A stretch of DNA of 64,000 nucleotides, from positions 62,001-126,000 of IMG/VR virus record IMGVR_UViG_3300032245_001860; one strand, given 5' to 3'. The notes under the pieces were generated by a model. It searched no databases. It had not been told where the DNA came from and saw nothing but the letters and a program-made list of their open reading frames with translations. The position numbers and the translations under genes were made by a program. This document shows positions 1 to 64,000 of the stretch, one piece after another. How positions within the stretch are numbered: position 1 is the stretch's first letter; every line of letters begins with the position of its first letter.

Positions 1-626
1 AAAACATTTCTCCAAGCAGATGAAATAACTATAGTAGGATTTACTTCTTCAACTATTTGATTTAATAGTTTGATTTTATCTTTTTGAATATATTTTGAAA
101 GTTTGCCTTGATCAAAATCTTCTGGATGTTTCATTATATGTAAATGCGGATCTGTATTTAAAACTCCATCACAATCCAAGAATAACATTTTTGTTTGAGA
201 TGCATAAAGTTTAGAAACAGCTTCTAAAATATGTTTTTTGCCATCCCATAAAATTTCAGGAAGATCATTTACATCAAACCATTTTAAAGCTTCACAATCA
301 CTATCAGCTACTGGCTCTTTGTCATCTTTGTATTTGTAAGCATAAATATCGCAAAATCTTCCGTCTGATTCTGATTTGAACGATTTTTCAATTGTGTGTA
401 GTTTTTTCTTTTTAAGCTTAAGATGAGTTTCTTCTTTGATTTCTCTGACAGCTGCTGATTCTGATGACTCTCCTGATTCTATTTTTCCACCAGGTATTGC
501 ATATTTTGTTGAAGTTTTTTGCTCTAATAAAACTTCAACTTTGTCATCTTCTTTTCTAAATACAATAACACAAGCTACTGATTTGCTGTCACTCATTGTT
601 CCACTTTGAGCTATTTTGTACCACAT
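1..626 (-). CDS. MWYK-tagged NUDIX hydrolase fused to a HAD (HAD_SAK_2-like) domain; runs off the window edge and is absent from the ORF track
   Basis: Manual translation from ATG at 626: MWYKIAQSGTMSDSKSVACVIVF...IPGGKIESGESSESAAVREIKEETHL (Nudix box GX5EX7REUXEE), then MLFLDCDGVLN...IVISSAWR (HAD DxDGV motif I and SSxWR). Confidence 0.85.
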   Translation of the reverse strand, partial: MWYKIAQSGTMSDSKSVACVIVFRKEDDKVEVLLEQKTSTKYAIPGGKIESGESSESAAVREIKEETHLKLKKKKLHTIEKSFKSESDGRFCDIYAYKYKDDKEPVADSDCEALKWFDVNDLPEILWDGKKHILEAVSKLYASQTKMLFLDCDGVLNTDPHLHIMKHPEDFDQGKLSKYIQKDKIKLLNQIVEEVNPTIVISSAWRNV

Positions 627-635
627 GCTAATTTT

Positions 636-661
636 ATTCTGCCTTACTTGCTTTTTTTCTT
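636..661 (-). promoter_or_regulatory. candidate SigH-like late promoter AAGA-N17-AGAAT
   Basis: Same spacing as the AGGA-N17-AGAAW motif upstream of other tagged genes; 9 nt before the ATG at 626. Confidence 0.45.
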
Positions 662-696
662 GTTATTGTGTATTATCTAATTTGAGGTGATATAAA

Positions 697-1305
697 ATGT
701 TTGTACCAGAAAGCAGATCCTGGAAAGAATTGTTTGTTTATGAAAGCAATTTGATAGATCCACAACCAGGCTATATAGGAAACTCTCCTGGTTGTCCGAT
801 GTTTGAAAATCACATGAATGCTATTAATTTTTGCCTAAGTAATGGCTGGGAGTTAAATGAAAATACTCCACTTGACATACATAGATTTTTAACTCGTGGC
901 ATACCTTTTTTTGAAGATCATAATTCATCAGGTAAATATAGAACAGTGGATGTTTGGATTGGCCATGATTTATGTCCTAATCCTATTTTAATTCCTAATC
1001 TTATGAATCAATGGTTTAAGATTACCAATAAAATGATGAATAGTTTTATTAACAAATGTGGCAATGAATCAGAAGCTCGTAAAATAGCTTGGATTTCGCA
1101 TCATATTTTTGAAACCATACATCCTTTTATAGATGGGAATGGAAGAACTGGTAGGCTTTTATTGGCCAAAATTTTACATGATTTAGGTCATGATCCAATT
1201 GTTGTAAGATTTGATGATAGATTTGAATATTATGATGCTATTCAAAGTTTTAGAGATCAATATTGGACTGGCAAGCAATTCATAATTACTGACTTCGAAA
1301 TGTAA
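697..1305 (+). CDS. Fic/Doc family protein (AMPylase-like)
   Basis: Intact Fic motif HPFIDGNGRTGR; GAGGTG RBS upstream. Confidence 0.9.
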   Translation: MFVPESRSWKELFVYESNLIDPQPGYIGNSPGCPMFENHMNAINFCLSNGWELNENTPLDIHRFLTRGIPFFEDHNSSGKYRTVDVWIGHDLCPNPILIPNLMNQWFKITNKMMNSFINKCGNESEARKIAWISHHIFETIHPFIDGNGRTGRLLLAKILHDLGHDPIVVRFDDRFEYYDAIQSFRDQYWTGKQFIITDFEM

Positions 1306-1332
1306 AAAACCGGGGTTTTTCCCCGGTTTTTT
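1304..1332. terminator. bidirectional intrinsic terminator
   Basis: aaaaaaccgggg-ttttt-ccccggtttttt between convergent genes. Confidence 0.85.
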
Positions 1333-2407
1333 ATAAGATTCTTACTGGTCCTGAAGATAAGTTGCTTGATGGTGTGCTTGGTGAAGAAATATTTTCATTT
1401 TCATTTTTTTCACCACCTGTAAAATCTTTTACTTTATCTTTGACAAATTTACCAGCTGTTCCAATTTTTTCTTCAATAGCTTGTACTAAATTTTCAAGCA
1501 TACCCTTGTCTTTATTGTCAAGATTCATTTTTTCAATTTCTTTTAATAGTTCAGAAGATTTTTCCACAAGTGTATTTGCAAGATTAATATCTATTTGCTC
1601 TAATGCATCTGACATTTTAGATATTTTATAAGATAAATCTTTTGATTGGAGATAAGCTTTTCCAGTGTTAGAAATATTTCTATACCAAAGATCTTCAGCG
1701 CCTTTTGTAAGTACATTTCCAGCCCCACCAGTTAGACTTCCAACTAATGCTCCAATTGGTCCACCTATAACACCACCAGCTGCACCCCCTGCTAAAGCAC
1801 CAGTAAAAAACTCTCTTAAGTAACCCGGCATTTCTTCTTCAATATTTCCTCTTATTGCCAGTTTTTGAGTTTTTGCATTGTAAACTTTTCTGAAATTAAT
1901 ATTACAAGCAGTTTTTACTGTTTCTTTGCCTTCATCAAACTTTTTCATTCCTTCTTTTGCCAATTCTTTAATTTGATCTGTAAGTTGAGAAACTGTTGGT
2001 GATGGTATTAATTTATTAATTACAACAAGAATTTTATCTAAATCAGTTTTATTTGATTGATAGACTTTATATGGGCCCTGTGAAGATTCAAAGAAATCTA
2101 AGGCATAATTTGCACCCATATCAACAAGCCAACCTACTCCGAAACCCTTAAGAGCAGACCCAGGATTAACTTTCACTTTGGTGGGAAATTTCTTAACCAA
2201 TTCTTCTGTTAATTTTTTGCCCCCAGCTAATTCCAAAGCTCTGTCTGCAGCTTCATCGCCAACTATTCTTTCTCCAGTTTCAATTTGAGCAGGAGTTTGA
2301 GCAAGCTTTATGTATTCTTTATTTAATAAATAAGCTTCAAGGTGATATTCTTGTGCATCCAAGTCATCAATAAGTTTTGCTAATTTTATAAGTTGTTCGT
2401 TTTTCAT
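1331..2407 (-). CDS. hypothetical protein with N-terminal KLA tag and glycine zipper; putative virion/ejection protein
   Basis: 358 aa; starts MKNEQLIKLAKLIDDLDAQEYHLEAYLLNKEYIKLAQ; GALAGGAAGGVIGGPIGALVG glycine zipper. Confidence 0.6.
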   Translation of the reverse strand: MKNEQLIKLAKLIDDLDAQEYHLEAYLLNKEYIKLAQTPAQIETGERIVGDEAADRALELAGGKKLTEELVKKFPTKVKVNPGSALKGFGVGWLVDMGANYALDFFESSQGPYKVYQSNKTDLDKILVVINKLIPSPTVSQLTDQIKELAKEGMKKFDEGKETVKTACNINFRKVYNAKTQKLAIRGNIEEEMPGYLREFFTGALAGGAAGGVIGGPIGALVGSLTGGAGNVLTKGAEDLWYRNISNTGKAYLQSKDLSYKISKMSDALEQIDINLANTLVEKSSELLKEIEKMNLDNKDKGMLENLVQAIEEKIGTAGKFVKDKVKDFTGGEKNENENISSPSTPSSNLSSGPVRIL

Positions 2408-2410
2408 ATC

Positions 2411-3661
2411 TTAAAACATCTGAATGAATTTATTTATTATAGTAGTTTGATCATTAATTGGAACATTGTCTGCTTGCAATTTGTGTTTCAATTCACTTAA
2501 TGATTTATTATAGTTTTTAGTTCTTGTGTAAAGTGAATATCCATAACCCAAATACATCTTGATATCTGTAGGTTTATTTATTGTTTGTACTGGCGCTTTA
2601 CTTGACATTTGATCTGAAGTTTGTTTAGATAAATTTGTTGGCTTAGACTTTGGCTTCAATAATGATTTTTGTAACTCTTTCTTAAGTGCTCCAACAAATT
2701 GCATAAACTGCATATATTTAAATTGATTTTCAGAACTTGTAGGATTTCTCAACCAGACATATTTTTTAGTAAGGTTAGGATTATTCAATATTTCTCTATT
2801 TGAGATAAATTTATTTTGTTGCATGATTGGCTGCAAATCATTTATGGCTTTTTTTACATCGGGATCTGCAGATGCTAATAACTGATCTATATTTGCTGAT
2901 AATGAATAGTCATTCTCAGCAATTTGTGTCTTGAAATCATCTTTTTCACCAGTATATCTCAGATAAGAATCAATGCCTTGTCTCCCAAGAGAAGACAAAC
3001 TTGCTGTTGCATATAATGCACCACCAATGCCTTTAGTGATAGGAAGAGGAATAGAAACTAAAACAGCTGCAATTGCAAGTAAACAAACTTCTATAAACTT
3101 AGCTCTTTCTTCTGCATCATTCCAAATTTGATTAAACTTACCAGCAGATATCAAGTCTATATATTTTGCAATATCTTTTCTTGACTGATAGAGATTAATT
3201 ACAATTCCCAGCAAAGGTAAGAATTTTACAAATCTTGCAAGTCCTGGAATTTTTGTAGCAATTTTTGCTAAGAATCCCTCAGCTTCTGCAGCTTTGGGAC
3301 TTTTTTTAGCAATATCAGCAAAAGTCTTTAATTTTGAAAGATGTTCACGAGCATCTGCTGCACTTCCAGCTGCATCCAATACATCAAATCCTGCGAATGC
3401 TCCTGCTTCTATAGCACCTTTTGCTCCTGATGATAGATTACTTTTTTGCAGATAATTAAAAGGCATTTTGATAGCATTGCCAATTGCTGTTTCTGCAATA
3501 TCATCATTCTGAATCCATTTTTGATTACTTAGTCCCAAACCATTATTTGCTGCAAATCTTTTGTTGACTAATTTCTCATAGAAATCAGCTTGTTCATAAA
3601 ATCCGTAGGAATCACACAATTCCGCATAGGATATACAATTTTGGGCAGAAAGTCTAATCAT
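2411..3661 (-). CDS. hypothetical protein with tag-like N-terminus and hydrophobic helices; putative virion/ejection protein
   Basis: 416 aa; AELCDSYGFYEQADFYEKLVNKRFAA resembles the tag of 8264-9616; hydrophobic segments FLPLLGIVINL and CLLAIAAVLVSIPL. Confidence 0.6.
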   Translation of the reverse strand: MIRLSAQNCISYAELCDSYGFYEQADFYEKLVNKRFAANNGLGLSNQKWIQNDDIAETAIGNAIKMPFNYLQKSNLSSGAKGAIEAGAFAGFDVLDAAGSAADAREHLSKLKTFADIAKKSPKAAEAEGFLAKIATKIPGLARFVKFLPLLGIVINLYQSRKDIAKYIDLISAGKFNQIWNDAEERAKFIEVCLLAIAAVLVSIPLPITKGIGGALYATASLSSLGRQGIDSYLRYTGEKDDFKTQIAENDYSLSANIDQLLASADPDVKKAINDLQPIMQQNKFISNREILNNPNLTKKYVWLRNPTSSENQFKYMQFMQFVGALKKELQKSLLKPKSKPTNLSKQTSDQMSSKAPVQTINKPTDIKMYLGYGYSLYTRTKNYNKSLSELKHKLQADNVPINDQTTIINKFIQMF

Positions 3662-3673
3662 AATATTTCAAAT

Positions 3674-3699
3674 ATTATAAAAATAATTGCTTGGAACCT
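3674..3699 (-). promoter_or_regulatory. candidate late promoter AGGT-N17-ATAAT
   Basis: Variant of the AGGA-N17-AGAAW motif upstream of the 3661 start. Confidence 0.4.
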
Positions 3700-3704
3700 T
3701 CAAA

Positions 3705-4166
3705 ATGACACAAAGAGATGCATACGAGTTGTTTTTTCCTTTGATAGAAAATTCAGGAAAAACATTTCACAAATCTTCATTAGTTTATGCAGAATTGGCT
3801 AAGGGTGGAGAGTTTATTGAAACTTGGACTAATGATGGACTGGAAACAACTAATTATGCAAACGCTGGAGATTTTATTGTCCAAAATCTACAAACAGAAA
3901 ATCTCGAAAAATATGTTGTGCCACCTGATATGTTTAAGTCAAGGTATAAGTTTTTTTACTGGCACGATAATGGAGCTATCTGTATACCTTTAGGGAAAGT
4001 TAGAGCTATACAATATATTGGTGAAGATACACAGTTCATTGCTAAATGGGGCAGATTGATGATTTTAAAGACTGGTGATTTTATTGTATCTCCAGCGCCA
4101 GATTTTCAAGAAGTATATAGAATAGCAAGAAAAGAATTTTTTGAAACTTATGAGGAAGATTTGTAA
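3705..4166 (+). CDS. hypothetical protein, PGDYG-like, with two internal repeats
   Basis: Repeats NAGDFIV...EKYVVPPDMFKSRY and KTGDFIV...EVYRIARKEFFETY; ATG at 3705 preferred to TTG at 3687. Confidence 0.6.
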   Translation: MTQRDAYELFFPLIENSGKTFHKSSLVYAELAKGGEFIETWTNDGLETTNYANAGDFIVQNLQTENLEKYVVPPDMFKSRYKFFYWHDNGAICIPLGKVRAIQYIGEDTQFIAKWGRLMILKTGDFIVSPAPDFQEVYRIARKEFFETYEEDL

Positions 4167-5254
4167 TGTGGTACAAAACAGCTAAATATGGCTATATTGA
4201 TGTCCAAAAATATTTTGAAGAACAATTAGGATATGAATTAAATTTCAAAATTGAAGATTATTTAGAATATATAATAAAAAAATCTTCCAAAATTGTTCAT
4301 GGTATGATGCGCATTGATTTTGATAAATTGAATAATGAACTTCAAAATTCTCCTCTTAATTTCTTAATCAAAAGATTCGGATCTATGGAAGAATTGACTG
4401 AAGGTAATAGAGAAGGTATTGGTGCTTGGATACCATCTATGAAATATTTACTTCTAATACCTCAATTTCCAGCACAAGTTTTATTTAAAATTGTTGATGT
4501 AGCTATGCACGAACTTGCACATGCTCTGGATAAAAGAGCAGGAAAATACCCAGATGATAAATATTTTCTTATACATTTCAAAGCATTAGCTCCAATTATC
4601 ACACAGTATATGACACAGTTTTATAATGATAAAAAACAATTACTTTCAAGAGAACAAGTTTGGGATATTTTTCTAAATCTTATTGTGAAAGATATGAATA
4701 TTCCAGACGACAACAAACCTTTAAGAGAATTCCAAAGGACATTTACTGAATCTCTATGGTCGCAGAAAAAAGATGAGATATTGGATCATATTTTTGCTAT
4801 CGTAAGTAATAATCTAACTGACGATGATTCAATGGAAGAATTTTTACTCAGAGAATATTATAACTTGCCTGTAGAAGCACCAGCACAATTAAACTCATTG
4901 TATAGAGAATCATTGCCTCAGAGATTATTAGAATCTGCATTTCTTGCATATATCTCACATATATATTCTCCAAACCTAATACAAAAACTCAATCTTGATC
5001 CTAATGAAAGAAACCCTGAAGTAATTTTCAAAAAATTACAAGAAATGATTCCTGGTTTTGTGAATGCTGAAATGAAAGAAGATTTTATCAACTACATAAG
5101 GATAGAAATTTTTGATGATGTTGATAATTCTAATATATTAATTGATGGAAAAAATTTCTTGAAATCAATTAGAAAGAAACACATAAGAAGACAAGCTTAT
5201 AAAATCTTAAATGAAAATTTTGCAGAGTTTAAAAAATTAGTAGAAGCTTTGTAA
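4166..5254 (+). CDS. MWYK-tagged zincin-like metallopeptidase domain protein
   Basis: N-terminus MWYKTAK; HELAHALD (HExxH) plus downstream YYNLPVEAPA with a candidate third-ligand Glu. Confidence 0.65.
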   Translation: MWYKTAKYGYIDVQKYFEEQLGYELNFKIEDYLEYIIKKSSKIVHGMMRIDFDKLNNELQNSPLNFLIKRFGSMEELTEGNREGIGAWIPSMKYLLLIPQFPAQVLFKIVDVAMHELAHALDKRAGKYPDDKYFLIHFKALAPIITQYMTQFYNDKKQLLSREQVWDIFLNLIVKDMNIPDDNKPLREFQRTFTESLWSQKKDEILDHIFAIVSNNLTDDDSMEEFLLREYYNLPVEAPAQLNSLYRESLPQRLLESAFLAYISHIYSPNLIQKLNLDPNERNPEVIFKKLQEMIPGFVNAEMKEDFINYIRIEIFDDVDNSNILIDGKNFLKSIRKKHIRRQAYKILNENFAEFKKLVEAL

Positions 5255-5263
5255 AATATATAT

Positions 5264-5803
5264 ATGAGTTATAAAGTTCTGACATTTGAACCTAAAAAGT
5301 ATGAAAAACAAGCAAATCCTATTTTATGGAAAGCTCAAATGTTTCCGCCTTCTGAGTATCAATCTGTTGGTGTAACTTTACTAAATGATAATATTGAAGT
5401 TAATAATAGGCGCACAGAAGAAGAATGGGAAAGTCTTCTTACAGATAATGGCTTCAAATATGAATTGAATTATGACCATGAATATTGCAAAGAGTTCATT
5501 ATATTTGATACATCCTGTGTAGCTTTTTCATTTCAAATTTTTGCTTGTGATATTGATGTTTCAAATTATATGGTTCAAATAGCATCTGAATATATTCTTC
5601 CTACTTTATATATTTTAAATTTAGAAAAAGAAGGAAACATATTTCCTCAAGCTTTACTAAAAAGAATTGAAGAAGCAAACTCATCTTTGCCAAACAATAG
5701 AGTCAATAAAGATATGCTTAGAATATTGAAATCAATCGAAAAGTTAGCAGAAGAATGTCAACTTTATGAAGTAGATATTCACTACAAGCTACACAACAAT
5801 TAA
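5264..5803 (+). CDS. hypothetical protein
   Basis: 179 aa ORF; TAAAAT 6 nt before the ATG (leaderless). Confidence 0.7.
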   Translation: MSYKVLTFEPKKYEKQANPILWKAQMFPPSEYQSVGVTLLNDNIEVNNRRTEEEWESLLTDNGFKYELNYDHEYCKEFIIFDTSCVAFSFQIFACDIDVSNYMVQIASEYILPTLYILNLEKEGNIFPQALLKRIEEANSSLPNNRVNKDMLRILKSIEKLAEECQLYEVDIHYKLHNN

Positions 5804-5822
5804 TTCTATGTATAATAGAGAT

Positions 5823-6731
5823 ATGAAAATTCTTTATATCTCTCCAAATCAGAGAACTCAGCAATTTCCTTGGCTTATTGATTATCAAAATGACAGCCTT
5901 TTGTGCGGTCTTAAAGAATTGTATGGCGATGATGTAGTAGATTGTAACAAGAAATATAATCTTTACACAGATTATTCTGATGATGATGTCAATACAGAGT
6001 ATGGACGTGGGTTTACTTTTACCCGTTTATTAGATTCTGATAATGCTGATAGAGAAGATATTAGAAAGAAAATTGTAAATAAGTTTTTTGATTTAGTTGT
6101 TTATGGTAGTATTTGGCGTTGTCAAGACTACTTGGAGCTTGTTCAAGAACATTATGATTTCAACAAAATCATCATGGTAGATGGTGAAGATTCTCCAAAG
6201 TTCAATGAAGCTATCAAACTCAAAGGACTATATTTCAAGCGTGAACTGTTATTTGAACATAACCAAGAATTTCAAGAGCATTTCTGGAAGGTAAGTCCAA
6301 TCCAATTTGCCTTTCCTACAATGAAGGTCAACCCTGCTGCGAAGAAAGAGCGAAAGCTTGCTCACAGTGATCCAAGAGACAGAAAAACATATATTTTTGA
6401 AAAAGAATATGAATATTATCAAGACTATCAATTTTCGAAGTTTGCAATCACTATGCAAAAAGCTGGTTGGGATGCACTAAGGCATTATGAGATTATGGGT
6501 AATGGCTGCGTTCCACTATTCATTAATCTTCCTAATGCCCCAAGATACTGTATGTACAGATTTCCAAAAGCACTACTTACAAAGATGTTATTCTTTTATG
6601 AGTTTGATACAAAGTGGCTTGACAAGATGTACGATGAGTATTCGAATGACTTGAATGAACACTTCTTGAAGTTCAATACTACTAAAGCAAATGCTTCATT
6701 CTTCTTAAAAGATATTAGGAACTACAAATAA
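5823..6731 (+). CDS. putative glycosyltransferase (GT-B C-terminal-like)
   Basis: YQFSKFAITMQKAGWDALRHYEIMGNGCVP resembles the C-terminal GT1/exostosin-like motif; TATAAT 6 nt before ATG 5823 suggests the start MKILY. Confidence 0.65.
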   Translation: MKILYISPNQRTQQFPWLIDYQNDSLLCGLKELYGDDVVDCNKKYNLYTDYSDDDVNTEYGRGFTFTRLLDSDNADREDIRKKIVNKFFDLVVYGSIWRCQDYLELVQEHYDFNKIIMVDGEDSPKFNEAIKLKGLYFKRELLFEHNQEFQEHFWKVSPIQFAFPTMKVNPAAKKERKLAHSDPRDRKTYIFEKEYEYYQDYQFSKFAITMQKAGWDALRHYEIMGNGCVPLFINLPNAPRYCMYRFPKALLTKMLFFYEFDTKWLDKMYDEYSNDLNEHFLKFNTTKANASFFLKDIRNYK

Positions 6732-6757
6732 AAAATCCCCCATAAGGGGGATTTTTT
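6730..6757. terminator. bidirectional intrinsic terminator
   Basis: aaaaaatccccc-ataa-gggggatttttt between convergent genes. Confidence 0.85.
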
Positions 6758-7463
6758 ATTTAAACTTGTGTTGCCATTTTTCCATAAAATTCTTTTCAAG
6801 CCCAAAAGTATGTTTGTAATATTGCTTTGACTCTGCAAGAATCTTATGACTTGATTGTCCAAAGTGATCTACATGAGATGCTGCTACCAATGCATGTTTA
6901 GATCCTTTTTCTTCTAACCTCATTGTAATATCATTGTCTTGATAGAAAAATGAAAATTGCTCATCTAATGGAAATAACCATTCTCTTACTGACTTCTTCA
7001 TAGCCCAAAACCAACCGCAGAAATGATAAGCAATCATATATCCCTCAACAACTTTATTGTTAGGTGTAAATCTGTGCTTCATTTCAACTTGCGGAATAAT
7101 ACCAACTTGTTCTCTTGGAGATCTTGGTGAAGCAGTGTCTAAATTGTGCTTTACCATAGCATCTCTAAGCTTTTCCCACCACCCCTCATGAAAATGAACA
7201 TCATTATTTGAAACAGCAGAATAATCACACACACAATGTTTTACTGCTTCATTTAAGTACACATTGTAATTGAAAGATTGTTCTGGCTTCAAGTAAAGAT
7301 CAACAGGGAATTCATAAGAAGTGTCTTTATTTGACTCAACTAAAATGATATTGTAAAGATCTTCTTTAGATGATTTTCTTAAACTATTCACTGCATCCAA
7401 AGTCATACGGTAAATATCATTATTTGCTGTATTTGTAAGCATAATAATATCAACTTGTTTCAT
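6756..7463 (-). CDS. glycosyltransferase family 2
   Basis: VDIIMLT...IILVES...FNYNVYLN...SNNDVHF...PLDEQFSFFYQDND...VDHFGQSS GT-A motifs. Confidence 0.8.
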   Translation of the reverse strand: MKQVDIIMLTNTANNDIYRMTLDAVNSLRKSSKEDLYNIILVESNKDTSYEFPVDLYLKPEQSFNYNVYLNEAVKHCVCDYSAVSNNDVHFHEGWWEKLRDAMVKHNLDTASPRSPREQVGIIPQVEMKHRFTPNNKVVEGYMIAYHFCGWFWAMKKSVREWLFPLDEQFSFFYQDNDITMRLEEKGSKHALVAASHVDHFGQSSHKILAESKQYYKHTFGLEKNFMEKWQHKFK

Positions 7464-8182
7464 TATTCTATCTCCATAAAGGACATGTCATGTCCTGCCC
7501 ATTTTTTATCTAATGCTCTTTTTGTCGAAATAAGGTTTTCCATTTTTCCACCTTCTATGAAAGCAGAAGATTTGTTCCCTAAATGTTCAACCTTAGACCC
7601 GGCAACAAATCCATGTTTGACATTTTTTTGTTTTAAGACCATAATCAAATCAATATCTTGATGATAATGTGAAAATTGTTCATCTAAAGGAAACAACCAA
7701 TTTCTCACTTCTTCCGTAATTGTAAAACACCAACCAGCAAATGAATATCTTTTCAATTCCAATTTTGTAATTGCGTCTGGTGTATACATATGTTTAAAAT
7801 ATTCTTTTTGATTATTGTGAGGCTGCAAAGGTGCTGTAGATTTAGGTGAAGCTACGTCTAAATTGTGCTTTTCAATTGCTTGATGCAGTTTTGTCCACCA
7901 ATTTTTGGAAAATACAATGTCGTTATTAGAAATACATGTGTATTTAGATTTTGCAAATTCAATTCCTATATTTAGATATGCATTATAGTTAAAAGGAAAA
8001 TCAGGCTTTATGAAATGGTCAACATCATACACATAATTACTGTTTGCGTTTGATTCTAATAAGATAATATTTACATTTTCCAAACCATCTGATTTTCTTA
8101 AGCTACTTATTGTATTCAAAGTCATTTGGTAAATAGAATCATCTGCTGTATTTGTAAGCATTATTACATCTAAAATGGACAA
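7463..8182 (-). CDS. glycosyltransferase family 2, tandem paralog of 6756-7463
   Basis: Shares MLTNTA, FNYNAYLN, SNNDIVF and WLFPLDEQFS with its neighbour; likely TTG start at 8182 with GAGG RBS. Confidence 0.8.
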   Translation of the reverse strand: MSILDVIMLTNTADDSIYQMTLNTISSLRKSDGLENVNIILLESNANSNYVYDVDHFIKPDFPFNYNAYLNIGIEFAKSKYTCISNNDIVFSKNWWTKLHQAIEKHNLDVASPKSTAPLQPHNNQKEYFKHMYTPDAITKLELKRYSFAGWCFTITEEVRNWLFPLDEQFSHYHQDIDLIMVLKQKNVKHGFVAGSKVEHLGNKSSAFIEGGKMENLISTKRALDKKWAGHDMSFMEIE

Positions 8183-8216
8183 AATTGATACCTCTAAATA
8201 AGTTATACCAAAATAA

Positions 8217-8245
8217 AAAAAGATCTTCAATAAGAAGATCTTTTT
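8217..8245 (-). terminator. intrinsic terminator
   Basis: aaaaagatcttc-aataa-gaagatcttttt just downstream of 8264-9616. Confidence 0.7.
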
Positions 8246-8263
8246 ATGATGAGTGGAAAAAAC

Positions 8264-9616
8264 TTATTCGTTGATAGCTCTTACGAATGCAAGCTCTAAT
8301 CTTGTAAGTTTATTATCATATATAGCTGCAGTAGATTGTTTCATGTTTGGTCTCAATCTATTGAATGTTTCAGATATTAATCTGAAATCAGTATTGAAGG
8401 AGTTCTTGAATAAATTTTTATCTGGCAAAGTTGCTTTTCTTTCTAAGTCTGAAATTAATAAATCTAATTCTGCTACATTGCCAGTTCTTTCACTCGGAAA
8501 CTCACTTAATGGAGCGTCAGTAGTAGTTGCAGTTGATGGCTGAGAAGTAGGCCCAGAAGTTGTTTCAGCTGCAGGTGGGTTAGTTGCAGTCTGGATAGCC
8601 ATATTTCTTGCATCTTCTATTTTTTTATCCAAAAGTTTTTTAAGCTTTTGTTTCTTTGCTGCAGAATATCTTGTCGCATCAATTGCAGCTTTAAATTCTG
8701 CTATTCTTGAAGGATCATCACCTATAAATTTATATCCAGCAAGATTTTGTTCAGGGCGTAAACTTTTATGAACATCAGAATCTGTAACAGTTGAATCCAT
8801 GCTCTTGAGTTTAGTAAAAACAATTTTTGCTAAGGCTTCATTGATAGGAGTACCAGGCATGACAGATCTTGTTGGAGGAGTACGTGCTGGAGTAGAGCTT
8901 GCAGAACCTCCTGGATATGTACCTGCTGAACCAATTGCAGCAGCAGCAGCAGCAGCAGGAGAAGCTGGAGAAGGAAGCGCAGGTGCTCCACCTCTGGGTC
9001 TTCTTGCTGTAATAGCAACAGGTGTATTAGCTATACCACCAGGTGTAAAATTAGGATTAGCTTTTTTTGTGATTTCAACTTCAGCTTCTCTCAAATAATA
9101 AATATAATTATAATATTTTGTATTGCCTACATATATTTGAGCTTGAGATTGAGACCAGTCCAAGAAGTTTCCTTGGGCATCAACATTAGAAGCCCGTGCA
9201 AGAGCTGTCATTATTGCTGGTGTTGTACCTGTAGGCGGAGTATATGCAGTGCTCCCTCTGCCAAGCATTCTTTTTGCTACAACTAAAAGCTCTTTTTTAG
9301 CTTCTTTTAATTTATTAGCAAACCCAGTAAAACCAACACCTGCAGCATAAGCGAGATATGAGTTTAAAGCCTTGAAACTTTCATCAATATATTCTTCACG
9401 ATCTTTGAATTTTGTGAGAGATATCATTGATCTATCGAGTGTTCTTCGGAATGAATTTCCAAATCCACCACCAGGTTCTTGCCCTTGCAAAGAAACATCT
9501 CTTTGAGGTTCATCTGCAGCAGTTTTCACCATATTTTTTTCAGTGACATCTGCTGCAGAATATGCTCCAATAGAGTCAAGATGCTTAGCTAATTTAATAT
9601 ACTCGTCAGTATTCAT
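8264..9616 (-). CDS. hypothetical Ala/Pro/Thr-rich protein with N-terminal KLA/KTA tag; putative virion protein
   Basis: MNTDEYIKLAKHLDSIGAYSAADVTEKNMVKTAA; low-complexity linkers. Confidence 0.65.
   Translation of the reverse strand: MNTDEYIKLAKHLDSIGAYSAADVTEKNMVKTAADEPQRDVSLQGQEPGGGFGNSFRRTLDRSMISLTKFKDREEYIDESFKALNSYLAYAAGVGFTGFANKLKEAKKELLVVAKRMLGRGSTAYTPPTGTTPAIMTALARASNVDAQGNFLDWSQSQAQIYVGNTKYYNYIYYLREAEVEITKKANPNFTPGGIANTPVAITARRPRGGAPALPSPASPAAAAAAAIGSAGTYPGGSASSTPARTPPTRSVMPGTPINEALAKIVFTKLKSMDSTVTDSDVHKSLRPEQNLAGYKFIGDDPSRIAEFKAAIDATRYSAAKKQKLKKLLDKKIEDARNMAIQTATNPPAAETTSGPTSQPSTATTTDAPLSEFPSERTGNVAELDLLISDLERKATLPDKNLFKNSFNTDFRLISETFNRLRPNMKQSTAAIYDNKLTRLELAFVRAINE
8937..8957. 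repeat. (GCA)7 microsatellite encoding poly-Ala
   Basis: gcagcagcagcagcagcagca inside the 8264-9616 CDS. Confidence 0.8.
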
Positions 9617-9625
9617 AATTAGTAT

Positions 9626-9652
9626 ATTGCAAAAAAGTTACTGCTTACTCCT
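9626..9652 (-). promoter_or_regulatory. candidate late promoter AGGA-N17-TGCAAT
   Basis: AGGA box with conserved spacing upstream of the 9616 start. Confidence 0.45.
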
Positions 9653-10331
9653 GCTCGTACTCAAAACCAAATTGTTTAAGATACTTCCAATAAGGGTCTT
9701 CTGCTGGCGGTTCTGGTTCTGGGCCAGCTAAAAGTGGAATAACTTCATCTTTAATAAATGATTCAAACCAATTAAGATCCAAATTGAATTTTTGCCACTT
9801 CAAATCACCAAGTAATCTTGCTTTAGAATTGTAATCAATACTAAATTCATTTGGATGGAAGACAAGAAGGCCTGGATCTGTCAAATTATTTAATGACAAA
9901 CAATTTGAATTATCTGGATGAGTCACACCGTAGCAATATGAATGCAATTGTCTGTTGTATTTACCAGCATATTTTTCATTGATTTCACTTGTTTTGAAGT
10001 CTACAATAGCAAAACTACCATCAAGATATTCTAAGTAACCGTCAATTTTACCAATTATTTGAACTGAAATGTCATACTTTGGGTTAATAATTGGCTTTGA
10101 TTTAATCCATTTATCAGAAGTTCTCAAGGTGGCAGCTGGAAGACTTGAAGATATCTTTGTAAAATCTTCATTTGCATATTTATTTTTAATAGCGCTGTCA
10201 ATGATATTAAAAATTTTAGGAAGAATCAGTGGTGGACGTTTGATGCCTGATACATACTTTTGATGAAAAGCCCAAGGAGATTCATCAAACAAGAATGCGA
10301 AATCAGAAGGAGCTATTGTTATTTCTTTCAT
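9645..10331 (-). CDS. PD-(D/E)XK nuclease superfamily protein
   Basis: IIGKIDG...AIVDFKT...YNRQLHSY RecB-type nuclease motifs. Confidence 0.8.
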   Translation of the reverse strand: MKEITIAPSDFAFLFDESPWAFHQKYVSGIKRPPLILPKIFNIIDSAIKNKYANEDFTKISSSLPAATLRTSDKWIKSKPIINPKYDISVQIIGKIDGYLEYLDGSFAIVDFKTSEINEKYAGKYNRQLHSYCYGVTHPDNSNCLSLNNLTDPGLLVFHPNEFSIDYNSKARLLGDLKWQKFNLDLNWFESFIKDEVIPLLAGPEPEPPAEDPYWKYLKQFGFEYEQE

Positions 10332-10450
10332 TTTGAATCCTTACAATTGGATAAACAATAATACCACACAATTGAAATACGCCATAGGTTTACAAAATGT
10401 TTTTTGTTTGTATAATAAGTTTGATCAAATGATCTTAGAGGTTAACCAAA

Positions 10451-10792
10451 ATGGATGAGACAGTAGAAGTTACAGATGGAGTTTTGGCAGATGGTGAGTC
10501 TGATCGCCCTGCTGTTACTCATGATGAATATCTTGAGTTAGTTTCAATGCGACAAACAGTGCTTGAGCTCAAGGCTCAGAAGGCTGATGTTCTTGAATTT
10601 GTAAATGTTGCTCAGCAGTACGCTGCACAGCTTCAAGGCGCAAATGAGAGACTTGGATTGATCAACGATGCAATCACTGAGAATTCTGAAGCTCTTCAAG
10701 AGCGAATGAAGGAGATTGTTGAGCCATTCAACGTCAGTGGTGAGTTTTCAATTTCTGACACTGAGCCACATTTCATCGTACCTGCAAGCTAA
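10451..10792 (+). CDS. hypothetical acidic coiled-coil protein
   Basis: 113 aa; upstream TATAAT and GAGG RBS; own terminator. Confidence 0.7.
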   Translation: MDETVEVTDGVLADGESDRPAVTHDEYLELVSMRQTVLELKAQKADVLEFVNVAQQYAAQLQGANERLGLINDAITENSEALQERMKEIVEPFNVSGEFSISDTEPHFIVPAS

Positions 10793-10807
10793 GCTGCCAT
10801 TGAAAAC

Positions 10808-10835
10808 AAAAAGGTGGAGAAATCCACCTTTTTTT
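10808..10835. terminator. bidirectional intrinsic terminator
   Basis: aaaaaggtgga-gaaa-tccaccttttttt. Confidence 0.85.
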
Positions 10836-10837
10836 AT

Positions 10838-11116
10838 TTAACATCTTATTATTGGATAAAACTCTTCATTCGTGATCAAACCGACATTTTTTGATAAATC
10901 AATTGAGATATCCCATAATCTTGTAAACATGACTCTTTCTCTTTTGATTTCCAAATAATCAGAAACACATTCTACAAAAAAATCATTAAGTTTCCACATT
11001 TCTGGAACTTGATCTAAATAAGAAATCATATTTAAAGTTTGTTTCAAATATGAAATATATGGGTGATTTGCAAAGTCTTCATCATCTCTGAAATCAACAA
11101 TAATAATTCTGCTCAT
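10838..11116 (-). CDS. hypothetical protein
   Basis: 92 aa ORF directly after the RusA-like gene. Confidence 0.6.
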   Translation of the reverse strand: MSRIIIVDFRDDEDFANHPYISYLKQTLNMISYLDQVPEMWKLNDFFVECVSDYLEIKRERVMFTRLWDISIDLSKNVGLITNEEFYPIIRC

Positions 11117-11119
11117 AAA

Positions 11120-11671
11120 CTATCCCTTAATTGTTTTAGCTTTTTTCTTAGCTTCCTTTATTGCTTCCTTTTCATTTTTTTCATTTCTATAAGCTTCTTT
11201 TGGATGCTTATATCTTTTTACTTCAACTTCTATTCTTGGATTTTCTTTATCATAATGGATCATATGTTCGTCATTATCAACCCAATGGATCCACATGTCA
11301 TCCTTGATGATTCCATGAGCTTGAATGATGTCTCCATTAGCTTGTTGGTATCCACATTCATCACCAACAATCCAAGAGTCTAAATAAACTTTCAACTTGA
11401 TAGAAACACCGAAATCTAAGGGTTCTAATCCTTCATTTTTCCATACTGATTCACAGTATTCTTTGCAGTGCTTTTCATATTTTTCATAAAGCAATGAAGG
11501 TAAAATTTTAGTAAATCCACCACGTCTTACTACTCTTTGTGATGTTTTTTTAGTTGAAGGTCGGCCAGGTATTGTAAATCTCAAAATCAATTCATGATTT
11601 TCTAAGTTTTCTAAAGCCTTTTGTTTATCTTCTTGACTTGATAAATCAATTCGATATTGTAAATGTTCCAT
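11120..11671 (-). CDS. RusA-like Holliday junction resolvase
   Basis: FTIPGRPSTKK...GDIIQAHGIIKDD...YDKENPRIEVEV; ATG at 11671 with TATAAA 7 nt upstream. Confidence 0.7.
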   Translation of the reverse strand: MEHLQYRIDLSSQEDKQKALENLENHELILRFTIPGRPSTKKTSQRVVRRGGFTKILPSLLYEKYEKHCKEYCESVWKNEGLEPLDFGVSIKLKVYLDSWIVGDECGYQQANGDIIQAHGIIKDDMWIHWVDNDEHMIHYDKENPRIEVEVKRYKHPKEAYRNEKNEKEAIKEAKKKAKTIKG

Positions 11672-11688
11672 TACAATATTTATACATA

Positions 11689-12570
11689 TCAATAAGTGAT
11701 AGCTGATGTTCTTCTAAACATGGTAGCGAAGTTAACTCTTGCAGTAATTGTTTGATTTGCACTAATAGATAAATCAACAGTGGGTAAGAACATAAAATCA
11801 CCCAAGTTGATTGTCTTATCAAAAATTCCAGTTGAGTTTCTGCTGAGTATTTTTACAAACAAACTATTTTTAGCAGCTGTAAAGACACCTGGAGTTTGTG
11901 CATTATAAAGCTTTAACACTTCATATTGGTCTGGAGTCAATACTAAGGTTACATCACCAGTTACTGTATATCCATGAATAGAATATAATGGATTTTGATT
12001 TCCGTAAAAATTGTTAGATCCTGGGACATAATAATTTTTATCATTTAGAACAGAAATATTAAAGTTACCCTGTTTTATAAGATAATTTTCACCAAACATT
12101 CCAAACTGCACATCATAAAATTTAACTAATCTGGCAATAAAATCATAGTTTGGAGCATATGTCTTGAAGTTGGAGGCATCATCAAAACCTTTCCAACTTT
12201 CTAAAGATGTTGTGCAACTTGATGATTCCGCAGAAAAATTTAACTGAGCCCCTTGCATAACATAATTAAATTGATCAATATCAGCAGTCCCATAAATTGG
12301 CTCTTGAATCAAACTAAGAAAGTTTAATACTAAATCAAAAGTATCATATAATAAATTTTTAGGTTCTATCAGTAATATTGGACAGTTTAAATTGTATTGA
12401 TAGTATGTTGGAGCAATATCAACAACATGATTACCAATATCTCCCTGAATATGTCTCTTATCAGATACTGCTTGATTTAATGTTTCATTGTAAGACTGCA
12501 GAATAGTTGGCAATCCTCCAATTGTGATCACATACCAAGTACTAAAATAATCTGCTGGCATTATTGGCAT
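11689..12570 (-). CDS. putative tail-tube-like structural protein
   Basis: Beta-rich composition; paralog of 12570-13607 (DFIARLVKFYDVQF versus DFIARTAKNYDVRF). Confidence 0.4.
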   Translation of the reverse strand: MPIMPADYFSTWYVITIGGLPTILQSYNETLNQAVSDKRHIQGDIGNHVVDIAPTYYQYNLNCPILLIEPKNLLYDTFDLVLNFLSLIQEPIYGTADIDQFNYVMQGAQLNFSAESSSCTTSLESWKGFDDASNFKTYAPNYDFIARLVKFYDVQFGMFGENYLIKQGNFNISVLNDKNYYVPGSNNFYGNQNPLYSIHGYTVTGDVTLVLTPDQYEVLKLYNAQTPGVFTAAKNSLFVKILSRNSTGIFDKTINLGDFMFLPTVDLSISANQTITARVNFATMFRRTSAITY

Positions 12571-13607
12571 TATGATAACTTTCCTCTTGCATAGTCTAAA
12601 AGTGGTTGCAATTCAGGCGTATTTGAATTGTGTAAATAATTAGTCAAGATTGTATTCAAACTTGCTATTGACGATGGACTTAAATTATTTATGTAATATG
12701 CCCATCTTGCAGGGGTTATTCCAGCTCCTAATCTTGCAAAAGCAGTGAATGAAATATTTATTGTATTAGTTGACATATTTGCATCAATTTTTCTTGTGTA
12801 ATTAGATTTTATAGATGCTTGCCCTAATTCTAAATATCTATCACCCACCAATAATGAACAGTTGCCCTCAACAGGAATAGAATCATAAGAATCATGTCTT
12901 GCAAATATTTCAAAGCTTCCTGTCAAGTTGTGTGTTTGTGGAGAGAAAAATGGGTATTGATATCCAGTATTTGCTATGTATACTTCTGAATAACCAACAT
13001 TGATATTTATTGTTCCGTTTTTAATATAATATTCATTGCCGTCAATATAAAATCTGACATCGTAATTTTTAGCAGTTCTTGCAATGAAATCTTCACCACT
13101 ATTATTTGTAACTGGCAAATCTATAGTGAATTTGGTGTCGTAACTACAATTATAACCTAAAGTACATGAAACATTACTTCCAATTGTTATTTGAGCAGAA
13201 GTAAGTAAATTTTTATTAGCTATTGTCAATCCAAGTTGCGCAAGAATATATTGAAGCCATTCTAAATTGTCAACATTGTAAATATCTTCTACTGGATAGA
13301 AAAAGAAATTTAACAGCAAATAATAATCATCAATTAATAAATCAAATACATCTTTATATGTAACTGTTGTAGTTTCAAGATCCTTAATTATTAAAGCATC
13401 ACCATTAACTGTAATTTTATCTTTTCTGCCAAGCTGATCTATAACTAATGTTCCAGCCTCACCTTGAATTAAGTCTTTAGGAGATATAGATAAGTCAGAA
13501 TTGTTGGTTACACTATTTGCAAGTATATAAGATGTACCAGAAACATTAGTAAGTGCTGTTTTTAGAAAATACCAAGACCCGATATATCTTGAGTCTATAA
13601 TGGCCAT
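12570..13607 (-). CDS. putative tail-tube-like structural protein
   Basis: Beta-rich, Thr/Asn-rich; YYIKNGTININV...PFFSPQTHNLTGSFEI pattern; paralog of its neighbour. Confidence 0.4.
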   Translation of the reverse strand: MAIIDSRYIGSWYFLKTALTNVSGTSYILANSVTNNSDLSISPKDLIQGEAGTLVIDQLGRKDKITVNGDALIIKDLETTTVTYKDVFDLLIDDYYLLLNFFFYPVEDIYNVDNLEWLQYILAQLGLTIANKNLLTSAQITIGSNVSCTLGYNCSYDTKFTIDLPVTNNSGEDFIARTAKNYDVRFYIDGNEYYIKNGTININVGYSEVYIANTGYQYPFFSPQTHNLTGSFEIFARHDSYDSIPVEGNCSLLVGDRYLELGQASIKSNYTRKIDANMSTNTINISFTAFARLGAGITPARWAYYINNLSPSSIASLNTILTNYLHNSNTPELQPLLDYARGKLS

Positions 13608-16198
13608 TATTCTACTCCAGAGCCACGTTCTTGAATCTGAGACAACATTTCAGGACTTATATTTACAATCAATCCTCTAAGTTCAGCAAAAGATGGTCTG
13701 ATTTTTCCATTTTCAATTAATTTTTTGAGCTCTTCCAAATCATTAATTTTTCTTCCAATTTTTCCCGAAGATAATGTTTGGTCTACATGTTGTTTAAACT
13801 CATAAAGAGGTGATGAATATAAATTTTTGATTTCATTTCTTATATCTTCAAGTTTTTTTCTTGTAACTTCATCACCCTTAACAGCCAATTGTTGAGATAA
13901 AAATGTTTCTCTTTCTCTAAGCTGATTAAACCTGGTTTGATGATTCCACATAGCTTGCCTATTGAATCCATTATTGTAGAAACCTGGTTCAGCGCCATTA
14001 TCTTTTGAGACAAAATCTGTTTTAGCTTGAACTAAACCCTCTGACAATTTGATATTAACAATAGCACAATCAACTAATTTGATACATCTATTTACATGAT
14101 CATCAAAATATTCTTTGATTGCATCGATATCAGTTATTCTTTTCAACTCTGTGGTTGGTGTGCAGTTTGCTTCGATCATCTTCATAGCCTTGCAGCCAAC
14201 ATTCTCTCTGCATTCTGTGGATTTGTAGATGATGTTTGCAGCGTCAAGTTTTCTCATTAGATTAGAAGGATAGTCTAAATCAGTGTCGTCCAAAGACAAA
14301 GATCTGGTTCCAAGCATGTCAGCAATGATGTCAGTAGTGAACATCTTCCATTCAGTCTTGAGTTTATAAAATTCATATTCTCTACAAGGTCCTATAGGTG
14401 CACAAATATATCTTGCTGGACCACCTTTTGCTTTTGGATATTCATAAATTGGAAGAGTTCCAGAAGGTCTCACCCATGGTCTGCCTTTATCTTGGATTTT
14501 CTTTTCCATGGTTAAGCGAATACCAAAATATTCACCAATAAACATCACTCTACGTTCAATAATAGGTTTTCTAATTATTGTGCTTTGAACTTCTCCATTT
14601 TCATCTGGCTCTGATAATGTTTCTTCTTCTTCAAAACCAACTAAAACATCACAAGGAAGCAAAAAGTCAATTTCAAATCTATCTGTTGAAGTTGGATTAT
14701 CTACAGGACAAGGTATTTTAACTGGAAAAGGTATAGGATCTAAATTGTAAAGTTCTCTTAATACTTTACACATATTCATTTCTTCATTAGAAAGAAATTT
14801 CAAATCAAATTCTTTGTATCTTGTGTCCTCAGGTTTTTCATATGCCTTACCAAGAATTTCTGCCACTGCTGGACACCCTGCGTCTCTTAAATCTTTTCTA
14901 AATGCAGCCAATTTAGTGGATGGGTCAAAAACATCAGCAGTAGATCCAACTACCACTAATTGCTTGTAATAATATCTTATTTTAGTACCATAACTATCAT
15001 TTGCATCTCTTGTAAGTACAGGAGTTTCTTCAATAGTTTCTACTTCTTGTTGCTTATCTAATTCAATCTGCTCTCTGGTTCTTTTCTGTCTTCTTGGACC
15101 TTTTTTTATCTTAATCCCTAAGACATCAAAAATTCTTTCATTATCATAACCATTTTCAATACATTCTTTTAATTTTGATAATGCATAAATTCTTTTATCT
15201 TGATCAGTTTCAAGTTTTCTGCCATTTTCATCAGTGTCAGGATAGAAATAATAGAAGATATCATCCTTGGTAGCTCTTTCAAGTGTAGATGGTTTTTCAG
15301 TTGGCAATCCAGGATCTGAAACTTTTCTTCTTCTTAAATCCTGCGGAACATCAATAATGTCATATTCAGGAAATGATCTTAATATCAAAGCAAGATTCCA
15401 TTGTATTCTTAAATTTTCAGGAATCAAAGCTGCCCATTCTTCTCTGTTTTCAATATCAGGATGGATTTCAAGAATTCTATTCCAAATTCTATTTTTAGAA
15501 TTGAGCATCATCACTTTTGTTTCAAGTGCTGAAATTGCTTGTTTAATTTCTTGTGATTGTACTGGATTCAATACAATTTTATCATTTTGTGCTATTTCTT
15601 GTTCTGAGTTTTGTAATATGAAAATCATTTGTTCCATAGTGAAATCAGGATTAAATAATTTTGCTGCAGTGAAAATTTCATTCCACCAATTTTTAACTTC
15701 TAATTTTCTTTTTAAAACTTCAATAGAAATGAAATTTCTAATAGCCGTAATTTCTTCTGGGTTTTTATATTCTAATAAAGGAGCGACAAGTTCTGGAGAC
15801 CTTGCTTCAACTCTGTGTAATTTGATGAGTTGAGGAATGAATACAGTACCAGCTCTTTGTAGTAACTTATCTATTATGCTATTTACAACAGCATCAGTAG
15901 GAAGAGTTGATCCTTCAGCTCTGATCAGATCACCAGCTAATTTTCTGAGGTTAACAATTGCGCCTCTATAACTTTCAAGAAAAGCAAAATCTTTATCAAC
16001 TTCTATTTGTTTATCAGCAAGCAATTTGTAAACTGTTTGTTCTGATATTTGGCCCTTTGCAAATTGTTCACCAATTTTTTCATCAAGCTGTTTTGAAATA
16101 TATGCTACTTTTTCTTCTAAAGTATTGCCAGGAATTTCATTGGGCTTGGTTTTAGGATTGATATCAACAGCTAATTTGATTTTCTTATAGTTAAACAT
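13607..16198 (-). CDS. large tagged hypothetical protein with a possible PD-(D/E)XK-like domain
   Basis: 863 aa; MFNYKKIKLA tag; FEIDFLLP...FIGEYFG...YKLKTEWK. Confidence 0.55.
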   Translation of the reverse strand: MFNYKKIKLAVDINPKTKPNEIPGNTLEEKVAYISKQLDEKIGEQFAKGQISEQTVYKLLADKQIEVDKDFAFLESYRGAIVNLRKLAGDLIRAEGSTLPTDAVVNSIIDKLLQRAGTVFIPQLIKLHRVEARSPELVAPLLEYKNPEEITAIRNFISIEVLKRKLEVKNWWNEIFTAAKLFNPDFTMEQMIFILQNSEQEIAQNDKIVLNPVQSQEIKQAISALETKVMMLNSKNRIWNRILEIHPDIENREEWAALIPENLRIQWNLALILRSFPEYDIIDVPQDLRRRKVSDPGLPTEKPSTLERATKDDIFYYFYPDTDENGRKLETDQDKRIYALSKLKECIENGYDNERIFDVLGIKIKKGPRRQKRTREQIELDKQQEVETIEETPVLTRDANDSYGTKIRYYYKQLVVVGSTADVFDPSTKLAAFRKDLRDAGCPAVAEILGKAYEKPEDTRYKEFDLKFLSNEEMNMCKVLRELYNLDPIPFPVKIPCPVDNPTSTDRFEIDFLLPCDVLVGFEEEETLSEPDENGEVQSTIIRKPIIERRVMFIGEYFGIRLTMEKKIQDKGRPWVRPSGTLPIYEYPKAKGGPARYICAPIGPCREYEFYKLKTEWKMFTTDIIADMLGTRSLSLDDTDLDYPSNLMRKLDAANIIYKSTECRENVGCKAMKMIEANCTPTTELKRITDIDAIKEYFDDHVNRCIKLVDCAIVNIKLSEGLVQAKTDFVSKDNGAEPGFYNNGFNRQAMWNHQTRFNQLRERETFLSQQLAVKGDEVTRKKLEDIRNEIKNLYSSPLYEFKQHVDQTLSSGKIGRKINDLEELKKLIENGKIRPSFAELRGLIVNISPEMLSQIQERGSGVE

Positions 16199-16234
16199 TT
16201 TTGATTCTCGAAAGACTTTTGAGGTTATTCAATT

Positions 16235-16260
16235 TTTCTTTTATAGAAGTGTTGCATCCT
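16235..16260 (-). promoter_or_regulatory. candidate SigH-like late promoter AGGA-N17-AGAAA
   Basis: Exact motif and spacing upstream of the operon starting at 16198. Confidence 0.55.
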
Positions 16261-16311
16261 TCAAAGAAGAATAAAGAGGTACAGACGTTTGTTTTTTTGG
16301 AGGAAATAACA

Positions 16312-17160
16312 ATGACGTTATCTTTAAAATTATTGCTCACAATGAAGTCTGCAATATTAGCTATGTTTGTTTTGACAACAAGCAAACCTTCGTATTATGT
16401 TTATTTAAATAATCCAGAAACACTTACATCTACTGGAATTTTACATAAAAAAACATTTGATAAAAATTCCCATGTAAGATATTTCTTTCATTATGTAAAT
16501 GGCACTGATAAATCTCAAAAATTTACAATCAAAAACAAAGAGGTTGTCAATAATTTCAAAAAATCTATAAATACTGATGAAAGACCTGAATTTGCTGGCG
16601 CAAAATCTGTCAAGAACTTTCTAAACGCAGATACACAAAATTGCAAAATTAATATTTCTTCTAATGTAAATCCTGATGAAACTATTTCTGGTATTTTAGA
16701 GGGAGATTTTCAAAAGGGCGATTGTATTACTTATAAGTTTGGAAATGATAACTTAAATTTAGATAGTTTTGATATTTACCAAGAAAAGTATAACTTTGAT
16801 ATTCCGATTAATATTGGATATGACTCTGTTGTTCAATTTAGATTAGGTGGCGGAATAGACAATACTGTTAAAGGTCAGTACGGTTCTAATGTAAATATTG
16901 TTGTGAATCCAAAAGAAACTGGTATTTTAAAGATGTCATTTTCTCCTCGTGGCGGGGCTGGGTTGCTTGTTTTTTCCAATAGAGGTAAAATATTTATAAC
17001 AAAACTAATGCCAGCATTTAAGAAATATGATGTTTTCATGATTAGTGTTGAAAAAGGTAAAAAAGAAACATTTACTTTTATCCCCTGTGGTGGATTGAAT
17101 TATCCCATTAATCTTGATTTTTCTTTACAATCATATGAATTAAATCCTGACATTGCTTAG
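16312..17160 (+). CDS. hypothetical exported protein
   Basis: GGAGG RBS before ATG 16312; hydrophobic N-terminus; YLNNPE motif, beta-rich. Confidence 0.6.
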   Translation: MTLSLKLLLTMKSAILAMFVLTTSKPSYYVYLNNPETLTSTGILHKKTFDKNSHVRYFFHYVNGTDKSQKFTIKNKEVVNNFKKSINTDERPEFAGAKSVKNFLNADTQNCKINISSNVNPDETISGILEGDFQKGDCITYKFGNDNLNLDSFDIYQEKYNFDIPINIGYDSVVQFRLGGGIDNTVKGQYGSNVNIVVNPKETGILKMSFSPRGGAGLLVFSNRGKIFITKLMPAFKKYDVFMISVEKGKKETFTFIPCGGLNYPINLDFSLQSYELNPDIA

Positions 17161-17169
17161 GAGAAAAAA

Positions 17170-17451
17170 ATGTTACCTTTGTTGGTTTTTATTGCTTTCA
17201 CAGTAGGATTGGGATTTTTGATGGGACGCTTTGCAGAATCTAAAGGCTATGGATTCTGGAATTGGTTTTTTGCTTCATCTTTACTTGGAATTATTTGGCT
17301 GGTTGTGATTCCTAATCTTGCAAAAGATATGAGCTTATCTTCAGAAGAAGCAGATCGTAAGAAATCAAGTTCAAATTTAGCTGGTATCATCCTAAGTGTC
17401 ATTGGTCAAGCATTTGCACTAATGCAACTTAGCTCAGCTTTAGGTTCATAA
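17170..17451 (+). CDS. small membrane protein
   Basis: Three hydrophobic segments; AESKGYGFWNWF. Confidence 0.7.
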   Translation: MLPLLVFIAFTVGLGFLMGRFAESKGYGFWNWFFASSLLGIIWLVVIPNLAKDMSLSSEEADRKKSSSNLAGIILSVIGQAFALMQLSSALGS

Positions 17452-17454
17452 ATT

Positions 17455-17931
17455 ATGACAGAACGAAAAGTAAGTGGCACTATTGTAGATGCCAAGACAG
17501 CTCAAGAACAAACAGAAGCTGCATTACGTGAAATTGAAGAGAATAGTGGTAGCGCACACAATTTTCAATATGAAACAGTAACTATTGAACGTGATGGCAA
17601 AATGGTGGAGATTGAAGTTCCATTCGACAACATTGACCTTCTTGATGATTTTGATGATGAAGACTTAACTGAAGAAGGTGAAAGAAGTCTTGGAATCATT
17701 TTTGCTGACCATGACACTACTTCTGGAAATGAAGCAGTCAAGAATGAGAGAGATAGATTGCCATTAGGTAAAATTGACCTCAATAGTCTGAGTGATTATG
17801 TTATTACTTGTCCATTTACAGGAAGCACAGAGGTTTATCAAGTTAGTACTGGAGTTTTTGCCAGTTACAAAACAGATCAACCTTTTAGAGTTGAATTTAA
17901 TTTAGCTGATACAAATCCCGATCATTCTTGA
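17455..17931 (+). CDS. hypothetical acidic protein
   Basis: 158 aa ORF in operon. Confidence 0.65.
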   Translation: MTERKVSGTIVDAKTAQEQTEAALREIEENSGSAHNFQYETVTIERDGKMVEIEVPFDNIDLLDDFDDEDLTEEGERSLGIIFADHDTTSGNEAVKNERDRLPLGKIDLNSLSDYVITCPFTGSTEVYQVSTGVFASYKTDQPFRVEFNLADTNPDHS

Positions 17932-18170
17932 TCGGGATCTTCCATATCAGAGATAATTCCAAATGCTGGACTTGATAAATCTTTTATCGAGTCCATATTT
18001 TTTTCAATTTCATCAAATCTTTTTTCTAATGTTGACAATCTATTTTTAATATCTTTTGAATGTCTACTGGTAGATTGCAGCACAGCACCACAAATCTCAG
18101 CCAGGTCATTTAGGTCAATTTCTTTTCTGGCAACTTTTTCCATTAATTCATCTAATCTGTTTTGTGTCAT
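17922..18170 (-). CDS. hypothetical coiled-coil protein
   Basis: 82 aa ORF, TAATG-coupled to the upstream ORF. Confidence 0.55.
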   Translation of the reverse strand: MTQNRLDELMEKVARKEIDLNDLAEICGAVLQSTSRHSKDIKNRLSTLEKRFDEIEKNMDSIKDLSSPAFGIISDMEDPDQE

Positions 18171-18364
18171 TATTTTCTCAATCTTGGTCTTGGAAAATTA
18201 GAATTGTTTCCTGATTCTGGAGCAACACTAATTAATTGTATTAGGTTATCTATTTTTTGTTTGGCTTCAGCAGCTTCATCATATTCTGTTGCAGCTTCAG
18301 CAATTTTAGCTCTAATAGCGTATAATTCGACTAATAACATATCTCTGTCAATATTTATATTCAA
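18170..18364 (-). CDS. hypothetical protein
   Basis: 64 aa ORF; start may be ATG 18340. Confidence 0.5.
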   Translation of the reverse strand: MNINIDRDMLLVELYAIRAKIAEAATEYDEAAEAKQKIDNLIQLISVAPESGNNSNFPRPRLRK

Positions 18365-18366
18365 TT

Positions 18367-18858
18367 ATGTCCCTTTCTTTACCCAATTTATTTAAGATTG
18401 ATTCATGGAAAAATCAGCTTGTTAGTACTATTATTCAAAAGAATATAGTTGCACCTAACAAATTTTATTTTACAGATGATTGCAAGATAGAAATTCCAAG
18501 ATTGATTGAAGTTGTCAATAAAGATACTACAATCAAAAAAACTTGCACATATTCTAAAAACTTCACAGATTCTTATCTTTTATCAATATCCAACAATAAT
18601 TTAGATTATTCAAGTAAGTTTCTCATACCTTATTTTTCATCAAATAAATTTAAGTGTCTATCATGCAACAAACTTCATGATGGAAAAACAGACAAATGTT
18701 GTTCTATGGAAAAGTCTGTGGTTTTATTAGAACAAGCAAAATTGTACAAAGTTGAAATTCCAATATTGTCAGATATAGAAAAAACTCTTCAAGAATCAAA
18801 AGAAGAATTTGTCAGATTGCATTTTGTAGATTTTTTAGATACAATAATGTTGAGATGA
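18367..18858 (+). CDS. hypothetical protein with a Cys cluster
   Basis: CLSCNKLH...KCC; ATGA-coupled to the Rad50 N-half. Confidence 0.6.
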   Translation: MSLSLPNLFKIDSWKNQLVSTIIQKNIVAPNKFYFTDDCKIEIPRLIEVVNKDTTIKKTCTYSKNFTDSYLLSISNNNLDYSSKFLIPYFSSNKFKCLSCNKLHDGKTDKCCSMEKSVVLLEQAKLYKVEIPILSDIEKTLQESKEEFVRLHFVDFLDTIMLR

Positions 18859-20021
18859 GTGAATCAAGACCAAATAGAAAAGTTAAAACTCTATATATTA
18901 AAAATGTAAACAACCATGAAGAATCAGAATATGAATTTCATGAGCACATGAATCTTATTGTTGGTTCTTCAGAAACTGGCAAATCAGCCTCAATCAGAGC
19001 ATTGACATTTGCTCTTTACAACAAATACAATGGTGATCTTGTCAACTGGGACGAAAAGTTTGCACAAGTAAAAGTTGTGTTTTTTGATGGGGCTGTAATT
19101 GTCAGAACCAAAGGCAAAGATATCAACCGCGTAGAGTTCAAATATGCTGGTCAAAAAGAATTTACAGTATATAAATCTTTTGGCTCAGATTATCCGGAAG
19201 AGGTTTGGAAATTTTTAGGAGATCCTCCACGTCTCCCTGATTCAGAACCTATTGCATATGCTGATCAACAAACCAAATTGTTTTTAGTTGATCAAAAACC
19301 AACACAACTTCCTACTACATTTTCTCAACTCACTGGCGTCGAAGACCTTGAAGATTGTTCATCCGCTTGTAATTCTAAAATCAAAGGTTATGAAAAATCA
19401 AATAAAGCTCTTGAAAATGAAATAAAAGATTTAGAAAATGAACTTGAAAATAACTTTTCCTCTCTTGATCAAGAAGTAGCTTTGCTTGAAGAATTTGAAG
19501 TTTTGCTTTCTGAAATTTCTGATATTGAAAAAGACATAACAAATTTACAAACTTATTTGAGAGACTACAATAGAATTGTAAAAGCTGGTAAAGAAGCTCA
19601 AAGCGAAATATCTAAGTGTAAAAAGCTACTTGATGTTTTACCTAATGTTAATTCATTGACAAAAGATTTCAATGATCTTCAGTCAATGCACAATTTGTTT
19701 GAAAATGCTGAAAAGTTATCTGCTAAAATTACTAAATACGAAAATAAAATTAAAATTGACAGAGCGATAACAGAAGGCGAATTTTCCACTTCAATTACTA
19801 ATTGTGACTTATTGCTTAACACACTATTGGATATGAGTGCAATGTTAGAAAAAGGTATAGATATAAATGATAAAATTTCTAAAAAGAATGAGATTATTTC
19901 GAAGCTTAATAAATCTATTAAAGAGAATACTGATGATTTAGAATCTACAATAAGTGAAGCTATTGAAAAGGGTGCTATTTGTTCAGCGTGTATGAAAATT
20001 GGTGGTGAATATGTCAGATAA
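18855..20021 (+). CDS. SbcC/Rad50-like ATPase, N-terminal half (Walker A, coiled coil, zinc hook)
   Basis: NLIVGSSETGKS Walker A, YADQ Q-loop, coiled coil, terminal CSAC. Confidence 0.85.
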   Translation: MSESRPNRKVKTLYIKNVNNHEESEYEFHEHMNLIVGSSETGKSASIRALTFALYNKYNGDLVNWDEKFAQVKVVFFDGAVIVRTKGKDINRVEFKYAGQKEFTVYKSFGSDYPEEVWKFLGDPPRLPDSEPIAYADQQTKLFLVDQKPTQLPTTFSQLTGVEDLEDCSSACNSKIKGYEKSNKALENEIKDLENELENNFSSLDQEVALLEEFEVLLSEISDIEKDITNLQTYLRDYNRIVKAGKEAQSEISKCKKLLDVLPNVNSLTKDFNDLQSMHNLFENAEKLSAKITKYENKIKIDRAITEGEFSTSITNCDLLLNTLLDMSAMLEKGIDINDKISKKNEIISKLNKSIKENTDDLESTISEAIEKGAICSACMKIGGEYVR

Positions 20022-21003
20022 GAAGAAAGTATTATTTGTTGGTGATAATCATATAAGTGGAAAAACACCATCAAATAGAATTGGGAGCTATCTTGAAGAC
20101 ACTGTTAACAAACTCAAAGATTGCTTGAATATAAGCAGAAGCGAGAAGGTTGATGCTATGGTGTTGTTAGGTGATCTTTTCGATGTAAGAGAAGTTACAC
20201 CAGAAGCAAGAAATGTCACCTTAGCAGCATTAAGAAGCCAGGATGATGGAAAACCTTGGCCTTTTCCTGTTTATATTACTGTTGGAAATCATGACATACA
20301 ATCTTCATATCCTTTAGACAAATCAAGTTTAGGTACTTTAATTGCTGCTGGTGTTTTACTTAAAGAAGATTATGTTCCTGAGCTTGGAATTGCTTTCGCT
20401 CACTTTAATCCTGATCTTGATAAAAACATTCAAGAGGGATATTTGGCTTCACATCATGCAATTATTTGGTCTTGTCATGCTTCTATTGGAGATAAACCAG
20501 ACCGATTTGAAGAATACATTATACCTTTTGATAATATTCCAGTTCACCCTAACAATAGTTTAATAATTTCTGGACACATCCACCATCCTATGTCTTGTGA
20601 AAGAAAAGATGGCAAAAGGTTTATAAATCCAGGTGCGATAGGGCGTACATCAGCTACTAAAGACAATTTAAATCGCACATTGAAAGTTTTTCTTTTGGAA
20701 TATGACCTTGATGGCAAAATCTACAGTGAAAAATATTTAGATTTACCATCTGCAAAACCAGCGCATTTAGTTTTTAAATTGGATGAAATTGAAACAAAAA
20801 AGCAGTCCAAAACAGAGGTCAAAGAGTTTATCAAATCTATATCTGCATTGAAAACAAGCAATTGGTTGCATTTGCATGATGAAGATAAGTTGAAGATTTT
20901 AGTTACTGATGCTAAAGAAGATGGATTGAATGATGATACAATCGCAATCATTTCTGACACTTTCCAATCAGTGAAGAATGTATCTAAAGAGGAATCAAAT
21001 TAA
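20011..21003 (+). CDS. SbcD/Mre11-like metallophosphoesterase nuclease
   Basis: GDNH, LGDLFD, GNHD, SCH, SGHIH, NPGAIGR motifs. Confidence 0.9.
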   Translation: MSDKKKVLFVGDNHISGKTPSNRIGSYLEDTVNKLKDCLNISRSEKVDAMVLLGDLFDVREVTPEARNVTLAALRSQDDGKPWPFPVYITVGNHDIQSSYPLDKSSLGTLIAAGVLLKEDYVPELGIAFAHFNPDLDKNIQEGYLASHHAIIWSCHASIGDKPDRFEEYIIPFDNIPVHPNNSLIISGHIHHPMSCERKDGKRFINPGAIGRTSATKDNLNRTLKVFLLEYDLDGKIYSEKYLDLPSAKPAHLVFKLDEIETKKQSKTEVKEFIKSISALKTSNWLHLHDEDKLKILVTDAKEDGLNDDTIAIISDTFQSVKNVSKEESN

Positions 21004-21281
21004 TGGAAGAAAATTTAGTTGACCAATACTCAGAAAGAATTGAAGTTTTGAAGAATGCTATTTCAAAAGCACAAGCTACTCTTGAAGTCAGAGAAACTGA
21101 AAAGAATAGCCTTAAAGTCGAATATGCAAATTTAGAAAAAGATTGCAAAGAAAAATACAATATTTCGCTTAAAAATCTGAGTAAAGAAATTTCTGACAAA
21201 GAAGCTTTAGTCTTGGAAAAGCTTGAAGAGGCTGAATCTAAATACAAATCTCTTACGGATCCAAAAAATGAATCGGAATGA
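21003..21281 (+). CDS. small coiled-coil protein in the Mre11/Rad50 locus
   Basis: 92 aa with heptad pattern. Confidence 0.7.
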   Translation: MEENLVDQYSERIEVLKNAISKAQATLEVRETEKNSLKVEYANLEKDCKEKYNISLKNLSKEISDKEALVLEKLEEAESKYKSLTDPKNESE

Positions 21282-21981
21282 CTTAGAAAGACAATTTAAA
21301 GCTTTAGAAAAAGAAATCAATCAAAGAGTGTATACAAGAGATACCTTAATTAGAACTATATCTGATAAAAAGAGTGTGCTTGAATCTGATATAGCAGAAA
21401 AAGGTCATTTAAGTAAAGCAAGTTTATTTTTCAAATCTAAGGCCCAAGACACCAGAGAATATCATTTACAAATAATTAATTACCATTTAACTCCGCTAAT
21501 AAAGAGAATGTATGGTGATGATTATGAATTTGGGTTTCTTTACAATGAAAAGGCACAAGAAAAGGGTGAAAAGATTGGCTTTAATCTTTACCCCACAATA
21601 ACAAATACAGTCAATGGAAAAAGAGTTACCACATACTCTATGGATTCAAGAGGTGGTGGTATCTTAGAAACCATTAGTGTATTTCTAAGGTGGGTTTTTA
21701 TCCGTTTAGATGGATATATTGGCCCTTTAATTTTAGATGAGTCTTGGTCTGCAGTTTCTGCTGATGATAAAATGATACAGCTCATTGAATTCTTGGTTGA
21801 ATATGTTAAAGAAACTGATTCTCAAATTGTGTTTGTCACCCATAGAGGAGAGATTTTTGGTAAAGCAGCTGATAAAATTTTTCTTGTTCAAAAAGAAGAT
21901 GGTGTTGCTAAATCATCAGAAACAACCTATCAGGAAATTGTTGAGAGACAATTGTCATTTGTAAATAAAAATGAAAACTAA
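21268..21981 (+). CDS. SbcC/Rad50-like ATPase, C-terminal half
   Basis: SRGGG signature, LILDES Walker B, FVTH H-loop; ATG at 21268. Confidence 0.85.
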   Translation: MNRNDLERQFKALEKEINQRVYTRDTLIRTISDKKSVLESDIAEKGHLSKASLFFKSKAQDTREYHLQIINYHLTPLIKRMYGDDYEFGFLYNEKAQEKGEKIGFNLYPTITNTVNGKRVTTYSMDSRGGGILETISVFLRWVFIRLDGYIGPLILDESWSAVSADDKMIQLIEFLVEYVKETDSQIVFVTHRGEIFGKAADKIFLVQKEDGVAKSSETTYQEIVERQLSFVNKNEN

Positions 21982-22801
21982 AGACGAAACATACGAAATG
22001 ATACTTGAAGTGTACAAAAAAGATGTCCCTTTGCAGTCTGAAATTGCCAATCCATTTTCGGCCAATAAAAGGCAACGTAAAAAGACTTTGGTTCCTAAAG
22101 CTCCTAATGGATTGCCTGAAGATGTAAATACTTGGAATAGTCGAAATTTTGTGGATTATTTTGCCGAAGAATATCATAAACACTTTTCTGGTACTTACAA
22201 AAAAACATATTCTTCTGATTGCTCTTTTGTAAATCAAATATTTGAATTTATGGAAGCAAATGATTTAGATAGAAATGAAAACACCAAGAAATTTATTGAT
22301 TGGAGTTTTGTTAATTCTCAAGTTGTTGCAAACAAGAATGGTGTATTTTTGCTTGGAACTATTAAGAATCATTTGAATAGCTATTTCCAGCAAGCTATAT
22401 TAGATAAAAGAGAAAAGTCAATTCAAATTGATATCTTCAATGACATTGTCAAGTTAGATAAAAATGGCAAAACAAGAGAAGTATTTATCACTTATGGCAT
22501 TCCTCTTGCTGCTACTTATTTTGTGAATCATAAAAATATTTCACTTAAAAATGTTATTGCTGGTTTACAACAATTATTCACCACTTTTGCTAATGGTGAC
22601 AGTGAACAAAAATTATTCATAAGCAAAGTTATCCAAAGATCAATTAGTAGAGGCCCGTATATTGAAGGTTTTGAACTTATTGACTGGAGAGATGTTTTTA
22701 AAGAAGTTGTTGAGCCCTTCAAGAGTGAACTATGGTATAGAGAGGAAGATTTTTCCAGTAAACCACAATACAAGCTTGAAAAATTCTTAAATGAAAACTA
22801 A
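21971..22801 (+). CDS. hypothetical protein, possible replication initiator
   Basis: 276 aa; position upstream of the helicase loader and helicase. Confidence 0.5.
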   Translation: MKTKDETYEMILEVYKKDVPLQSEIANPFSANKRQRKKTLVPKAPNGLPEDVNTWNSRNFVDYFAEEYHKHFSGTYKKTYSSDCSFVNQIFEFMEANDLDRNENTKKFIDWSFVNSQVVANKNGVFLLGTIKNHLNSYFQQAILDKREKSIQIDIFNDIVKLDKNGKTREVFITYGIPLAATYFVNHKNISLKNVIAGLQQLFTTFANGDSEQKLFISKVIQRSISRGPYIEGFELIDWRDVFKEVVEPFKSELWYREEDFSSKPQYKLEKFLNEN

Positions 22802-24411
22802 TGTATGGAATCAAATACCAGAATGTAATAGAAGAACTTGAACTGCTCATAAGATCAAAACGTACAGTTTTGAGTATTGTTTGCCATGAGGAAAATAAAG
22901 TTTTATCGGCTTTGGAGGAAATATGCTCCAAGGCCGATACTTCTTGGGATTTGATTAAGTGGGATATAGTTACAGGATTACACTCCACCTTTCCTGAGTT
23001 TTTACCTACCAAAGATTCTGAAAAACAACTTGATCAAGAAGAAGTATTGAGCTGGTTTGAACAACTCATAGTACCTAAAAATAAATTTGTCATTTTAGTT
23101 ATGAAAGATTTTAATAAATTTTTAGGATCAAACAATTATAGAGGACAAGTAGAAAATAAAGTTGTCAGACACATCAAGAATCTTTCTCAAAATTTTACAA
23201 CTCAAAATAAAACTATTATTTTCCTATCTTCCAATTATGATATTCCTTCAGATTTAGATAAATATATTCATTTTTTAGATTGGCCTCTTCCTGAAAAGAC
23301 TGATATTGAAAATAAACTAAAAGATCTTTTGACAAGAGCTTCTAAAAGAAAAGATTTAGCTGAAAAATTTCAGGTTGCGTATACCAATGAAGACTTTGAA
23401 CTGATTGTAAATTCATTTAGAGGATTGACTTTATCTGAATGTGAGCAAATTTGTGCCTATTGTATGATTAAGTATCCTAAGCTCATGCCTGATGTTATTT
23501 CTATGCAAAAGAAAGAAATCATTCGAAAATCAGGCTTATTGGAATGGATTTCTTCTGACATTGACATGGAATCTATTGGTGGCCTTGAAAATCTTAAACA
23601 ATGGCTTGGCAAAAGAAAAGATGCATTTTCTCAAGATGCCATAGATTACGGACTGCCCTCAAACCCTAAAGGCCTTATGCTTGTAGGAATACAAGGAGCT
23701 GGTAAGAGCCTATTTGCAAAAGGTATTTCTTCTTTTTGGAATTTCCCATTGATAAGATTAGACATGGGTAAAGTGTTTTCGGGAATTGTTGGGTCTTCTG
23801 AACAAAATATGCGACAGGTTTTTAAAGTTGTTGAATCTGTAGCCCCATGCATCCTTTGGTGTGATGAAATTGACAAGGGAATGTCTGGTGGTAGAAGTTC
23901 TGGTCATACTGATGGTGGGACAACTTCAAGAGTTTTAGGATCTTGGCTAACCTGGATGCAAGAAAAAACAGCACCTGTATTTGTAGTGGCTACCGCTAAT
24001 GATGTTTCAAACCTTCCACCTGAGTTATTGAGAAAAGGTAGGTTTGATGAAATATTCTTTGTTGATTTGCCTAATGAAAGTGAAAGAGAGAAAATATTTA
24101 TGATTCACTTAACGCAAAGAAATAGAGACTATAAAAAATTTGACATTCATTCTTTAGTCAAAGAATCACAAAACTTTACTGGAGCTGAAATAGAATCCTC
24201 AATAGAAGCCGCAATGTATGAAGCATTTAGTGATAATAAAAGAGATATCACAACTAAGGATATACTACTGAGCTTGAAAAACTCTGTTCCTATCGCTATA
24301 ATCATGAAAGAAGAAATTAACGCTCTAAGGCAATGGGCTTCTGAAAGAGCCCGAAGCGCATCAATATCTCAAACTTATGCACGGCCTTCTTATGATGAGG
24401 ATGATTTGTAA
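22801..24411 (+). CDS. Ycf46-like AAA+ ATPase
   Basis: Degenerate N-terminal AAA domain, [53 protein letters not shown]. Confidence 0.85.
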
Positions 24412-25226
24412 TGGAAGAAAAAAATGATTTTGCTGCTATGCTTGGTTTGAATGTAACAGTAGAAGATTTAAGAAATTCTGCTCGTGAGATGCGGAAAAGA
24501 AGTGGCAATGGCTGTGTAAACTGCAACTATTTAGGATACTCAGTAAATTACCAAGGCAAACATATTTTTTGTGATTGTGTCAAAAACAAAATGCTGGCTT
24601 CTATATATCAAAAAGCCGATGTTCCTGAAATCTATTTTCATAAAACTATTGAAGAATGGAACACTAAAACAGATGGAAATTACAATGATTTAGGTGTTCA
24701 TTCAGAGAGAAGCGAATTTATTTATGCACTATTGAGATTTTATTGCAAAAGTATCCTTAAGATTTGCCAGGGTTCAAAAATTACGATCAAACATTCTAAA
24801 AACCAAAAAGACAATTTGCATTCATTGTTGTTTATGGGTGGAAACAATTCAGGCAAAACATTTATTGCCAGTGTTGTTGTTCAAGAAGCTATAAAAAATA
24901 ATCTTTCAGCAAAATATTATGATTGGTCAAATCTTGTTGACATACTCTCTAATTTCTCAAGAAAAGAAGAGCTCAATGAAACCATTGAAACATTTAAAGA
25001 TTATGATTTCATTGCAATTGATGACATTCAAAATTATGACATCTCACAATCTAATTTCATCTTGCAATTAGATAGACTTTGCAAATCAAGATTACATTCT
25101 GGCAAACCTATTTTCTTAATGGCTTCTGCTGGATACGAAAATACAATCAACTGTTCAGGTTGGAAGTCTTTACTGAGGTCCTGCTTGACGATACAACTCC
25201 CATATGCTATAAAGAACTTAACATGA
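24411..25226 (+). CDS. DnaC/DnaI-like helicase loader
   Basis: CVNC...CDC zinc site, GGNNSGKT, IAIDDI. Confidence 0.75.
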   Translation: MEEKNDFAAMLGLNVTVEDLRNSAREMRKRSGNGCVNCNYLGYSVNYQGKHIFCDCVKNKMLASIYQKADVPEIYFHKTIEEWNTKTDGNYNDLGVHSERSEFIYALLRFYCKSILKICQGSKITIKHSKNQKDNLHSLLFMGGNNSGKTFIASVVVQEAIKNNLSAKYYDWSNLVDILSNFSRKEELNETIETFKDYDFIAIDDIQNYDISQSNFILQLDRLCKSRLHSGKPIFLMASAGYENTINCSGWKSLLRSCLTIQLPYAIKNLT

Positions 25227-26806
25227 AGCTTGATAATTATGACCTTGAAATTCTAACTCTTGCACACATTACAAGAAGTGTAAAGAGCATGGACAAACTT
25301 TTGTCTCGTGGAATTACCAAGGAACACTTTGACCATAAAGATGAAAACGAAGAACAATCCTACACCAAAGGATTGTTTCAACTTGTCTTAGGTTATTGGA
25401 AGTCAAGTGGTGGAAGCTTATTTACATCATTTGTTCTTGAATCTAAGCTAAATGAGAAAAAAGCATCAGATAAAGTTAGAGCCAAACTATTAAATATTTG
25501 GGCTGATATTGAAGATACTGAAATAGATGACAATGACTTTCATGAAATAGTTTCAAGTCTCAAAAACAAAAGATGCCATCAAATTCTCACTGACATGCTT
25601 TCTGATATAAATGAAAATTACAGTGAGGGTGGTACAGATTATGCTGTTAAAGTTATTCAGGAAAATCTTGACAAAATACAGACTGAAAAATCTGAGTTTG
25701 GAGCAGATAGACATAACTTTGACGTATTTGAATCTTCTAACTTTTTCCAAGATGAATACAATAAAAGAATTAATCACCCCGAATTGTTTAAGGGTATCAA
25801 CTGTGGATTGAGCAATATTGATTCTAAAACTTTTGGATGGTTGCCAGGTCAAATTATTGTCTTCCTTGCTCCTTCATCTGGTGGAAAGTCTGTAATGCTC
25901 TTGAATTCTGCTGTTCATGCAAATAAAGCTTGTGGCAAAAAAGTGTTGTACATGTCTTTTGAAATGAACTCCTGGCTTTGTTTGCTTAGGCATGTATCTT
26001 TGCAATTTGAAATTCCTTACAGTCAATTAAAAGACAATAATCTTTCTCCTGATGAACTTAAGTCTGTCATTAGTGGTTTGAGTTCTCAGGATGGCGCATA
26101 TTTTGAATATGATGTCAACATGGAAGATCCTACACCTGAATACATTGACTCAAGAATTAGAGATCTTATTGCTACTAAAGGAAAGCCAGATTTACTTGTT
26201 GTTGACTATATTGGAAACATGACAGTTAGAAATCCGCCAAATGGTGCAAAAGATTATGAAGTTCAAACTAAAGCTGTCCAAGAACTTTTCCGAATGGCTA
26301 AAAGATATGGCATTCCAATTATCACTGCTCAACAGATTAACCGTGAAACTATTAGAGATGCCAGAAAAGCAAAAGAATCAAACAAGTTTATGTCTTATGA
26401 CCAAGCAGCAGTATCTGGTGGTCAGGTGCTGATGCACCTTTGCACTTACGCAATTGCAATGGAACCTAATAAAGAGCATAAATATTGTGTCTTTCATCCT
26501 GTGAAGATGCGTGATGCTTGGTTTCATCCTTTTCCTGTTGCTATGGATTCTGAGTTTAATAAAGTAAGAGAATTAGATGAAGTAGAACAACAGCAGATTA
26601 TGGCTATGCATGCTTTGTCATCAGGAGCTACACCTACGACTACATCTTCTGTCACTGCTGAGAACAAAACTACTAAAACACCTTTGTCAAGCCATAAACC
26701 AAAGCACCAAGAAGAAGATGATGATGAAATAATACTTACAAAAGATGATTTTGAAGATGAAGAGATAGATCTTGCTCCTTGGATGTTGTCTAATGCAAAA
26801 AATTAA
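25223..26806 (+). CDS. dnaB: replicative DNA helicase, DnaB family
   Basis: APSSGGKS, YMSFEM, LVVDYI, ITAQQINR; ATG 25223 overlaps the loader stop. Confidence 0.85.
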   Translation: MKLDNYDLEILTLAHITRSVKSMDKLLSRGITKEHFDHKDENEEQSYTKGLFQLVLGYWKSSGGSLFTSFVLESKLNEKKASDKVRAKLLNIWADIEDTEIDDNDFHEIVSSLKNKRCHQILTDMLSDINENYSEGGTDYAVKVIQENLDKIQTEKSEFGADRHNFDVFESSNFFQDEYNKRINHPELFKGINCGLSNIDSKTFGWLPGQIIVFLAPSSGGKSVMLLNSAVHANKACGKKVLYMSFEMNSWLCLLRHVSLQFEIPYSQLKDNNLSPDELKSVISGLSSQDGAYFEYDVNMEDPTPEYIDSRIRDLIATKGKPDLLVVDYIGNMTVRNPPNGAKDYEVQTKAVQELFRMAKRYGIPIITAQQINRETIRDARKAKESNKFMSYDQAAVSGGQVLMHLCTYAIAMEPNKEHKYCVFHPVKMRDAWFHPFPVAMDSEFNKVRELDEVEQQQIMAMHALSSGATPTTTSSVTAENKTTKTPLSSHKPKHQEEDDDEIILTKDDFEDEEIDLAPWMLSNAKN

Positions 26807-27407
26807 TAGAGCTTTTATTGATCAACTTTTATCCACTGTAAGTATCCTAAACTTCATGGAAAGTGAGTATGATAGCGACTTTATAATTGGTAAAAATGGC
26901 TGGGCTAATACAAATTGCCCTATGCCAAACCATGATGATTCCAGTCCATCTTTTGGTGTGAATATGGACGACAATAAATACAATTGCTTTGGATGTGGTC
27001 AAACAGGAGATATCATAAAGTTAGTTCAGCAAGTAGAAGGACTAAATTTTGTTGAGTCTATCCAAAGATTGTCTGATTATGCTGGAGTAGATATTGAAAT
27101 TGTCAATCTTGACATAAAGTATTTATTGAGAGAACTTTCATCAACTATAAATGATTATTTTTCCAAAGATAACATTTCACAATTCCCTGGAGGATTATCT
27201 GAAGGGGCTTTTTTAATTGCGTTTGCTGAAAGAACTAAAAAATATGAAAAATCATGTTTTTATGATGAAACTGAATGTGTTTGGATTGAAGAAATATACA
27301 AAAGTTTAGAAAAGGATATTGATGTTCAAAATTTTAAGAACATTGACAAGTTATGGAAAAATTTCTCAAAAATGACTAAAGAAAGAAAAGCTATAAATGA
27401 ATATTAA
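26793..27407 (+). CDS. stand-alone CHC2 zinc-finger domain of DNA primase
   Basis: CPMPNHDDSSPSF...YNCFGCGQTGDII...EGLNFVESIQRL; no TOPRIM domain. Confidence 0.85.
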   Translation: MQKINRAFIDQLLSTVSILNFMESEYDSDFIIGKNGWANTNCPMPNHDDSSPSFGVNMDDNKYNCFGCGQTGDIIKLVQQVEGLNFVESIQRLSDYAGVDIEIVNLDIKYLLRELSSTINDYFSKDNISQFPGGLSEGAFLIAFAERTKKYEKSCFYDETECVWIEEIYKSLEKDIDVQNFKNIDKLWKNFSKMTKERKAINEY

Positions 27408-27636
27408 TCCAAGTGAAGTTCTAAATAAAATAAATTCAGAATTACAAAGTTCACCAGATGAAATTTCAATCAATGTTATACTAACAGGAATTGGAGCTAA
27501 AAAATTTCATCTTGTTAAAACCATTATATCTACTACTAATCCTGAATTTGACGAAGAAGAAATTTGCAAGTATATTATAAGATCAGGCATAGAAAGAGAA
27601 ATGGAAAAGATTTCTAAAATTTGGAAAAATGATTAA
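27397..27636 (+). CDS. hypothetical protein
   Basis: 79 aa ORF overlapping both neighbours. Confidence 0.55.
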   Translation: MNINPSEVLNKINSELQSSPDEISINVILTGIGAKKFHLVKTIISTTNPEFDEEEICKYIIRSGIEREMEKISKIWKND

Positions 27637-28417
27637 GAGCATAATTGTAAATCCTGAAATTGCCGCAAGTGTATTGAAAAATAAAGAAGATGATCTTTAT
27701 ATTTTATGGTTGCTTGCTAAAAAGGTTGATACAAATGGTTCTGGAATTGTTTCATTAAAAGAAATATTCAATTTCGCTAAGATTGTTCTAAATATACAAT
27801 CAAATTATATTTACGAAAAAATTGAAAAAGGGGTAGGCAAATATTGGAGAAAGCCTTTTGGAAAATATGGAAATAAGAATGTTTGTTTACTATCTCCCGG
27901 TAAAATTATTCAAAGATTAAAACCAGATATTACAAGAAGCAAACCAGTTGTAGTGCCTTTATCTTATATTCAATCCTCTGACAAAAAAACTATCAGAGGT
28001 TTATTAATTTCTATAGTTGCTGGAAGATACACCGATAACAAGCCTTTATCAATGTATTCTCTGATCCACAATATTGGATTGTCTGAATCAACAATAAGAA
28101 ATGCATTGTATGATTCAAAATGCTTAAAAATAAAGAGTAATTTTCTTATTTTAGCTACTGATATAAACAGAACTTCATTAGCCAAATTGCTTCAAAGTGA
28201 CAAAGAGCCTTGGGCATGTAAGATTGTAAATAACAATGGTGTTTTTCAACTAATTAAACAACAAGCTAACTCTTATGATTTAGACTTTTACAGGTTGTCA
28301 TTAAAGTCAAGACCAACTGAATTGAAGAAGAATGATAAGAGGCTCTTTGCAATATTAGAGCCAGCAAGATATAATAATTCAAATGATTTAATATCATTTA
28401 AGACCTATCAACAATAA
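27629..28417 (+). CDS. hypothetical basic protein, possible DNA-binding
   Basis: IGLSESTIRNAL HTH-like segment. Confidence 0.55.
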   Translation: MIKSIIVNPEIAASVLKNKEDDLYILWLLAKKVDTNGSGIVSLKEIFNFAKIVLNIQSNYIYEKIEKGVGKYWRKPFGKYGNKNVCLLSPGKIIQRLKPDITRSKPVVVPLSYIQSSDKKTIRGLLISIVAGRYTDNKPLSMYSLIHNIGLSESTIRNALYDSKCLKIKSNFLILATDINRTSLAKLLQSDKEPWACKIVNNNGVFQLIKQQANSYDLDFYRLSLKSRPTELKKNDKRLFAILEPARYNNSNDLISFKTYQQ

Positions 28418-28458
28418 GTGTATTACTGTCTTAAGATGGCGCTTATAAAGGGGACTAT

Positions 28459-31400
28459 ATGTGTAATAATAAAGACTTTGTGCATCTTCACGCGCACACT
28501 CATTTCTCAATACAAGATGCTTTACCATCTCCAAAAAACTATGCTTTAAAAGCAAGAGAAATGGGATTTAGAGCTGCAGCAATTACTGACCACGGAAAAA
28601 TGGGTGGGGCAGTAGAATTTGCTGAAAACTGCAAACTTCCAGGCACAAATGATTCTATTAAACCAATTGTAGGCATTGAGGTTTACACATGTCCAGATCG
28701 TTTTGATAAATCTAAAACAGAAGAAGGAAGGCGTCAAAAACTTAATCATTTGACATTATTAGCACAAAATGAGACTGGATATAAGAATCTCTTATCGCTT
28801 TCTGCTTTGGGCAATGACCCTGATGCTTTTTATTATTCTCCTCGTGTTGACTGGGGATGTATTGAAAAGCATAGTGAAGGAGTCATTGCTCTTTCTGGTT
28901 GCTTGGCTTCTGAGCTTAATCAAGCCTTCATCAAAGAGCAACATGATACTGCGAATTCTGTTGTGGATAGGTTTAAGTCTGTCTTTGATGACCGATATTT
29001 CATAGAACTTCAATATCATGGAATTGAAGAGCAAAAACACAATATGAATTTGCTGTTAGACATAGCAAAAAAATACAATGTTCCAGTTGCAGCATCCAAT
29101 GATGTTCATTATCTTGAAAAAGTTGACTGGGAACTTCATGATGTCTTAATTCAGATGAGAGACCAAAGAGATGCAAGGTCTGGGGAAACTAAAAAAGGTG
29201 GCAAGAAAGAAGCTTATTCTTCACATCAATTTTTCTTAAAATCATTTGATGAAATGAATAAGATATTCTCCACTGTTCCTGATGCGTTGAAAAATACAGT
29301 CCATATTGCTGACATGGTGGACGATTTCTTCAAGTTAGATGTGCCTCACCTTTTACCACCAGCAAGATTGCCAGAAAACAATGAAGAGTTTAATTCTTTT
29401 TGGAAATTAAAACTTCCTTACCATAAAAAGAATGAAGCCTATCTTGCATTTCTTGCATTAAAAGGTCTTCGTCAGCTTGGATTTGGTAATAACAAAAAAT
29501 ATTTAGCCAGACTTGATTCAGAAATCAAACAGATCTGGTATATGGGTGTAACTGACTACTTTTTGATTCAAAGAGAAATGGTTGAGTTTATGAAAGGTAA
29601 ACAAATCCATTTCGGTATTCGTGGATCTGGAGTTGGAAGTTTAGTAAATTTCTGCCTTGAAGTCTGTGGTGTAGATCCTGTGCGTTGGAATCTCATGTTT
29701 GAAAGATTCTTAAACCCAGGTCGTGGAACTCAATACAAGGTTGACATTTCAGAATATCCAGTCAAACAATGGATGGAAAAATACAGTCATGTTGATCCAA
29801 TTTCTTTCTCTCATAAACTAAAAAAGATTGCTTCTAATTGGCTTGCAGAAAACCCTAAATACTTAGAGTTTGAACCTGATATTGAAAAAGAATTATGGGT
29901 GCTTGAAAATCAGGGTCTTTCAGCATACATTTATAGTCTTGGCAAAATGAATATCAAGACTAAAAATAATGATTGTCAATTATGGACTGCTGTAATGATG
30001 GGTATTACTAAACAAGTACCTGAGCAATCCTTGAAAGTATCTAAGGTTGCTGCTCTTCCCGATGTTGACACTGACATTGACGACTCTAAAAGATCTGAAG
30101 TTATTGATTGGACAAAAAGTAGATTTGGTGATGATCATGTAGCTCAGATTGGAACTTGGGGTAGATATGGTGCAAAAGCTGCTGTTGTTGGTTGTTTAAA
30201 AGCAAGCTCAAGATTTCAAGAAACATATCCTGAAACATATCATAATGAAGCTCTCAAGATTTCTGCTTTGATTTCTAAAAAGCCAGGATCTACTATTGAA
30301 GATACTATTTTAGAAAGTCAAGAGTTTGCAGTTTACTATGGTTTGTGGAAAGCTGAAATTGATAATGCTATCCATCTTGTTGGAACCATTTCAAACTTTG
30401 GAGTTCATGCAAGTGGTGTATTAGTATCAAGTGAGCCTGTTTATTTACATACACCAATTGAAAACTCAAAAGGTAACTTGTGTTCAGCTTACGACATGAA
30501 AAATGTTGAAAGAATGGGCTTGGTTAAATATGACTTCTTGGGTCTTGCTGCGTTTCAACAGATTTCTATTTGTCTGCAGCATATCAAGAGACTGTATGGG
30601 AAAGATATTAATTTTATTGATATTGACCTTGAAGACTCTAAGATTTTTAAAAATATTTACGCTAAAGGAAAAACAGCCTCAGTATTTCAATTTGCATCAA
30701 GGGGAATGCAACAAGCTTTGAAAGAAGTTGAAGCTTCTACTATTGAAGACTTAATTGCTGTTGCTGCTTTATATCGTCCTGGGCCTATGGAGTTCATTTC
30801 TCAATATGCTGAAGGTAAAAGAAATCCTGAATCAGTGAAGTATGCTCACCCTATCATAGAAAAGCATTTATCAGTTACTTTTGGAATTATGGTTTATCAA
30901 GAACAAGCAATGTTCTTAGCTCGTGATATGGCAAGTTTTACTTGGGCAGAAGTTGATAAGTTGAGAAAAGCTATTTCTAAAAAATCAGGAAAAGATTTTG
31001 ATGAGGCTTGTAACCTTTTCAAAACTAAAAGCTTAGCTAATGGAGTTACTGAAGAAGTAGTTGATGAAGTGCTTGGATTGATGGCTAAGTTTGGAGGTTA
31101 TGCCTTCAATAGATCTCATGCTTGTTCTTATGCATTGCTATCATATTACACAGCTTTTCTACGATATTATTATCCTTCAGAGTGGTTAGCTTCTTGTATC
31201 CAAATTGACAGACTTGATGAAGACAAAATTTCTATATTGAGAAAAGAATGTCATATGGATAAAATTTCTGTCAAAGAACCTGATATTAATGAGTCTGGTT
31301 TAGAAACAACAGTAAATAAAAAAGGTGAAATTATTTTACCTTTGTCCACTGTCAAAGGAGTTGGAGCAAGAGCAGAAGATATTATTAAGTGTCAGCCATT

Positions 31401-31713
31401 TGCAGACTTAAATGATTTAGCTACAAGAGCAAGACCTAACAGAATGATGGTTAGTGCTTTAGCTGAAGCCAATGCATTGAATTGCTTATCTGAAATTGCA
31501 GATTTTGAATTTCTTGAAGATTTCATGGAACATTGGGATAATCTTGTTGCTGAAAGAAACAGGCTTGAAAAACACGCCCTTAGACTAAAAAAATTAGAAG
31601 AAAACAACTCACTATCTATTGATAAAATTGTTAGCACAAACAAAACTTCTGGGGTAAGATCTACAAAATCTGAGAAGATTACAAAATTATTAAGCGACGA
31701 ATTATTTGATTGA
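28459..31713 (+). CDS. dnaE: DNA polymerase III alpha subunit
   Basis: PHP HLHAHTHFS, TDHG, RGSGVGSLV, FERFLNP, PDVDTD, HASGV, KYDFLGL, YRPGPM, YAFNRSHA. Confidence 0.95.
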   Translation: MCNNKDFVHLHAHTHFSIQDALPSPKNYALKAREMGFRAAAITDHGKMGGAVEFAENCKLPGTNDSIKPIVGIEVYTCPDRFDKSKTEEGRRQKLNHLTLLAQNETGYKNLLSLSALGNDPDAFYYSPRVDWGCIEKHSEGVIALSGCLASELNQAFIKEQHDTANSVVDRFKSVFDDRYFIELQYHGIEEQKHNMNLLLDIAKKYNVPVAASNDVHYLEKVDWELHDVLIQMRDQRDARSGETKKGGKKEAYSSHQFFLKSFDEMNKIFSTVPDALKNTVHIADMVDDFFKLDVPHLLPPARLPENNEEFNSFWKLKLPYHKKNEAYLAFLALKGLRQLGFGNNKKYLARLDSEIKQIWYMGVTDYFLIQREMVEFMKGKQIHFGIRGSGVGSLVNFCLEVCGVDPVRWNLMFERFLNPGRGTQYKVDISEYPVKQWMEKYSHVDPISFSHKLKKIASNWLAENPKYLEFEPDIEKELWVLENQGLSAYIYSLGKMNIKTKNNDCQLWTAVMMGITKQVPEQSLKVSKVAALPDVDTDIDDSKRSEVIDWTKSRFGDDHVAQIGTWGRYGAKAAVVGCLKASSRFQETYPETYHNEALKISALISKKPGSTIEDTILESQEFAVYYGLWKAEIDNAIHLVGTISNFGVHASGVLVSSEPVYLHTPIENSKGNLCSAYDMKNVERMGLVKYDFLGLAAFQQISICLQHIKRLYGKDINFIDIDLEDSKIFKNIYAKGKTASVFQFASRGMQQALKEVEASTIEDLIAVAALYRPGPMEFISQYAEGKRNPESVKYAHPIIEKHLSVTFGIMVYQEQAMFLARDMASFTWAEVDKLRKAISKKSGKDFDEACNLFKTKSLANGVTEEVVDEVLGLMAKFGGYAFNRSHACSYALLSYYTAFLRYYYPSEWLASCIQIDRLDEDKISILRKECHMDKISVKEPDINESGLETTVNKKGEIILPLSTVKGVGARAEDIIKCQPFADLNDLATRARPNRMMVSALAEANALNCLSEIADFEFLEDFMEHWDNLVAERNRLEKHALRLKKLEENNSLSIDKIVSTNKTSGVRSTKSEKITKLLSDELFD

Positions 31714-31722
31714 GGATATAAT

Positions 31723-32457
31723 ATGTTTATGTATGAAGATTCAGAAGAAGAAGATGTCGATTTAGAATCTGATGTCGCTGATAATACAATTCTTATAGCT
31801 GACATAGAATGGTCACCATTAATTGATTATGTTCCATGGACTGATCCAAACTTTGCACAAGATATTGCTGCAAGAATTAAAGGTATTACTATTGAAAGTT
31901 TTGCAAAAGAAGTGGATCTTTGGCAGCAAAATATTAGTGTTTTGCCTCATTATGATGAGCTGAAAATAAGACAAGAAGTAAGATCATGGGATATTTCAAT
32001 TCCAGGAAAAGACGAGTTTAATTTTGAGACTCATGCAATGTTCTATTCCCTACAAGTTCAGTATAGGAATAGACTAACAGAGATTGTATCAGTTGTGAAT
32101 GCTCACCACGAAATGCTTTCTCAAGCCTCTAAAGCCTTATCGGCAATGGCTACAAAATTAGCTTCAGGTACTGCAGTTGAAAAACAAGGTATTGGGGCTT
32201 TTACTGTGCATCCTTTTACAATAGCTCAAACAAACTGTAAAAGATTGCTCACTTATTTGGAAGCAGTAATGAAAAATATTGAATTTGCTTCTTACCAAAT
32301 GGACAGATTATTAAAGGAGCATCAAGCTCTTTCAAGGATTAACATGAACTTCCATAATGAAGGAATGTCAGCTATGTTAAACCAGGACAGACCAGGCTTG
32401 AAATCGAACTTTAATAATAGCACTGAAATAAGAACACGTAATAGACGAATTAATTAG
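31723..32457 (+). CDS. hypothetical helical protein, possible recombination mediator
   Basis: 244 aa between dnaE and ssb/recA. Confidence 0.5.
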   Translation: MFMYEDSEEEDVDLESDVADNTILIADIEWSPLIDYVPWTDPNFAQDIAARIKGITIESFAKEVDLWQQNISVLPHYDELKIRQEVRSWDISIPGKDEFNFETHAMFYSLQVQYRNRLTEIVSVVNAHHEMLSQASKALSAMATKLASGTAVEKQGIGAFTVHPFTIAQTNCKRLLTYLEAVMKNIEFASYQMDRLLKEHQALSRINMNFHNEGMSAMLNQDRPGLKSNFNNSTEIRTRNRRIN

Positions 32458-32534
32458 TCTCAAGTGTTGCATCAGTCAAAAAACCTGATAAACTAAAAAT
32501 AGAGGGACGAAGTTCCCCAGAAAGAGAGTAAACA

Positions 32535-33524
32535 ATGGTTAGAAAATACGCTTCTTCCCAGCAGATTCTTGCTGGAGCAACACCAAAGCCACAGGGTAAC
32601 AACTACCCAAAGTGGTCTGACATGATGGTAAATCTGTCTGTCAAGGAACAGAAGAGAGTTACTCGTAAACTCAAGCTTGTTGGTGATCCTTATGAGTTCA
32701 CTGAGTACGTAGACAAGCAGTATGTTCCAAATCCAACAAATGATCCTGCTTTGAAGGGCAAGACTGTCCGTGTTCCATTCCCTGACGCAGATGTTAAGAA
32801 GTCTTTCACTCGTATTGGAAATGATGAAGATCCTGCTAACTGCCCATGGAAGAAGCTTGGGTATATCTCAACCACTCAATATGCTCAGAATTGCTTAGAA
32901 AAGCAAGATGATGGCACTTGGGTTGTCAAGATTCTTAAGAAGGGCAAGTCTATCTTCCGTGACATTGCTAAGGAACAAATCAATCGCTACAATGATCCAG
33001 AGTTGGATGATGATGATCCTAAGCACTTCGGTGTTAGAACCTCTCCTTGTGTTCGAATCACTGCTGAAGCTACTGGATATGAAGGTCCAAAGTCTGTTGA
33101 GTATTCTGTTGGATTTGATCCAAAGTCTACTTATATTTCGGATGAAATGATTGAGATGCTTCGCAAGGTTGGTGAACCTACTGCAGAAGATTTAGCAGAA
33201 GAGAGAGCTAACTACAATCGCTGTCGCAAATCAGATCCTTCAATGCCAGAATGGGAAGACTTCTTCCTTTATGGTTACCCTCTTCACAAGATTTTCAAGC
33301 ATACTCCTATTGCTGGAACTGAAACTGAAACTGTCAAGGCTGCTACAAAGCATGTTGAAGAGGATATGGAACCTGATGTAAAGGGATACCATGTTTCTCC
33401 TCCTAAGTCTCAGCCAGTAGAAGATGTTGTTGAAAAGAAGACTGTTCGCAAGCCTACTCCTCCTCCACCACCAGTTGATGAAGATGAAGATGATTCAATT
33501 GGCTGGATGAACGAAGAAGATTAA
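32535..33524 (+). CDS. putative single-stranded DNA-binding protein
   Basis: Acidic C-terminal tail DEDEDDSIGWMNEED, Pro-rich linker, position upstream of recA. Confidence 0.55.
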   Translation: MVRKYASSQQILAGATPKPQGNNYPKWSDMMVNLSVKEQKRVTRKLKLVGDPYEFTEYVDKQYVPNPTNDPALKGKTVRVPFPDADVKKSFTRIGNDEDPANCPWKKLGYISTTQYAQNCLEKQDDGTWVVKILKKGKSIFRDIAKEQINRYNDPELDDDDPKHFGVRTSPCVRITAEATGYEGPKSVEYSVGFDPKSTYISDEMIEMLRKVGEPTAEDLAEERANYNRCRKSDPSMPEWEDFFLYGYPLHKIFKHTPIAGTETETVKAATKHVEEDMEPDVKGYHVSPPKSQPVEDVVEKKTVRKPTPPPPPVDEDEDDSIGWMNEED

Positions 33525-33530
33525 CATATC

Positions 33531-33561
33531 AGGGACAGCCTTTTTGGGCTGTCCCTTTTTT
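33531..33561 (+). terminator. intrinsic terminator
   Basis: agggacagcc-tttttg-ggctgtccct-ttttt. Confidence 0.8.
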
Positions 33562-33572
33562 AGGAGAAGATA

Positions 33573-34793
33573 ATGGCAAAAGAAGTAAAAAATAGTATTC
33601 AAGATATTGTGGATAAAGACCAAGAGCGTCTGTTAAAGCAAAAACTTAAAGCATTAGGTATTGATGAAAAATGTATCAAACCTGGTGATGTTGATAATGT
33701 GGAATTTATTCCTACAGGTGTATTTGAAGTAGATTCAATTCTTGGTGCTGGAATGGGAATTCCGACAGGTACGCTAATTGAATTTTGTGGAGAATCTCAA
33801 TCAGGTAAGACTTGGTTAGGTTATAAACTAATTGCAGAAGCACAAAAGCAAGGCAAGAAATGTGCTTTCTTTAACATTGAGAACTCATATTATCCCCAGA
33901 GAGCAATTTCATGTGGTGTCAATGTATCTCAACTTTTATTAGTAGAAAATGTTGGTTCTGCTGAAAAGTATGGTGAGTTGCTCAAGTACATGGTTGAAAC
34001 AGGCGATTATGCGATAATTGTAGTTGATTCTATTTCAGCTATGATTCCAAATGATGAATTAGAAAAATCACTTGAGCAAGTTCAAACAATTGGCCTTCAT
34101 GCACGATTTGTCAAGCGTTTGACTAAAGACTTGACTGCAAAAACAGCTGCTACTGGAACAATAGTTGTTCTCATTAACCAGCTTTATATGGGTGCTGGTG
34201 TGATGCCTGGAACTATGACTAAAACAGCTTCAGGTGGTAATGCAATGAACTACTTCACCCATATGCGCCTATGGATTAATAAGATTAATGGTGCTGCTGG
34301 GCAAGTAACCAAAAAAGACGCAGAAGGCAAAGATGTGGTTATTGGTGGCAAAAGCAAAGTTCTTGTTATGAAGACTCGCTATGGCCAACCTAATGTTACT
34401 GGTGAATTCAAAATTATGTTCACTGATGATGAAACCACCAATCCTGTTGATGAATTTCTTTACAAGGCTAAGGCAAAGGGTTTCGAATATATTAAGGAAA
34501 TCCGTAAGAAATTTATTTACACGAATATTGACACTGGTGAAGTTGTTGAGTCAAAGGATGCATATGAATTTTGCAAACTATTAATGGCTCAACCAGCTCC
34601 TGAAAAGCGTACCCGTGGAGATATGTCAACCACTGCTTTTGAATATATCTGTGGACGATTAAAGGTTCTTGGCAAACCTCTTACTGATCTTTTAGAAGCA
34701 ATTAGTAAGGGTCCAGCAACGGACGAACTTGATGATGATGACGATGACGATGGTGGTATTTCTTTTGAAGAAGCTGCTAAAATAATGTTATAG
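33573..34793 (+). CDS. recA: RecA/UvsX recombinase
   Basis: GESQSGKT, IVVDSISAM, INQL, SGGNAMNY. Confidence 0.92.
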   Translation: MAKEVKNSIQDIVDKDQERLLKQKLKALGIDEKCIKPGDVDNVEFIPTGVFEVDSILGAGMGIPTGTLIEFCGESQSGKTWLGYKLIAEAQKQGKKCAFFNIENSYYPQRAISCGVNVSQLLLVENVGSAEKYGELLKYMVETGDYAIIVVDSISAMIPNDELEKSLEQVQTIGLHARFVKRLTKDLTAKTAATGTIVVLINQLYMGAGVMPGTMTKTASGGNAMNYFTHMRLWINKINGAAGQVTKKDAEGKDVVIGGKSKVLVMKTRYGQPNVTGEFKIMFTDDETTNPVDEFLYKAKAKGFEYIKEIRKKFIYTNIDTGEVVESKDAYEFCKLLMAQPAPEKRTRGDMSTTAFEYICGRLKVLGKPLTDLLEAISKGPATDELDDDDDDDGGISFEEAAKIML

Positions 34794-34821
34794 AATAAAG
34801 GTCTCGCAAGAGACCTTTATT
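34794..34821 (+). terminator. intrinsic terminator
   Basis: aataaaggtctc-gcaa-gagacctttatt. Confidence 0.8.
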
Positions 34822-34827
34822 GTTTTA

Positions 34828-34836
34828 TGATAAAAT
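34828..34836 (+). promoter_or_regulatory. extended -10 promoter of a leaderless transcript
   Basis: TGaTAAAAT 6 nt before ATG 34843. Confidence 0.55.
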
Positions 34837-34842
34837 AAGATC

Positions 34843-35598
34843 ATGGAAAATAAAGAAATATCTTTCCAACAATTCATAAGAAATCTCAATGAAAATACTC
34901 ATGCTCAAAAGTATTTTAAGTCAAGAGGTTTATCAAAGAATATTGTCAAAGAAGGATTGGTAGGTTTTTGTCCTACTTACTCAAGATATTCTTTTCCTTT
35001 ATTGAGAGGAAGGTTGATAGTTCCCATAAGAGATGTATATGGGAAAACTATTGCTCTCGCTGGCAGACAAATACCAGATATTAAGGATGACTTAATAACT
35101 TCTTTTTGGGAATCTTTTGGAAGCGAACCATCAAAATGTCAAGATCGTATTTCGAAATGGTCAAAAGGCAAATGGATTAATGAACCTTATGTTAAGGCTA
35201 AAAATTTGTTTTTTCTTGATCAGTCTAAAAAATATGTACGAGAGAAAAATTACATTATCTTAGTTGAAGGATATTTTGATGTTTATTCACTTTATGACAA
35301 TGGGATTAAGAATGTTGCAGCTATATGCGGAACATCTATTTCTGAATATCAAATTGCATTAGCTTCAAGGTTTTGCGATAATATTGTTACTCTTATGGAT
35401 TCAGATTTTGCTGGAAAAACTGCAGCTAACAAAATTGTTTCCAAGGTAGAAGATTTAGGTTTAAAAGCTTTTAAGGTTTATTTACCTGTTGGAATGGATC
35501 CAGATGATTTTGCTAAGAATTATGACACTTCATTTTTAAATGAATCTATTAGCAACATGATAGCAGATTCAAAAAAAGAACTATATATTGGGATTTAA
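34843..35598 (+). CDS. dnaG: DNA primase catalytic (TOPRIM) domain lacking the zinc finger
   Basis: YFKSRGL, RLIVPIRD..G..IALAGR, KWIN, VEGYFDV, MDSDFAG, DPDDF. Confidence 0.88.
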   Translation: MENKEISFQQFIRNLNENTHAQKYFKSRGLSKNIVKEGLVGFCPTYSRYSFPLLRGRLIVPIRDVYGKTIALAGRQIPDIKDDLITSFWESFGSEPSKCQDRISKWSKGKWINEPYVKAKNLFFLDQSKKYVREKNYIILVEGYFDVYSLYDNGIKNVAAICGTSISEYQIALASRFCDNIVTLMDSDFAGKTAANKIVSKVEDLGLKAFKVYLPVGMDPDDFAKNYDTSFLNESISNMIADSKKELYIGI

Positions 35599-35599
35599 T

Positions 35600-37393
35600 A
35601 TGGAAGAAATAAGCACTGTTTGGCAAATGAAACCTTGTGATACTCAAATCATGAGAGAAATAGCTTACGAGTTGGAACTACCTTTGTCTGTTGCTCAAGT
35701 TATGGTAACAAGAGGTATTGATTCTATAAGCAAAGCACAAAAATTCTTCAAGTTAGATATCAACAAACTTCATAATCCTTTTTTACTTCCAGATGCCCAA
35801 AAAGCAGTAGATAGATTAAATAAAGCTATAGACGATCAAGAGAAGATTTTTGTATGGGGTGACTATGATGTTGACGGTATTACATCAACAGCTATAGTTG
35901 TTACAGCGCTCAAGAAAATGGGTGCTAATTTTGAATTTAAAGTTCCTCATAGAATGGAAGATGGATATGACATCAAAGTTCATTCTGTTGATGAAGCAAT
36001 CTCAAGAGAAGCAAAGCTTTTGATGTCTGTAGACTGCGGTATCGTTGCTTTTGAAACTGCTGAGTATGCAAAGAAGTGTGGCTTAGACTTGATAATCACT
36101 GATCACCACCACCCTTCTGATGATGGAAGAATTCCTGACTGTATTGCTGTAGTAAATCCTAATAGGGACGATCCTTACTATCCTGGTGAACATTTCAAAG
36201 AGCATTTGCAGGAAGGCTTTAAGAGATATCCATTTGATCATCTTGCTGGCTGTGGCATTGCAATGAAGCTGATGTTAGGACTTGCCAAAAGTAGGAAGCT
36301 TAATGTCATGGATTTTGTAAATGACTTAGTCGAATTTGCAGCACTTGGAACTGTTGCTGACGTTGCTCCTATGTATGACGAAAACAGAATAATTGTTTCA
36401 TATGGTTGTCAAATTTTATCAAGAAGTGTAAAGCCTGGAGTTGCTGAGTTACTTAGAATTGCAAATGTCAAAGAAGTGACAACTACTTCTATCGGCTTTC
36501 AAATTGGCCCAAGAATTAATGCCATAGGAAGACTTGCAGATTCTGGCACTGCATTAGCTTTACTGTTAGCTGAAAATGACATCATTGCTGCAAATTTAGC
36601 GCAAAAATTAGAAAGTGCAAACAGAAAAAGACAAGAGCAACAAGAAAAAGCTATTGCCGAAGCTATTGAGTTTGTAGAAAAAACCGTTGACCTCGAAAAT
36701 GAACATATTGTTGTGTTAGGTCAAGAAGATTGGCATCCAGGTTTGATAGGTTTGATAGCTGGAAAAATTGCAGAAATGTATCATAAGCCTACATTGATTT
36801 GTTCTTTCAAAAATGATGGATATGCTAAAGGTTCTTGTAGGTCTGTAAGAGATTTCAACATTCTTGATGCTTTAAAATCTGAAGAAGCATGGGCCTTATT
36901 TAAGAAAAGAGCGGATGGTTCTACTGTTTGTGGTGGACATGCCTTTGCTGCTGGATTTGAATTAGCAATAGAAAACATTCCAGCAATGAGAAAAGCTTTG
37001 AACAAATATGCTCAAGATAAAATGGGAGAGCCTGTCAAAGAAAAGGTTATTGATATTGATGCAAAATTGCCTTTTTATGAGTTGAACATGAAAACATATA
37101 TCAACCTCATGAAACTTTCTCCATTTGGTTCAGGAAACAATAATCCAATATTTGTTACAAGAGGACTAAAGGTTGTAGAAGCTAAACCACTCTCAAAAGG
37201 CAAACATCTCAAGTTAAGGCTATCAGACGGAGATAAAACTTGGGTTCCTGCTAATGCTTGGAGAAAGGGCCATCTTGGTGAAAAAATTAAAGCTGGTTCT
37301 ACAGTTGATGTTGCATATACTCTTGATTTGGACTCTTGGTCTGGAAATAATAATTTAGTTATGATTATTGAAGATATTACTAATATCAAGTAG
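35600..37393 (+). CDS. recJ: ssDNA-specific exonuclease RecJ
   Basis: GDYDVDG, VDCG, TDHH, LGTVADV, PRINAIGRL, GSCRS, GGHAFAAG, PFGSGN. Confidence 0.95.
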   Translation: MEEISTVWQMKPCDTQIMREIAYELELPLSVAQVMVTRGIDSISKAQKFFKLDINKLHNPFLLPDAQKAVDRLNKAIDDQEKIFVWGDYDVDGITSTAIVVTALKKMGANFEFKVPHRMEDGYDIKVHSVDEAISREAKLLMSVDCGIVAFETAEYAKKCGLDLIITDHHHPSDDGRIPDCIAVVNPNRDDPYYPGEHFKEHLQEGFKRYPFDHLAGCGIAMKLMLGLAKSRKLNVMDFVNDLVEFAALGTVADVAPMYDENRIIVSYGCQILSRSVKPGVAELLRIANVKEVTTTSIGFQIGPRINAIGRLADSGTALALLLAENDIIAANLAQKLESANRKRQEQQEKAIAEAIEFVEKTVDLENEHIVVLGQEDWHPGLIGLIAGKIAEMYHKPTLICSFKNDGYAKGSCRSVRDFNILDALKSEEAWALFKKRADGSTVCGGHAFAAGFELAIENIPAMRKALNKYAQDKMGEPVKEKVIDIDAKLPFYELNMKTYINLMKLSPFGSGNNNPIFVTRGLKVVEAKPLSKGKHLKLRLSDGDKTWVPANAWRKGHLGEKIKAGSTVDVAYTLDLDSWSGNNNLVMIIEDITNIK

Positions 37394-37447
37394 TTTACAT
37401 ATTTTTAAATTTTACACATAATACTTACATCCTCTGGAGTAAGCATT

Positions 37448-38416
37448 GTGAATAATGATTTAAAGATTGCTAACAGTAAAGTACAAGAAAGTTTAGAAGC
37501 TGCAATATTAAGGTATCAAAAAAGCTTATTATCGAATAATAAGAATTTAATTGATAAGTATTACAAAGAGATTTGTAAACTTTATCCACCATATCTACAC
37601 ATGCAAGAATGGTGGAATCAATATCATTATTTATATGATTCACAAGAAGACTTTGCTTCAGATTACATTAAGATATTTTGCAATGTTTTATCAAATTGGA
37701 AACCCAGATCCACACGTAAAAAATCAAGATATGGTGGGTCTGGAGAATTCAAAAACTATTTTATTGGCGCATTGCAGCATAACTATATTAATTTAGTTAA
37801 GGCTGATAATGCTGGTAAAAGAAATCCATCTCAAAAATGTCCAATATGTGAAAAATGGGTAAATCCTTTGTCCACCCATGTTTTACATCATCATACAAAT
37901 TTATTATGGGACTATCTAAAATTGCAAGGATACATTTTAGAAGTATTAGAAAAATGCCCATTCTGTAAATCTCACAAAATGCCCAGAACTTTTACTTGTG
38001 ATGAAAAATGTGAAAATCAAGTTGAAAATGGTTGCGAAAAATGCATAATAGATAAGAGGACATTAGCTATCAAGAAACATCTTTTATCAAAACATTCATC
38101 AATGCTTTTTCAAAGATTTAATGAATTGTATCCAAATCATCAAACAGTATCGCCAAGAGCTTTGAGTGTATATTTGTCAGAAGAAGATGATTCCGATGAA
38201 AATTGCTATTATGACCAAATAAAGGACGAAAGTAAAATTGACAGCTTTCTTGAAGTTGAAATGTCTGATTTGGAAAATAGAATAATTCAAAATGCACTCA
38301 ATGGATCTTCAAGTGTAAAATTTGACGCAAAGCTTTATAATTGCTCAATGGAAGAGTTCAATGGAGCTCTTGAAAGCATAAAGAATAAGATGTCCCTTTT
38401 TGGGTTGGAAGGATAA
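37448..38416 (+). CDS. sigma-70 region-2-like protein with inserted zinc fingers
   Basis: EDFASDYIKIFCNVLSNWKP...FKNYFIGALQHNYINLVK resembles region 2; CPIC...HVLHHH and CPFC...HLLSKH fingers. Confidence 0.5.
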   Translation: MNNDLKIANSKVQESLEAAILRYQKSLLSNNKNLIDKYYKEICKLYPPYLHMQEWWNQYHYLYDSQEDFASDYIKIFCNVLSNWKPRSTRKKSRYGGSGEFKNYFIGALQHNYINLVKADNAGKRNPSQKCPICEKWVNPLSTHVLHHHTNLLWDYLKLQGYILEVLEKCPFCKSHKMPRTFTCDEKCENQVENGCEKCIIDKRTLAIKKHLLSKHSSMLFQRFNELYPNHQTVSPRALSVYLSEEDDSDENCYYDQIKDESKIDSFLEVEMSDLENRIIQNALNGSSSVKFDAKLYNCSMEEFNGALESIKNKMSLFGLEG

Positions 38417-38418
38417 TT

Positions 38419-38805
38419 ATGATCGAAAATTTAGACGAACCAAGTATTGTTGCTGAAAAAGAACCTAAAGCAAGAGTCAAGAATGACCCAAGAATTCTTA
38501 AAGCCAGAGGAGGAGATCCAAATGACCCTGATGAAAACAGAAGGCCTACAGATCCAGTTGGCCTTTCAAGAAGTATTTTACATGTCCTAAAGGATCATGA
38601 ATATGTAAGAGTTTTGTCAGTTGGACCAACCGCTTTAGCCTCAGTTATGTCAGCTTTCAGGTTGGCTTCAAGAGAAATTGAATCACTTACAAATGGCTCT
38701 GTTTTAGTATGCAGACAGTCAGAATACAGTGCAGAAATTGGTGGTAAGAAGGCAAAGGGAGTTTCAACTCGTATCTTTGCTATTGATATTAAATACGCTT
38801 TGTAA
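38419..38805 (+). CDS. SpoVS-like (Alba-fold) nucleic-acid-binding protein
   Basis: TDPVGLSRSILHVLKDHEYVRVLSVGPTALASVMSAFRLA...LVCRQSEYSAEIGGKK aligns by eye with SpoVS (PNSVAGALAGVLRERGAAEIQAIGAGALNQAVKAVAIA...LICIPAFTDIQIDGEE). Confidence 0.7.
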   Translation: MIENLDEPSIVAEKEPKARVKNDPRILKARGGDPNDPDENRRPTDPVGLSRSILHVLKDHEYVRVLSVGPTALASVMSAFRLASREIESLTNGSVLVCRQSEYSAEIGGKKAKGVSTRIFAIDIKYAL

Positions 38806-38809
38806 AACT

Positions 38810-39256
38810 ATGGAAAAGAATGCTTGGATCAGTAAGAAAAAGGAACTACTTTCTAAAATTTTTGTTTCTAAAACTGCTGAAAAAAAGTTAGATTGGGGGT
38901 TTTTATCTCAGGAAACCCCTAATGAAAAACAGAATAAGTATAGTGTCAAAATTGATAGCTGGACAGACTTAATGTACGCAAGTTCAGATATCAATCCTAC
39001 AGTTGAACCTACTTCATTTAACATACATCCTTGTGGTTTTATAGTGAATGATGAATTAGGTCAAGCAGTATTGAATAAGGCGTTTGATAAAGCTGTATTT
39101 TATATAAATCAGCAAACTGATACAGATGAAGATATAGTCAAGGACGCAATTCATGATTATATTTCTAATAACAAATTAAGCACCAAAGGTTTTTATTATT
39201 TGATTAAGAAACTCAAGAATTTGCAACTCGAAGACTTGCCAGACTTACAAGCATAA
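38810..39256 (+). CDS. hypothetical protein
   Basis: ATG 38810: MEKNAWISKKKELLSKIFVSKTAE. Confidence 0.6.
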   Translation: MEKNAWISKKKELLSKIFVSKTAEKKLDWGFLSQETPNEKQNKYSVKIDSWTDLMYASSDINPTVEPTSFNIHPCGFIVNDELGQAVLNKAFDKAVFYINQQTDTDEDIVKDAIHDYISNNKLSTKGFYYLIKKLKNLQLEDLPDLQA

Positions 39257-39328
39257 CGCATAATAACAAAGGAAAGGATAAAAAATATCTGATAGATTTC
39301 TTTCAGGTATTTTTTATTGTCAAAAAAT

Positions 39329-40285
39329 ATGGAAAAGATACTCGAAGAGAATAAGAATAGGTTTGTTTTGTTCCCGCTACAGCACCACGATATATGGGAT
39401 TATTATAAGAAAGCACAGCAAGTTTTCTGGACAGCTGAGGAAATTGACCTACAACAAGATCTCACTGACTGGGAAAAATTGAATGAGGGTGAGAAGCATT
39501 TTGTCAAGCATGTTTTGGCATTCTTCGCTGCTTCTGATGGAATTGTAAATGAGAACTTAGCAGAAAACTTTGTTGCTGAAGTACAGTACACAGAAGCTAA
39601 ATTCTTCTATGGTTTTCAGATCATGATGGAGAATATTCACTCCGAGACATATTCCCTTCTTATTGACACATATATCAAAGACAAAGAAGAGCAAAATCAT
39701 CTCTTCAACGCTATTGATACAGTTCCAGCAGTCCAAAAGAAAGCAGAATGGGCACTTAAGTGGATTGGTTCTGAATCATTTGTTGAAAGATTAATTGCCT
39801 TTGCTGCTGTTGAGGGAATTTTCTTCTCTGGTTCTTTCTGTAGTATTTTCTGGCTCAAGAAGCGTGGTTTGATGCCAGGTCTCTCCTTCTCGAATGAATT
39901 AATTTCCCGTGATGAGGGTCTTCATACAGACTTTGCTGTTCATCTATACAACAATCATATTGAAAATAAATTATCAAGAGAAAGATTGATTGAGATTATT
40001 GATTCAGCACTTGTAATTGAAAAAGAGTTTATTACCGAAGCTCTTCCTGTATCTTTGATCGGCATGAATTCTAATTTAATGAAGCAATATCTTGAATATG
40101 TTTCTGATAGACTTTTGATGGATCTTGGCGTTGGCAAGGTGTATAATGCCGAGAACCCATTTGACTTTATGCAGAATATTGCTATGGCTAATAAAACCAA
40201 TTTCTTTGAAAAGAGAGTAGCTGATTATGTCAAGAGTGGTGTTGGTGAAGTGAAAGAACAAATCTCATTTGACGAGGATTTTTAA
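39329..40285 (+). CDS. nrdB: ribonucleotide reductase class Ia beta subunit
   Basis: [50 protein letters not shown]. Confidence 0.97.
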
Positions 40286-40287
40286 GT

Positions 40288-42720
40288 ATGGATATTTTAA
40301 AGCGTAATGGATTTAAAGAACCACTTAAGCTTGAAAAGATTGGTTCCAGAATCAAAAAACTTACTTATGGCTTACATGATATGGTTGACCCTGATCTTGT
40401 CAGTACAAAGGTTGTTTCTGGCCTGTATGATGGTGTTTCAAGCACCGAACTTGATCAGTTAAGTGCTGAGACTGCTGCTTCTATGATCACCACTCATCCT
40501 GATTATGGTAAGTTGGCTGCTCGTATTGCTATCACAGCTTTATATAAGGACGTTGCAAAAGATTTTTCTGGAATTGCAACTAAACTATATGAATACATCA
40601 ATCCTAAGACTGGCGAAAAAGCTGGGATGATTTCAGATGAAGTCTATTCTGTAATTCAAAAGCATGCAGATGAATTGGATGCCATGATTGTGCATGATCG
40701 TGATTTCAATTTTGATTATTTTGGATTCATGACTCTTAAGAAATCATATCTTTTGAAGGTCAATGGCCAAGCAGCAGAAACTCCTCAACATCTTTATATG
40801 AGAGTAGCTGTTGGAATCTGGCGTGAAAATTTAGAGATGGTTCAAAAGACTTACGATATGTTGTCTCAGGGTCTTTTTACACACGCTACTCCAACACTTT
40901 TTAACGCTGGTACAAATCGCCCTCAGTTATCCTCTTGTTTCTTGCTTGATATTGATGATGATTCTATTCCAGGTATTTACAAGACTCTTTCTGATTGTGC
41001 GAAAATTTCACAATCAGCTGGTGGGATTGGCATAAACATTCATAAGATTCGTGCTAAAGGTTCTTATATTAAGGGAACCAATGGATATTCCAATGGCATT
41101 ATCCCTATGCTTCGTGTCTTTAATGAAACTGCCAGATATGTAGATCAAGGCGGTGGTAAGCGTAAGGGTTCAATTGCTGTTTACCTTGAGCCTTGGCATG
41201 GTGACGTTTATGACTTCTTAGATCTTCGTAAAAACCAAGGCAAAGAAGAAATGAGAGCAAGAGATTTATTCTTAGCCTTATGGATTCCTGACTTATTCAT
41301 GCAAAGAGTTGAAGAAAATGGAAACTGGTCATTATTTTCACCTGAACAAGTTCCAGGGTTGATTGATGCATACGATTCCCCTGACAACAAAGCGTTTACA
41401 GCTCTATATGAAAGATATGAAGCTGAAGGAAAAGCACTTAAAGTTGTCAAGGCTCGTGAATTATGGGAAAAGATTCTTGATTCACAAATTGAAACTGGCA
41501 CACCTTACATGCTTTACAAGGACTCATGTAATTATAAGTCAAATCAAAAGAATCTTGGAACTATCAAGTCTTCAAATCTCTGTACTGAAATAATTGAATA
41601 TACAGACAAAAATGAGACTGCCGTGTGTAACCTTGCTTCTATCGCTTTACCGAAATATGTATCAATTCCATCAGGTAAAGTCAGAGAGAAGGATAAGAAG
41701 CTACGCAAGTTTGATTTTAAGAGCTTGTATGAAGTCACTTACCAAGCTACTGTAAACTTGAATCAAGTCATTGATATCAATTATTATCCAACTGCAGAAA
41801 CATCAGTATCTAATTTTAAGCATCGCCCAATTGGTTTAGGTGTTCAAGGATTAGCTGATACTTTTGCTATTATGGGTCTCCCTTTTGATAGTGAAGAAGC
41901 TCGAAAACTGAATAAGGATATTTTTGAAACTATCTACTTTGCAGCATTGACAGCATCAAAGGATTTGGCAAAAACCCATGGGTCTTATTCGTCTTTTGAA
42001 GGATCTCCAGCATCTCAAGGCTCATTACAATATGACCTATGGGGACTTACTGAGAATGATCTTTCCGGTATGTGGGATTTTGCAGCACTTAAAGAAGAAA
42101 TTAAGCAATTTGGTTTAAGAAATTCTTTATTAGTTGCTCCAATGCCCACTGCTTCTACTGCACAAATTCTTGGAAACAATGAATGTTTTGAGCCTTTCAC
42201 AGCAAACATTTACAAGAGAAACACTTTGAGTGGTGAGTATGCAATTATCAACAAGCATTTAGTTGAAGATCTTGTCAATCTTGGTATTTGGAGTGACAAT
42301 ATCAGAATGAAGCTTATTATTGATAATGGGTCAGTTCAAGGAATTGATGAAATTCCAGCTGACATCAAAGAAGTTTATAAGACAGTTTGGGAAATCAAGG
42401 GTAAGTCTATTCTTGAAATGGCAAGAGATCGCAATTATTTTATTGATCAATCTCAGTCTTTGAATATGTTTATGGCTGAACCAACTGTATCTAAGCTTTC
42501 TTCTGCTCACTTCTATGGATGGAAGATTGGTTTGAAGACAGGCATGTACTATCTTCGCACTAAACCAAAGGCGCAAGCTTTGAAGGGCTTAGGAATTGAT
42601 GTATCTTCAATTCAACAAGTAGAAAAGAAGCCCGAAATTGAAATAAAACCTATGGAAGAAGAACCAGATATTCCACAATGTAGACTTGATAATCCAGATT
42701 GTGAAGCTTGCGGATCATAA
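40288..42720 (+). CDS. nrdA: ribonucleotide reductase class Ia alpha subunit
   Basis: ATP cone, ATPTLFNAG, SSCF, SNLCTE, VCNLAS, PTAST, KTGMYY, C-terminal CEACGS. Confidence 0.97.
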   Translation: MDILKRNGFKEPLKLEKIGSRIKKLTYGLHDMVDPDLVSTKVVSGLYDGVSSTELDQLSAETAASMITTHPDYGKLAARIAITALYKDVAKDFSGIATKLYEYINPKTGEKAGMISDEVYSVIQKHADELDAMIVHDRDFNFDYFGFMTLKKSYLLKVNGQAAETPQHLYMRVAVGIWRENLEMVQKTYDMLSQGLFTHATPTLFNAGTNRPQLSSCFLLDIDDDSIPGIYKTLSDCAKISQSAGGIGINIHKIRAKGSYIKGTNGYSNGIIPMLRVFNETARYVDQGGGKRKGSIAVYLEPWHGDVYDFLDLRKNQGKEEMRARDLFLALWIPDLFMQRVEENGNWSLFSPEQVPGLIDAYDSPDNKAFTALYERYEAEGKALKVVKARELWEKILDSQIETGTPYMLYKDSCNYKSNQKNLGTIKSSNLCTEIIEYTDKNETAVCNLASIALPKYVSIPSGKVREKDKKLRKFDFKSLYEVTYQATVNLNQVIDINYYPTAETSVSNFKHRPIGLGVQGLADTFAIMGLPFDSEEARKLNKDIFETIYFAALTASKDLAKTHGSYSSFEGSPASQGSLQYDLWGLTENDLSGMWDFAALKEEIKQFGLRNSLLVAPMPTASTAQILGNNECFEPFTANIYKRNTLSGEYAIINKHLVEDLVNLGIWSDNIRMKLIIDNGSVQGIDEIPADIKEVYKTVWEIKGKSILEMARDRNYFIDQSQSLNMFMAEPTVSKLSSAHFYGWKIGLKTGMYYLRTKPKAQALKGLGIDVSSIQQVEKKPEIEIKPMEEEPDIPQCRLDNPDCEACGS

Positions 42721-42748
42721 AAAAAGAGGGGAGAAATCCCCTCTTTTT
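42721..42748. terminator. bidirectional intrinsic terminator
   Basis: aaaaagagggga-gaaa-tcccctcttttt. Confidence 0.85.
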
Positions 42749-43217
42749 ACGTATTTGATAAACCTTTTCTAATCTCTCTTAATTTATTGGCTACAGCATC
42801 TTGAGTTGCATTTTCTAAAGTACCATTCATATCAAGTGGATCAACTTCAAAATGAAAATCTCTACCATTAATATGATTTCTCGCAATAGCTGTAATTTGT
42901 TCAGGTGTAGGAGGAGAATGTATATCAACGCTCCATTCTCCATAATTAGAAACTCTTATAGCTCCAGTCAAAGACATAAATGGAACAACATAATCAGAAT
43001 ATCTACTTCCTTGAGATTCTTCTGGTTCATCCATAACAGATTCAATATTTCTATGATCTAATGATCTTTCATATCCACCCTCAGAATAATCAAGAAATTT
43101 ACCAGAGCTTAAGACATATCCAGCTTTGACTGGATCATTTGTTTCACCATAAAACTCTAAAGCTTCTTTTTCTTTGGGATGAATGCCAAAATATGATTGA
43201 GCTAATTTGTACCACAT
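42747..43217 (-). CDS. MWYK-tagged hypothetical protein
   Basis: MWYKLAQ; AGYVLSSGKFLD...DHR...GAIRV...PTPEQ. Confidence 0.7.
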   Translation of the reverse strand: MWYKLAQSYFGIHPKEKEALEFYGETNDPVKAGYVLSSGKFLDYSEGGYERSLDHRNIESVMDEPEESQGSRYSDYVVPFMSLTGAIRVSNYGEWSVDIHSPPTPEQITAIARNHINGRDFHFEVDPLDMNGTLENATQDAVANKLREIRKGLSNT

Positions 43218-43224
43218 ACTTTAC

Positions 43225-43251
43225 ATTTCTAAAAAGATGCAATATAATCCT
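43225..43251 (-). promoter_or_regulatory. candidate SigH-like late promoter AGGA-N17-AGAAAT
   Basis: Exact motif 7 nt before ATG 43217; overlaps the TATAAT of the divergent gene. Confidence 0.6.
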
Positions 43252-43254
43252 TAC

Positions 43255-43575
43255 ATGGGAAAGCCAATTGTACGTGAAGTAAAAATTCTTGATGCAGTTC
43301 TTAAGGAAGACGAAGGAACTGAAGATGAGCCAAAAGTTGTTCAATATATTTGGCTACAGTTACAAGATACAAAAACAGATAGAGTATATACATCTCAATT
43401 GTCACTTGATGATATCAAAGACATAACTGGTATGGATAGATATTTAGAAGGCAGAGAGCTAATTAATTTTACCATTGCACTGAAAGCAAGAGAGACACCT
43501 TTGTCTTTAGTTTTCAATCCTGATGCAGAAGAAATTACAGCTGATATGATAAAGAATGAAGAGGAAATAAATTAA
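43255..43575 (+). CDS. hypothetical protein
   Basis: TATAAT (43243-43248) 6 nt before ATG 43255 (MGKPIVREV). Confidence 0.65.
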   Translation: MGKPIVREVKILDAVLKEDEGTEDEPKVVQYIWLQLQDTKTDRVYTSQLSLDDIKDITGMDRYLEGRELINFTIALKARETPLSLVFNPDAEEITADMIKNEEEIN

Positions 43576-44075
43576 TGGATATTGTAGCTAAGGTTGAAAT
43601 TAAGGCTTTTCGTGAAGGTGCAGTGATTCCTAAGAAGGCCACTCAAGGTGCTGCAGGATATGACTTGTGTGCTTGTATTCCTGATTATTCAAGTGGAATG
43701 ATGATTCATCCAGGCAATTCTTTGATTGTTCCAACGGGCTTGAATGTAAATATTCCAGAAGGTTACGAAATTCAAATTCGTCCAAGATCAGGTTTAGCTG
43801 CAAAGCATGGCGTTACAGTTCTAAACACACCAGGGACAATTGATTGCGATTATACTGGCGATGGTGAAGATTTTGAGTTGAAAGTTATTCTTTTCAATCA
43901 TAACAGAATGCCTTTTAGTATTAATCATGGAGATAGAATTGCTCAAATGGTTGTTGCTAAGTTAGCAGCACATGAACTTGTTGAAGTTGAAGAGTTCAAC
44001 AAGCAAGTAAAGTCTTCTCGCAAGGGCGGATTGGGAAGTACTGGCAAAGGAGCAATAGCTATCAATGGATCATAA
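43575..44075 (+). CDS. dut: trimeric dUTPase
   Basis: AAGYDL, RPRSGLA, GTIDCDYTG, GDRIAQ, RKGGLGSTG. Confidence 0.95.
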   Translation: MDIVAKVEIKAFREGAVIPKKATQGAAGYDLCACIPDYSSGMMIHPGNSLIVPTGLNVNIPEGYEIQIRPRSGLAAKHGVTVLNTPGTIDCDYTGDGEDFELKVILFNHNRMPFSINHGDRIAQMVVAKLAAHELVEVEEFNKQVKSSRKGGLGSTGKGAIAINGS

Positions 44076-44442
44076 TATTGATCAAGCTACAAAAAACTAT
44101 ACTATTTTTTGTGATTTAGATGGAACACTTTGGGAACAAGGTGATCCTACTGAAATTGCTAAGCCTGGATATCAACCAAAAATTATTCATGGTACTGTAA
44201 ACAAGATTCGTGAATGGGATAGCAAAGGTTATAAGATTATTTTAACCACTGGTAGAAAAGAAAGCTTGCGTGACGTCACAATCAAACAACTTTCTTTTGC
44301 TGGGATTGTTTATGATCAATTGGTTATGGGAATTGGTGGCGGTTCCAGAGTTCTCATTAATGATTTGAGAGCTAACGGTGATAAATCTGGATTCGTTTTT
44401 CAGCCTAAGCGTAATGAAGGCATAGGTGGTATTGAATTATAA
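44065..44442 (+). CDS. HAD-family phosphatase, minimal type
   Basis: IFCDLDGTL, LTTGR, YDQLVMG, LIND. Confidence 0.8.
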   Translation: MDHNIDQATKNYTIFCDLDGTLWEQGDPTEIAKPGYQPKIIHGTVNKIREWDSKGYKIILTTGRKESLRDVTIKQLSFAGIVYDQLVMGIGGGSRVLINDLRANGDKSGFVFQPKRNEGIGGIEL

Positions 44443-44774
44443 TGTATCCAGAATTTAAAAAATTGGTAAATTTAATTGGTCATGAAATTACAATTGCTGG
44501 ATATGCTACTTTACCTAAAGCAGATAAGCCTTGTTATGTAAAAACAAATCAAATAATTATCGGCAAGATAGATGGTATTCCAATTGCTAAAACTGAATTT
44601 GATTCAATTGTAAATTTACCCGATCCAGAAGATGGTGTTTACTATATTGTGAGCAGAATCTCCATGGATTATGTTCCTTTCAATCGTGAAGATGTATTTT
44701 GTGTTGATACAGGCCCTTCAGCAGTACGAGATGAAAATGGTCAAGTAGTAGCTGTAACTCAACTAAGTATATAA
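44442..44774 (+). CDS. conserved phage hypothetical protein
   Basis: NLIGHEI...NLPDPEDGVYYIVS...VRDENGQVV. Confidence 0.7.
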   Translation: MYPEFKKLVNLIGHEITIAGYATLPKADKPCYVKTNQIIIGKIDGIPIAKTEFDSIVNLPDPEDGVYYIVSRISMDYVPFNREDVFCVDTGPSAVRDENGQVVAVTQLSI

Positions 44775-44805
44775 AAATAAACCCCTCATAAAGAGGGGTT
44801 TATTT
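44775..44805. terminator. bidirectional intrinsic terminator
   Basis: aaataaacccctc-ataaa-gaggggtttattt. Confidence 0.85.
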
Positions 44806-45631
44806 AATTCATCTCTGAAAGTTTTTTGAAGTAATTCAATACTTCAGGTTGAGCATCAAGTTTATCTCTTTGTGTATTGAAAGCATAGTGGACAACTATG
44901 AAACCACCATAAATACAATTAGGCATTTCTCTTTCTGCAGGTTTAACTTCACTCAGCCATGGTTCATCTTGTATTCCAACTTTTTCGAATTTAGCAAACT
45001 CAGAGCCTAACCAACACATAAAATTAATACTATGTCTTTCATATCCTGCCAAGACCCACTCTTTGAATTTTAATTTATCTAAGTTGTTTTCTTTTCTATA
45101 TGACTCAAAATGATAAAAAGCACTCATTGCATATCTATAATCTGACCAAGCATGATTAGTTGAATCATAAGTAACTGCTGGAAAATTTCTAACACTCATA
45201 GCACCAATTCTTTGAAGAACAAAATGATTGAGTGGATTGTTTATTGTATTAGCAAATGTAATAAAATACTGAGGATTTTCAATTCTATGTCTTATAAAGC
45301 CTTCAAAAGCATCAGTCTCCATGTAAACAATATCATCATCAATTTTGCAATAGACAGTATTTGGGTCATTGAATAAACAGTAAAACCTATGTACATTTTG
45401 AGTTGAATATCCAATTAGTGGTTCATAATCTAAAACTACTTTTTTAAAAAAATCTGGATACTGTTCAATCAAGCTATCGAAATATTCTAAGTCTTCTTTT
45501 TTATCAGTATTAATCCAAAAATAATGTTCATCAATAATATGTCTCAGCTTTAGAAGATAATTGACTTGTATTTCAAAATATCTTTTTCTTCCTACAGGTC
45601 CACCAGTTACAACACGATAATTATCAACCAT
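44804..45631 (-). CDS. putative GT-A glycosyltransferase (paralog 3)
   Basis: GRKRY, W.NT, YCKIDDDIV, ANTINN, SINF, DEPWL, VVHYAF. Confidence 0.65.
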   Translation of the reverse strand: MVDNYRVVTGGPVGRKRYFEIQVNYLLKLRHIIDEHYFWINTDKKEDLEYFDSLIEQYPDFFKKVVLDYEPLIGYSTQNVHRFYCLFNDPNTVYCKIDDDIVYMETDAFEGFIRHRIENPQYFITFANTINNPLNHFVLQRIGAMSVRNFPAVTYDSTNHAWSDYRYAMSAFYHFESYRKENNLDKLKFKEWVLAGYERHSINFMCWLGSEFAKFEKVGIQDEPWLSEVKPAEREMPNCIYGGFIVVHYAFNTQRDKLDAQPEVLNYFKKLSEMN

Positions 45632-46487
45632 TGTTTTCCCCTTGCATTGAAATATTATTAAAAAGTTTTAAGAAAAATCCATTGTTATACTTATCTACAT
45701 GAAGAACAAAATTGTCAAATGAATAATGAACAACGATAAAATTGCCATACACACAATTTTTCATTGATCTTTCTCTTGGTTTATAATCCGTAAGCCATGG
45801 TTCTTCATCCATTCCAACTTTGTCAAACTTATTAAATTCAGAACCTAACCATGAAACACAATTTAAGTGACATCTTTCATAATTGTGAAAAATCCATTTA
45901 TTGAATTTAAACTTTGAAATATTGCCAGAGTTCACTGATACAAAAAAATCAAAAAAAGATTTCAAGGTATAGTTTGGATCTTGAACCACTTGATTATTGA
46001 ATTTGTAATCAACAAGAGGCAATTGATTTAGTTCTTTATGTTCACCAACTCCTACAGCACCAAGCATTTGATGAATAAATGTACAGTAATTGTTGTTTAT
46101 AGTATTAGCATAAACAAGAAAATATTCAGGGTTTTCAATTCTAAACTTTATAAAATTTTCAAACTCGGATTTTTCAACAAATACAATGTCATCATCAAAT
46201 CTGACATAAACAGTTTTATCATCTTTGCATTCATCATAAAATTTGTGAATGTCTAAATGGTTAAAATTATAATTAGGGTGATCTGGTAAATATTTGATAC
46301 TGTAAAATTCTGGGTATTTTTTAGATAATAATTCTAAATAGTCAATATCAGCTTGGTCATTTGTATTGATCCACCAAACATGATTGTCTATAATATGCCT
46401 CATATTGATTAGATAATTATGAAGAATCTCTACAAATCTCTGTCTACCTGAAGGCGTTACAGAAACTACTTTGTGCCCATCAACCAT
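45624..46487 (-). CDS. putative GT-A glycosyltransferase (paralog 2)
   Basis: GRQRF, YVRFDDDIV, ANTINN, DEEPWL, VVHYSF. Confidence 0.65.
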   Translation of the reverse strand: MVDGHKVVSVTPSGRQRFVEILHNYLINMRHIIDNHVWWINTNDQADIDYLELLSKKYPEFYSIKYLPDHPNYNFNHLDIHKFYDECKDDKTVYVRFDDDIVFVEKSEFENFIKFRIENPEYFLVYANTINNNYCTFIHQMLGAVGVGEHKELNQLPLVDYKFNNQVVQDPNYTLKSFFDFFVSVNSGNISKFKFNKWIFHNYERCHLNCVSWLGSEFNKFDKVGMDEEPWLTDYKPRERSMKNCVYGNFIVVHYSFDNFVLHVDKYNNGFFLKLFNNISMQGENNG

Positions 46488-47319
46488 TTTTTAATTCCCT
46501 ACTTAATGTTTGGAATAATTCTAAAATCTGAGGTTGGGCGTCAAGGTCTTTTCTTTGAGTGTAGTATGCGTAATGAACTGCTATAAAACCACCATAAATA
46601 CAATTGGGCTTTTCTCTTTCTGCTGGCTTTATTTGAGAAAGCCACTTTTCATCATCTTTTCCACAATGAACAAATTGGGCAAACTCAGACCCCATCCAAG
46701 AAAAAAAGTTTATACTATATCTTTCGAAATCAGTAAGAACCCATTTATTAAACTTCATCAAGTGAAGAGTTCCATTCTTCAAATGATTATAAAAACACAT
46801 AAAATGTCTGACAGCATACGAATAATTGTACCAAGCAGCACTGACAGAACTATAATCAACTGCTGGAAAATCTTCATGCATATTTAAAGCACCAATCTTG
46901 TCATGTATATAATAATTTATGGCATTATTGACAGTATTGGCAAAGACTAAGAAATACTGAGGATTATTAATTCTGAATCTAATGAAATTTTCAAATTCTT
47001 TATGTTCAAACCATACAATATCGTCATCTATTTTGCAGTACACAGTATTGGGGTCTATACAATATTCATAAAATCTTGCAACATTTTTACTTGTATACTT
47101 AAATTCTTCAATGTAAGGTAATTGAATGACCTCAAAAAAATCAGGATATTGGTTTACAAGAGATTCAAGGTAAAGCAAATCTTCTTCAACATTAGTGTTC
47201 AACCAAAAAACATGCTTATCAATTATTGGTCTACTTGCCAAAAGATACTCTACTAAAATTTCAACATATCTTTTTCTACCATATGGAGAATTGGTAACAA
47301 CTCTATAATTATCAACCAT
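46480..47319 (-). CDS. putative GT-A glycosyltransferase (paralog 1)
   Basis: GRKRY, YCKIDDDIV, ANTVNN, DDEKWL, AVHYAY. Confidence 0.65.
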   Translation of the reverse strand: MVDNYRVVTNSPYGRKRYVEILVEYLLASRPIIDKHVFWLNTNVEEDLLYLESLVNQYPDFFEVIQLPYIEEFKYTSKNVARFYEYCIDPNTVYCKIDDDIVWFEHKEFENFIRFRINNPQYFLVFANTVNNAINYYIHDKIGALNMHEDFPAVDYSSVSAAWYNYSYAVRHFMCFYNHLKNGTLHLMKFNKWVLTDFERYSINFFSWMGSEFAQFVHCGKDDEKWLSQIKPAEREKPNCIYGGFIAVHYAYYTQRKDLDAQPQILELFQTLSRELKNG

Positions 47320-47364
47320 TGCAAAATATCCTTATACAATCTACAATACATTAGGATTATACAA

Positions 47365-47847
47365 ATGAATAATGTCGATTTTGAAGATGCTCCAGATATT
47401 CTTTCTATAGCTAAACAACTACAAGAAAAATACTATGCTTTTATTGGATCGGTAAATTTAGATTCTATTTACTTTACCAAAATGATAGGTTATAAATCAA
47501 GAAATGCCCCAGTGTATGTGATGAGTGGTTTGACTCAGGCTTGGGCAAGATCTGTTTTAAATAGTCTCCAAACAAGAAAAAACTATTGCTTAGGTGTTTG
47601 GGCTGATGAATGGGATGAACTTGAAAAATCCAAAAAAGAATGGATAGTTTTCAGATGTTTATATTCTATTAGTCCAGCTGATGATGGTAAATTAAGACCA
47701 TTTGATGTTAATGATTATGGTTTTATTGTTGAGTATTTTGTCAGAGTAGGAATAGGACCTTACTGGGAAAGTAAAGAAAATTTACCTTCTTTGCTTGATG
47801 GAAATGATATACTTCCTTTGATAATTCCAATGGATGATAACGAATAA
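47365..47847 (+). CDS. phage metallopeptidase-like protein with a degenerate active site
   Basis: WDELEKSKKEWIVFRCLYSI...GKLRPFDVNDY resembles W..L....K..LI.HEL.HI...HDV.DF but lacks the histidines. Confidence 0.5.
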   Translation: MNNVDFEDAPDILSIAKQLQEKYYAFIGSVNLDSIYFTKMIGYKSRNAPVYVMSGLTQAWARSVLNSLQTRKNYCLGVWADEWDELEKSKKEWIVFRCLYSISPADDGKLRPFDVNDYGFIVEYFVRVGIGPYWESKENLPSLLDGNDILPLIIPMDDNE

Positions 47848-48890
47848 TGAGTTTTTACAATAAATATAGACCAAGCTCTTTCAAAGATATTTATGGTTAT
47901 TCTGCTTCTATTTTACAAAAACAAATAGAACTGGGTAAAACTTCTCATGCATATATTTTGTCAGGTCCTCCTGGTACGGGTAAAACAACTCTTGCCAGAG
48001 TAGCTTCTATAGCACTTTTATCTCAAGGTAATGACACAAATACTAAAAAACTTATATTAGATGACTCACACCCTGATGTTTACGAAATTAATTGTGCTGT
48101 AAATAATGGTGTTGATCATGTAAGAGACAACATTGTTCAACTTGCAAGGTTAGCTCCAATATCAGGAAAATATAAAATTTTCATTCTTGATGAATGTCAT
48201 ATGTTGACTACACAAGCTCAAACATCATTAATTAAGCTTACTGAAGAACCACCACCTTATGTGAAGTTCTTTTTTTGCACAACTGAACCTAATAAAATAT
48301 TACGAGCAATTAAGACAAGGTGTCAGACTTTCAATCTTAAAAAAATATCAGAATTAGATTTGTTATCAATTCTTGAAAATGTTTGTGATAGTGAAGATAT
48401 AGAATATGAAGAATCTGCTTTATCAATAATTGCTAAAGAAGCAAATGGAAGTGCAAGAACAGCATTGTCTATTTTAGAACAAGCTTCAATTCAAGATATT
48501 TCAGAAGATTTTGTGCGTACTATTCTTGATAGATCTCCAAAACAAGTTTCTATTGATCTTTGCTTTAGCATATTGAACAAAGACAGATCAAATGCTTGTA
48601 GAATTATTCAAGCTGCTCATATTGAAGGAAGAGATATAGGAAATTTATTTCTTGAATCTTCTACAATATTCATGGAAGCTTTTAAATATATAGCATTCAA
48701 ATATAAAAAGGTGGATAGAGACCCTGATATAGAAGAAATAGCTAAGACTGTACCTACTATTCAAATAGTTGAATTAACAGAACAGTTGTATAACATATCA
48801 AGTAATATAAGGCAAACTGTATCTGAGGACTTAGTAGCTATGACTGGTGTTCTCAAAACTATTGATTGGTACGCTAAAATAAATGCGTAA
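47847..48890 (+). CDS. dnaX: DNA polymerase III gamma/tau clamp-loader subunit
   Basis: YNKYRPSSF, GPPGTGKTT, ILDECHML, KLTEEPP, TRCQ. Confidence 0.9.
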   Translation: MSFYNKYRPSSFKDIYGYSASILQKQIELGKTSHAYILSGPPGTGKTTLARVASIALLSQGNDTNTKKLILDDSHPDVYEINCAVNNGVDHVRDNIVQLARLAPISGKYKIFILDECHMLTTQAQTSLIKLTEEPPPYVKFFFCTTEPNKILRAIKTRCQTFNLKKISELDLLSILENVCDSEDIEYEESALSIIAKEANGSARTALSILEQASIQDISEDFVRTILDRSPKQVSIDLCFSILNKDRSNACRIIQAAHIEGRDIGNLFLESSTIFMEAFKYIAFKYKKVDRDPDIEEIAKTVPTIQIVELTEQLYNISSNIRQTVSEDLVAMTGVLKTIDWYAKINA

Positions 48891-48928
48891 AATTGTTCAA
48901 ATAAAGCTTCTTGCCTTCGGTAATATAA

Positions 48929-49624
48929 ATGGCGACCGAAGATCCAAAAATTGTAAGAATAGTTCAAAAAGCAAAAAAAGGTGACGAAAAATCTTTTAAA
49001 ATGCTGCTTAAGATGGTAGATGGTGACTTGCGTAAAATCGCAGGTCATTATTTTATTCTTGGCGGTGACCGTGAAGATGTCATGCAAGAGTTGAGACTTG
49101 GAGTTTACAAAGCAGTAAATTCATATGACCCAACAAAAGACACCACTTTTAAAAACTTTTGTGTTAATTTAGTTTGTAAGAGACATTTAGCAACAGCCAT
49201 TTCGTCTGCAAAAAGAATGAAAAATTCAGTGTTGAATGATTCTATTTCTTTAGATGCTCCAATTATTTTAGGAGATGACGGCAATTTACAAACTCTTGCA
49301 GACTTTATTCCAGAAAAACAAAACCCATACGATGAATCACCAGAAGTTAATCTTGTTGAAGATATCATAATCAAAGAAGAATATGAAATCAATACACAAA
49401 AACTATTAACAAGACTTACTCCATTAGAAGCTGAAATTTTTAATGAGTATGGACTTAATTCATCATATAAAGAAATTTCAATTACTCTTAATGTTCCTGC
49501 CAAATGCGTTGACAATGCACTTACAAGAATTAGAAAAAAAGCTAATGAAGTGTATATTCAATACAGAAAAGATGATGAAAAGAAGGAACCATATGGAGAA
49601 ATTGATAAAAACCCTAACAAGTAA
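48929..49624 (+). CDS. sigH: SigH-like RNA polymerase sigma factor
   Basis: YFILGGDREDVMQE..LGVYKA, TAISSAKRMK..LNDSISLDAPI, SYKEI...KCVDNALTRIRKK, characteristic of SigH. Confidence 0.85.
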   Translation: MATEDPKIVRIVQKAKKGDEKSFKMLLKMVDGDLRKIAGHYFILGGDREDVMQELRLGVYKAVNSYDPTKDTTFKNFCVNLVCKRHLATAISSAKRMKNSVLNDSISLDAPIILGDDGNLQTLADFIPEKQNPYDESPEVNLVEDIIIKEEYEINTQKLLTRLTPLEAEIFNEYGLNSSYKEISITLNVPAKCVDNALTRIRKKANEVYIQYRKDDEKKEPYGEIDKNPNK

Positions 49625-49634
49625 TATCTAACCC

Positions 49635-49663
49635 TTGCCAAATATTCTACGATGAAGTAGAAT
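49635..49663 (+). promoter_or_regulatory. sigmaA-type promoter of leaderless purA
   Basis: TTGCCA-17 nt-TAGAAT, 7 nt before ATG 49671. Confidence 0.7.
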
Positions 49664-49670
49664 ATTTATT

Positions 49671-50666
49671 ATGGAAACTTCAAATGTTGACGTTGTAATC
49701 GGCATGCAATATGGCGATGAAGGCAAGGGAAAGATAGCCAATCAAATGGCTTCAACTGGTGAATATGACTATGTTATCCGCTTCAATGGTGGAGGCAATG
49801 CTGGTCATACAATTTACCTCAATGGAGAGAAAATTGTTACACATCTTGTTCCTTGCGGGATTATGCATGGTGTTACTTCTGTCATCGGTAATGGTTGTGT
49901 TATCAATACACAAAAATTATTTGACGAACTTGAGTATCTTAAAGGATTTGGATTCGATACATCGCTTCTAAAGATTGCAAAAAACGCACACATAATTACT
50001 CAAGAACATATTGACGAAGATTCCAAAGATACTAAAATTGGAACAACTCGCACTGGTAATGGCCCTTGTTATAGAGACAAAGTGGCTCGTACTGGAATTC
50101 GTGCCGAGTATATTCCTGAATTAGAACCTTTTTTGATTGATATGCATAGTCTAATTCATGCAGAACCAAAGAAGTTTTTAGCTGAAGGTGCTCAAGGATA
50201 TTGGCTTGATATTGACTTTGGCGACTATCCTTTTGTCACATCTTCAAACACTGGTGTAGGAGCAGTACTAAATAATGGTTTCAATTTTAAGCAAGTACGG
50301 GATGTTGTCGGGGTTATCAAGTGTTATTCTACCTATGTTGGAGCTAAAGGATATCAAAAAGATGACGAGAGATTTGAACAACTCAGAGAAATTGGTCAAG
50401 AGTATGGAGCTACGACAGGAAGACCAAGACAAATCGACTGGCTAAATATTGATGAAGTGATAACAGCTTGCCAAATGAATGGCATAACTAAATTGATTGT
50501 CAATAAGATGGATGTTCTTAGTAAAGTAAATAATGGATGGAATTGGTACCAAGAAGGAAAGTTGCATTCAGTTGAAGATGAAGGTACATTTACACTTTGT
50601 CTGATGAGCAAAATCATGCAAAGCATTCCAAATATCAAATTTGAATTCCAAGGGCAACTACATTGA
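49671..50666 (+). CDS. purA: adenylosuccinate synthetase, short form
   Basis: QYGDEGKGK, GGNAGHT, IGTT, EGAQG, YPFVTSS, GATTGRPR, NKMD. Confidence 0.9.
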   Translation: METSNVDVVIGMQYGDEGKGKIANQMASTGEYDYVIRFNGGGNAGHTIYLNGEKIVTHLVPCGIMHGVTSVIGNGCVINTQKLFDELEYLKGFGFDTSLLKIAKNAHIITQEHIDEDSKDTKIGTTRTGNGPCYRDKVARTGIRAEYIPELEPFLIDMHSLIHAEPKKFLAEGAQGYWLDIDFGDYPFVTSSNTGVGAVLNNGFNFKQVRDVVGVIKCYSTYVGAKGYQKDDERFEQLREIGQEYGATTGRPRQIDWLNIDEVITACQMNGITKLIVNKMDVLSKVNNGWNWYQEGKLHSVEDEGTFTLCLMSKIMQSIPNIKFEFQGQLH

Positions 50667-51784
50667 AATTTAAACTCAAAAAGTCAGATTATTTAAGCAA
50701 ATTTTCTTTAATGAGCAAGCTTGATAAGATGAAAATTTCTTTGAATGAAAATAAAACAACAGGCTCTGATAGCCTGTTGTTTTATACCAATGATGGCATA
50801 TTAAATATTTTCCTAAGCAATGGTTTATCTTCTATAAATTTCAAGATGAATATTTCTGTAGATGAAGAAAAGAATTTTGCAGTGGATGCTAATCTTTTTT
50901 ATAATGCTTTTTCAAATTTTCCAACAGATGAAGTGCAATTTGCATATCTTGAAGATGACCATTCTCTTGTTTTTGGTAATAAGAAAACAAGAGTATCGCT
51001 TAGAACTTCTTTAGTTCCAAATATTGATGATTTGCTTTTCAATTCTTTTGATATTTCATCAGATGTAAAGTTTGACAATCTAAACTATTCAAATTTTTCA
51101 GATGCCTTGAGATTGACTTCTTTTTCATGTGCTCCTGATATAGATGAATACCCATATACTTCAATCTTAATGTTTGTTGAAAAAAATGAGTTCAATTGTT
51201 GTTCTTCTGACAAACATAGAATTTCTATATATGGCAAAAAATATACAAACCAAAGTTCTCATCTTCTTCCAAAATCTTCAGCAGATTTACTTTTAAATTT
51301 TGTAAATAAAAATGATGAATTTAAATTTACTATTTATAAAAGTAAACTATTTTTGAAGTGGGATTATAATATTTTTACAACGGCTCTTGAAAATAATTCT
51401 TATCAGAGTGTATTTGAAAATTACAATAAGTTTTTTTCAGAATCGAATCATGTATTGTCTACTAAAGTTGACAAACAACAAATACTTCAATCTATCAAGT
51501 TCATTGGAAACATCTCATCTTCACATACTATAACCATGCATTTTGAAGCTGATCAACTCATTATCACAGGCTCAAGTGCAGACAAAGGAACTATAGTTGA
51601 TAAGATACAACTTGAGGAAGAAGTGGAGAGCTTAGAAGTTGTATATCTTGCAAACCATCTTCTTAAAGTTATTGAAATTCTTCCGCAAGATCAAATAACC
51701 TTAAATGTCAAAGAATACAATGGATTTTACTTGCTCATGGTTGAAACATTAAGTTATAATCACATTGTTTTTCCAATGGGTTAA
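50663..51784 (+). CDS. dnaN: DNA polymerase III beta sliding clamp
   Basis: 373 aa; SSDKHRI (ATDGHRL-like), C-terminal IVFPM; near dnaX and the holA-like gene. Confidence 0.7.
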   Translation: MKFKLKKSDYLSKFSLMSKLDKMKISLNENKTTGSDSLLFYTNDGILNIFLSNGLSSINFKMNISVDEEKNFAVDANLFYNAFSNFPTDEVQFAYLEDDHSLVFGNKKTRVSLRTSLVPNIDDLLFNSFDISSDVKFDNLNYSNFSDALRLTSFSCAPDIDEYPYTSILMFVEKNEFNCCSSDKHRISIYGKKYTNQSSHLLPKSSADLLLNFVNKNDEFKFTIYKSKLFLKWDYNIFTTALENNSYQSVFENYNKFFSESNHVLSTKVDKQQILQSIKFIGNISSSHTITMHFEADQLIITGSSADKGTIVDKIQLEEEVESLEVVYLANHLLKVIEILPQDQITLNVKEYNGFYLLMVETLSYNHIVFPMG

Positions 51785-51785
51785 T

Positions 51786-52784
51786 ATGTCAAGAATTTAT
51801 ATTGGATCAAAAGTAGCTGCAATAGATTCTGTCAAGAAAGAATTTCCTGACAGAATTCTTGTTTTATGTGATAATCCAGAAAATCAAGCAAAGAATTATT
51901 CTGTGTTCTTTGATCAAAATAAACTTTTTTTACATGATAACCCAAATGTAGAAAAGCTTAAGATTATTCAAACTCAGATTTCAACAAATAAAGGCACACA
52001 TTTTTTATTTTACGATGATGAGAGTTTTGATGGTCGAAACTCCTTAATTCAATCTATTAAGAAATCCAACCTTATATTTGATCATTCATATCCTTTGTAT
52101 GGTGATTATGCTGGCTTGAGAAGAGCTATTAATAGTTACTTAAATACATCTAAAAAATCAATAGATACAAATTGTTATGACTGGTTGTATAAAAATTGCC
52201 CCACTGTCAAAGTAAAATCTAAAACAACCGGATCTAAAAAAGAATCAATTTGCTATGATGTTGATTTATTGAACAAAGAGTTTGAAAAAATACTTTCAAT
52301 CAATAACAATATTAGCATTGAGGATTTACAAAACTCATCATTTGTAACTGACGCTGACATATTCGAATTTATTGAATATGTCTTGAATAACAATATTGAA
52401 GAAGCTTTTCTTTTATCAGAAAAGTTAATTGATTCTATTGGCGAACAAGCTTTATTGCTTATTCTTCTTTCACAACTTATCTTTGTTCTTGAAATAGTTT
52501 CATGTAAAGAAAATAATATTTACAACTTGGATGAAGTGACTAAGATTGTGGAGAAGAAAGATTTACTTGGAAAATACTTCAGTAATGATTGGCAAGAGTG
52601 TATTTTTACAACTAAAACTCAAAACCCTATTCGCATAAAAATTGAAATGTCAAAGAATAGACCAAGTTCTGACAAAATTTCACAGATGATAAGTTATGTG
52701 ATAGATTCTATTACGCACTTGAGAAATAATGGCAAGGTAGAACAAAGTATGTTTTTGCTTTTGAATAAAATGTTATCTGTATAA
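51786..52784 (+). CDS. putative DNA polymerase III delta subunit (HolA-like)
   Basis: FDGRNSL, DLLNKEFEKI, ADIFEFIEYVL; follows dnaN. Confidence 0.6.
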   Translation: MSRIYIGSKVAAIDSVKKEFPDRILVLCDNPENQAKNYSVFFDQNKLFLHDNPNVEKLKIIQTQISTNKGTHFLFYDDESFDGRNSLIQSIKKSNLIFDHSYPLYGDYAGLRRAINSYLNTSKKSIDTNCYDWLYKNCPTVKVKSKTTGSKKESICYDVDLLNKEFEKILSINNNISIEDLQNSSFVTDADIFEFIEYVLNNNIEEAFLLSEKLIDSIGEQALLLILLSQLIFVLEIVSCKENNIYNLDEVTKIVEKKDLLGKYFSNDWQECIFTTKTQNPIRIKIEMSKNRPSSDKISQMISYVIDSITHLRNNGKVEQSMFLLLNKMLSV

Positions 52785-52791
52785 TTTATGA

Positions 52792-53355
52792 ATGCAAGAT
52801 AACTATGAACATATTAATAAGCTTGTAGAGTTGTGTAAAAATGATGACTCTGATGCATTATTTCAACTATACGATTTCTACAAGCCATTATTGCTTTCAT
52901 CAGTAAGTCGTTGCATATATAAAAATCCAAAGCTTTCAAGATATAGAGAAGATATCTTCAGAGAGTCAGTGTTTGTACTGAAAAAGTTGATTGATCAATA
53001 CGATCCAACTCTTACTTATTTTTCTTACTTTTTATCAACCAGAATAGATATTAATCTTTTTAGATATGTAACTGACAAATACCAAACAGATGAATACTTT
53101 ATTGAAGACTATTGCCCAGACGAAGATTCATATGATCCGTTTAATAAAATAAATAGTGCAATTTCAATTCATGCAGCTTTGACAAAATTGAATGAAAAGC
53201 AACGTGAAGCTATTGAATTGTATTTTTTTGAAGGATTAGATCAAGAACAAGCATCAATTAAATTAAATATCACCCAAAGTTCTTTTTCAAAAAGATTGCA
53301 ACGAGGCTTATCTAAGATGAAAGAACTACTGGGTGATGATTTCTTACTTGACTAA
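52792..53355 (+). CDS. sigma-70 family sigma factor (regions 2 and 4, ECF-sized)
   Basis: ALFQLYDFYKPLL, YDPTLTYFSYFL, LNEKQREAIELYFFEGLDQEQASIKLNITQ; TATAAT 6 nt before the ATG. Confidence 0.85.
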   Translation: MQDNYEHINKLVELCKNDDSDALFQLYDFYKPLLLSSVSRCIYKNPKLSRYREDIFRESVFVLKKLIDQYDPTLTYFSYFLSTRIDINLFRYVTDKYQTDEYFIEDYCPDEDSYDPFNKINSAISIHAALTKLNEKQREAIELYFFEGLDQEQASIKLNITQSSFSKRLQRGLSKMKELLGDDFLLD

Positions 53356-56160
53356 TCTTCTGTGATTATATACTGATGCTTTTTTGTCAGATGTAAATGG
53401 ATCTTTAATATCATCAGGCTGTTCTGTTTCCATTTTTATATTGGAACCAGGTTGAGGTTTAGTAGGTTCAAGCCCAGGAAAATGTCCAGGAGCTCTTTTT
53501 CTACTATTAGGATCATTAGGATCTTCGCCTTCTTTCCAAGTCCAAGTGCCTTCTGGAATTTGCTTACCAGTATAAACAGGCATCATTTCATCAAACTTTC
53601 TTCCGCCAGGTATTTTTTCAGTATAGCCAATTAATGATTTAGTGATATCAGCAATATCTTCAGCTGTTGGTTTTTCCGGTTTAGCATCATCATCTTTCTT
53701 TTGTTGTTTTGCTCTTGTAGGATCATCTAAATCAAGAACATCACTTGTCAATAAACCATTAGCCACTGCATCAGCAACCTTGCCAAAATAATCTTTCAAG
53801 TATCCTTCTAAAACTGAGTCAGAAACATCACTAACATCAAATATCATCATTGTTCCAGATTTAATTAAATCTTCTTCAACTCTTTTGAGTTCATTTTCTA
53901 ATTCAATTTTCTTTGAATAATTAAGATCTCCTAATGACTCTAATTCCTTCTTGATTTGATTTTTTCTTTTAATCAAGCCTCTTCTAAAATCTCTTTTACC
54001 AGCGACAGTAAATATTTCATGGAATATAATTTCCAGTCTGTTTCTTTGTCTTTCAAGAATTTTTAATACAGCTTCTTGTGGATCAGGAATATCAATAGTA
54101 GTTCCATCTGGCTTTCTAATTTTACCAAAATTTTCTTTTTTGAATTCTGCTGAGGCATCTTCCATCATCAATCTTCGAACATTTGTACCGCCAGACATAA
54201 GATGGATTTTTTGATTGACAATATCTTGAAGCCATTGTTCTTTTGCTGCTTCGTAAACTGTTTTAGAAACCATTAAATTTGAAAGTCTATTTCTAAATAT
54301 TTCAGATAGATAAGGGATGTCACCGTGAACTCTTGCATACATTTCAGAAGGATTAATTAAGTAAGCTTCTTCTTTTGTAACTTCTGGATTAAGTTCTTCA
54401 GATGGAGCCATTATAAGATCGCCAGATGCAAGATAATGAAGAGCGTGAGCAATTTCATGTCTTCTTGTTGCTTCTGTAAATTTGGTATGTGAAATGCCCA
54501 AGTTTTCAGCTAATTGCTTGTGATGTTCTAATGAGTCATATGAATCAGTTCTTATGATGATTGCTGGCACATTTTCTCCAGATTGAGTTGGAAATCTTGG
54601 AACAAATAAGCCTCGCCATAGACCATCAACAAAATCAATGTCATTAATTTGCAATTTTGTAATTTTGTTTTTGTTTAAGAATGACTTGAGAGTATTGCTA
54701 TCAAATTCGAGTAAAGTTAATTTTTCAGCGTATTTTATAAGATCTTCTTTTGAAATAGTTGTATATTGTCTTTCTTGCTCCATTTTATCAAGATAACTTG
54801 TTGCAAATTGAGTGAACATTTGCTTAGATGATTTTTGTATTTCAAGTTCTCTTCTTTCAAAATCTGAAGCGTTGGCAGGTATGGATACAGATTCTACTGA
54901 TGGATCATAATCATTATTCCAAGTCTTTTCAATAGGATCTATTTTCTTAATCACACCCTCTTTAATTGCTTTAGATATGACATCTAACCCACTACTCAAG
55001 ATAGTATTCTTTGCTTGATTGCTTTTTGACGTTAGGGCGGCTAAATTAGGAAGTTGATTTCTTGCACCTGCTTTGAAATTATCTAATTTTTCAGGATTTT
55101 CTTCAAGATATTTCAACATGGTATCAACAGTAGCAAATCCTTGGTATAACCACAAATCCCTAATTTCATCTCCTTGTTTTTCACAGTATTCCTTAAATTC
55201 AGGATCTTGTCTTAATTGCTCAATATGAAAATCTTTGATATCCCAATCATATGAATATGTGTAAATTAAATATATAAATGATTCTAATAAAAATTGTTGT
55301 TCAGGATTTGTCTTCTTGATATAAAAATAAGTTTCAACTTGGCTGTAAGTATCAGAGTAATTAAATAGTTCCTTGACTGTGTATTCATCAAAAATACCAA
55401 TACAAGCTTCTATCAATGACATAAATTGATCAGGCTTGAGTCCACTTCTTGCATATGACACCATAAATGGTCTCAATCTGTTAGCAAAATCTGTATTTAT
55501 ATCAGTGTTATTAAGAAAATTTATTACGCCTTGATGGCTTTGGAATCTTTCCAAAAGTGGTTTTTCTGAAATTGCTCTATCAAGAATTTCTTTTCTGTCA
55601 ACATCATTAGGATTTACCCCAAATTTCTTAACATCACCATCTCTTATCATATACATCAAGGTGGATTCATTGATTTCTACACCTTTTGAGGAAAGTAAAT
55701 TTAATGTCTTAAAGCCTATTGAAGCTAAACTCTGGAAGCCATACTCCATTACTGTAGCACTTCCAGCCCCATCGCCTATCTCAATTGATCCATTATCTTT
55801 TTCTTTTAATAATTGAGTTATTTTGCCTAAGTAATCTAATATAAGAAAAGTTTCTGAATCTGGCGTACCAATCTTCTTCAAGTGGTTATCCACAAACTTT
55901 ACAATTGATTTTCCAAAAAATTCTAAATCTGAATGATATTTTGATATGTTGCCTTCACACATTTTAAGATAATTGATTTGCGTGACATATTTAATAAGCT
56001 GCGACATAGAGTAAACTGTAGGCATTTTATTAGGATCATTAAAGTTAGCACCTTTTAGTGTTTCTTTGAATGATCCACCCCATTCAAACTTAGGAGATGA
56101 CAATACATCCCATGCATCAGCTGCTTCTACTATTCTTTTTGATCGTTTGTAGTTCCACAT
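53344..56160 (-). CDS. large tagged protein with a zincin-like metallopeptidase domain
   Basis: 938 aa; MWNYKRSKRIVEAA; RRHEIAHALH plus YLINPSEMYAR; ends KKASVYNHRRLVK. Confidence 0.65.
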   Translation of the reverse strand: MWNYKRSKRIVEAADAWDVLSSPKFEWGGSFKETLKGANFNDPNKMPTVYSMSQLIKYVTQINYLKMCEGNISKYHSDLEFFGKSIVKFVDNHLKKIGTPDSETFLILDYLGKITQLLKEKDNGSIEIGDGAGSATVMEYGFQSLASIGFKTLNLLSSKGVEINESTLMYMIRDGDVKKFGVNPNDVDRKEILDRAISEKPLLERFQSHQGVINFLNNTDINTDFANRLRPFMVSYARSGLKPDQFMSLIEACIGIFDEYTVKELFNYSDTYSQVETYFYIKKTNPEQQFLLESFIYLIYTYSYDWDIKDFHIEQLRQDPEFKEYCEKQGDEIRDLWLYQGFATVDTMLKYLEENPEKLDNFKAGARNQLPNLAALTSKSNQAKNTILSSGLDVISKAIKEGVIKKIDPIEKTWNNDYDPSVESVSIPANASDFERRELEIQKSSKQMFTQFATSYLDKMEQERQYTTISKEDLIKYAEKLTLLEFDSNTLKSFLNKNKITKLQINDIDFVDGLWRGLFVPRFPTQSGENVPAIIIRTDSYDSLEHHKQLAENLGISHTKFTEATRRHEIAHALHYLASGDLIMAPSEELNPEVTKEEAYLINPSEMYARVHGDIPYLSEIFRNRLSNLMVSKTVYEAAKEQWLQDIVNQKIHLMSGGTNVRRLMMEDASAEFKKENFGKIRKPDGTTIDIPDPQEAVLKILERQRNRLEIIFHEIFTVAGKRDFRRGLIKRKNQIKKELESLGDLNYSKKIELENELKRVEEDLIKSGTMMIFDVSDVSDSVLEGYLKDYFGKVADAVANGLLTSDVLDLDDPTRAKQQKKDDDAKPEKPTAEDIADITKSLIGYTEKIPGGRKFDEMMPVYTGKQIPEGTWTWKEGEDPNDPNSRKRAPGHFPGLEPTKPQPGSNIKMETEQPDDIKDPFTSDKKASVYNHRRLVK

Positions 56161-56309
56161 AATACTTATTATGTTTTGTAAAAGAACTAAAAAATCCTAT
56201 GGAATAAAATTTCTAATTTTATGTAATATACTTATATGTTCCAAGAAATCCCTTAAGACACGCTATAACTACGTCTGAGGGATATTTTTCTTTTAAGGGG
56301 AGAATCACT

Positions 56310-57023
56310 GTGGTTGAAAAAAATACATCCGATGACATGATTTATAATTGGCGCAATGAATTGCGTTCACATAAAGATGGCGTAGTTGTTGTAGCCAGTT
56401 CCCAAGCAGCTCAATATAAAGCTCAAGGTTACAATAAATCCGAAGTGGTTGAACTTCTTGCAGCAGACAATTTTGATATTGATGTTGCAAACAGAGTGGC
56501 TTCTAAGTTGTTTGATTCACCAACTGTTGCCATTAAGGAAACAGTTCAAGTTGCAGTAGTTCCAACAAAGTATGATGATTGTGTTCCAGTGATTGAAAGA
56601 TCCTTGGAAAAATACAGCGCAAAAGAATTTGTAAAGAGACTTTGTACTGGACCTCATTCTATTGTAAAAACAGATGATAAAGGTATTCAAACTTGGCTCA
56701 GAGCTGCAGAATTAGCAAAGACTAATTCAAATGGCAGAACAAATTTACATGCTGCACTTAAACCTTGGGTAGAAGAAGCATTATTAAATTCTGTTTTAGT
56801 TGCACAATCCGAAAAGCCTCAAGTAAAAACTGCTTCTAAAAATAAGTATGTTGTAAGTAACAGAAAAGGCACTGCAGAAGTTGACCTTGCAAATGCTACT
56901 TCAACCAGCGAAAAATTTACAAAAGGCAACTATGCTGATTTTGGTTTAGCTGACGAATATATGGTAGGTGCAGCAGATTCTGTTTCCCCTTATCAAAGAT
57001 TGAAAAGAGCCTTAAAAGACTAA
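56310..57023 (+). CDS. hypothetical protein, putative head-associated
   Basis: GTG start after AAGGGGAG; contains RVAS and VKTAS motifs. Confidence 0.65.
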   Translation: MVEKNTSDDMIYNWRNELRSHKDGVVVVASSQAAQYKAQGYNKSEVVELLAADNFDIDVANRVASKLFDSPTVAIKETVQVAVVPTKYDDCVPVIERSLEKYSAKEFVKRLCTGPHSIVKTDDKGIQTWLRAAELAKTNSNGRTNLHAALKPWVEEALLNSVLVAQSEKPQVKTASKNKYVVSNRKGTAEVDLANATSTSEKFTKGNYADFGLADEYMVGAADSVSPYQRLKRALKD

Positions 57024-57041
57024 TCATATAAAACTTAAACT

Positions 57042-57068
57042 AAACAAGCCGCTATATGCGGCTTGTTT
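57042..57068 (+). terminator. intrinsic terminator
   Basis: aaacaagccgc-tatat-gcggcttgttt. Confidence 0.8.
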
Positions 57069-57089
57069 TGCTTTTGTATAAAATTTACT

Positions 57090-57776
57090 ATGTCAGATAA
57101 AAATGAAGAAATTGTTGATGTAATTGTACCTGCGTCAGAAAAAGTAGTAACTGGGCCTGCTAAGTTATTCAGAGAATTGAAGGAAACAGATAAACCATAT
57201 CACCCTTTACCTCCTGACAACATGAATGACATTTCTTATCCTCAATTTTTAGAACCAAGGTGCTCAATTTGTTCTTCCCCATTTAGAGATTTAGCAGAAC
57301 ATGTATTTCTTGAAAGTGGTAAGAAACCCCAGTCTGTCATTCAATTCTTTGCTCATTATTTTGATGCTAAACTAAATTGGATGCAGATTAACACTCATAT
57401 GGAGCAACATTGTGATTTCAAAAAAATCTCAACATCTGGTTTAAAAAATTATGAGCAAAGAGAAGAACTTATTGCTCCTTGGATTTTTAGAGAACACCAG
57501 TTAGCTCTCACTGCTCTTTTAGTTGAACTTGATGATGTAAGGGGCATGGATTGTTCCAAAAACAATGACTTAAAGCTTAAAAGAGCATCTATGGTTGAAA
57601 AGTTAATTAGTAAAATCTTATATGTAAAAGAACAAAGAGATAATCAAGGTGTTTTTGCTATAAACATATTTGAAATTCTTGTCAAATTGCACGAACAAAT
57701 GGAAAGTGAAGCAGATAAGAAAATTATCAGAGATGAGATGCAATTTTTAAGACAAAAAATACAAGCTGATAACTAA
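57090..57776 (+). CDS. putative terminase small subunit
   Basis: CSIC...HMEQH Zn/HTH-like N-terminus, helical C-terminus; TAATG-coupled to TerL. Confidence 0.55.
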   Translation: MSDKNEEIVDVIVPASEKVVTGPAKLFRELKETDKPYHPLPPDNMNDISYPQFLEPRCSICSSPFRDLAEHVFLESGKKPQSVIQFFAHYFDAKLNWMQINTHMEQHCDFKKISTSGLKNYEQREELIAPWIFREHQLALTALLVELDDVRGMDCSKNNDLKLKRASMVEKLISKILYVKEQRDNQGVFAINIFEILVKLHEQMESEADKKIIRDEMQFLRQKIQADN

Positions 57777-59893
57777 TGAGAAAACCTAACCTTCAAAAAA
57801 CTCAACAAAATGATGCCAAATCTCAACTTCTTCTACAAGCATCTGAAGTTGAGAAGTTTTTTAAGGAATCAGAATATGCTGGAGAATTTTCTGATGATAT
57901 TGTTCCTGCAACAAGAGCTGAAGTAATTCCTCCACCAGCACCTGAAAAATCAAGATTCAATCCTGATAAAATTGTTGATATCATCACATTTATTGAGCAT
58001 CCTTATTTTTGCAACCTCAAGCCTTATCCTTGGCAGAAACTTATCCTTAAGTGTTTTTATATGGGTCAAGAGGGTAATACAAATCTTGTAATAAATAATG
58101 TCAAGCAAGAAACAGGATGCGATGGTTGTGTGTGGAGTTATATCAAGGAAAATGAAGATCTTTTTTATAAATCCAGAAAGAACCAGAAACAAATAAAAAC
58201 AATCTTTTCAGTAGTTAATTCTCCCTGTCTAACATGTAACCGCTTGAATGATGAAGTAAGAAACGAAAGATATGAAGCTGCTAAAGAAGAAGCCACAAAT
58301 CCAGATGCCGAAAGACAAGTAGAAGAATTATCTCAAAGAGCAATACTTGATAATTTTGAAACAGAAAATGATCTTTTATACTCTGATGAATTTGATCCAA
58401 AGTTAAGAGTTCAAGTAAATGAAAAAAGCTCAAAAAGATACAAATTTCAAGAGTTAGTGTTAGTGCTTGGCAGACGTTCAGGAAAATCATTCTTAGTGTC
58501 TGCTATGGCTCTTTATGAACTATATAGGCTTATTTCTATGGGACATCCTCAATCAAGATATGGGCTGATGGAATTTGATGAAATAGTATTACTTAATGTA
58601 GCTCGTAATGAAGAACAGGCAAAGAAAGCAATCTTCTCTAAAATCAAACAAACGGTTTTAGCTTCTCCTTTTTTTCAACCTTACATTGGAAAAGATACAG
58701 AACTCGAAATGAGATTCTATACTGAAAATGATGTCAAAGAAAATGAAAGAAGAGCATCGAGAAACTTAAATCCTTTTGCTGGCTCTTTAGTTTTAAGATG
58801 TGGTTCAAGTAATGCTTCTGGTCTTGTAGGTCTTACTTGTTGGTGTATCATTATGGACGAAGTTGCAGCTATGGCAGGAGATAATCCTGACTCTGGTGTT
58901 GACTATGCTCTATATGATGATCTGAAGCCATCACTTGCTACATTTGGTAAAGATGGAAAGATGATGATGCTTTCCAACCCTAAAGGTCCGCTTGGATTGC
59001 TTTATGATTTACATGAAAATAGATTAGAAGACCCTGCAACTCTTGTAATGAGATTGCCCACTTGGTTAACTAATCCGAACATTGATAAAGCTTGGCTTGA
59101 TGATCAAAAAAAGAAAAATCCAGTTGAGTTTACTATGCAATATGGTGCTGAGTTTGGAGCTGCATCTTCAGACCCAATGTTTGATCAAGATTCTATCAAA
59201 AGAATGTTTTCTTCAATGAGAATGACACCAAGATTAGAATTTGCACAACCACAAGTTGATTATTACTGTCACTTGGATCCTGCAAGAACTTCAGACTACT
59301 ATGCCTTAGCTGTATCTCACACTGAAGAAATATATGGAACTGTGGGTCCCGATTTCAAACCACTTAAAAGAGTGGTTATTGATCACATTCATTTTTGGAA
59401 TCCGCAAACAAAAAATCAACCTATTTCTGAAAGAGAAGTTGAAAATTATGTAATTGATTTACATAGAAGATTTAAATTTAAACAAGTTAGTATTGATCAA
59501 TGGAATTCTCAGTCTTCTGTAATAACTCTTCAAAGCAGAGGTGTGCCAATTATTGAAAGACAGTTCAATAAAGAATACAAAGAAAAGATTTACACAGAAC
59601 TGACACAGCTTATCAGAGAAGATAGAATAGATATTTATGACCTTTCAAGTGGTGCATATTTAGATGCGCAAAACAATAAACATAATTTGAATGAAATAGA
59701 AGAAGCTAAAATTCAATTTTTATTCTTACAAAAGAAATGGAAAGGTAAAAGATACTACATTGAAGCTTTATCGGGATACAAAGATGATATTTGTGATGCT
59801 ATAGCTGCTGTCAGTTATGAAGCCTTAACAAATAAAATTATCACAAGATCTCCAAGAAATAGAATGGTCAGTTTGGGTGGCAGGTATAGATAG
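57776..59893 (+). CDS. terL: terminase large subunit
   Basis: YPWQ, LGRRSGKS Walker A, IIMDEVA Walker B, LSNP coupling motif, HLDPA and KDDICDAIA nuclease motifs. Confidence 0.88.
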   Translation: MRKPNLQKTQQNDAKSQLLLQASEVEKFFKESEYAGEFSDDIVPATRAEVIPPPAPEKSRFNPDKIVDIITFIEHPYFCNLKPYPWQKLILKCFYMGQEGNTNLVINNVKQETGCDGCVWSYIKENEDLFYKSRKNQKQIKTIFSVVNSPCLTCNRLNDEVRNERYEAAKEEATNPDAERQVEELSQRAILDNFETENDLLYSDEFDPKLRVQVNEKSSKRYKFQELVLVLGRRSGKSFLVSAMALYELYRLISMGHPQSRYGLMEFDEIVLLNVARNEEQAKKAIFSKIKQTVLASPFFQPYIGKDTELEMRFYTENDVKENERRASRNLNPFAGSLVLRCGSSNASGLVGLTCWCIIMDEVAAMAGDNPDSGVDYALYDDLKPSLATFGKDGKMMMLSNPKGPLGLLYDLHENRLEDPATLVMRLPTWLTNPNIDKAWLDDQKKKNPVEFTMQYGAEFGAASSDPMFDQDSIKRMFSSMRMTPRLEFAQPQVDYYCHLDPARTSDYYALAVSHTEEIYGTVGPDFKPLKRVVIDHIHFWNPQTKNQPISEREVENYVIDLHRRFKFKQVSIDQWNSQSSVITLQSRGVPIIERQFNKEYKEKIYTELTQLIREDRIDIYDLSSGAYLDAQNNKHNLNEIEEAKIQFLFLQKKWKGKRYYIEALSGYKDDICDAIAAVSYEALTNKIITRSPRNRMVSLGGRYR

Positions 59894-59916
59894 AGTTAGA
59901 TTTATAATATACAAAT

Positions 59917-60945
59917 ATGTCTTCAAAGAATATTAAAACTGCTCAATTTGGTGGCGTTGGTGGAGGTGGAAATGGTTCACCTTTTGCACCTGGAAAAAGC
60001 CCGATTGGATCTGGTGGAAAAAACCCAGGAGGTTATGAAGTTAACTCTGACTGGGACGAAAACAAAACGCTTGAAAAAATGCTGTCAAAAACCCATGAAG
60101 ATATGGATCTGTCTGATAGAAATTTCGAATCAAGATTAACACCACAACATAAATTTTTTGAAGAAAACAAAGCTTATGTCTTAACTCCAGCTGAAAGATT
60201 GAAAGAAAAGTTCAGAGCTGAATTACACGCTTACAAAAAATCTTTAGAAGAGCATGCTGACAGTTTACATAAAAATTCAGTCAAATATATTCAAGAACAT
60301 TACAAACTGACTGACGATGACTTACAAACAATGGAACAAAGATTACATCAAAGAAGACATTTTGATGATTCCAAGAAAAGACAATTCAAATATGAAGATC
60401 AAGTTCCAGATCAAATAAAGCCAGAAAGAGCACATCCAGTTTTATCAGATACACAAATGAATCGTATTGCTACCATTGTCATGAGAGACAAAATTACTCA
60501 AGAAAATGACGAAGATGTAGAACAAAGAAACATTTTTGATAAAAAGAGATTTACTTACCCTCCTATTGGAAGAACACCAGTGCTTACTCGTGGTGATGAA
60601 TTAGGTCAATATTTTGAAGATGTGTTACATGAATACACCCCAGAGTCAAATGGTGCTATGGAAGTCGGAGATCTTGTAACAGATGAAACCAATCCTGATT
60701 ACGAACCAAATATTCATCCTCGTAATGAAATAGCCAATGAACCGGCTGATGATGAATTAGATGGCATAAATGTATTTCAAACATTAGAAGGCAATTTGCA
60801 TAATAAAAAAGCACCTGATAATCAATTTGACAGAAATAATATGTCATCAGATAAAGAAAAATTTGGTGACGAAGATATGGGTGTTGAAGATGTTTACAAA
60901 GGTTCTGCTTGGTTTGGGTCTCATACTCCAGCTTCATTTGGATAA
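59917..60945 (+). CDS. tagged hypothetical acidic protein
   Basis: MSSKNIKTAQFGGVGGGGNG; AGGT-N18-ATAAT upstream. Confidence 0.65.
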   Translation: MSSKNIKTAQFGGVGGGGNGSPFAPGKSPIGSGGKNPGGYEVNSDWDENKTLEKMLSKTHEDMDLSDRNFESRLTPQHKFFEENKAYVLTPAERLKEKFRAELHAYKKSLEEHADSLHKNSVKYIQEHYKLTDDDLQTMEQRLHQRRHFDDSKKRQFKYEDQVPDQIKPERAHPVLSDTQMNRIATIVMRDKITQENDEDVEQRNIFDKKRFTYPPIGRTPVLTRGDELGQYFEDVLHEYTPESNGAMEVGDLVTDETNPDYEPNIHPRNEIANEPADDELDGINVFQTLEGNLHNKKAPDNQFDRNNMSSDKEKFGDEDMGVEDVYKGSAWFGSHTPASFG

Positions 60946-60961
60946 TCTGTAAAATAATCAT

Positions 60962-62083
60962 ATGAAATATGATTATTTGATTATTGGAGCAGGTTTATTT
61001 GGATCTATATTTGCACATGAAGCTAATAAACTGGGCAAAAAAGTATTAGTTATAGAGAAAAGAAATCATATTGGTGGAAATTGTTACACTGAACAATATG
61101 AAGACTATCATATACACACTTACGGTCCACATATTTTCCATACTTCTCAAAAATATATTTGGGATTATATAAATCAATTCACAGAATTCAATAATTATTC
61201 GCATAGAGTAAAGTCAAATTATCAAGGCAAGCTTTATTCTATGCCTATCAACTTAATGACTTTGCATCAAGTATGGCCTGAAATTATTACGCCAGAAGAT
61301 GCTAAAAAGAAAATAGAATTAGAAATTATTCCTTGTGAAAATCCTAAAAACTTAGAAGAACATATATTGAGCATGGTTGGACCTACTTTGTATCAATATT
61401 TTATTCATGGATATACAAAGAAACAATGGGGCACAGATCCTAAAAATCTTCCAGCATCGATCATAAAAAGATTGCCAATTAGATATAATTTCAATGATAG
61501 ATGGTTTCATGACCATGATATTTATGAAGGCATTCCTGTTAATGGATATACTCCTATTTTTCACAAGCTCTTAGAAGGCATAGAAACTATTACTAATATT
61601 GATTATTTTGCAGATAGAACATACTGGGATTCAAAAGCCAATAAAGTTGTTTTTTCAGGTCAAATTCAACAATATTTTGATTACATGTTTGGCGATTTAG
61701 AATACAGAACATTAGAATTTCATAGTTACAAAATTCCTAATTCTGATTTTCAAGGATGTTCTATAATTAATTATCCCGATCCAGAAACAAGATGGACAAG
61801 AATAACTCAACACAGACACTTTACAAACTCAAAATCTACAAATGATTATGTTACATACGAATATTCTAAAAACTATGACAAAAATAATCCAGAGCATATT
61901 CCTTATTACCCTGTAAACACACCAACAAACAATGAAACTTACAACAAATACAAAGAATATTTAGAAATAAATCATTCTAACATTATTGTTGGTGGAAGAT
62001 TAGGCAATTACAGGTACTACGATATGGATATGACAATAGGTAACGCATTAGCTACAGTAAAAAAAGAATTTGCAGGAAAATAA
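60962..62083 (+). CDS. glf: UDP-galactopyranose mutase
   Basis: GAGLFG, HIGGNCY, YGPHIFHT, YTKKQWG, RLPIR, PYYP, GRLGNYRYYDMD. Confidence 0.95.
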   Translation: MKYDYLIIGAGLFGSIFAHEANKLGKKVLVIEKRNHIGGNCYTEQYEDYHIHTYGPHIFHTSQKYIWDYINQFTEFNNYSHRVKSNYQGKLYSMPINLMTLHQVWPEIITPEDAKKKIELEIIPCENPKNLEEHILSMVGPTLYQYFIHGYTKKQWGTDPKNLPASIIKRLPIRYNFNDRWFHDHDIYEGIPVNGYTPIFHKLLEGIETITNIDYFADRTYWDSKANKVVFSGQIQQYFDYMFGDLEYRTLEFHSYKIPNSDFQGCSIINYPDPETRWTRITQHRHFTNSKSTNDYVTYEYSKNYDKNNPEHIPYYPVNTPTNNETYNKYKEYLEINHSNIIVGGRLGNYRYYDMDMTIGNALATVKKEFAGK

Positions 62084-62107
62084 TATAACGAATGCAAAAA
62101 ACATATT

Positions 62108-62170
62108 ATGTCTGTCTCTTCAATGAACCTAAAAATAAAAGAAGACAAATATTTTAATGGAACAATATAA
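62108..62170 (+). CDS. possible 20-aa leader ORF
   Basis: MSVSSMNLKIKEDKYFNGTI*, TAATG-coupled to 62170 and just downstream of an AGGA box at 62074. Confidence 0.35.
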   Translation: MSVSSMNLKIKEDKYFNGTI

Positions 62171-62622
62171 TGCCACAAAAAATATCTTCAGAAATTAACA
62201 ATCTAATTAAAAAAGCAAAAATTTTAGATTCATTAGGAAAATTTAAAGAGTCAGATAATATTTTTGTAAAGTTATCCCAATATTACGTAGAGCAATCAGT
62301 CACCAAAGTTCCATCTGTTCAATATTTTGAAATGGATGAAATTGCTGATGAGTACGAAGAAAATGAAAAAAACTATCGTACTAAAAAACCCAATCTTCGT
62401 GTCCCTCAATATTTTGATTTAGGTGTTGGTGAAGATGAAGAAAACTTAGAGGGTAAACTCAACGGTCCTGATAGTGTTCCTGGTCCTGCTTATATAGACC
62501 CAGGTAATCTTGCCTCAAGCCCATCAATGGCTGGAGATGTTGATTGCTTTACTTGGGAAGAAACTTACGAAAAGAATGTTGATGAAGGCAATGGATGGAA
62601 AAATAGAATTCCATTGAGATAG
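62170..62622 (+). CDS. tagged hypothetical protein
   Basis: LIKKAKILDSLGKFKESDNIFVKLSQ tag. Confidence 0.65.
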   Translation: MPQKISSEINNLIKKAKILDSLGKFKESDNIFVKLSQYYVEQSVTKVPSVQYFEMDEIADEYEENEKNYRTKKPNLRVPQYFDLGVGEDEENLEGKLNGPDSVPGPAYIDPGNLASSPSMAGDVDCFTWEETYEKNVDEGNGWKNRIPLR

Positions 62623-62630
62623 GAGAAATT

Positions 62631-63122
62631 ATGCCAATTCCAATTAAACCAGTTCATTCATTAGATTTGCATGCTGAAATTTTTGATTCACCCTCAATGG
62701 AAGGCTTAGGACTGTCAGACATCCAAATCCAACTTTTGGGTATGACCGCAGCACCTAAAAAAGAAGCATCTGTAAAATTAAGCGAAAGATACATTTCTAT
62801 GCTTAAGGATATTGATAAAAACATTAACGAAGTTGTTACTGCTGCAAATGCTGCTGTTAATAACAAAGATGGAAAAGTTTGCACAGTTCCAGGTGAAATC
62901 TCAGACAATGATCTTTTAGCACTTAAAACTGCAGGATTGATCAGTGGTTATGGCAGATCTGTTTCCTTGACAGATAAAGCAAAATTAGCTTTGAGAGATT
63001 TTTATCTTAGCACAGATACAACTAATGAATTCAGAAAATCAAGAACAAAAGAAAAATTTGATTTAAATGAAGCAAGAACAGTGAAGGTTTCAAACACAAA
63101 ATTTATACGTGTTGCAACTTGA
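62631..63122 (+). CDS. hypothetical protein
   Basis: AGGAG RBS; ends FIRVAT-TGA in frame with the next domain. Confidence 0.7.
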   Translation: MPIPIKPVHSLDLHAEIFDSPSMEGLGLSDIQIQLLGMTAAPKKEASVKLSERYISMLKDIDKNINEVVTAANAAVNNKDGKVCTVPGEISDNDLLALKTAGLISGYGRSVSLTDKAKLALRDFYLSTDTTNEFRKSRTKEKFDLNEARTVKVSNTKFIRVAT

Positions 63123-63506
63123 CTGAGCAAATCTGACGAACTGGATGTTCGCTTTATAGCAAAAGATGATCATTCAAGGGCAAAAGGCTTAATGCATGCA
63201 AAGCCCTTAAATGAACTTGAAGTAGCATATTTTATATTTCCAACAGAAGATTGTCATTCATTTTGGAATAAAAATGTAGATTTTTCATTAACTTTAGCTT
63301 TTTTAGATAAAGATAATGAGATTGTTGATTTCAAAGACTTAGAAAAGCAAAGTCCTAAACTTGTTAGCCCAGATTCAAACAGAGTTAAATTTGTTGTAGA
63401 AGCTAATAAAGGATTATTCGAAAAACTTGGAATTAAAACTGGGGATAAGCTTATCCTTAAAAATAATAAACTTATAGTTGAAAAAAACCACAAAACAAAA
63501 CCTTAA
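63123..63506 (+). CDS. DUF192-like protein (start uncertain)
   Basis: LDVRFIAKDDHSRAKGLMHAKPL...FIF...SFWNKNVDFSLTLAFLD...FVVEANKG...IKTGD; the domain begins upstream of ATG 63192. Confidence 0.75.
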   Translation: MSKSDELDVRFIAKDDHSRAKGLMHAKPLNELEVAYFIFPTEDCHSFWNKNVDFSLTLAFLDKDNEIVDFKDLEKQSPKLVSPDSNRVKFVVEANKGLFEKLGIKTGDKLILKNNKLIVEKNHKTKP

Positions 63507-63532
63507 AGGAAATTGAGCCTTTTTTTTAGAAG
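63507..63532 (+). promoter_or_regulatory. candidate SigH-like late promoter AGGA-N17-AGAAG
   Basis: Motif upstream of the 63597 gene. Confidence 0.55.
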
Positions 63533-63596
63533 GTTTTAATAAACCCCGACTATGTATTTAGGGTGCTGTTTGAAATCTTGAGGAGAAAAAATAATT

Positions 63597-64000
63597 ATGG
63601 CTGATAGAATTTTCCCAAACAGATATCAAGAGGAACCTCTTGATTCTGACTTGGTCTACCAAGCAATTAACTGGGATAACTTTAACACCAAACTCGCAGA
63701 AGTTCAAAATGGTGTCAACGTACCAGAACTTCCAGCTGAGTTCAAAGAAGTTCTTGCTAAAAAGAAATCTGAAGACATGCCAGAAGAAGTTGAAGAAATG
63801 TTCAAAAACAAGAACAAAAGAGATGATGCAGATGCTGATGATCTTTCTGATGTTCCTGAGCAACTTCGTGAATTTGTAAAGAAGAAGCAAGACAAATCTA
63901 AGGGCAAGAAGTCCGAAGTAAAAGATGAAGAAGTCAAACCAGTTGAAACTGAAGAAGCTGGTTGGAAAAATGGCAAAAATATGAAGAAAGCTAATACTTT
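63597..64000 (+). CDS. partial charged hypothetical protein, possibly an abundant virion or scaffold protein; absent from the ORF track
   Basis: GAGGAG RBS; MADRIFPNRYQEEPLDSDLVYQAINWD...MKKANT, open to the window end. Confidence 0.75.
   Translation, partial: MADRIFPNRYQEEPLDSDLVYQAINWDNFNTKLAEVQNGVNVPELPAEFKEVLAKKKSEDMPEEVEEMFKNKNKRDDADADDLSDVPEQLREFVKKKQDKSKGKKSEVKDEEVKPVETEEAGWKNGKNMKKANT

Follow-up and report, generated by a model that had tools for sequence, protein, structure and literature searches.

Recurrent N-terminal tags in a phage-G-like giant phage as a candidate address and processing label for the head

Why should proteins with unrelated bodies, scattered over the genome of a giant phage, begin with the same few residues? 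The question arises from a 64,000-nucleotide stretch of DNA, here called the window, which comprises bases 62001-126000 of an uncultivated 316-kb phage. A first-pass annotation of the window had quoted ten such N-termini, six of a short class A and four of a longer class B, and had proposed that they address diverse proteins to the virion head. All 10 of the 10 are present exactly in the sequence, as are the internal copies of the motif that it listed (VKTAS in 56310+, KKEAS and IRVAT in 62631+, and MKKAN in 63597+). The source phage encodes a portal, a terminase and a protease, as a true tailed phage does, and is, judged by its capsid protein, related to Bacillus phage G: that protein is 46.8% identical to its phage G counterpart, and it matches PDB 6wkk (phage G gp27; 7e-90). 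MWYK tags also occur on contigs that yielded several of 80 related head loci; none of the MWYK-tag carriers found is cultivated. The tagged genes and head-module genes of the window are as follows.

1..626, minus strand: class A tagged gene, MWYKIAQ at 606-626; NUDIX and HAD body; clipped by the start of the window, 300 aa when complete
1331..2407, minus strand: class B tagged gene, hairpin tag at aa 1-37 (2297-2407), terminal KLAQ
2411..3661, minus strand: class B tagged gene, hairpin tag at aa 1-39 (3545-3661), terminal KRFAA
4166..5254, plus strand: class A tagged gene, MWYKTAK at 4166-4186; 362-aa body, no match in a family search
8264..9616, minus strand: class B tagged gene, hairpin tag at aa 1-34 (9515-9616), terminal VKTAA
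13607..16198, minus strand: class A/B variant, MFNYKKIKLA at 16169-16198; 863-aa ORFan
42747..43217, minus strand: class A tagged gene, MWYKLAQ at 43197-43217; 156-aa body
53344..56160, minus strand: class A variant, MWNYKRSKRIVEAA at 56119-56160; 938-aa ORFan that adjoins the packaging genes and is divergently transcribed
56310..57023, plus strand: head-module protein; internal motifs VKTAS (aa 173) and NRVAS (aa 62)
57776..59893, plus strand: large terminase subunit, start of the head module; untagged
59917..60945, plus strand: tagged head-module gene, MSSKNIKTAQ at 59917-59946 followed by a Gly-rich linker; directly 3' of the terminase gene, a layout shared with phage G gp10
62170..62622, plus strand: class B tagged gene of the head module, hairpin tag at aa 6-38 (62185-62283), terminal VKLSQ
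62631..63122, plus strand: head-module protein with KKEAS at aa 44, preceded by an N-terminus that looks disordered, and IRVAT at aa 160
63597..64000, plus strand: first part of a 335-aa protein of the head module, which continues past the window end; MKKAN at aa 130, and six [KR]xA sites between aa 130 and 300, five of them V-K-x-A

Two classes of N-terminal tag

Resemblances this short might reflect nothing more than chance, a biased composition or an effect of translation starts in an AT-rich genome, and the bare tripeptide does leave some room for such an account. Of 72 proteins, 10 have [KR]xA within the first 12 residues, where control windows from the same proteins give 4.8 (P ~0.02), a weak enrichment of only about twofold, and AT-rich genomes often encode Lys-rich N-termini. 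The longer strings, however, behave quite differently. When MWYKxAQ was searched as a back-translated pattern, a match being counted as a start if it coincided with the earliest start codon in an ORF of 50 aa or more, 37 of 56 matches in IMG/VR lay at an ORF start, a placement that the GTDB cellular genomes used as control did not reproduce (6 of the first 120 matches listed; Fisher 7e-18 on that comparison). The form MNWYKKAQ has 13 matches where ~0.05 is estimated by chance, and K[LITFVM]AQ is counted 8 times where shuffled sequence gives 1.5, with 5 of the 8 inside the first 45 residues. Trp (TGG) at codon 2 is no product of AT bias, and the synonymous positions of MWYKxAQ vary freely (TAC 19, TAT 23; all four GCN codons used), which argues for selection at the protein level. 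The class A tag is certainly not chance, and as a general account we regard chance as very improbable. A chance origin is rejected for class A and class B and is possible for the weakest single K-x-A cases only, MVRKYAS at 32535 being among them.

In the class A family, it is M-W-Y rather than K-x-A that is invariant, and some members read MWYRIVLA; the K/R-x-A tripeptide is thus only part of the signal, and recognition of class A may differ from that of the internal sites. Other lineages carry the forms MNWYKKAQ, MKIYKIA and MKRLIKKAS. The 156-aa body behind MWYKLAQ (42747..43217) is conserved across many contigs, with M-W-Y invariant in its family; its AF2 model (pLDDT 83) found no fold match in the PDB.

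Class B, judged by profile search, is likewise a genuine family. Starting from the four window tags, an iterated HMM gathered 25 members in different loci, of which 22 sit at the N-terminus. AF2 predicts a helix at residues 3-15, a turn, a second helix at 21-31 and then disorder (low pLDDT). The class B tag of 8264..9616 hardly varies among orthologs whose overall identity is 57-94%, and no other part of its protein is as conserved. On these patterns the tag is a portable, N-terminal element, selected at the protein level and placed in a phage-specific manner.

The motif in the head module and its protease

The prohead protease gene, which the first-pass annotation had left to be located, encodes a 1405-aa polyprotein homologous to phage G gp19 (37% identical over residues 89-246) that matches PHROG 18299, "head maturation protease", at 3e-16. 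It consists of an N-terminal protease domain and a long C-terminal region, and the gene lies between portal and capsid (44 loci). The motif of the tags pervades this protein. M-x(1-3)-K-x-A opens all 44 of the 44 non-redundant relatives' polyproteins, with G replacing A in a few close relatives; a second site, [ILMV][KR]TA[SAG], stands just before the core in nearly all 44; and [KR]xA[SQ] follows 10-50 aa past the core in every intact (intein-free) polyprotein aligned. At the corresponding positions phage G gp19 reads VKTAA and EKVAS, and the conserved sites on both sides of the core look like self-release sites. Each polyprotein holds about ten [KR]-x-A-[SQ] sites, spread along its whole length including the long C-terminal part. 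In an unbiased scan of gapped dipeptides (400 ranked), K.A came first (983 against 564) and R.A second, and K.AS was found 209 times against 41, counts that are drawn from related sequences, so that their z-scores overstate independence. The site logo reads phi-x-[KR]-[TVLI]-A-[SQ]; polyprotein sites mostly end in A-S and cargo tags mostly in A-Q, and the N-terminus of the polyprotein and the tags show no visible co-variation across lineages, two points that weigh against the reading preferred below.

The protease core has an invariant His and an invariant Ser-Met-Gly (A3: invariant H63 and S114), and inteins inserted directly after S-M-G in six relatives suggest that this is the active site. 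A search of the protease profile against the PDB detected no relative and no solved assemblin, and a Pfam scan of 14 cores at E up to 1 found no gp21-type family, the match to S78_2 being weak (E 0.026, in 2 of the 14 sequences only).

Beyond the polyprotein, the motif [KR]xA[SQ] was counted per genome region and compared with shuffled sequence.

Source phage, head module: 29 observed, 6.0 shuffled
Source phage, head module without the polyprotein: 20 observed, 4.5 shuffled
Source phage, left block: 4 observed (all in tags), 5.2 shuffled
Phage G, head module: 15 observed, 4.5 shuffled
Phage G, enzyme region: 10 observed, 7.9 shuffled

The head module of the source phage is thus enriched 4-5 fold, and that of phage G is enriched where its enzyme region is not. 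The replication block of the source phage also has a twofold excess, which counts against a link to the head. In relatives, arrays of tagged genes adjoin the capsid genes (six consecutive genes at one locus, L132), and a conserved MWY-tagged gene directly precedes the portal gene.

Sites along the whole polyprotein could also be expected if the motif were never cut, as a repeated shell-binding peptide, comparable to the cargo-loading peptide of encapsulins or to the helix-turn-helix by which a scaffolding protein binds coat, of which the polyprotein, acting as a multivalent scaffold, would carry many copies and each cargo protein one. The capsid protein, short at 284 aa and without a delta domain, agrees with this, as do the succession of tag, flexible linker and body and the predicted helix hairpin of class B. 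Nevertheless, the sites flanking the protease core, found also in the stand-alone gp19 of phage G, resemble self-release sites, and a small Ala followed by Ser is the classic assemblin-type cleavage pattern (PMC4498786); we consider this account unlikely. Capsid loading would be common to it and to the reading preferred below, cleavage being the sole difference.

What the tagged proteins may be doing

The first-pass annotation saw no tag on recognisable replication or metabolic enzymes, which holds for those of replication and nucleotide metabolism but not for enzymes more widely, the window's first tagged protein being itself a NUDIX-HAD enzyme. Other tagged bodies include ART-PolyVal, PcfJ, GNAT and an AAA_33/Zeta-like kinase, and M23, InPase and cREC_REC are further examples; a tagged NlpC/P60 wall hydrolase is encoded in the source phage genome itself. 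The tagged proteins are mostly single-domain. These are the kinds of effector and wall hydrolase that other phages deliver with their DNA, as would be expected of ejected proteins. In phage G, whose tagged proteins are gp5, gp9, gp10, gp13, gp17, gp20, gp38, gp53, gp56, gp57, gp251 and gp284, a variant tag is carried by the ART-like gp53 and gp251 and the ParB-like nuclease gp284. Against a loading role stand the enzymes reported in phage G particles (PMC12484599), ClpP, ClpX, gp281 and gp265, which are all untagged.

We take the tags, with a probability of roughly 55%, to be a head-assembly address and processing label of a large jumbo-phage clade akin to phage G; loading into the capsid and trimming there is the likeliest use, because the protease and the head proteins share the motif. 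The core signal is K/R-x-A-(Q/S) preceded by two hydrophobic or aromatic residues, presented either as a bare N-terminal heptapeptide (class A, MWYKxAQ in the source phage) or at the end of a helix-turn-helix hairpin of about 35 residues (class B), usually ahead of a flexible linker and an unrelated body. The same signal heads the protease polyprotein, brackets its core and recurs in neighbouring head proteins. The motif may be recognised by the protease-scaffold polyprotein, or by the shell that the polyprotein organises, such that a protein with a free N-terminal motif is co-assembled into the prohead. During maturation the protease would cut at K/R-x-A, before S or Q, much as herpesvirus assemblin cuts at A-S/T, and NUDIX, ADP-ribosyltransferase, GNAT, kinase and wall-hydrolase bodies would be freed in the head and ejected with the DNA. 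The original idea of a capsid address label is thus supported in part, as regards a portable tag selected at the protein level and tied to head morphogenesis, and amended in that the tripeptide is a fraction of the signal.

Two other uses of the tag deserve consideration. The motif may be a protease site and nothing else, on proteins that stay in the cell and are switched on or off, or destroyed, late in infection as a timing device. It is true that the tag motif is the top enriched motif of the polyprotein and is missing from the protein bodies of the left block, and that seven residues are very short for a docking signal. Yet prohead proteases normally work inside the shell; a cleavage site alone needs no strict N-terminal placement, such as is seen in 22 of 25 class B members and at the ORF starts of class A; the loss of 6-7 residues is unlikely to regulate NUDIX, GNAT and NlpC/P60 proteins alike; and wall hydrolases that lack a signal peptide are best understood as enzymes borne by the virion. 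We therefore think a timing device improbable.

Alternatively, the tag might serve some different hub as docking peptide or degron, be it the phage AAA+ unfoldase at 22801-24411, ClpX-like machinery or a host factor, and would then govern timed turnover or co-localisation of early effectors and be unrelated to the capsid. The N-terminal peptides recognised by AAA+ proteins (ClpX N-motifs) are similarly short and basic-hydrophobic; the AAA ATPase of the window (Pfam AAA, 4e-30) is weakly similar to the ClpX-like gp258 of phage G; and many of the tagged genes are distant from the head module and on the other strand from the replication genes. Such a hub, however, leaves unexplained the tag at the head of the protease polyprotein and the motifs that bracket its core, the head-module enrichment in two phages and the tagged arrays beside capsid genes, and we judge it quite unlikely.

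A more specific form of the loading-and-trimming reading, possible but doubtful, is pseudo-substrate capture, whereby a herpesvirus-like protease-scaffold polyprotein would bind the K/R-x-A-S/Q of its cargo and later cut its own copies, so that the substrate specificity of the protease would double as the packaging signal and the code would list the head-loaded, injected proteins of the whole clade. If this were true, the full set of loaded and injected megaphage proteins could be read from the genome alone, and the short tag would come ready for use as a handle by which to load foreign proteins into phage capsids.

Relation to known head-loading systems

In phage T4, a capsid targeting sequence on IPI-III and Alt is removed by the prohead protease gp21. 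The likenesses are these: a short N-terminal peptide is common to unrelated non-structural proteins, an ADP-ribosyltransferase among them; it ends in a motif that in T4 also marks processed head proteins and that here appears in head proteins; and the enzymes are presumed to be ejected with the DNA. The motif here is phi-phi-K/R-x-A-Q/S, in contrast to the L/I-x-E of T4, the protease is a gp19 homolog fused to a tail of 1100-2100 aa rather than a member of the gp21 family, and there is a second, hairpin-type tag. Our reading, by analogy, is of a capsid-targeting and processing label like that of T4 with a different motif and protease.

The jumbo phages phiKZ and SPN3US use an A-x-E-type propeptide motif, and many of their head and ejection proteins are cleaved (PMC10052503, PMC5694885). 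They resemble the source phage in a head rich in accessory proteins and in a short motif enriched in N-terminal propeptides and multi-site proteins, and differ in clade, protease lineage and motif; in SPN3US, moreover, most head proteins are uncleaved and a universal short address label is not described (PMC10052503, PMC5694885). The comparison with T4 and phiKZ drawn at first pass is an analogy, the protease family and the motif both being different here.

Herpesvirus pUL26 is cut in PrV at YLQA-T and VQA-S, for release and maturation (PMC4498786). As here, an N-terminal protease (a serine protease in pUL26) is fused to a long assembly protein, the scaffold role being predicted in our case; the core has a conserved His and Ser; and release sites have a small Ala at P1 followed by Ser/Thr, to be compared with the candidate sites [KR]TA[SA] and [KR]xA[SQ]. 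The differences are the absence of a detectable sequence relation between this protease and solved assemblins, the basic P3 residue, the ~10 sites per protein and the reuse of the motif as an N-terminal label elsewhere.

The polyvalent proteins and MuF-linked effectors of phages carry 2-15 effector domains per polypeptide (Iyer et al. 2017, PMC5512222) and are predicted to travel with the phage DNA (PMC5512222). Several tagged bodies are of their domain types, and the repertoires overlap (ART-PolyVal, which is named for them, PcfJ, InPase, kinases and peptidases), as does the predicted action at DNA entry; separate small genes, each tagged, here take the place of a single very large chain with a MuF or peptidase anchor. 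Finally, a short terminal peptide or hairpin with a flexible linker is also seen in the cargo-loading peptide of encapsulins and the coat-binding helix-turn-helix of P22 scaffolding protein. Those signals steer foreign proteins inside an HK97-fold shell and are C-terminal and uncleaved, whereas the tags here are N-terminal, and the encapsulin shell is non-viral, without the portal and terminase that the source phage encodes.

Source phage and its head module

The window is AT-rich (31–37% GC) and densely coding over its 64 kb, and it has no near DNA-level relative among GenBank phages. By exact protein match it was located to bases 62001-126000 of a 315,852-bp JGI contig (Ga0335278_1137246, sample 3300032245). 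Most of it is filled by a replication and nucleotide block (PolIII alpha, RNR, dUTPase, a RecA-like protein, RecJ, clamp loader and SbcCD), whose gene identities were read off the translations, with separate support in the case of PolIII alpha. A head module begins near the right end of the window with the following gene:

57776-59893, large terminase, opening the head module

Rightward of the terminase, the gene order continues with a Mu-type portal, proteins of 1405, 533 and 223 aa, and a 284-aa major capsid protein. Because this capsid protein matches phage G gp27 (PDB 6wkk, 7e-90; 46.8% identity to Bacillus phage G), the source, judged by sequence, is an uncultivated phage-G-like jumbo phage. 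The module also holds a UDP-galactopyranose mutase gene (60962-62083), and the portal (L059:10001-12343, in the head locus of this phage) carries a C-terminal DUF559/MTES_1575 restriction-endonuclease-like domain at about aa 650–770. A few kb beyond the capsid gene, to the right of the window, a gene at L059:21823-22343 (contig ~142.4–142.9 kb) encodes a 391-aa product, cut by the locus end, with a precomputed Pfam match to RuBisCO_large.

A short tag on unrelated protein bodies

The first-pass annotation described window proteins of unrelated body that share either a short N-terminal tag of the MWYKxAQ type (class A) or a helix-hairpin tag of about 35 aa (class B). Every N-terminus that it quoted is found at the start codon assigned to it, and the internal strings that it listed are all present. 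The statistical weight of the tag varies with how the motif is defined.

Table. Tag occurrence under three motif definitions
[KR]xA in the first 12 residues: 10 of 72 proteins observed; 4.8 expected
K[LITFVM]AQ anywhere: 8 observed (5 within the first 45 residues); 1.5 expected
Loose N-terminal regular expression: 10.3% of proteins vs 3.5% of internal Met-anchored windows

A scan of IMG/VR with back-translated MWYKxAQ returned 56 matches, which we estimate to be about the number expected from a random 31-bit pattern in such a collection. It is their placement that is telling: in 37 of the 56 the match begins at the first start codon of an ORF encoding 50 aa or more, and these ORFs cover at least a dozen unrelated bodies, whereas in GTDB genomes the pattern falls at an ORF start in 6 of the first 120 matches, mostly in implausible ORFs (Fisher P 7e-18). 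A lineage variant, MNWYKKAQ, gave 13 matches where about 0.05 would be estimated by chance. Synonymous codons vary within MWYKxAQ (TAC 19 times and TAT 23 times at codon 3, all four GCN codons at codon 6, and variation at codon 5), and selection therefore acts on the peptide, not the DNA. The tag is real and it is portable.

For class B, an HMM was built from the window's four tags and run iteratively against every fetched locus; it gathered 25 members, 22 of them N-terminal and 3 C-terminal, with a consensus of approximately L-x-K/R-I/L-A-x-x-L-D-x-x-G-x-Y-x-x-A-D, then some 6–8 residues and K/R-x-A/S-Q. The terminal element of class B is thus the one of which class A consists. When the class B tag by itself was used in a word-based search, orthologs only were recovered, with no reach across families. 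Orthologs of the 450-aa protein (8264-9616) share just 57–94% identity overall, yet their tag hardly varies, and AF2 predicts for it, at low confidence, helices at residues 3–15 and 21–31 joined by a turn, with some 20 disordered residues after them. Immediately to the left of the window lie a fifth class B gene, of 432 aa, and the gene for an 85-aa protein (L002:2927-3184, minus strand) whose class B-like hairpin is C-terminal, not N-terminal. C-terminal hairpins of this kind are also seen in two large unknown proteins of other contigs (L132:1820-3592 and L110:935-3517), each just upstream of the gene for the head-protease polyprotein; the idea that these are portals was dropped, as they have no similarity to the portal of this phage or to any PHROG.

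Among the tagged proteins of the window, one is a NUDIX-HAD enzyme and eight to nine of ten lack a significant family match in Pfam or PHROGs; three have no sequence relatives in the PDB, and a well-modelled 156-aa member has no fold match. The tagged NUDIX gene is separated from the class B genes by an untagged Fic/DOC family gene (697-1305, plus strand; Pfam 1e-14). Elsewhere in this genome, a MWYK-tagged NlpC/P60 wall hydrolase is encoded 8 kb beyond the capsid gene, and a MWYR-tagged 171-aa protein directly precedes the portal, a position that is kept in relatives. On other contigs the tagged bodies include ART-PolyVal (an ADP-ribosyltransferase, ART), PcfJ-like, GNAT, AAA_33/Zeta-like kinase, M23 peptidase, InPase and cREC_REC. 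The genes often stand in tandem arrays (six consecutive in L008, five in L049), and in L132 six MNWY-tagged genes immediately adjoin the capsid gene.

No cultivated carrier of the MWYK families was found among GenBank phages, where the ART family matches only the 'NUDIX' proteins of Tunturi_5 and Mx1, in alignments that exclude the tag. Phage G uses a version of its own (MKRLIKKAS, MKRLISKTAA, MSKKISRLKKTA), borne by many head-module genes, by the HGTS-type ART-like gp53 and gp251, and by the ParB-like nuclease gp284. Several of the domains found on tagged proteins, ART-PolyVal by name, belong to the polyvalent-protein repertoire, and polyvalent proteins are predicted by Iyer et al. to be packaged and delivered with DNA; their paper also points to T4 Alt, an ADP-ribosyltransferase injected from the head (PMC5512222). 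Tagged wall hydrolases that lack a signal peptide are in line with such delivery.

The motif in the head-protease polyprotein

The reading best supported by these and the following data is that the motif is what the head-assembly machinery recognises. A protein with an N-terminal copy would enter the prohead and then be cut at that copy by the protease. Mechanistically, this comes closest to the capsid targeting sequence of T4 and to the protease-scaffold polyprotein of herpesviruses.

Finding the prohead protease gene was among the checks that the first-pass annotation proposed, and the gene is located beside the portal as that of the 1405-aa protein, of which residues 89–246 share 37% identity with phage G gp19, listed as a head maturation protease (PMC12484599); it also matches PHROG 18299, 'head maturation protease', at 3e-16. 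With the capsid protein as bait, 80 related head loci were fetched (57–100% capsid identity; 44 non-redundant), several of them on contigs that also bear MWYK tags. The polyproteins of the 44 loci span 833–2390 aa and start with M-x(1-3)-K-x-A, as in MIYKTAN, MAIYKTAT, MAFTKRAS, MLIKTAT and, in this phage, MKKVAKG; in a few close relatives G replaces A (MIKRGPSG). Nearly all have a second conserved copy, [ILMV][KR]TA[SAG], at 25–45 residues, just before the core, while the stretch between the two is not conserved. Every intact (intein-free) aligned polyprotein has [KR]xA[SQ] 10–50 residues past the last conserved core block, and phage G gp19 has VKTAA before its core and EKVAS after it. An invariant His and a Ser-Met-Gly are the likely catalytic residues. 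Six relatives (L096, L101, L102, L113, L131 and L141) have intein-like insertions with LAGLIDADG-type blocks immediately after the Ser-Met-Gly, and inteins favour sites such as this.

When all 400 gapped dipeptides (a.b) were scored against composition over 43 polyproteins, K.A ranked first (983 vs 564, z 17.6) and R.A second (490 vs 250); among a.bc patterns, K.AS (209 vs 41), R.AS, K.AQ and R.AQ lie near the top beside a few domain-specific motifs. The 43 proteins are kin, so these z-scores overstate independence, though the signal is spread over many non-aligned positions. The 363 sites, about 9–11 per protein, yield the logo phi(-2)-x-[KR]-[TVLI]-A-[SQ], and the enrichment extends through the head modules of both phages.

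Table. Copies of [KR]xA[SQ], observed and in shuffled sequences
This phage, head module: 29 observed; 6.0 shuffled
This phage, head module without the polyprotein: 20 observed; 4.5 shuffled
This phage, replication block: 15 observed; 7.4 shuffled (twofold excess)
This phage, left block (window 1-17160 plus 3.4 kb leftward; 24 proteins, 6659 aa): 4 observed; 5.2 shuffled
Phage G, head module gp4-27: 15 observed; 4.5 shuffled
Phage G, gp28-57: 3 observed; 1.5 shuffled
Phage G, enzymes at 165–215 kb: 10 observed; 7.9 shuffled

All four copies in the left block lie within tags, and none is found in the body of any protein there, tagged or untagged. Internal recurrence in head-module proteins, to which the first-pass annotation had pointed, holds for the group but not site by site; five V-K-x-A copies occur in the 335-aa protein that begins at 63597. 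A rival reading, in which the AAA+ ATPase of the phage (22801-24411) recognises the motif as a degron, leaves the polyprotein and head-module data unexplained.

Release and maturation sites of the pseudorabies virus protease-scaffold are YLQA-T and VQA-S (PMC4498786), which suggests a putative cut between A and S/Q here; the contrary possibility is that the motif is an uncleaved, shell-binding peptide. Several points count against, or qualify, a head-assembly recognition element. M-W-Y is conserved more strongly than K-x-A in class A, cargo tags favour A-Q whereas polyprotein sites favour A-S, the replication block has its twofold excess, the phage G enzymes named as particle-associated (PMC12484599) all lack the tag, and the head protease shows no PDB relative and a weak Pfam match (S78_2, E 0.026, in 2 of 14 sequences). 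Across lineages, cargo tags do not evidently co-vary with the N-terminus of the polyprotein.

The motif might also be purely a timing or cleavage signal. A promoter link of the tagged genes was dropped, since no motif common to tagged and head genes was seen in upstream regions inspected by eye and a candidate box is unenriched in the window (21 matches vs 15 expected); the tagged genes are hence given no timing class. This box (AAGGATTATATA-like, also given as AAGGATTATAT-like) precedes MWYK-tagged genes, about 25–30 nt before their start codons, in L007, L011, L014, L023, L036 and L047.

Significance and other features of the genome

The proposed label would fall within a known kind of system, capsid targeting with propeptide processing, and has an unusually clean, genome-readable signal. 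To our knowledge, capsid targeting sequences are well defined in T4 only, and in jumbo phages the proteins that travel with the DNA have so far had to be found by virion proteomics, phage after phage. Should the proposed function of the label hold, what hundreds of uncultivated G-like phages inject (anti-defence enzymes, ADP-ribosyltransferases, NUDIX hydrolases and wall hydrolases) could be read straight from metagenomic sequence. The label would then be an unlinked equivalent of the polyvalent strategy, with many small genes under one common tag vs many effectors per chain, and, at 7 residues, it would be of practical use for loading cargo into phage heads. Since phage G is cultivated, the idea is testable at once. 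A literature search on the literal tag strings found nothing relevant, and the tag may already be described in the 2020 phage G structure/proteomics paper; the portions available of two Aravind-group surveys, on polyvalent proteins (PMC5512222) and on jumbo phages, mention no such tag, and the SPN3US papers describe a different motif.

Other features of the window deserve mention. Three tandem paralogs of 275, 287 and 279 aa (44804-47319, minus strand) share the start MVD(N/G)(Y/H)(R/K)VV, the one member tested having no Pfam match, and two tandem paralogs at 6756-8230 (minus strand), glycosyltransferase-like by eye, share an early I-I/V-M-L-T-N-T-A block. The AAA ATPase of the replication block (22801-24411, plus strand) matches Pfam AAA at 4e-30 and PHROG 8638, of unknown function, at 1e-145, and is weakly similar to the ClpX-like gp258 of phage G. 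Directly after it, upstream of a primase-like gene, overlapping ORFs of 271 aa and 575 aa (TTG start) with a 50-aa ORF between them (24411-26806, plus strand) suggest a mis-called, split or interrupted gene.

What the first reader, a model, noticed from the sequence alone, without database searches (positions are those of the whole stretch)
1..626. MWYK-tagged NUDIX plus HAD fusion missed by the ORF track
Seen: tag, intact Nudix box, then an FLDCDGVLN/SSAWR HAD domain of the type associated with RNA-repair proteins. Inference: if packaged, this pyrophosphatase-phosphatase pair could act immediately on injection, for example on alarmones, immune nucleotides, ADP-ribose or RNA ends.
Basis: partly seen in the sequence, partly recalled or inferred. 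Interest (0 to 1): 0.6.

Follow-up and report, generated by a model that had tools for sequence, protein, structure and literature searches.

The report
Tagged Nudix-HAD enzyme of a jumbo phage
An uncultured freshwater giant phage encodes a fused pyrophosphatase-phosphatase that starts with a seven-residue N-terminal label (MWYKIAQ), and about ten unrelated proteins per genome in this phage group carry the same label, so it looks like an undescribed protein-sorting signal.

Summary
Window 626-1 (minus strand) is the first 208 codons of a 300-codon gene that runs 276 nt past the window edge, in a 316-kb virus record. Pfam gives NUDIX (residues 18-135, E 1e-16) and HAD_SAK_2 (148-290, E 1e-24). 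The Nudix catalytic residues and all four HAD motifs are present.

New here:
- The two domains are a conserved pair. In close relatives they are separate, overlapping adjacent genes. An unrelated protein has them fused in the reverse order. In Vibrio phage nt-1 a HAD_SAK_2 gene sits next to an NMNAT-Nudix gene.
- MWY[KR]xA[QK] is a real protein-level tag. Ten ORFs in this genome start with it (0.017 expected), as do 6-13 in related jumbo-phage records, but Bacillus phage G has none above chance. When Nudix and HAD are split, each half carries its own tag.
- Other tagged proteins include cell-wall hydrolases, PcfJ-like proteins, a kinase and a small protein encoded directly upstream of the portal gene.

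Most likely the protein is a two-step nucleotide-derivative hydrolase carrying an address label. Capsid loading and co-injection is the most plausible destination but is not shown. The RNA-repair reading rests mainly on the Pfam family's name plus an unspecific fold match; no Rnl2 or RtcB ligase was found in the record.

The parts
1..626 (-). In-window part (codons 1-208) of the 300-codon Nudix-HAD gene. The remaining 92 codons and the stop lie left of the window (G000 61724-62000; L001 1224-1500).
   Evidence: ORF listing with open ends; window placed in the genome; full ORF.
606..626 (-). N-terminal tag MWYKIAQ (residues 1-7).
   Evidence: Read directly from the sequence. M1, W2, Y3 and A6 are invariant in 12 fused homologs down to 42% identity. 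The same tag starts 10 ORFs in this genome.
579..605 (-). Variable linker (residues 8-16) between the tag and the Nudix fold. It contains Met11, a possible internal start.
   Evidence: AF2 gives pLDDT below 50 for residues 1-13. The linker varies in length and sequence among homologs.
222..575 (-). Nudix hydrolase domain (residues 18-135).
   Evidence: Pfam PF00293, 61.4 bits, E 1.2e-16. It is the only Nudix match in the record.
420..488 (-). Nudix box, G47-x5-E53-x7-R61-E62-I-x-E65-E66-x-H68-L69.
   Evidence: G47, E53, R61, E62, E65 and E66 are invariant in the 19-sequence clade alignment.
1..185 (-). In-window part (residues 148-208) of the HAD_SAK_2 phosphatase domain, which spans residues 148-290 in all.
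   Evidence: Pfam PF18143, 87.9 bits, E 1e-24. The AF2 model of the domain has pLDDT 92.7.
162..176 (-). HAD motif I, D151-C-D153-G-V (nucleophile and acid/base aspartates).
   Evidence: Read directly from the sequence. Both Asp are invariant in 107 family members.
9..23 (-). HAD motif II region, S202-S203-A-W205-R206.
   Evidence: Ser, Trp and Arg are invariant or nearly so in the family alignment.
627..696 (.). 70-bp divergent intergenic region between the Nudix-HAD gene and the Fic gene.
   Evidence: The divergent Fic / Nudix-HAD arrangement is kept in relatives down to 42% identity.
697..1305 (+). Fic-domain gene (202 aa, untagged, motif HPFIDGNGRTGR), a conserved divergent neighbour.
   Evidence: Pfam PF02661, 55.6 bits; synteny.
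4166..5254 (+). Another MWYK-tagged gene in the window (362 aa, no family match).
   Evidence: The tagged ortholog is kept in L049-L052.
42747..43217 (-). Another MWYK-tagged gene in the window (156 aa, no family match). This family is tagged in several related jumbo-phage contigs.
   Evidence: Tagged homologs occur in L078, L088, L094 and L096.

Best explanation
The gene encodes one polypeptide with three parts: a 7-residue N-terminal label (MWYKIAQ) on a flexible linker, a MutT/ADPRase-like Nudix pyrophosphohydrolase, and a capless HAD-superfamily phosphomonoesterase (HAD_SAK_2).

- **Shown:** both domains have complete catalytic motifs, and the two domains form a recurrent, conserved pair.
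- **Inferred mechanism:** the Nudix domain cuts the pyrophosphate bond of a nucleoside-diphosphate-X compound. An ADP-ribose/NAD-derived molecule or a (d)NTP are the best candidates. The HAD domain then removes the exposed terminal phosphate from one product, so the compound cannot easily be rebuilt.
- **The label:** it is not part of either enzyme. It is a protein-level address tag carried once per polypeptide by about 10 unrelated proteins of this phage group.
- **Destination (inferred, not shown):** its most plausible role is to load these proteins into the capsid, like the T4 capsid-targeting sequence, so that they enter the cell with the DNA.
For: - **Domains and motifs:**
- **The pairing recurs in four ways.**
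  - Fused Nudix-HAD forms only 2 clusters among 1.84 billion representative proteins, corresponding to 11 clusters at 90% identity.
  - In relatives L063-L066 the same locus (Fic, then divergently Nudix, HAD and a small ORF) holds the domains as separate genes, overlapping by 11-14 nt in L063-L065 and abutting in L066.
  - P0064 has HAD_SAK_2 followed by Nudix, the reverse order, in an unrelated sequence.
  - In Vibrio phage nt-1 a standalone HAD_SAK_2 gene lies directly upstream of a CTP_transf_like+NUDIX gene.
- **Type of Nudix.**
  - A profile of the clade hits NrtR/ADPRase/NadM-Nudix structures (2fml, 5bs6, 4kyx, 2qjt) and NUDT1/MutT-like structures (2yyh, 6dby) about equally well.
  - The clade is repeatedly fused to thymidylate kinase.
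- **The tag is real.**
  - This genome has 10 tagged ORFs against 0.017 expected.
  - Related records have 8, 6, 13 and 10 pattern matches against 0-1 in the reversed-pattern control; phage G has 2 against 2.
- **The tag is selected at the protein level.** Codons vary: Tyr TAC/TAT, Lys AAA/AAG, Arg AGA/CGA, Ala all four GCN. Shine-Dalgarno strength does not differ between tagged and other genes.
- **One tag per polypeptide.** Split Nudix and split HAD each carry it, and the fusion carries it once.
- **The tag is exposed.** pLDDT is below 50 for residues 1-13.
- **Hints of a virion link.**
  - A tagged 171-aa gene abuts the portal gene, which is followed by a gene with a head-protease-like domain.
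  - A tagged NlpC/P60 hydrolase exists, while untagged GH108 muramidase domains are also present.
  - P0034 is tag + M23 peptidase + this Nudix.
  - The Nudix domain matches PHROGs annotated 'portal protein' (E 2e-9) and 'head maturation protease'.
  - The tagged PcfJ-like protein weakly matches YerA41_160, annotated 'structural protein'. That phage's particle proteins were identified by LC-MS/MS, but this gene's detection was not checked.
Against: - No substrate is identified. The Nudix lacks the downstream signatures of ADPRases, Ap4A hydrolases or NADH pyrophosphatases: the first Pro after the box is 36 residues away (sequence; the signatures are from my knowledge of Dunn et al. 1999). It scores far below every NCBIfam equivalog cut-off.
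- The HAD fold matches are generic and nearly tied: Z 10.4 to 8.7 for MDP-1, GmhB, Lem4, T4 Pnkp and Scp1.
- The inter-domain geometry of the model is uncertain (pTM 0.55).
- Packaging has no direct evidence. The phage is uncultured and no RNA or proteome data exist.
- No conserved protease site follows the tag.
- The tag also sits on thymidylate-kinase fusions and a small kinase, which fit a cytoplasmic role at least as well.
- The YerA41 match is weak (E 2e-5 over 26% of the query). That virion proteome lists 63 proteins, including polymerases, so it may contain contaminants.
Confidence: 0.5

Rival explanations
1. RNA-end healing enzyme. The Nudix domain removes 5' triphosphates or nucleotide caps from RNA (like RppH or NudC). 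The HAD domain removes 3' phosphates (like the T4 Pnkp phosphatase). Together they prepare or disarm RNA ends during infection.
For: - The HAD belongs to PF18143, defined in RNA-repair contexts. Published computational analyses assign this family to terminal-phosphate removal in phage RNA repair.
- The T4 Pnkp phosphatase and Pnkp1 are among the top fold matches (Z 9.1 and 8.6).
- There are weak NCBIfam hits to RNA pyrophosphohydrolase models.
- A tagged AAA_33 (PNK-like) kinase exists in a related phage.
Against: - No Rnl2-type ligase or RtcB is found in the 316-kb record. The Rnl1 search was uninformative because its control was silent.
- RppH and YtkD models score 24-32 bits against cut-offs of 116-154.
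- Pnkp is not closer in fold than protein or sugar phosphatases.
- No member of the HAD_SAK_2 family turned up as experimentally characterised: there is no sequence match in the PDB and all viral fold matches are unnamed.
Confidence: 0.17
2. Cytoplasmic nucleotide-pool enzyme made after infection. Here the tag is not a packaging signal. It would be a docking peptide for a multi-enzyme complex, a localisation signal or a stability signal. The enzyme would degrade an unwanted (d)NTP to the nucleoside, as dNTPase plus nucleotidase pairs do in phages that exclude a canonical base.
For: - MutT/NUDT1-like hits.
- The same tagged Nudix clade is fused to thymidylate kinase, including in giant proteins.
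- The tag occurs on a small P-loop kinase.
- One tagged gene lies next to a putative ribonucleotide reductase gene, recognised from its sequence only and not scanned.
- The dTTPase plus dTMPase precedent in Bacillus phages with hydroxymethyluracil or uracil DNA comes from my own knowledge and was not checked here.
Against: - This record has no thymidylate synthase-like gene and no thymidylate kinase, so there is no sign of a base-replacement pathway.
- Tagged wall hydrolases and the portal-adjacent tagged gene do not fit a nucleotide-metabolism complex.
- The HAD is capless, unlike the capped 5'-nucleotidases; SDT1 scores only Z 8.0.
Confidence: 0.2
3. The HAD domain is a protein phosphatase working with the neighbouring Fic enzyme on host proteins, and the Nudix domain handles the nucleotide by-product or co-substrate.
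For: - The best fold matches include the protein phosphatases MDP-1 (Z 10.4), Lem4 (9.2), Scp1/Fcp1 (9.0/8.7) and UBLCP1 (8.7).
- The divergent Fic neighbour is conserved down to 42% identity.
- The Fic motif is canonical.
Against: - Z-scores are tied with sugar and nucleic-acid phosphatases.
- The Fic gene is untagged.
- In nt-1 and in P0064 the HAD-Nudix pairing exists with no Fic annotated or detected.
- No known chemistry links Nudix cleavage to AMPylation (my knowledge).
Confidence: 0.08
4. The 'tag' is a nucleotide-level signal (translation initiation or promoter element) or a chance or annotation artefact, not a protein signal.
For: - The DNA word ATGTGGTA is shared by all tagged starts.
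- Many tagged genes lack a strong Shine-Dalgarno sequence.
Against: - Synonymous codons vary at Tyr, Lys/Arg (including AGA against CGA) and Ala, while the residues stay.
- Position 6 is Ala in 35 of 43 distinct tags, using all four GCN codons.
- Shine-Dalgarno strength does not differ from other genes (P 0.63).
- No shared upstream motif is visible.
- The chance expectation is 0.017 per genome.
- Variant tags MIFKQAK and MYFRQSK keep the residue classes but not the bases.
Confidence: 0.04

Closest known systems
HAD_SAK_2 (PF18143) standalone phosphatases of phages, and the T4 Pnkp 3'-phosphatase domain
   Same: The C-terminal domain is a full-length member by HMM (88 bits). It has DxDxV, S, R and DD motifs and a capless Rossmannoid HAD fold. 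Standalone members are common in Vibrio and Shewanella phages and in giant viruses.
   Different: Published descriptions say the family tends to occur as a standalone domain. Here it is fused behind a Nudix domain and carries, or shares, an N-terminal tag. No RNA ligase partner was found. T4 Pnkp is no closer in fold than MDP-1 or GmhB.
Small MutT/NUDT1-type and COG1051 ADP-ribose-pyrophosphatase-type Nudix hydrolases, including the NMNAT-Nudix enzyme of KVP40-like vibriophages (NatV type)
   Same: The Nudix box is complete and the domain has the compact single-domain size. The best profile hits are in these groups. In Vibrio phage nt-1 a HAD_SAK_2 gene is the direct neighbour of the NMNAT-Nudix gene.
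   Different: It scores below every curated equivalog cut-off and has no subfamily signature downstream of the box. This clade has its own conserved GSDA...W...LP motif. It is fused to HAD, thymidylate kinase or M23 peptidase, not to NMNAT.
Mycobacterial MutT1 (Nudix domain plus a second phosphatase domain)
   Same: It is a two-domain enzyme of similar length with a Nudix pyrophosphatase in front. The whole-model Foldseek alignment spans about 270 columns.
   Different: By my knowledge the second domain of MutT1 is a histidine-phosphatase fold, not HAD. The alignment rmsd is 14-15 A, so only the Nudix half superposes. This is an analogue, not a relative.
T4 capsid-targeting sequence (CTS) on internal proteins and Alt
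   Same: It is a short N-terminal peptide shared by otherwise unrelated proteins of one phage, several of them enzymes. Some of the genes are scattered and some clustered. T4 Alt being packaged and injected is cited; the CTS itself is from my knowledge.
   Different: The tag shows no resemblance to the T4 CTS as I recall it. No conserved cleavage site follows it. Virion location and cleavage are untested, and the host and phage lineage are quite different (portal nearest to Bacillus phage G at 30% identity).
Polyvalent packaged effector proteins of phages (Iyer, Burroughs, Anand, de Souza, Aravind 2017)
   Same: Enzymatic effector domains are joined to wall hydrolases or portal-type proteins and are predicted to be injected. 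Here P0034 joins an M23 peptidase to this Nudix, and giant proteins P0159 and P0162 contain the Nudix.
   Different: The protein here has only two domains, no MuF or portal module, and uses a short N-terminal tag rather than fusion to a head protein.

Membership tests
NUDIX hydrolase superfamily (PF00293) | Nudix box GX5EX7REUXEEXGU with its catalytic Glu/Arg residues | tested here: met
   G47, E53, R61, E62, I63, E65, E66 and L69 are present. Only the penultimate Gly is His (Asn in relatives).
NUDIX hydrolase superfamily (PF00293) | HMM score above the curated cut-off, and the alpha/beta/alpha Nudix fold | tested here: met
   61.4 bits against a cut-off of 21.1. The AF2 model matches Nudix structures with Foldseek E down to 1.8e-9.
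MutT 8-oxo-dGTPase (TIGR00586 equivalog) | Score above the equivalog cut-off | tested here: not met
   34.7 bits against a cut-off of 97.9.
RNA pyrophosphohydrolase RppH / YtkD | Score above the equivalog cut-off | tested here: not met
   YtkD model: 31.5 bits against 154.4. RppH models: 24 bits or less against 116-259.
ADP-ribose pyrophosphatase subfamily of Nudix | Conserved proline about 15-16 residues after the Nudix box (signature recalled from Dunn et al. 1999, not checked here) | tested here: not met
   The first Pro after L69 is P105. Even so, ADPRase/NrtR-like structures are among the best profile hits.
HAD superfamily phosphatase | Motif I DxDx(T/V), motif II S/T, motif III K/R and motif IV DD on a Rossmannoid fold | tested here: met
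   D151-x-D153-x-V155, S202/S203, R241 and D261-D262 are invariant or nearly so in 107 relatives. The model has pLDDT 92.7, with Z 10.4-8.0 to many HAD structures.
HAD_SAK_2 (PF18143) | HMM score above the cut-off over the full model length | tested here: met
   87.9 bits against 27.5, covering model positions 2-139 of 139.
Phage RNA-repair system (healing plus sealing) | An RNA ligase (Rnl1, Rnl2 or RtcB) and a 5' kinase in the same genome or neighbourhood | tested here: not met
   Rnl2 (PF09414) and RtcB (PF01139) are absent while their controls ring. The Rnl1 search was inconclusive because its control was silent. The kinase was not searched for in this record. The record is 88% complete, so absence is not proof.
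T4-type capsid-targeting sequence | A short N-terminal peptide shared by unrelated proteins of one phage | tested here: met
   10 ORFs in this genome and 43 distinct tagged N-termini across relatives.
T4-type capsid-targeting sequence | Tagged proteins are present in the virion, and the peptide is cleaved by the prohead protease | not testable with these tools
   The phage is uncultured, and only DNA runs hold it. No conserved residue follows position 7 that would mark a cleavage site.

The most novel reading that the evidence does not exclude
MWY[KR]xA[QK] is a previously undescribed N-terminal sorting signal of a clade of uncultured freshwater jumbo phages. It marks a cargo set of roughly 6-13 enzymes and effectors per genome (Nudix, HAD phosphatase, wall hydrolases, PcfJ-like proteins, kinases) for loading into the capsid and delivery into the host with the DNA. 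On this reading the Nudix-HAD fusion is an injected first-minute enzyme that destroys a host nucleotide signal or metabolite.
Probability: 0.35. Interest if true: 0.8.

Novelty: new variant of a known kind. Interest (0 to 1): 0.62.

Why it matters
- **A readable cargo list.** If the tag is a sorting signal, the whole set of proteins sent to one destination can be read straight from the sequence of uncultured giant phages. In T4 that took decades of genetics. The tag could also serve as a handle for loading foreign proteins into capsids.
- **A first lead on HAD_SAK_2.** The recurrent Nudix + HAD_SAK_2 pairing is the first functional lead found here for a HAD family that is widespread in phages and giant viruses, for which no experimentally characterised member turned up. 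It predicts a simple testable reaction: pyrophosphate cleavage followed by dephosphorylation.
- **Relevance to phage-host conflict.** Nucleotide-derived immune signals and NAD/ADP-ribose metabolism are central to that conflict, so an enzyme pair delivered or made early to remove such a molecule would be a new kind of counter-defence.
- **If the tag has another role.** A signal for stability or complex assembly would be a smaller result, but the tag would still be a clean lineage marker.

Tried and rejected
- **Literature search for the peptide.** Full-text search for MWYK/MWYR found nothing relevant.
- **IMG/VR scan with the family alignment.** It returned only distant Nudix relatives and no fused homolog. 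Those 627 kb served as a negative control for the tag: one chance MWY start.
- **Cultured phages.** None has the fusion; only the HAD half matches. The tagged 156-aa family has no match in cultured phages.
- **HAD domain against PDB sequences.** No hit even at E 10. Foldseek against the PDB gave only weak HAD hits, so the exhaustive aligner was used.
- **Word search with the HAD domain alone.** It found only two proteins. The exhaustive representative search was then used once, because the novelty claim rests on absence of relatives. Most '2-stretch' hits in that search were Nudix-Nudix or HAD-HAD tandems, not the fusion.
- **RNA-repair partners.** Rnl2 and RtcB are absent, and Rnl1 was uninformative.
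- **Base-replacement partners.** ThyA and Tmk are absent.
- **RNA-level explanations of the tag.** No Shine-Dalgarno difference, and no shared promoter word upstream of tagged genes.
- **NARP3 paper.** It was checked for a Nudix-HAD link, but NARP3 is a PnuC/NadR system and unrelated.
- **Degenerate collection scan.** About 13 of its 30 matches are chance hits, either inside ORFs or at the start of very short ORFs.
- **One scan call failed** on a wrong frame and was repeated without that item.
- **Complex prediction was not used,** because no specific receptor for the tag can be named.
- **Read laying was not used,** because no RNA run holds the stretch.
Full report
**1. What is at the coordinates**

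The window is G000:C1:62001-126000 of a 315,852-bp virus record, 33% G+C, estimated 88% complete. With open ends allowed, the ORF listing shows a minus-strand frame at window 3..626 that starts MWYKIAQ and runs off the window's left edge. This explains why a default ORF track did not list it. In the genome the gene is G000 61724-62626 and encodes 300 residues (P0002). Only codons 1-208 are in the window.

**2. The domains are real**

- Pfam gives NUDIX at residues 18-135 (61.4 bits, cut-off 21.1, E 1.2e-16) and HAD_SAK_2 at 148-290 (87.9 bits, cut-off 27.5, E 1e-24).
- PHROGs gives phrog_1198 (MutT/NUDIX hydrolase) and phrog_1818 (unknown function).
- The Nudix box is G47-x5-E53-x7-R61-E62-I-x-E65-E66-x-H68-L69. 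All catalytic residues are present and are invariant in a 19-member clade alignment. Only the penultimate Gly is replaced.
- The HAD motifs are D151-x-D153-x-V, S202/S203, R241 and D261-D262. They are invariant or nearly so in 107 relatives.
- This is the only Nudix match and the only HAD_SAK_2 match above cut-off in the record.
- An AlphaFold2 model of the whole protein has mean pLDDT 82. Residues 1-13 are below 50, and pTM is 0.55, so the relative placement of the domains is uncertain.
- The HAD domain alone, folded with a 107-sequence alignment, has pLDDT 92.7.

**3. The two domains are a conserved pair**

- The word search found 11 clusters with the same two-domain architecture, at 42-93% identity, all from metagenomes.
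- The exhaustive search of 1.84 billion representatives found only two full-length fusion clusters.
- The closest other hits are standalone Nudix proteins (55-58% identity to the N-terminal half) and standalone HAD proteins (48-55% to the C-terminal half).
- Their contigs show the same locus as here: a divergent Fic gene, then Nudix, then HAD, then a small ORF. There the Nudix and HAD are two genes, overlapping by 11-14 nt in L063-L065 and abutting in L066. So this is a gene fusion or fission within one lineage.
- Independently, P0064 has HAD_SAK_2 followed by Nudix, the reverse order, in an unrelated sequence.
- In Vibrio phage nt-1 a standalone HAD_SAK_2 gene lies directly upstream of a cytidylyltransferase-like + NUDIX gene, the NMNAT-Nudix type known from KVP40.
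- No cultured phage has the fusion.
- The Fic / Nudix-HAD / small-ORF synteny holds down to 42% identity.

**4. What the enzymes resemble**

*Nudix.*
- The single sequence hits Arabidopsis NUDX1 and MutT-type structures best.
- A profile of the clade hits NrtR/ADPRase/NadM-Nudix structures (2fml, 5bs6, 4kyx, 2qjt) and NUDT1/MutT-like ones (2yyh, 6dby) about equally.
- Every NCBIfam equivalog is far below its cut-off.
- No subfamily signature follows the box (the signatures are from my own knowledge).
- The clade is repeatedly fused to thymidylate kinase, including in proteins of 1178 and 2171 residues, and once to an M23 peptidase.

*HAD.*
- It has no sequence match in the PDB.
- By exhaustive structural alignment it is a capless HAD with nearly tied matches: MDP-1 Z 10.4, GmhB 9.9, Lem4 9.2, T4 Pnkp 3'-phosphatase 9.1, Scp1 9.0 and Fcp1 8.7.
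- In the viral structure library its relatives are numerous but all uncharacterised.
- The 'RNA repair' label comes from computational work that assigns the family to terminal-phosphate removal and describes it as mostly standalone.

*Partners in this record.* There is no Rnl2 ligase or RtcB. The Rnl1 search was uninformative. There is also no thymidylate synthase or thymidylate kinase.

**5. The tag**

*It is far above chance.*
- All five MWYK tetrapeptides in the six-frame translation are at ORF starts.
- Ten ORFs start MWY[KR], against 0.017 expected (P about 6e-25).

*What the ten tagged proteins are*:
- two PcfJ-like proteins;
- an NlpC/P60 peptidoglycan hydrolase;
- the Nudix-HAD;
- six proteins with no family.

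*The tag is conserved at the protein level.*
- In the Nudix-HAD family, M1, W2, Y3 and A6 are invariant down to 42% identity, while the following linker varies.
- When the gene is split, both the Nudix and the HAD product carry their own tag. The fusion carries one, so there is one tag per polypeptide.
- The tag also heads Nudix-thymidylate-kinase fusions, an M23-peptidase-Nudix fusion whose N-terminal region resembles that of the tagged NlpC/P60 protein here, and an AAA_33 kinase in a related phage.
- From 43 distinct tagged N-termini the consensus is M-W-Y-[K/R]-[L/I/T/F]-A-[Q/K], with nothing conserved after position 7.
- Codons vary synonymously: TAC/TAT, AAA/AAG, AGA/CGA and all four GCN. 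So selection acts on the peptide. Shine-Dalgarno strength is no different.

*The tag is lineage-specific.*
- A DNA-pattern scan of IMG/VR found 30 matches. Seventeen are true N-termini in low-GC contigs, many of them large, and often in tandem arrays of three to five tagged genes.
- Whole-record counts are 8, 6, 13 and 10 in four related records, against 0-1 for the reversed control. Bacillus phage G, the nearest cultured phage by portal (30% identity), has 2 against 2, i.e. chance.
- In 627 kb of unrelated phage loci there is one chance MWY start.
- Full-text search found no description of the peptide.

**6. Where the tag might send proteins**

*For a virion destination.*
- The tagged 171-aa gene (G000 130051-130566) ends 9 nt before the portal gene. 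The portal gene is followed by a 1405-aa gene with a head-maturation-protease-like domain, and the large terminase is 9 kb upstream.
- A tagged wall hydrolase coexists with two GH108 muramidase domains that lack this tag. So the tagged one need not be the lysis enzyme.
- A relative joins a tagged wall peptidase to this Nudix.
- The Nudix domain matches PHROG families annotated as portal protein (E 2e-9) and head maturation protease (E 0.012), so Nudix domains are physically joined to head proteins elsewhere.
- The tagged PcfJ-like protein weakly matches YerA41_160, annotated 'structural protein'. That phage's particle-associated proteins were identified by LC-MS/MS, but I did not check that this gene was among them.
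- The general idea of packaged, injected enzyme effectors is established for T4 Alt and proposed for polyvalent proteins.

*Against a virion destination.*
- Kinase and thymidylate-kinase fusions carry the tag.
- No cleavage motif follows it.
- The YerA41 match is weak.
- There are no expression or proteome data: only DNA runs, from lake and freshwater metagenomes of several studies, hold this stretch.

**7. Conclusion**

- The safest statement is that this is a bifunctional pyrophosphatase-phosphatase whose halves work together on a nucleotide-type compound. It carries a lineage-specific N-terminal address tag.
- My best guess for the chemistry is a cut of a nucleoside-diphosphate-X compound (ADP-ribose/NAD-derived, or a (d)NTP), followed by removal of the exposed phosphate.
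- My best guess for the tag is capsid loading, at roughly 35-40%.
- Rivals are RNA-end healing, a purely cytoplasmic nucleotide-pool role with the tag serving complex assembly or stability, and a protein-phosphatase role with Fic.
- A nucleotide-level origin of the tag is close to excluded.
- The enzyme is a new architecture of known domains. The tag appears undescribed and is the more interesting part.

Noticed in passing
window 2411-3661 (-), 8264-9616 (-), 1331-2407 (-, degenerate); also G000 42976-43938, 60138-61436, 245695-246393, 301321-301854, 301864-302607, and the C-terminus of 229886-230551: A second recurrent terminal motif, roughly [IL]A-x2-LD-x2-G-x-Y-x2-AD, sits at residues 5-30 of at least seven otherwise unrelated proteins. 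One of them contains a GH108 muramidase domain. These genes interleave with MWY-tagged genes at G000 42-72 kb. The 85-aa ORF just downstream of Nudix-HAD ends with a degenerate copy. This could be a second docking or sorting module.
   Followed up: partly
window 697-1305 (+): An untagged Fic-domain gene with the canonical HPFIDGNGRTGR motif is divergently paired with the Nudix(-HAD) gene in every relative examined, down to 42% identity. The functional link is unknown.
   Followed up: partly
window 594-596 (-), codon 11 of the Nudix-HAD gene: A Met lies 4-5 residues after the tag in all 12 fused homologs, although the linker is otherwise variable. It could be an internal start that gives an untagged isoform.
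   Followed up: no
G000-wide, e.g. upstream of G000 57473, 58228, 145836, 146839, 210860, 291435; portal gene 130575: Two upstream words are strongly over-represented. TGTACAA occurs before 15 genes against 1.3 expected. The extended -10 word TGnTATAAT is also enriched. Both often lie only 14-16 nt before the ATG, which suggests very short or absent mRNA leaders and at least two promoter classes.
   Followed up: partly
G000 48217-49116 (+); L049 17800-18699; L054 4701-5669; L063 16488-17456: The phage and its relatives carry a prepilin-type N_methyl + DUF1559 (SBP_bac_10) gene. I recall this family as expanded in Planctomycetota, which hints at the host. The stretch is found in lake and freshwater metagenomes.
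   Followed up: no
L094 1430-4889; L088 4357-5734; L096 10618-13010; L067 1558-4926: In related jumbo-phage contigs the tagged genes form tandem arrays of three to five consecutive ORFs. These include a family with a YVFYHGSR motif, whose nature was not examined.
   Followed up: no
L075 2737-3201 (G002, 333.6-kb record): A 154-aa AAA_33 (PNK-like or nucleotide kinase) protein carries the same tag, MWYKLAQ.
   Followed up: partly
G000 34141-42563 (+) and 57473-58950 (+): There are three tandem paralogs of about 900-1000 aa with similar N-termini, and two adjacent 240-aa paralogs, each preceded by the TGTACAA word.
   Followed up: no
G000 130575-137289 (L061 12575-19286): The portal is nearest to that of Bacillus phage G (29.6% identity over 60% of its length). 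The next gene encodes a 1405-aa protein whose N-terminal part matches a head-maturation-protease PHROG, an unusually large protease-fusion protein.
   Followed up: partly
L053 4046-4447 (relative at 42% identity): A standalone cytidylyltransferase-like (NMNAT-type fold) gene lies two genes from the Fic / Nudix-HAD pair. This echoes the HAD_SAK_2 / NMNAT-Nudix neighbourhood of Vibrio phage nt-1.
   Followed up: partly

What the first reader, a model, noticed from the sequence alone, without database searches (positions are those of the whole stretch)
636..63532. SigH-like promoter motif AGGA-N17-AGAAW marks the tagged and structural genes
Seen upstream of tagged genes: AGGA-17-AGAAAT (43251-43225, -), AGGA-17-AGAAA (16260-16235, -), AGGA-17-AGAAG (63507-63532, +), AAGA-17-AGAAT (661-636, -), AGGA-17-TGCAAT (9652-9626, -) and AGGT-17-ATAAT (3699-3674, -). 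Weaker matches are at 59882 (+), 62074 (+) and 56198 (-). Established: the Bacillus sigmaH consensus is AGGA followed about 17-18 nt later by GAAT. The window encodes its own SigH homolog (48929-49624). Inference: a captured SigH acts as the late sigma factor. The promoter class and the protein tag independently pick out largely the same gene set.
Basis: partly seen in the sequence, partly recalled or inferred. Interest (0 to 1): 0.8.

Follow-up and report, generated by a model that had tools for sequence, protein, structure and literature searches.

The report
Phage sigma-H-like promoter class, virion genes
A widespread, uncultivated freshwater jumbo phage carries a conserved two-box promoter-like signal (AAGG, 17 bases, A-G/A-A-A) in front of its head-module and "tagged" genes. 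The signal matches the promoters read by sigma-H-type factors, one of which the phage encodes, so this is a real but conventional phage sigma-plus-promoter arrangement that still lacks any transcript evidence.

Summary
The window is part of a 316-kb freshwater jumbo-phage contig with more than 190 relatives in IMG/VR. All nine listed sites exist at the stated coordinates.

The window-wide count of the exact pattern (7 found, 2.7 expected) is not meaningful evidence. Five of the seven hits are intragenic, and in coding DNA spacer 17 is no commoner than spacers 14, 20 or 23 because of codon periodicity.

The evidence lies elsewhere:
- In non-coding DNA of the family, spacer 17 stands alone.
- The two boxes are kept in orthologous upstream regions while spacers and leaders diverge.
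- A matrix trained only on distant relatives ranks five reader sites (16260, 3699, 43251, 63507, 56198) among the top 16 of 127,942 window positions.
- The same matrix found three new sites outside the window, next to the portal gene and before another tagged gene.

Sites 59882 and 62074 are supported by orthology only. Sites 9652 and 661 are unsupported.

The refined consensus is rAAGG(T/A)T-N17-A(G/A/T)AA. It usually lies so that transcription would begin at the ATG, giving leaderless mRNA. The sigma at 48929-49624 is SigH-like but scores below the family cut-offs, and it is nearly invariant across the family.

The link between this sigma and this promoter, and the late timing, remain inferences. 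This is a new member of a known kind.

The parts
48929..49624 (+). SigH-like sigma factor (231 aa), the proposed reader of the motif. It lies between the clamp-loader gene (47847-48890) and purA / beta-clamp in the replication module. It has an SD-type start and no promoter of its own.
   Evidence: Pfam Sigma70_r2 and r4_2. Best NCBIfam hits are SigH models, E 9e-34, 115-117 bits, below cut-offs of 208-295. Best PDB hit is 3mzy sigma-H, E 2e-14. Family members are 74-97% identical, and nearly all residues of regions 2 and 4.2 are invariant across them. Neighbouring genes.
16235..16260 (-). Promoter-like site AGGA-N17-AGAAA, 62 nt upstream of the 863-aa gene 13607-16198. That gene heads a tightly packed, co-oriented run of genes reaching 10838. 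The leader would be about 30 nt and has no clear SD.
   Evidence: Rank 3 of 127,942 with its own orthologues left out. Both boxes and the N17 spacing are kept in L090, L091/L092 and L093 (83%, 57%, 49% and 38% protein identity) while the leader diverges completely.
63507..63532 (+). Promoter-like site AGGA-N17-AGAAG, 90 nt upstream of the gene starting at 63597, which runs off the window. The leader carries a GAGGAG SD. Downstream genes continue in the same orientation up to the portal gene.
   Evidence: Rank 7. The form AAAGG[AT]-N17-AGAA[AG] is present in 11 of 11 non-redundant orthologous upstream regions, against 2 at N15 and 1 at N19. The downstream + strand gene and the portal are shown.
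56173..56198 (-). Promoter-like site AGGA-N17-AAAAC, with AGG 38 nt before the ATG of the 938-aa gene 53344-56160 (N-terminus MWNYK). There is no SD.
   Evidence: Rank 16. Orthologues carry AAAGG[TA] or AAGGG, then N17, then AAAAT, with the box 9-10 nt before ATGTGGTAC.
3674..3699 (-). Promoter-like site AGGT-N17-ATAAT, with AGG 38 nt before the ATG of 2411-3661. The gene 1331-2407 follows directly. There is no SD.
   Evidence: Rank 6. Only a close relative (L090) covers this region, so there is no deep conservation test.
43226..43251 (-). Promoter-like site AGGA-N17-AGAAA, with AGG 34 nt before the ATG of the MWYK-tagged gene 42747-43217. This gene is a lone minus-strand gene inside the nucleotide-metabolism block.
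   Evidence: Rank 7. The site is conserved only in relatives of 95% identity or more (L083-L085). It is absent upstream of the orthologue in L087 (86%) and L088 (60%).
59882..59907 (+). Orthologous promoter position in front of 59917-60945, the gene after the large terminase. The window form is AGGT-N17-TATAA, so the -10 box is atypical. The AGG is the third-from-last codon of the terminase gene.
   Evidence: The window copy scores poorly, rank 1222. Even so, 15 of 17 non-redundant orthologous upstream regions carry AAGGT-N17-A(G/A)AA with AGG at -34/-35. In every distinct terminase 3' end listed with the G-R-F/Y-R/K ending, the Arg codon at that position is AGG, although AGG makes up only 5.6% of Arg codons.
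62074..62099 (+). Orthologous promoter position, AGGA-N17-CAAAA, at the 3' end of glf. It is followed by a 19-codon mini-ORF (62108-62167) and then by 62170-62622.
   Evidence: Rank 86. In 7 of 16 non-redundant relatives, AGG[TA]-N17-ATAA[GAC] lies 9-10 nt before the ATG of the 62170 orthologue.
9627..9652 (-). It is not supported as a member of the class.
   Evidence: Rank 148. The AGGA lies in the conserved last codons (Y-E-Q-E-stop) of the upstream gene. The -10 part is TGCAA here and TGTAT in L091, neither of which fits the class.
636..661 (-). It is not supported; at best it is a weak variant.
   Evidence: Rank 351. It lacks the GG that every training site has. No relatives cover this region. 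Gene function.
52792..53355 (+). Second sigma factor, ECF-type (187 aa), the rival candidate reader. It has its own TGTATAAT box 6 nt before the ATG, a leaderless sigma-70-type arrangement.
   Evidence: NCBIfam sigma70-ECF superfamily, E 1e-17. The conserved TCTGTATAAT box lies 6-7 nt before the ATG in relatives, where the protein is only 52-62% identical.

Best explanation
The sites belong to a phage-specific promoter class with consensus rAAGG(T/A)T-N17-A(G/A/T)AA. The most likely reader is host core RNA polymerase carrying the phage-encoded SigH-like sigma (48929-49624).

That sigma gene has no promoter of its own. It sits in the replication module, whose neighbouring genes carry sigma-70-type promoters (TTGCCA-N17-TAGAAT, TGTATAAT). 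The sigma should therefore be made early or in the middle of infection, and then switch on a separate set of transcription units: the genes between large terminase and portal, the genes after the portal, the 863-aa operon, and isolated genes whose products carry the N-terminal MWYK-type tag.

In most units, AGG lies at -34/-35 and the A(G/A)AA box at -13 to -10 relative to the A of the ATG. Transcription would then start at or 1-3 nt before the start codon, giving leaderless mRNA. Two units (16260, 63507) and the two sites next to the portal have leaders of about 30-60 nt; the 63507 leader carries a clear GAGGAG SD and the 16260 leader has none.

Shown: the motif, its spacing, its conservation, its gene-set specificity, and the sigma's SigH-like character. 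Inferred: that it is a promoter, that this sigma reads it, that expression is late, and that the mRNAs are leaderless.
For: Spacing specificity appears only in non-coding, promoter-competent DNA.

The boxes are conserved in four orthologous upstream sets while spacers and leaders diverge, down to 38% protein identity.

The rare Arg codon AGG is kept in the listed terminase 3' ends wherever the -35 box overlaps the terminase gene.

Leave-own-orthologues-out ranks of 3 to 16 among 127,942 positions for five sites.

Out-of-sample hits on the same contig outside the window:
- AGGT-N17-AGAAC and AGGT-N17-AGAAT, each just after a terminator-like hairpin, upstream of the 1405-aa and 533-aa genes that follow the portal.
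- AGGT-N17-CTAAA with AGG at -34 of an MWYK-tagged NlpC/P60 gene.

The motif is absent from 24 other orthologous groups.

Geometry: 18 nt lie between AGGW and GAA, and published SigH promoters have AGGA, a 17-18 nt spacer and GAAT (PMC12456013).

The sigma matches SigH models at 115-117 bits, against about 56 bits for the generic sigma-70/ECF model and about 30 for other named sigmas. Its best PDB hit is sigma-H 3mzy.

The sigma is 74-97% identical across the family, and nearly all residues of its DNA-reading regions are invariant. This matches a promoter that does not change across the family. The ECF-type sigma is only 52-62% identical.

Leaderless reading: TGTATAAT starts at -14 in 22 of 25 occurrences. 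In the window, 26 genes have an SD and 10 have a -10 hexamer starting at -14 to -11, and none has both. A TANNNT signal about 12 nt before the start codon is the accepted signature of leaderless genes (PMC3160421).
Against: No transcript 5' ends exist: no RNA run was listed.

The -10 box is loose. G is no commoner than A at its second position, and the final T of GAAT is usually A or C. It therefore matches SigH's GAAT only partly.

AGGT is commoner than AGGA in the family.

The sigma fails the curated SigH cut-offs.

A second phage sigma exists.

The 43251 site is not conserved in relatives of 86% and 60% identity.

The matrix alone is not specific: several equally high hits lie inside genes.

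The products are of unknown function, so 'late' and 'virion' rest on gene linkage.

The host is unknown, so compatibility of a SigH-type sigma with the host core enzyme is assumed.
Confidence: 0.6

Rival explanations
1. The motif is a real promoter class, but it is read by the second phage sigma (the ECF-type protein at 52792-53355) and not by the SigH-like one. The SigH-like sigma would then serve another, unrecognised set of promoters.
For: The ECF-type sigma is conserved in position across the family and is expressed from its own sigma-70-type leaderless promoter, so it is an early product. No other promoter class could be assigned to it.
Against: From general knowledge, ECF promoters typically carry an AAC-containing -35 box and a CGT/TC-type -10 box. 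The motif has neither. AGGA at -35 is the hallmark of SigH among characterised sigmas. The ECF-type protein diverges quickly (52-62% identity), whereas the motif and the SigH-like sigma barely change.
Confidence: 0.12
2. The AAGGT box is the binding site of a phage activator that redirects the host primary sigma, in the manner of the T4 MotA box at -30 with AsiA. Alternatively, it is read by a host alternative sigma. In either case the phage sigmas are not involved.
For: The -10 part is A-rich and weakly defined, and some members carry near-canonical TATAAT or ATAAT (59882, 3699). Many window proteins are of unknown function and could include such a factor.
Against: The -10 box lacks the T at -12 and the T at -7 that a primary sigma needs. 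The strict N17 spacing and the -35 position are typical of direct sigma region 4 contact. A sigma with the matching known specificity is encoded and nearly invariant in every relative examined.
Confidence: 0.13
3. The pattern is a by-product of AT-rich composition, codon periodicity and shared ancestry, and has no function.
For: Window-wide enrichment is marginal, and 5 of the 7 exact hits are intragenic. Family-wide counts show only a period-3 effect. Sites 661 and 9652 are at background level. The matrix also finds intragenic hits of similar score.
Against: N17 stands out only in intergenic, correctly oriented positions. The boxes persist while spacers and leaders are randomised. The rare AGG codon is fixed where the box overlaps the terminase gene. 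New sites were predicted correctly out of sample. The motif is restricted to a few orthologous groups.
Confidence: 0.04

Closest known systems
SigH (Spo0H)-dependent promoters of Bacillota (Bacillus subtilis, Clostridioides difficile, Sporomusa)
   Same: The -35 box is AGGA-like. The distance between AGGW and GAA is 18 nt, and the published spacer is 17-18 nt. The -10 box contains GAA in the strongest members (AGAAA, AGAAG, AGAAT, AGAAC). The cognate sigma has two domains and about 220-230 aa.
   Different: AGGT is commoner than AGGA. The -10 box is A(G/A/T)AA with a variable last base, not GAAT. The sigma is phage-encoded and scores below the SigH family cut-offs. The targets are phage morphogenesis-module genes, not stationary-phase or sporulation genes. 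Most promoters are phased onto the start codon, which would give leaderless mRNA.
Bacillus phage SPO1 sigma cascade (host sigma-A early, gp28 middle, gp34 late)
   Same: A phage-encoded sigma replaces the host primary sigma on host core RNA polymerase and reads a phage-specific two-box promoter in front of later gene classes (PMC13401047). From my own knowledge, the gp28 -35 box is AGGAGA, which also resembles this motif.
   Different: tblastn found no similarity between this sigma and any SPO1 record. Two sigmas are present here, but their order and targets are untested. Accessory factors like gp27 or gp33 were not identified.
Phage T4 late transcription (gp55 sigma, gp33, sliding clamp)
   Same: A phage sigma dedicated to virion genes. 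The sigma gene here lies between the clamp-loader and clamp genes, an arrangement that recalls the coupling of late transcription to replication in T4.
   Different: From general knowledge, T4 late promoters have only a -10 element (TATAAATA) and gp55 is a minimal sigma. Here there is a -35 box with fixed spacing and a full region 2 plus region 4 sigma. No gp33 homologue was seen.
Leaderless genes with a promoter -10 box about 12 nt before the start codon (Actinobacteria, Deinococcus-Thermus)
   Same: A -10 hexamer starts at -14 to -11 from the ATG in 10 window genes, and none of them has an SD. The AGG-class boxes have the equivalent phasing. This is the signature described in PMC3160421.
   Different: Here the phasing applies to two promoter classes in a 32% GC phage. 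One class would use a non-primary sigma. No transcription start data exist.

Membership tests
SigH (Spo0H) sigma factor family | Sigma-70 family protein with regions 2 and 4 | tested here: met
   Pfam Sigma70_r2 (residues 32-84) and Sigma70_r4_2 (residues 157-204), both above their cut-offs.
SigH (Spo0H) sigma factor family | Scores above the curated cut-off of a SigH equivalog model | tested here: not met
   The best models are NF006148 (116.7 bits, cut-off 208) and TIGR02859 (114.7 bits, cut-off 294.8), aligned over nearly the full length. The protein is SigH-like, not an equivalog.
SigH (Spo0H) sigma factor family | Closer to SigH than to any other sigma subfamily | tested here: met
   SigH models reach 100-117 bits. 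The generic sigma-70/ECF model reaches 56 bits, and SigB/F/G, SigK and SigW reach about 30 bits or less. The best solved structure is 3mzy 'sigma-H factor', E 2e-14, against 4e-5 for ECF sigmas. A SigH-like ORF in records labelled Listeria phage is 34% identical. No tree was built.
SigH-dependent promoter class | -35 element AGGA | tested here: inconclusive
   AGG was required when the training sites were selected, so its invariance there is not an independent result. The next base is T in 57% and A in 36% of sites. The flanking positions, which were not selected for, carry extra information: R-A before AGG and T after it. The box is similar to, but not identical with, the AGGA cited.
SigH-dependent promoter class | 17-18 nt between the AGGA and GAAT elements | tested here: met
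   AGGW-N17-A-GAA gives 18 nt. N17 is the only favoured spacing in intergenic DNA.
SigH-dependent promoter class | -10 element GAAT | tested here: inconclusive
   The strongest sites have AGAAA, AGAAG, AGAAC or AGAAT. Others have AAAAC, AAAAT, ATAAT or ATAAG. G is at 39% and the final base is rarely T.
SigH-dependent promoter class | Transcription from the site depends on the SigH-type sigma | not testable with these tools
   No RNA runs were listed and there is no biochemistry.
Phage sigma-cascade late promoters (SPO1 / T4 type) | A phage-encoded sigma plus a distinct consensus confined to a later, morphogenetic gene class | tested here: met
   Sigma genes. The motif is present in four orthologous groups of the terminase-portal module, in the 863-aa operon and next to the portal. 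It is absent from 24 other groups, including replication genes.
Phage sigma-cascade late promoters (SPO1 / T4 type) | Temporal switch during infection | not testable with these tools
   The phage is uncultivated and there is no expression time course.
Leaderless mRNAs | Promoter -10 element about 12 nt before the start codon, and no SD | tested here: met
   The criterion comes from PMC3160421. The transcription start itself was not observed.

The most novel reading that the evidence does not exclude
A SigH-type sigma, a family otherwise tied to Bacillota, is the dedicated virion-gene sigma of an abundant freshwater jumbo-phage family whose host may not be a Bacillota member. Its promoters are phased onto the start codon, so the virion regulon is made as leaderless mRNAs. 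The same regulon is marked at the protein level by an N-terminal MWYK-type tag that also sits on enzymes (a NUDIX/HAD protein and an NlpC/P60 protein). This would amount to a coupled transcription, translation and packaging address system.
Probability: 0.3. Interest if true: 0.65.

Novelty: new member of a known kind. Interest (0 to 1): 0.45.

Why it matters
Almost none of this phage family's proteins match a known family. A validated promoter class therefore gives an annotation-free way to mark its morphogenesis and packaged-protein genes, and to define its transcription units across hundreds of metagenomic relatives.

It also pairs a small, nearly invariant sigma with a short defined promoter. 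That pair can be tested in vitro and could serve as an orthogonal expression part.

The phasing of both promoter classes onto start codons points to a host that translates leaderless mRNA well. This is a usable clue for host assignment.

Conceptually, it repeats the SPO1/T4 paradigm and does not overturn it.

Tried and rejected
- RNA evidence. Two searches for sequencing runs listed no RNA run, only freshwater DNA metagenomes.
- Function of the downstream genes. PHROGs and Pfam on about 25 proteins gave nothing, and the ESM Atlas look-alikes were uninformative. An AlphaFold model of the 863-aa protein (pLDDT 74.7) had no PDB fold match with E below 0.9. The abundant 533-aa protein proved to be acidic with a Zn ribbon, not an obvious capsid fold, so the second structure job was not spent on it.
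- Relatives of the 0-33 kb region. Single-protein scans of IMG/VR found only the contig itself. This was solved through a homologue search followed by contig look-ups; two of those look-ups returned no DNA.
- A promoter for the ECF-type sigma. A CGTCT-like box upstream of 56310 turned out to be the 3' arm of a conserved leader hairpin. A blind dyad enumeration was swamped by hairpins and residual orthology.
- 'Group 20' AGGATGC sites were dropped because their upstream region looks like coding sequence.
- Intragenic or 3'-end hits at 27313, 49584, 11169, 37927 and 58146 score well but cannot be separated from coding constraint.
- Host. The only genome-collection hit is a 6.9-kb contig binned in a Bacteroidetes MAG. 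I do not trust it, because the phage uses SD sequences and TTGnnn/TATAAT-type promoters. The 'moraphage' paper describes a different lineage.
- The sigma-70 consensus scan tool gave no enrichment.

Full report
**What the window is.** The 64-kb window has about 32% GC. It is part of IMG/VR contig 3300032245_001860, which is 315,852 bp long. Its large terminase is 73-97% identical to those of at least 190 other viral contigs, and the DNA runs that hold it are freshwater and lake metagenomes.

The region from about 17 to 53 kb is a replication and nucleotide-metabolism module on the + strand. It encodes an SbcCD-like pair, an AAA ATPase, DnaC-like and DnaB proteins, primase parts, DnaE-type polymerase, RecA, RecJ, ribonucleotide reductase, dUTPase, a clamp loader, purA and a beta-clamp. 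The large terminase lies at 57776-59893. Further along the same contig there is a Mu-type portal. Nearly all other proteins have no recognisable family.

**Checking the observation.** All nine sites exist as described. The exact pattern AGGA-N17-AGAAW occurs 7 times against 2.66 expected, and 3 of 100 shuffles reach 7. Five of the seven hits are inside genes.

Over 1.07 Mb of family DNA, AGG[AT]-Nx-AGAA is equally frequent at x = 11, 14, 17, 20 and 23. That is codon periodicity, which dinucleotide shuffles do not model. Window-wide enrichment is therefore not evidence for the motif.

The picture changes in non-coding DNA:
- In 79 kb of family intergenic segments, N17 gives 105 hits (14 non-redundant). 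All other spacers from 11 to 24 give 0-43 hits (0-8 non-redundant).
- Within 16 nt of start codons, AGG[AT]-N17-AGAA occurs in 11 non-redundant upstream regions, against 0-3 for other spacers and 0-2 on the wrong strand.

**Conservation.** Four orthologous upstream sets keep the two boxes and the spacing while the spacer and leader sequences change.
- The gene after the terminase (59917). Anchored on the ATG with no motif selection, the profile shows AAaGgtt at -36 to -30 and an A-rich box at -13 to -10.
- The 938-aa gene 53344-56160.
- The gene starting at 63597. All 11 non-redundant relatives carry AAAGG[AT]-N17-AGAA[AG], 35-70 nt upstream of a GAGGAG SD.
- The 863-aa gene 13607-16198. AGG[AT]-N17-AGAAA is kept in relatives of 83%, 57%, 49% and 38% protein identity, and their leaders are unalignable.

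Where the -35 box overlaps the end of the terminase gene, the Arg codon at that position is AGG in every distinct sequence listed, while the neighbouring Arg codon is AGA. AGG makes up only 5.6% of Arg codons in the family. This points to a DNA-level constraint on top of the coding constraint.

**Scoring the window without circularity.** A matrix was built only from relatives whose terminase is under 80% identical to the window's. For each test, the site's own orthologues were left out. Ranks among 127,942 window positions were 16260 = 3, 3699 = 6, 43251 = 7, 63507 = 7 and 56198 = 16. The remaining sites ranked 62074 = 86, 9652 = 148, 661 = 351 and 59882 = 1222.

A two-block version that ignores the spacer sequence was run at spacers 13-22. 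At N17, 8 of 13 hits scoring at least 11 lie 30-110 nt upstream of a co-oriented start, a zone holding 4.4% of positions. At the other spacers, 0-2 hits do.

The matrix alone is not specific. Hits of similar score occur inside genes, for example at 37927, 58146 and 35364.

Per-site conclusions:
- Five reader sites are well supported: 16260, 3699, 43251, 63507 and 56198.
- 59882 and 62074 occupy orthologous promoter positions but have a degenerate -10 box in this subclade (TATAA and CAAAA).
- 9652 is not supported. Its AGGA lies in the conserved last codons of the upstream gene, and its -10 part is TGCAA here and TGTAT in L091.
- 661 is not supported. It has AAGA where every family site has AGG.
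- 43251 is conserved only in relatives of 95% identity or more.

**Out-of-sample test.** I walked along the same contig beyond the window. Among the highest matrix hits there were three new sites:
- AGGT-N17-AGAAC, just after a terminator-like hairpin, upstream of the 1405-aa gene that follows the portal.
- AGGT-N17-AGAAT, just after a hairpin, upstream of a very abundant 533-aa protein that is acidic and has a Zn ribbon.
- AGGT-N17-CTAAA, with AGG exactly 34 nt before the ATG of an NlpC/P60 gene whose product starts with MWYK.

**Gene-set specificity.** Across 33 orthologous groups that have at least three non-redundant upstream regions, the motif is concentrated in the 59917 group (15 of 17), the 63597 group (11 of 11), the 62170 group (7 of 16) and the 53344 group (2 of 5). 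Isolated hits occur in three further groups. It is absent from 24 groups, including replication genes, both sigma genes and the terminase genes.

Several motif-bearing genes carry the N-terminal tag: MWYKLAQ, MWNYK, MFNYKKIKLA and MWYKKA. Tagged genes that lie inside operons (4166, 1331, and the 171-aa MWYRK gene) have no promoter of their own, and the 63597 gene is not tagged.

**Geometry and the leaderless reading.** In most units, AGG lies at -34/-35 and the A(G/A/T)AA box at -13 to -10 from the A of the ATG. These are the canonical -35 and -10 positions if transcription starts at the start codon.

The phage's sigma-70-type promoters show the same phasing:
- TGTATAAT starts at -14 in 22 of its 25 occurrences in upstream regions.
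- purA has TTGCCA-N17-TAGAAT, with the hexamer ending 7 nt before the ATG.

Of 70 window genes, 26 have an SD-like motif and 10 have a -10-like hexamer starting at -14 to -11. None has both. A TANNNT signal about 12 nt before the start codon is the published signature of leaderless genes (PMC3160421). The transcription starts themselves have not been observed.

**The sigma factors.** The ORF at 48929-49624 has sigma-70 regions 2 and 4.
- Its best NCBIfam hits are five SigH models (E 9e-34 to 1.5e-28, 100-117 bits, nearly full length). All fall below the curated cut-offs of 208-414 bits.
- Other sigma models score 56 bits or less.
- The best solved structure is 3mzy, 'RNA polymerase sigma-H factor' (E 2e-14), while ECF sigmas reach 4e-5.
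- A SigH-like ORF in records labelled Listeria phage is 34% identical.
- The 120 best database hits are all family members of 74-97% identity. JGI names them 'sporulation-specific sigma factor'.
- Nearly all residues of regions 2 and 4.2 are invariant across the family.
- The gene sits between the clamp-loader gene and purA / beta-clamp, and has an SD but no promoter of its own.

A second sigma, of ECF type, lies at 52792-53355. It has its own leaderless TGTATAAT promoter and is only 52-62% identical among relatives.

**Linking sigma and motif.** Published SigH promoters have -35 AGGA and -10 GAAT separated by 17-18 nt (PMC12456013). The phage motif is AGG(T/A)-N17-A-GAA in its strongest members, which gives 18 nt.

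To my knowledge, no other characterised sigma class uses an AGGA -35 box. From general knowledge, ECF promoters use AAC and CGT-type boxes, which are absent here. A motif that does not change fits a sigma that barely changes better than it fits the fast-evolving ECF-type protein.

Against the link, the -10 box is looser than GAAT, AGGT is commoner than AGGA, and the sigma is below the family cut-offs. I therefore rate 'real promoter class' at about 0.85. I rate 'read by the SigH-like sigma and serving the morphogenesis and tagged gene set' at about 0.6.

**Comparison with known systems and novelty.** The arrangement works like the SPO1 cascade, in which phage sigmas gp28 and gp34 act on host core enzyme (PMC13401047). 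It also resembles the sigma-bearing group of jumbo phages described in PMC7824862. Sporulation-like sigmas in phages have been reported so far for phages of Bacillota (PMC9429907).

Here the family is an uncultivated freshwater lineage of unknown host. A promoter that matches the sigma's family could be defined, and it appears coupled to leaderless starts. This is a new member of a known kind. It is useful for annotating a protein-dark phage family, but it is not a new principle.

**Limits.** There is no expression data and no host. Most downstream proteins have no assigned function. The matrix columns for AGG and AA were fixed by the selection regex, so only the flanking columns, the spacing tests, the conservation tests and the out-of-sample hits count as independent evidence.

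Noticed in passing
window 3-626(-), 4166-5254(+), 42747-43217(-), 53344-56160(-), 13607-16198(-), 8264-9616(-), 1331-2407(-); L001 20276-20791; L096 18636-19271: A shared N-terminal tag: MWYK[LIT]A[QK], with looser variants such as MWNYK, MFNYKKIKLA and ..YIKLAK.LD. It also sits on enzymes: a NUDIX+HAD protein (3-626) and an NlpC/P60 peptidase outside the window. Orthologues keep ATGTGGTAC. It looks like a targeting or packaging signal and not a structural-protein feature.
   Followed up: partly
window 52792-53355 (+): A second sigma factor, of ECF type, with a conserved TCTGTATAAT box 6-7 nt before its ATG. No promoter class could be assigned to it.
   Followed up: partly
window-wide, e.g. 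49630-49670, 52770-52791, 57069-57089, 60946-60961, 11672-11690: Sigma-70-type promoters (TTGCCA-N17-TAGAAT, TGTATAAT, TGTAAAAT) are phased so that the -10 hexamer starts 14-11 nt before the ATG. Ten such genes and 26 SD-bearing genes do not overlap. This suggests widespread leaderless mRNAs and a host that translates them well.
   Followed up: partly
window 56247-56283 (+): A conserved hairpin in the 5' leader of the gene at 56310/56337, upstream of a strong AAGGGGAG SD. Its arms change in a compensatory way among relatives (CCCTTAAGAC/GTCTGAGGG against CCTCTAAGAC/GTCTGGAGG). The single-sequence fold is unremarkable (z = -1.0).
   Followed up: partly
window 57042-57068 (+): A strong bidirectional terminator hairpin (11 bp, 6 GC) conserved across the family. 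It is followed at once by a TTGTATAA box and a leaderless start for the gene ahead of the large terminase.
   Followed up: no
window 62108-62169 (+): A 19-codon mini-ORF lies between the orthologous promoter position (62074) and the gene 62170-62622, and its stop overlaps that gene's ATG. It is present only in the window's close relatives. Other relatives have the promoter 9-10 nt before the gene's ATG.
   Followed up: partly
window 697-1305 (+); 60962-62083 (+); 6756-8230 (-); 44804-47319 (-): A Fic-domain protein lies divergent from the tagged NUDIX gene. A UDP-galactopyranose mutase (glf) is inserted in the head module in only some relatives. There are two tandem glycosyltransferase-like paralogues and three tandem paralogues of unknown function that start MVDNYRVV.
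   Followed up: no
L096 13346-14521 (same contig, about 142.4-143.6 kb; outside the window): A gene with a RuBisCO large-subunit Pfam hit. It is followed by sugar-nucleotide, glycosyltransferase and GHMP-kinase genes, just downstream of the head module.
   Followed up: no
L094 (VEQB01000117.1, 6,960 bp): The only hit to the sigma in the species-genome collection is a short contig binned in a 'Bacteroidetes bacterium' MAG, at 76% identity. It is probably a mis-binned phage fragment. As a host clue it conflicts with the phage's SD use and its TTGnnn/TATAAT promoters.
   Followed up: no
window 13607-16198 (-): The 863-aa product of the gene with the best promoter site gives a fairly confident, mostly helical AlphaFold model with a central beta domain (pLDDT 74.7). 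It has no significant match in the PDB. Its N-terminus (residues 1-19, the tag region) is predicted to be disordered.
   Followed up: partly
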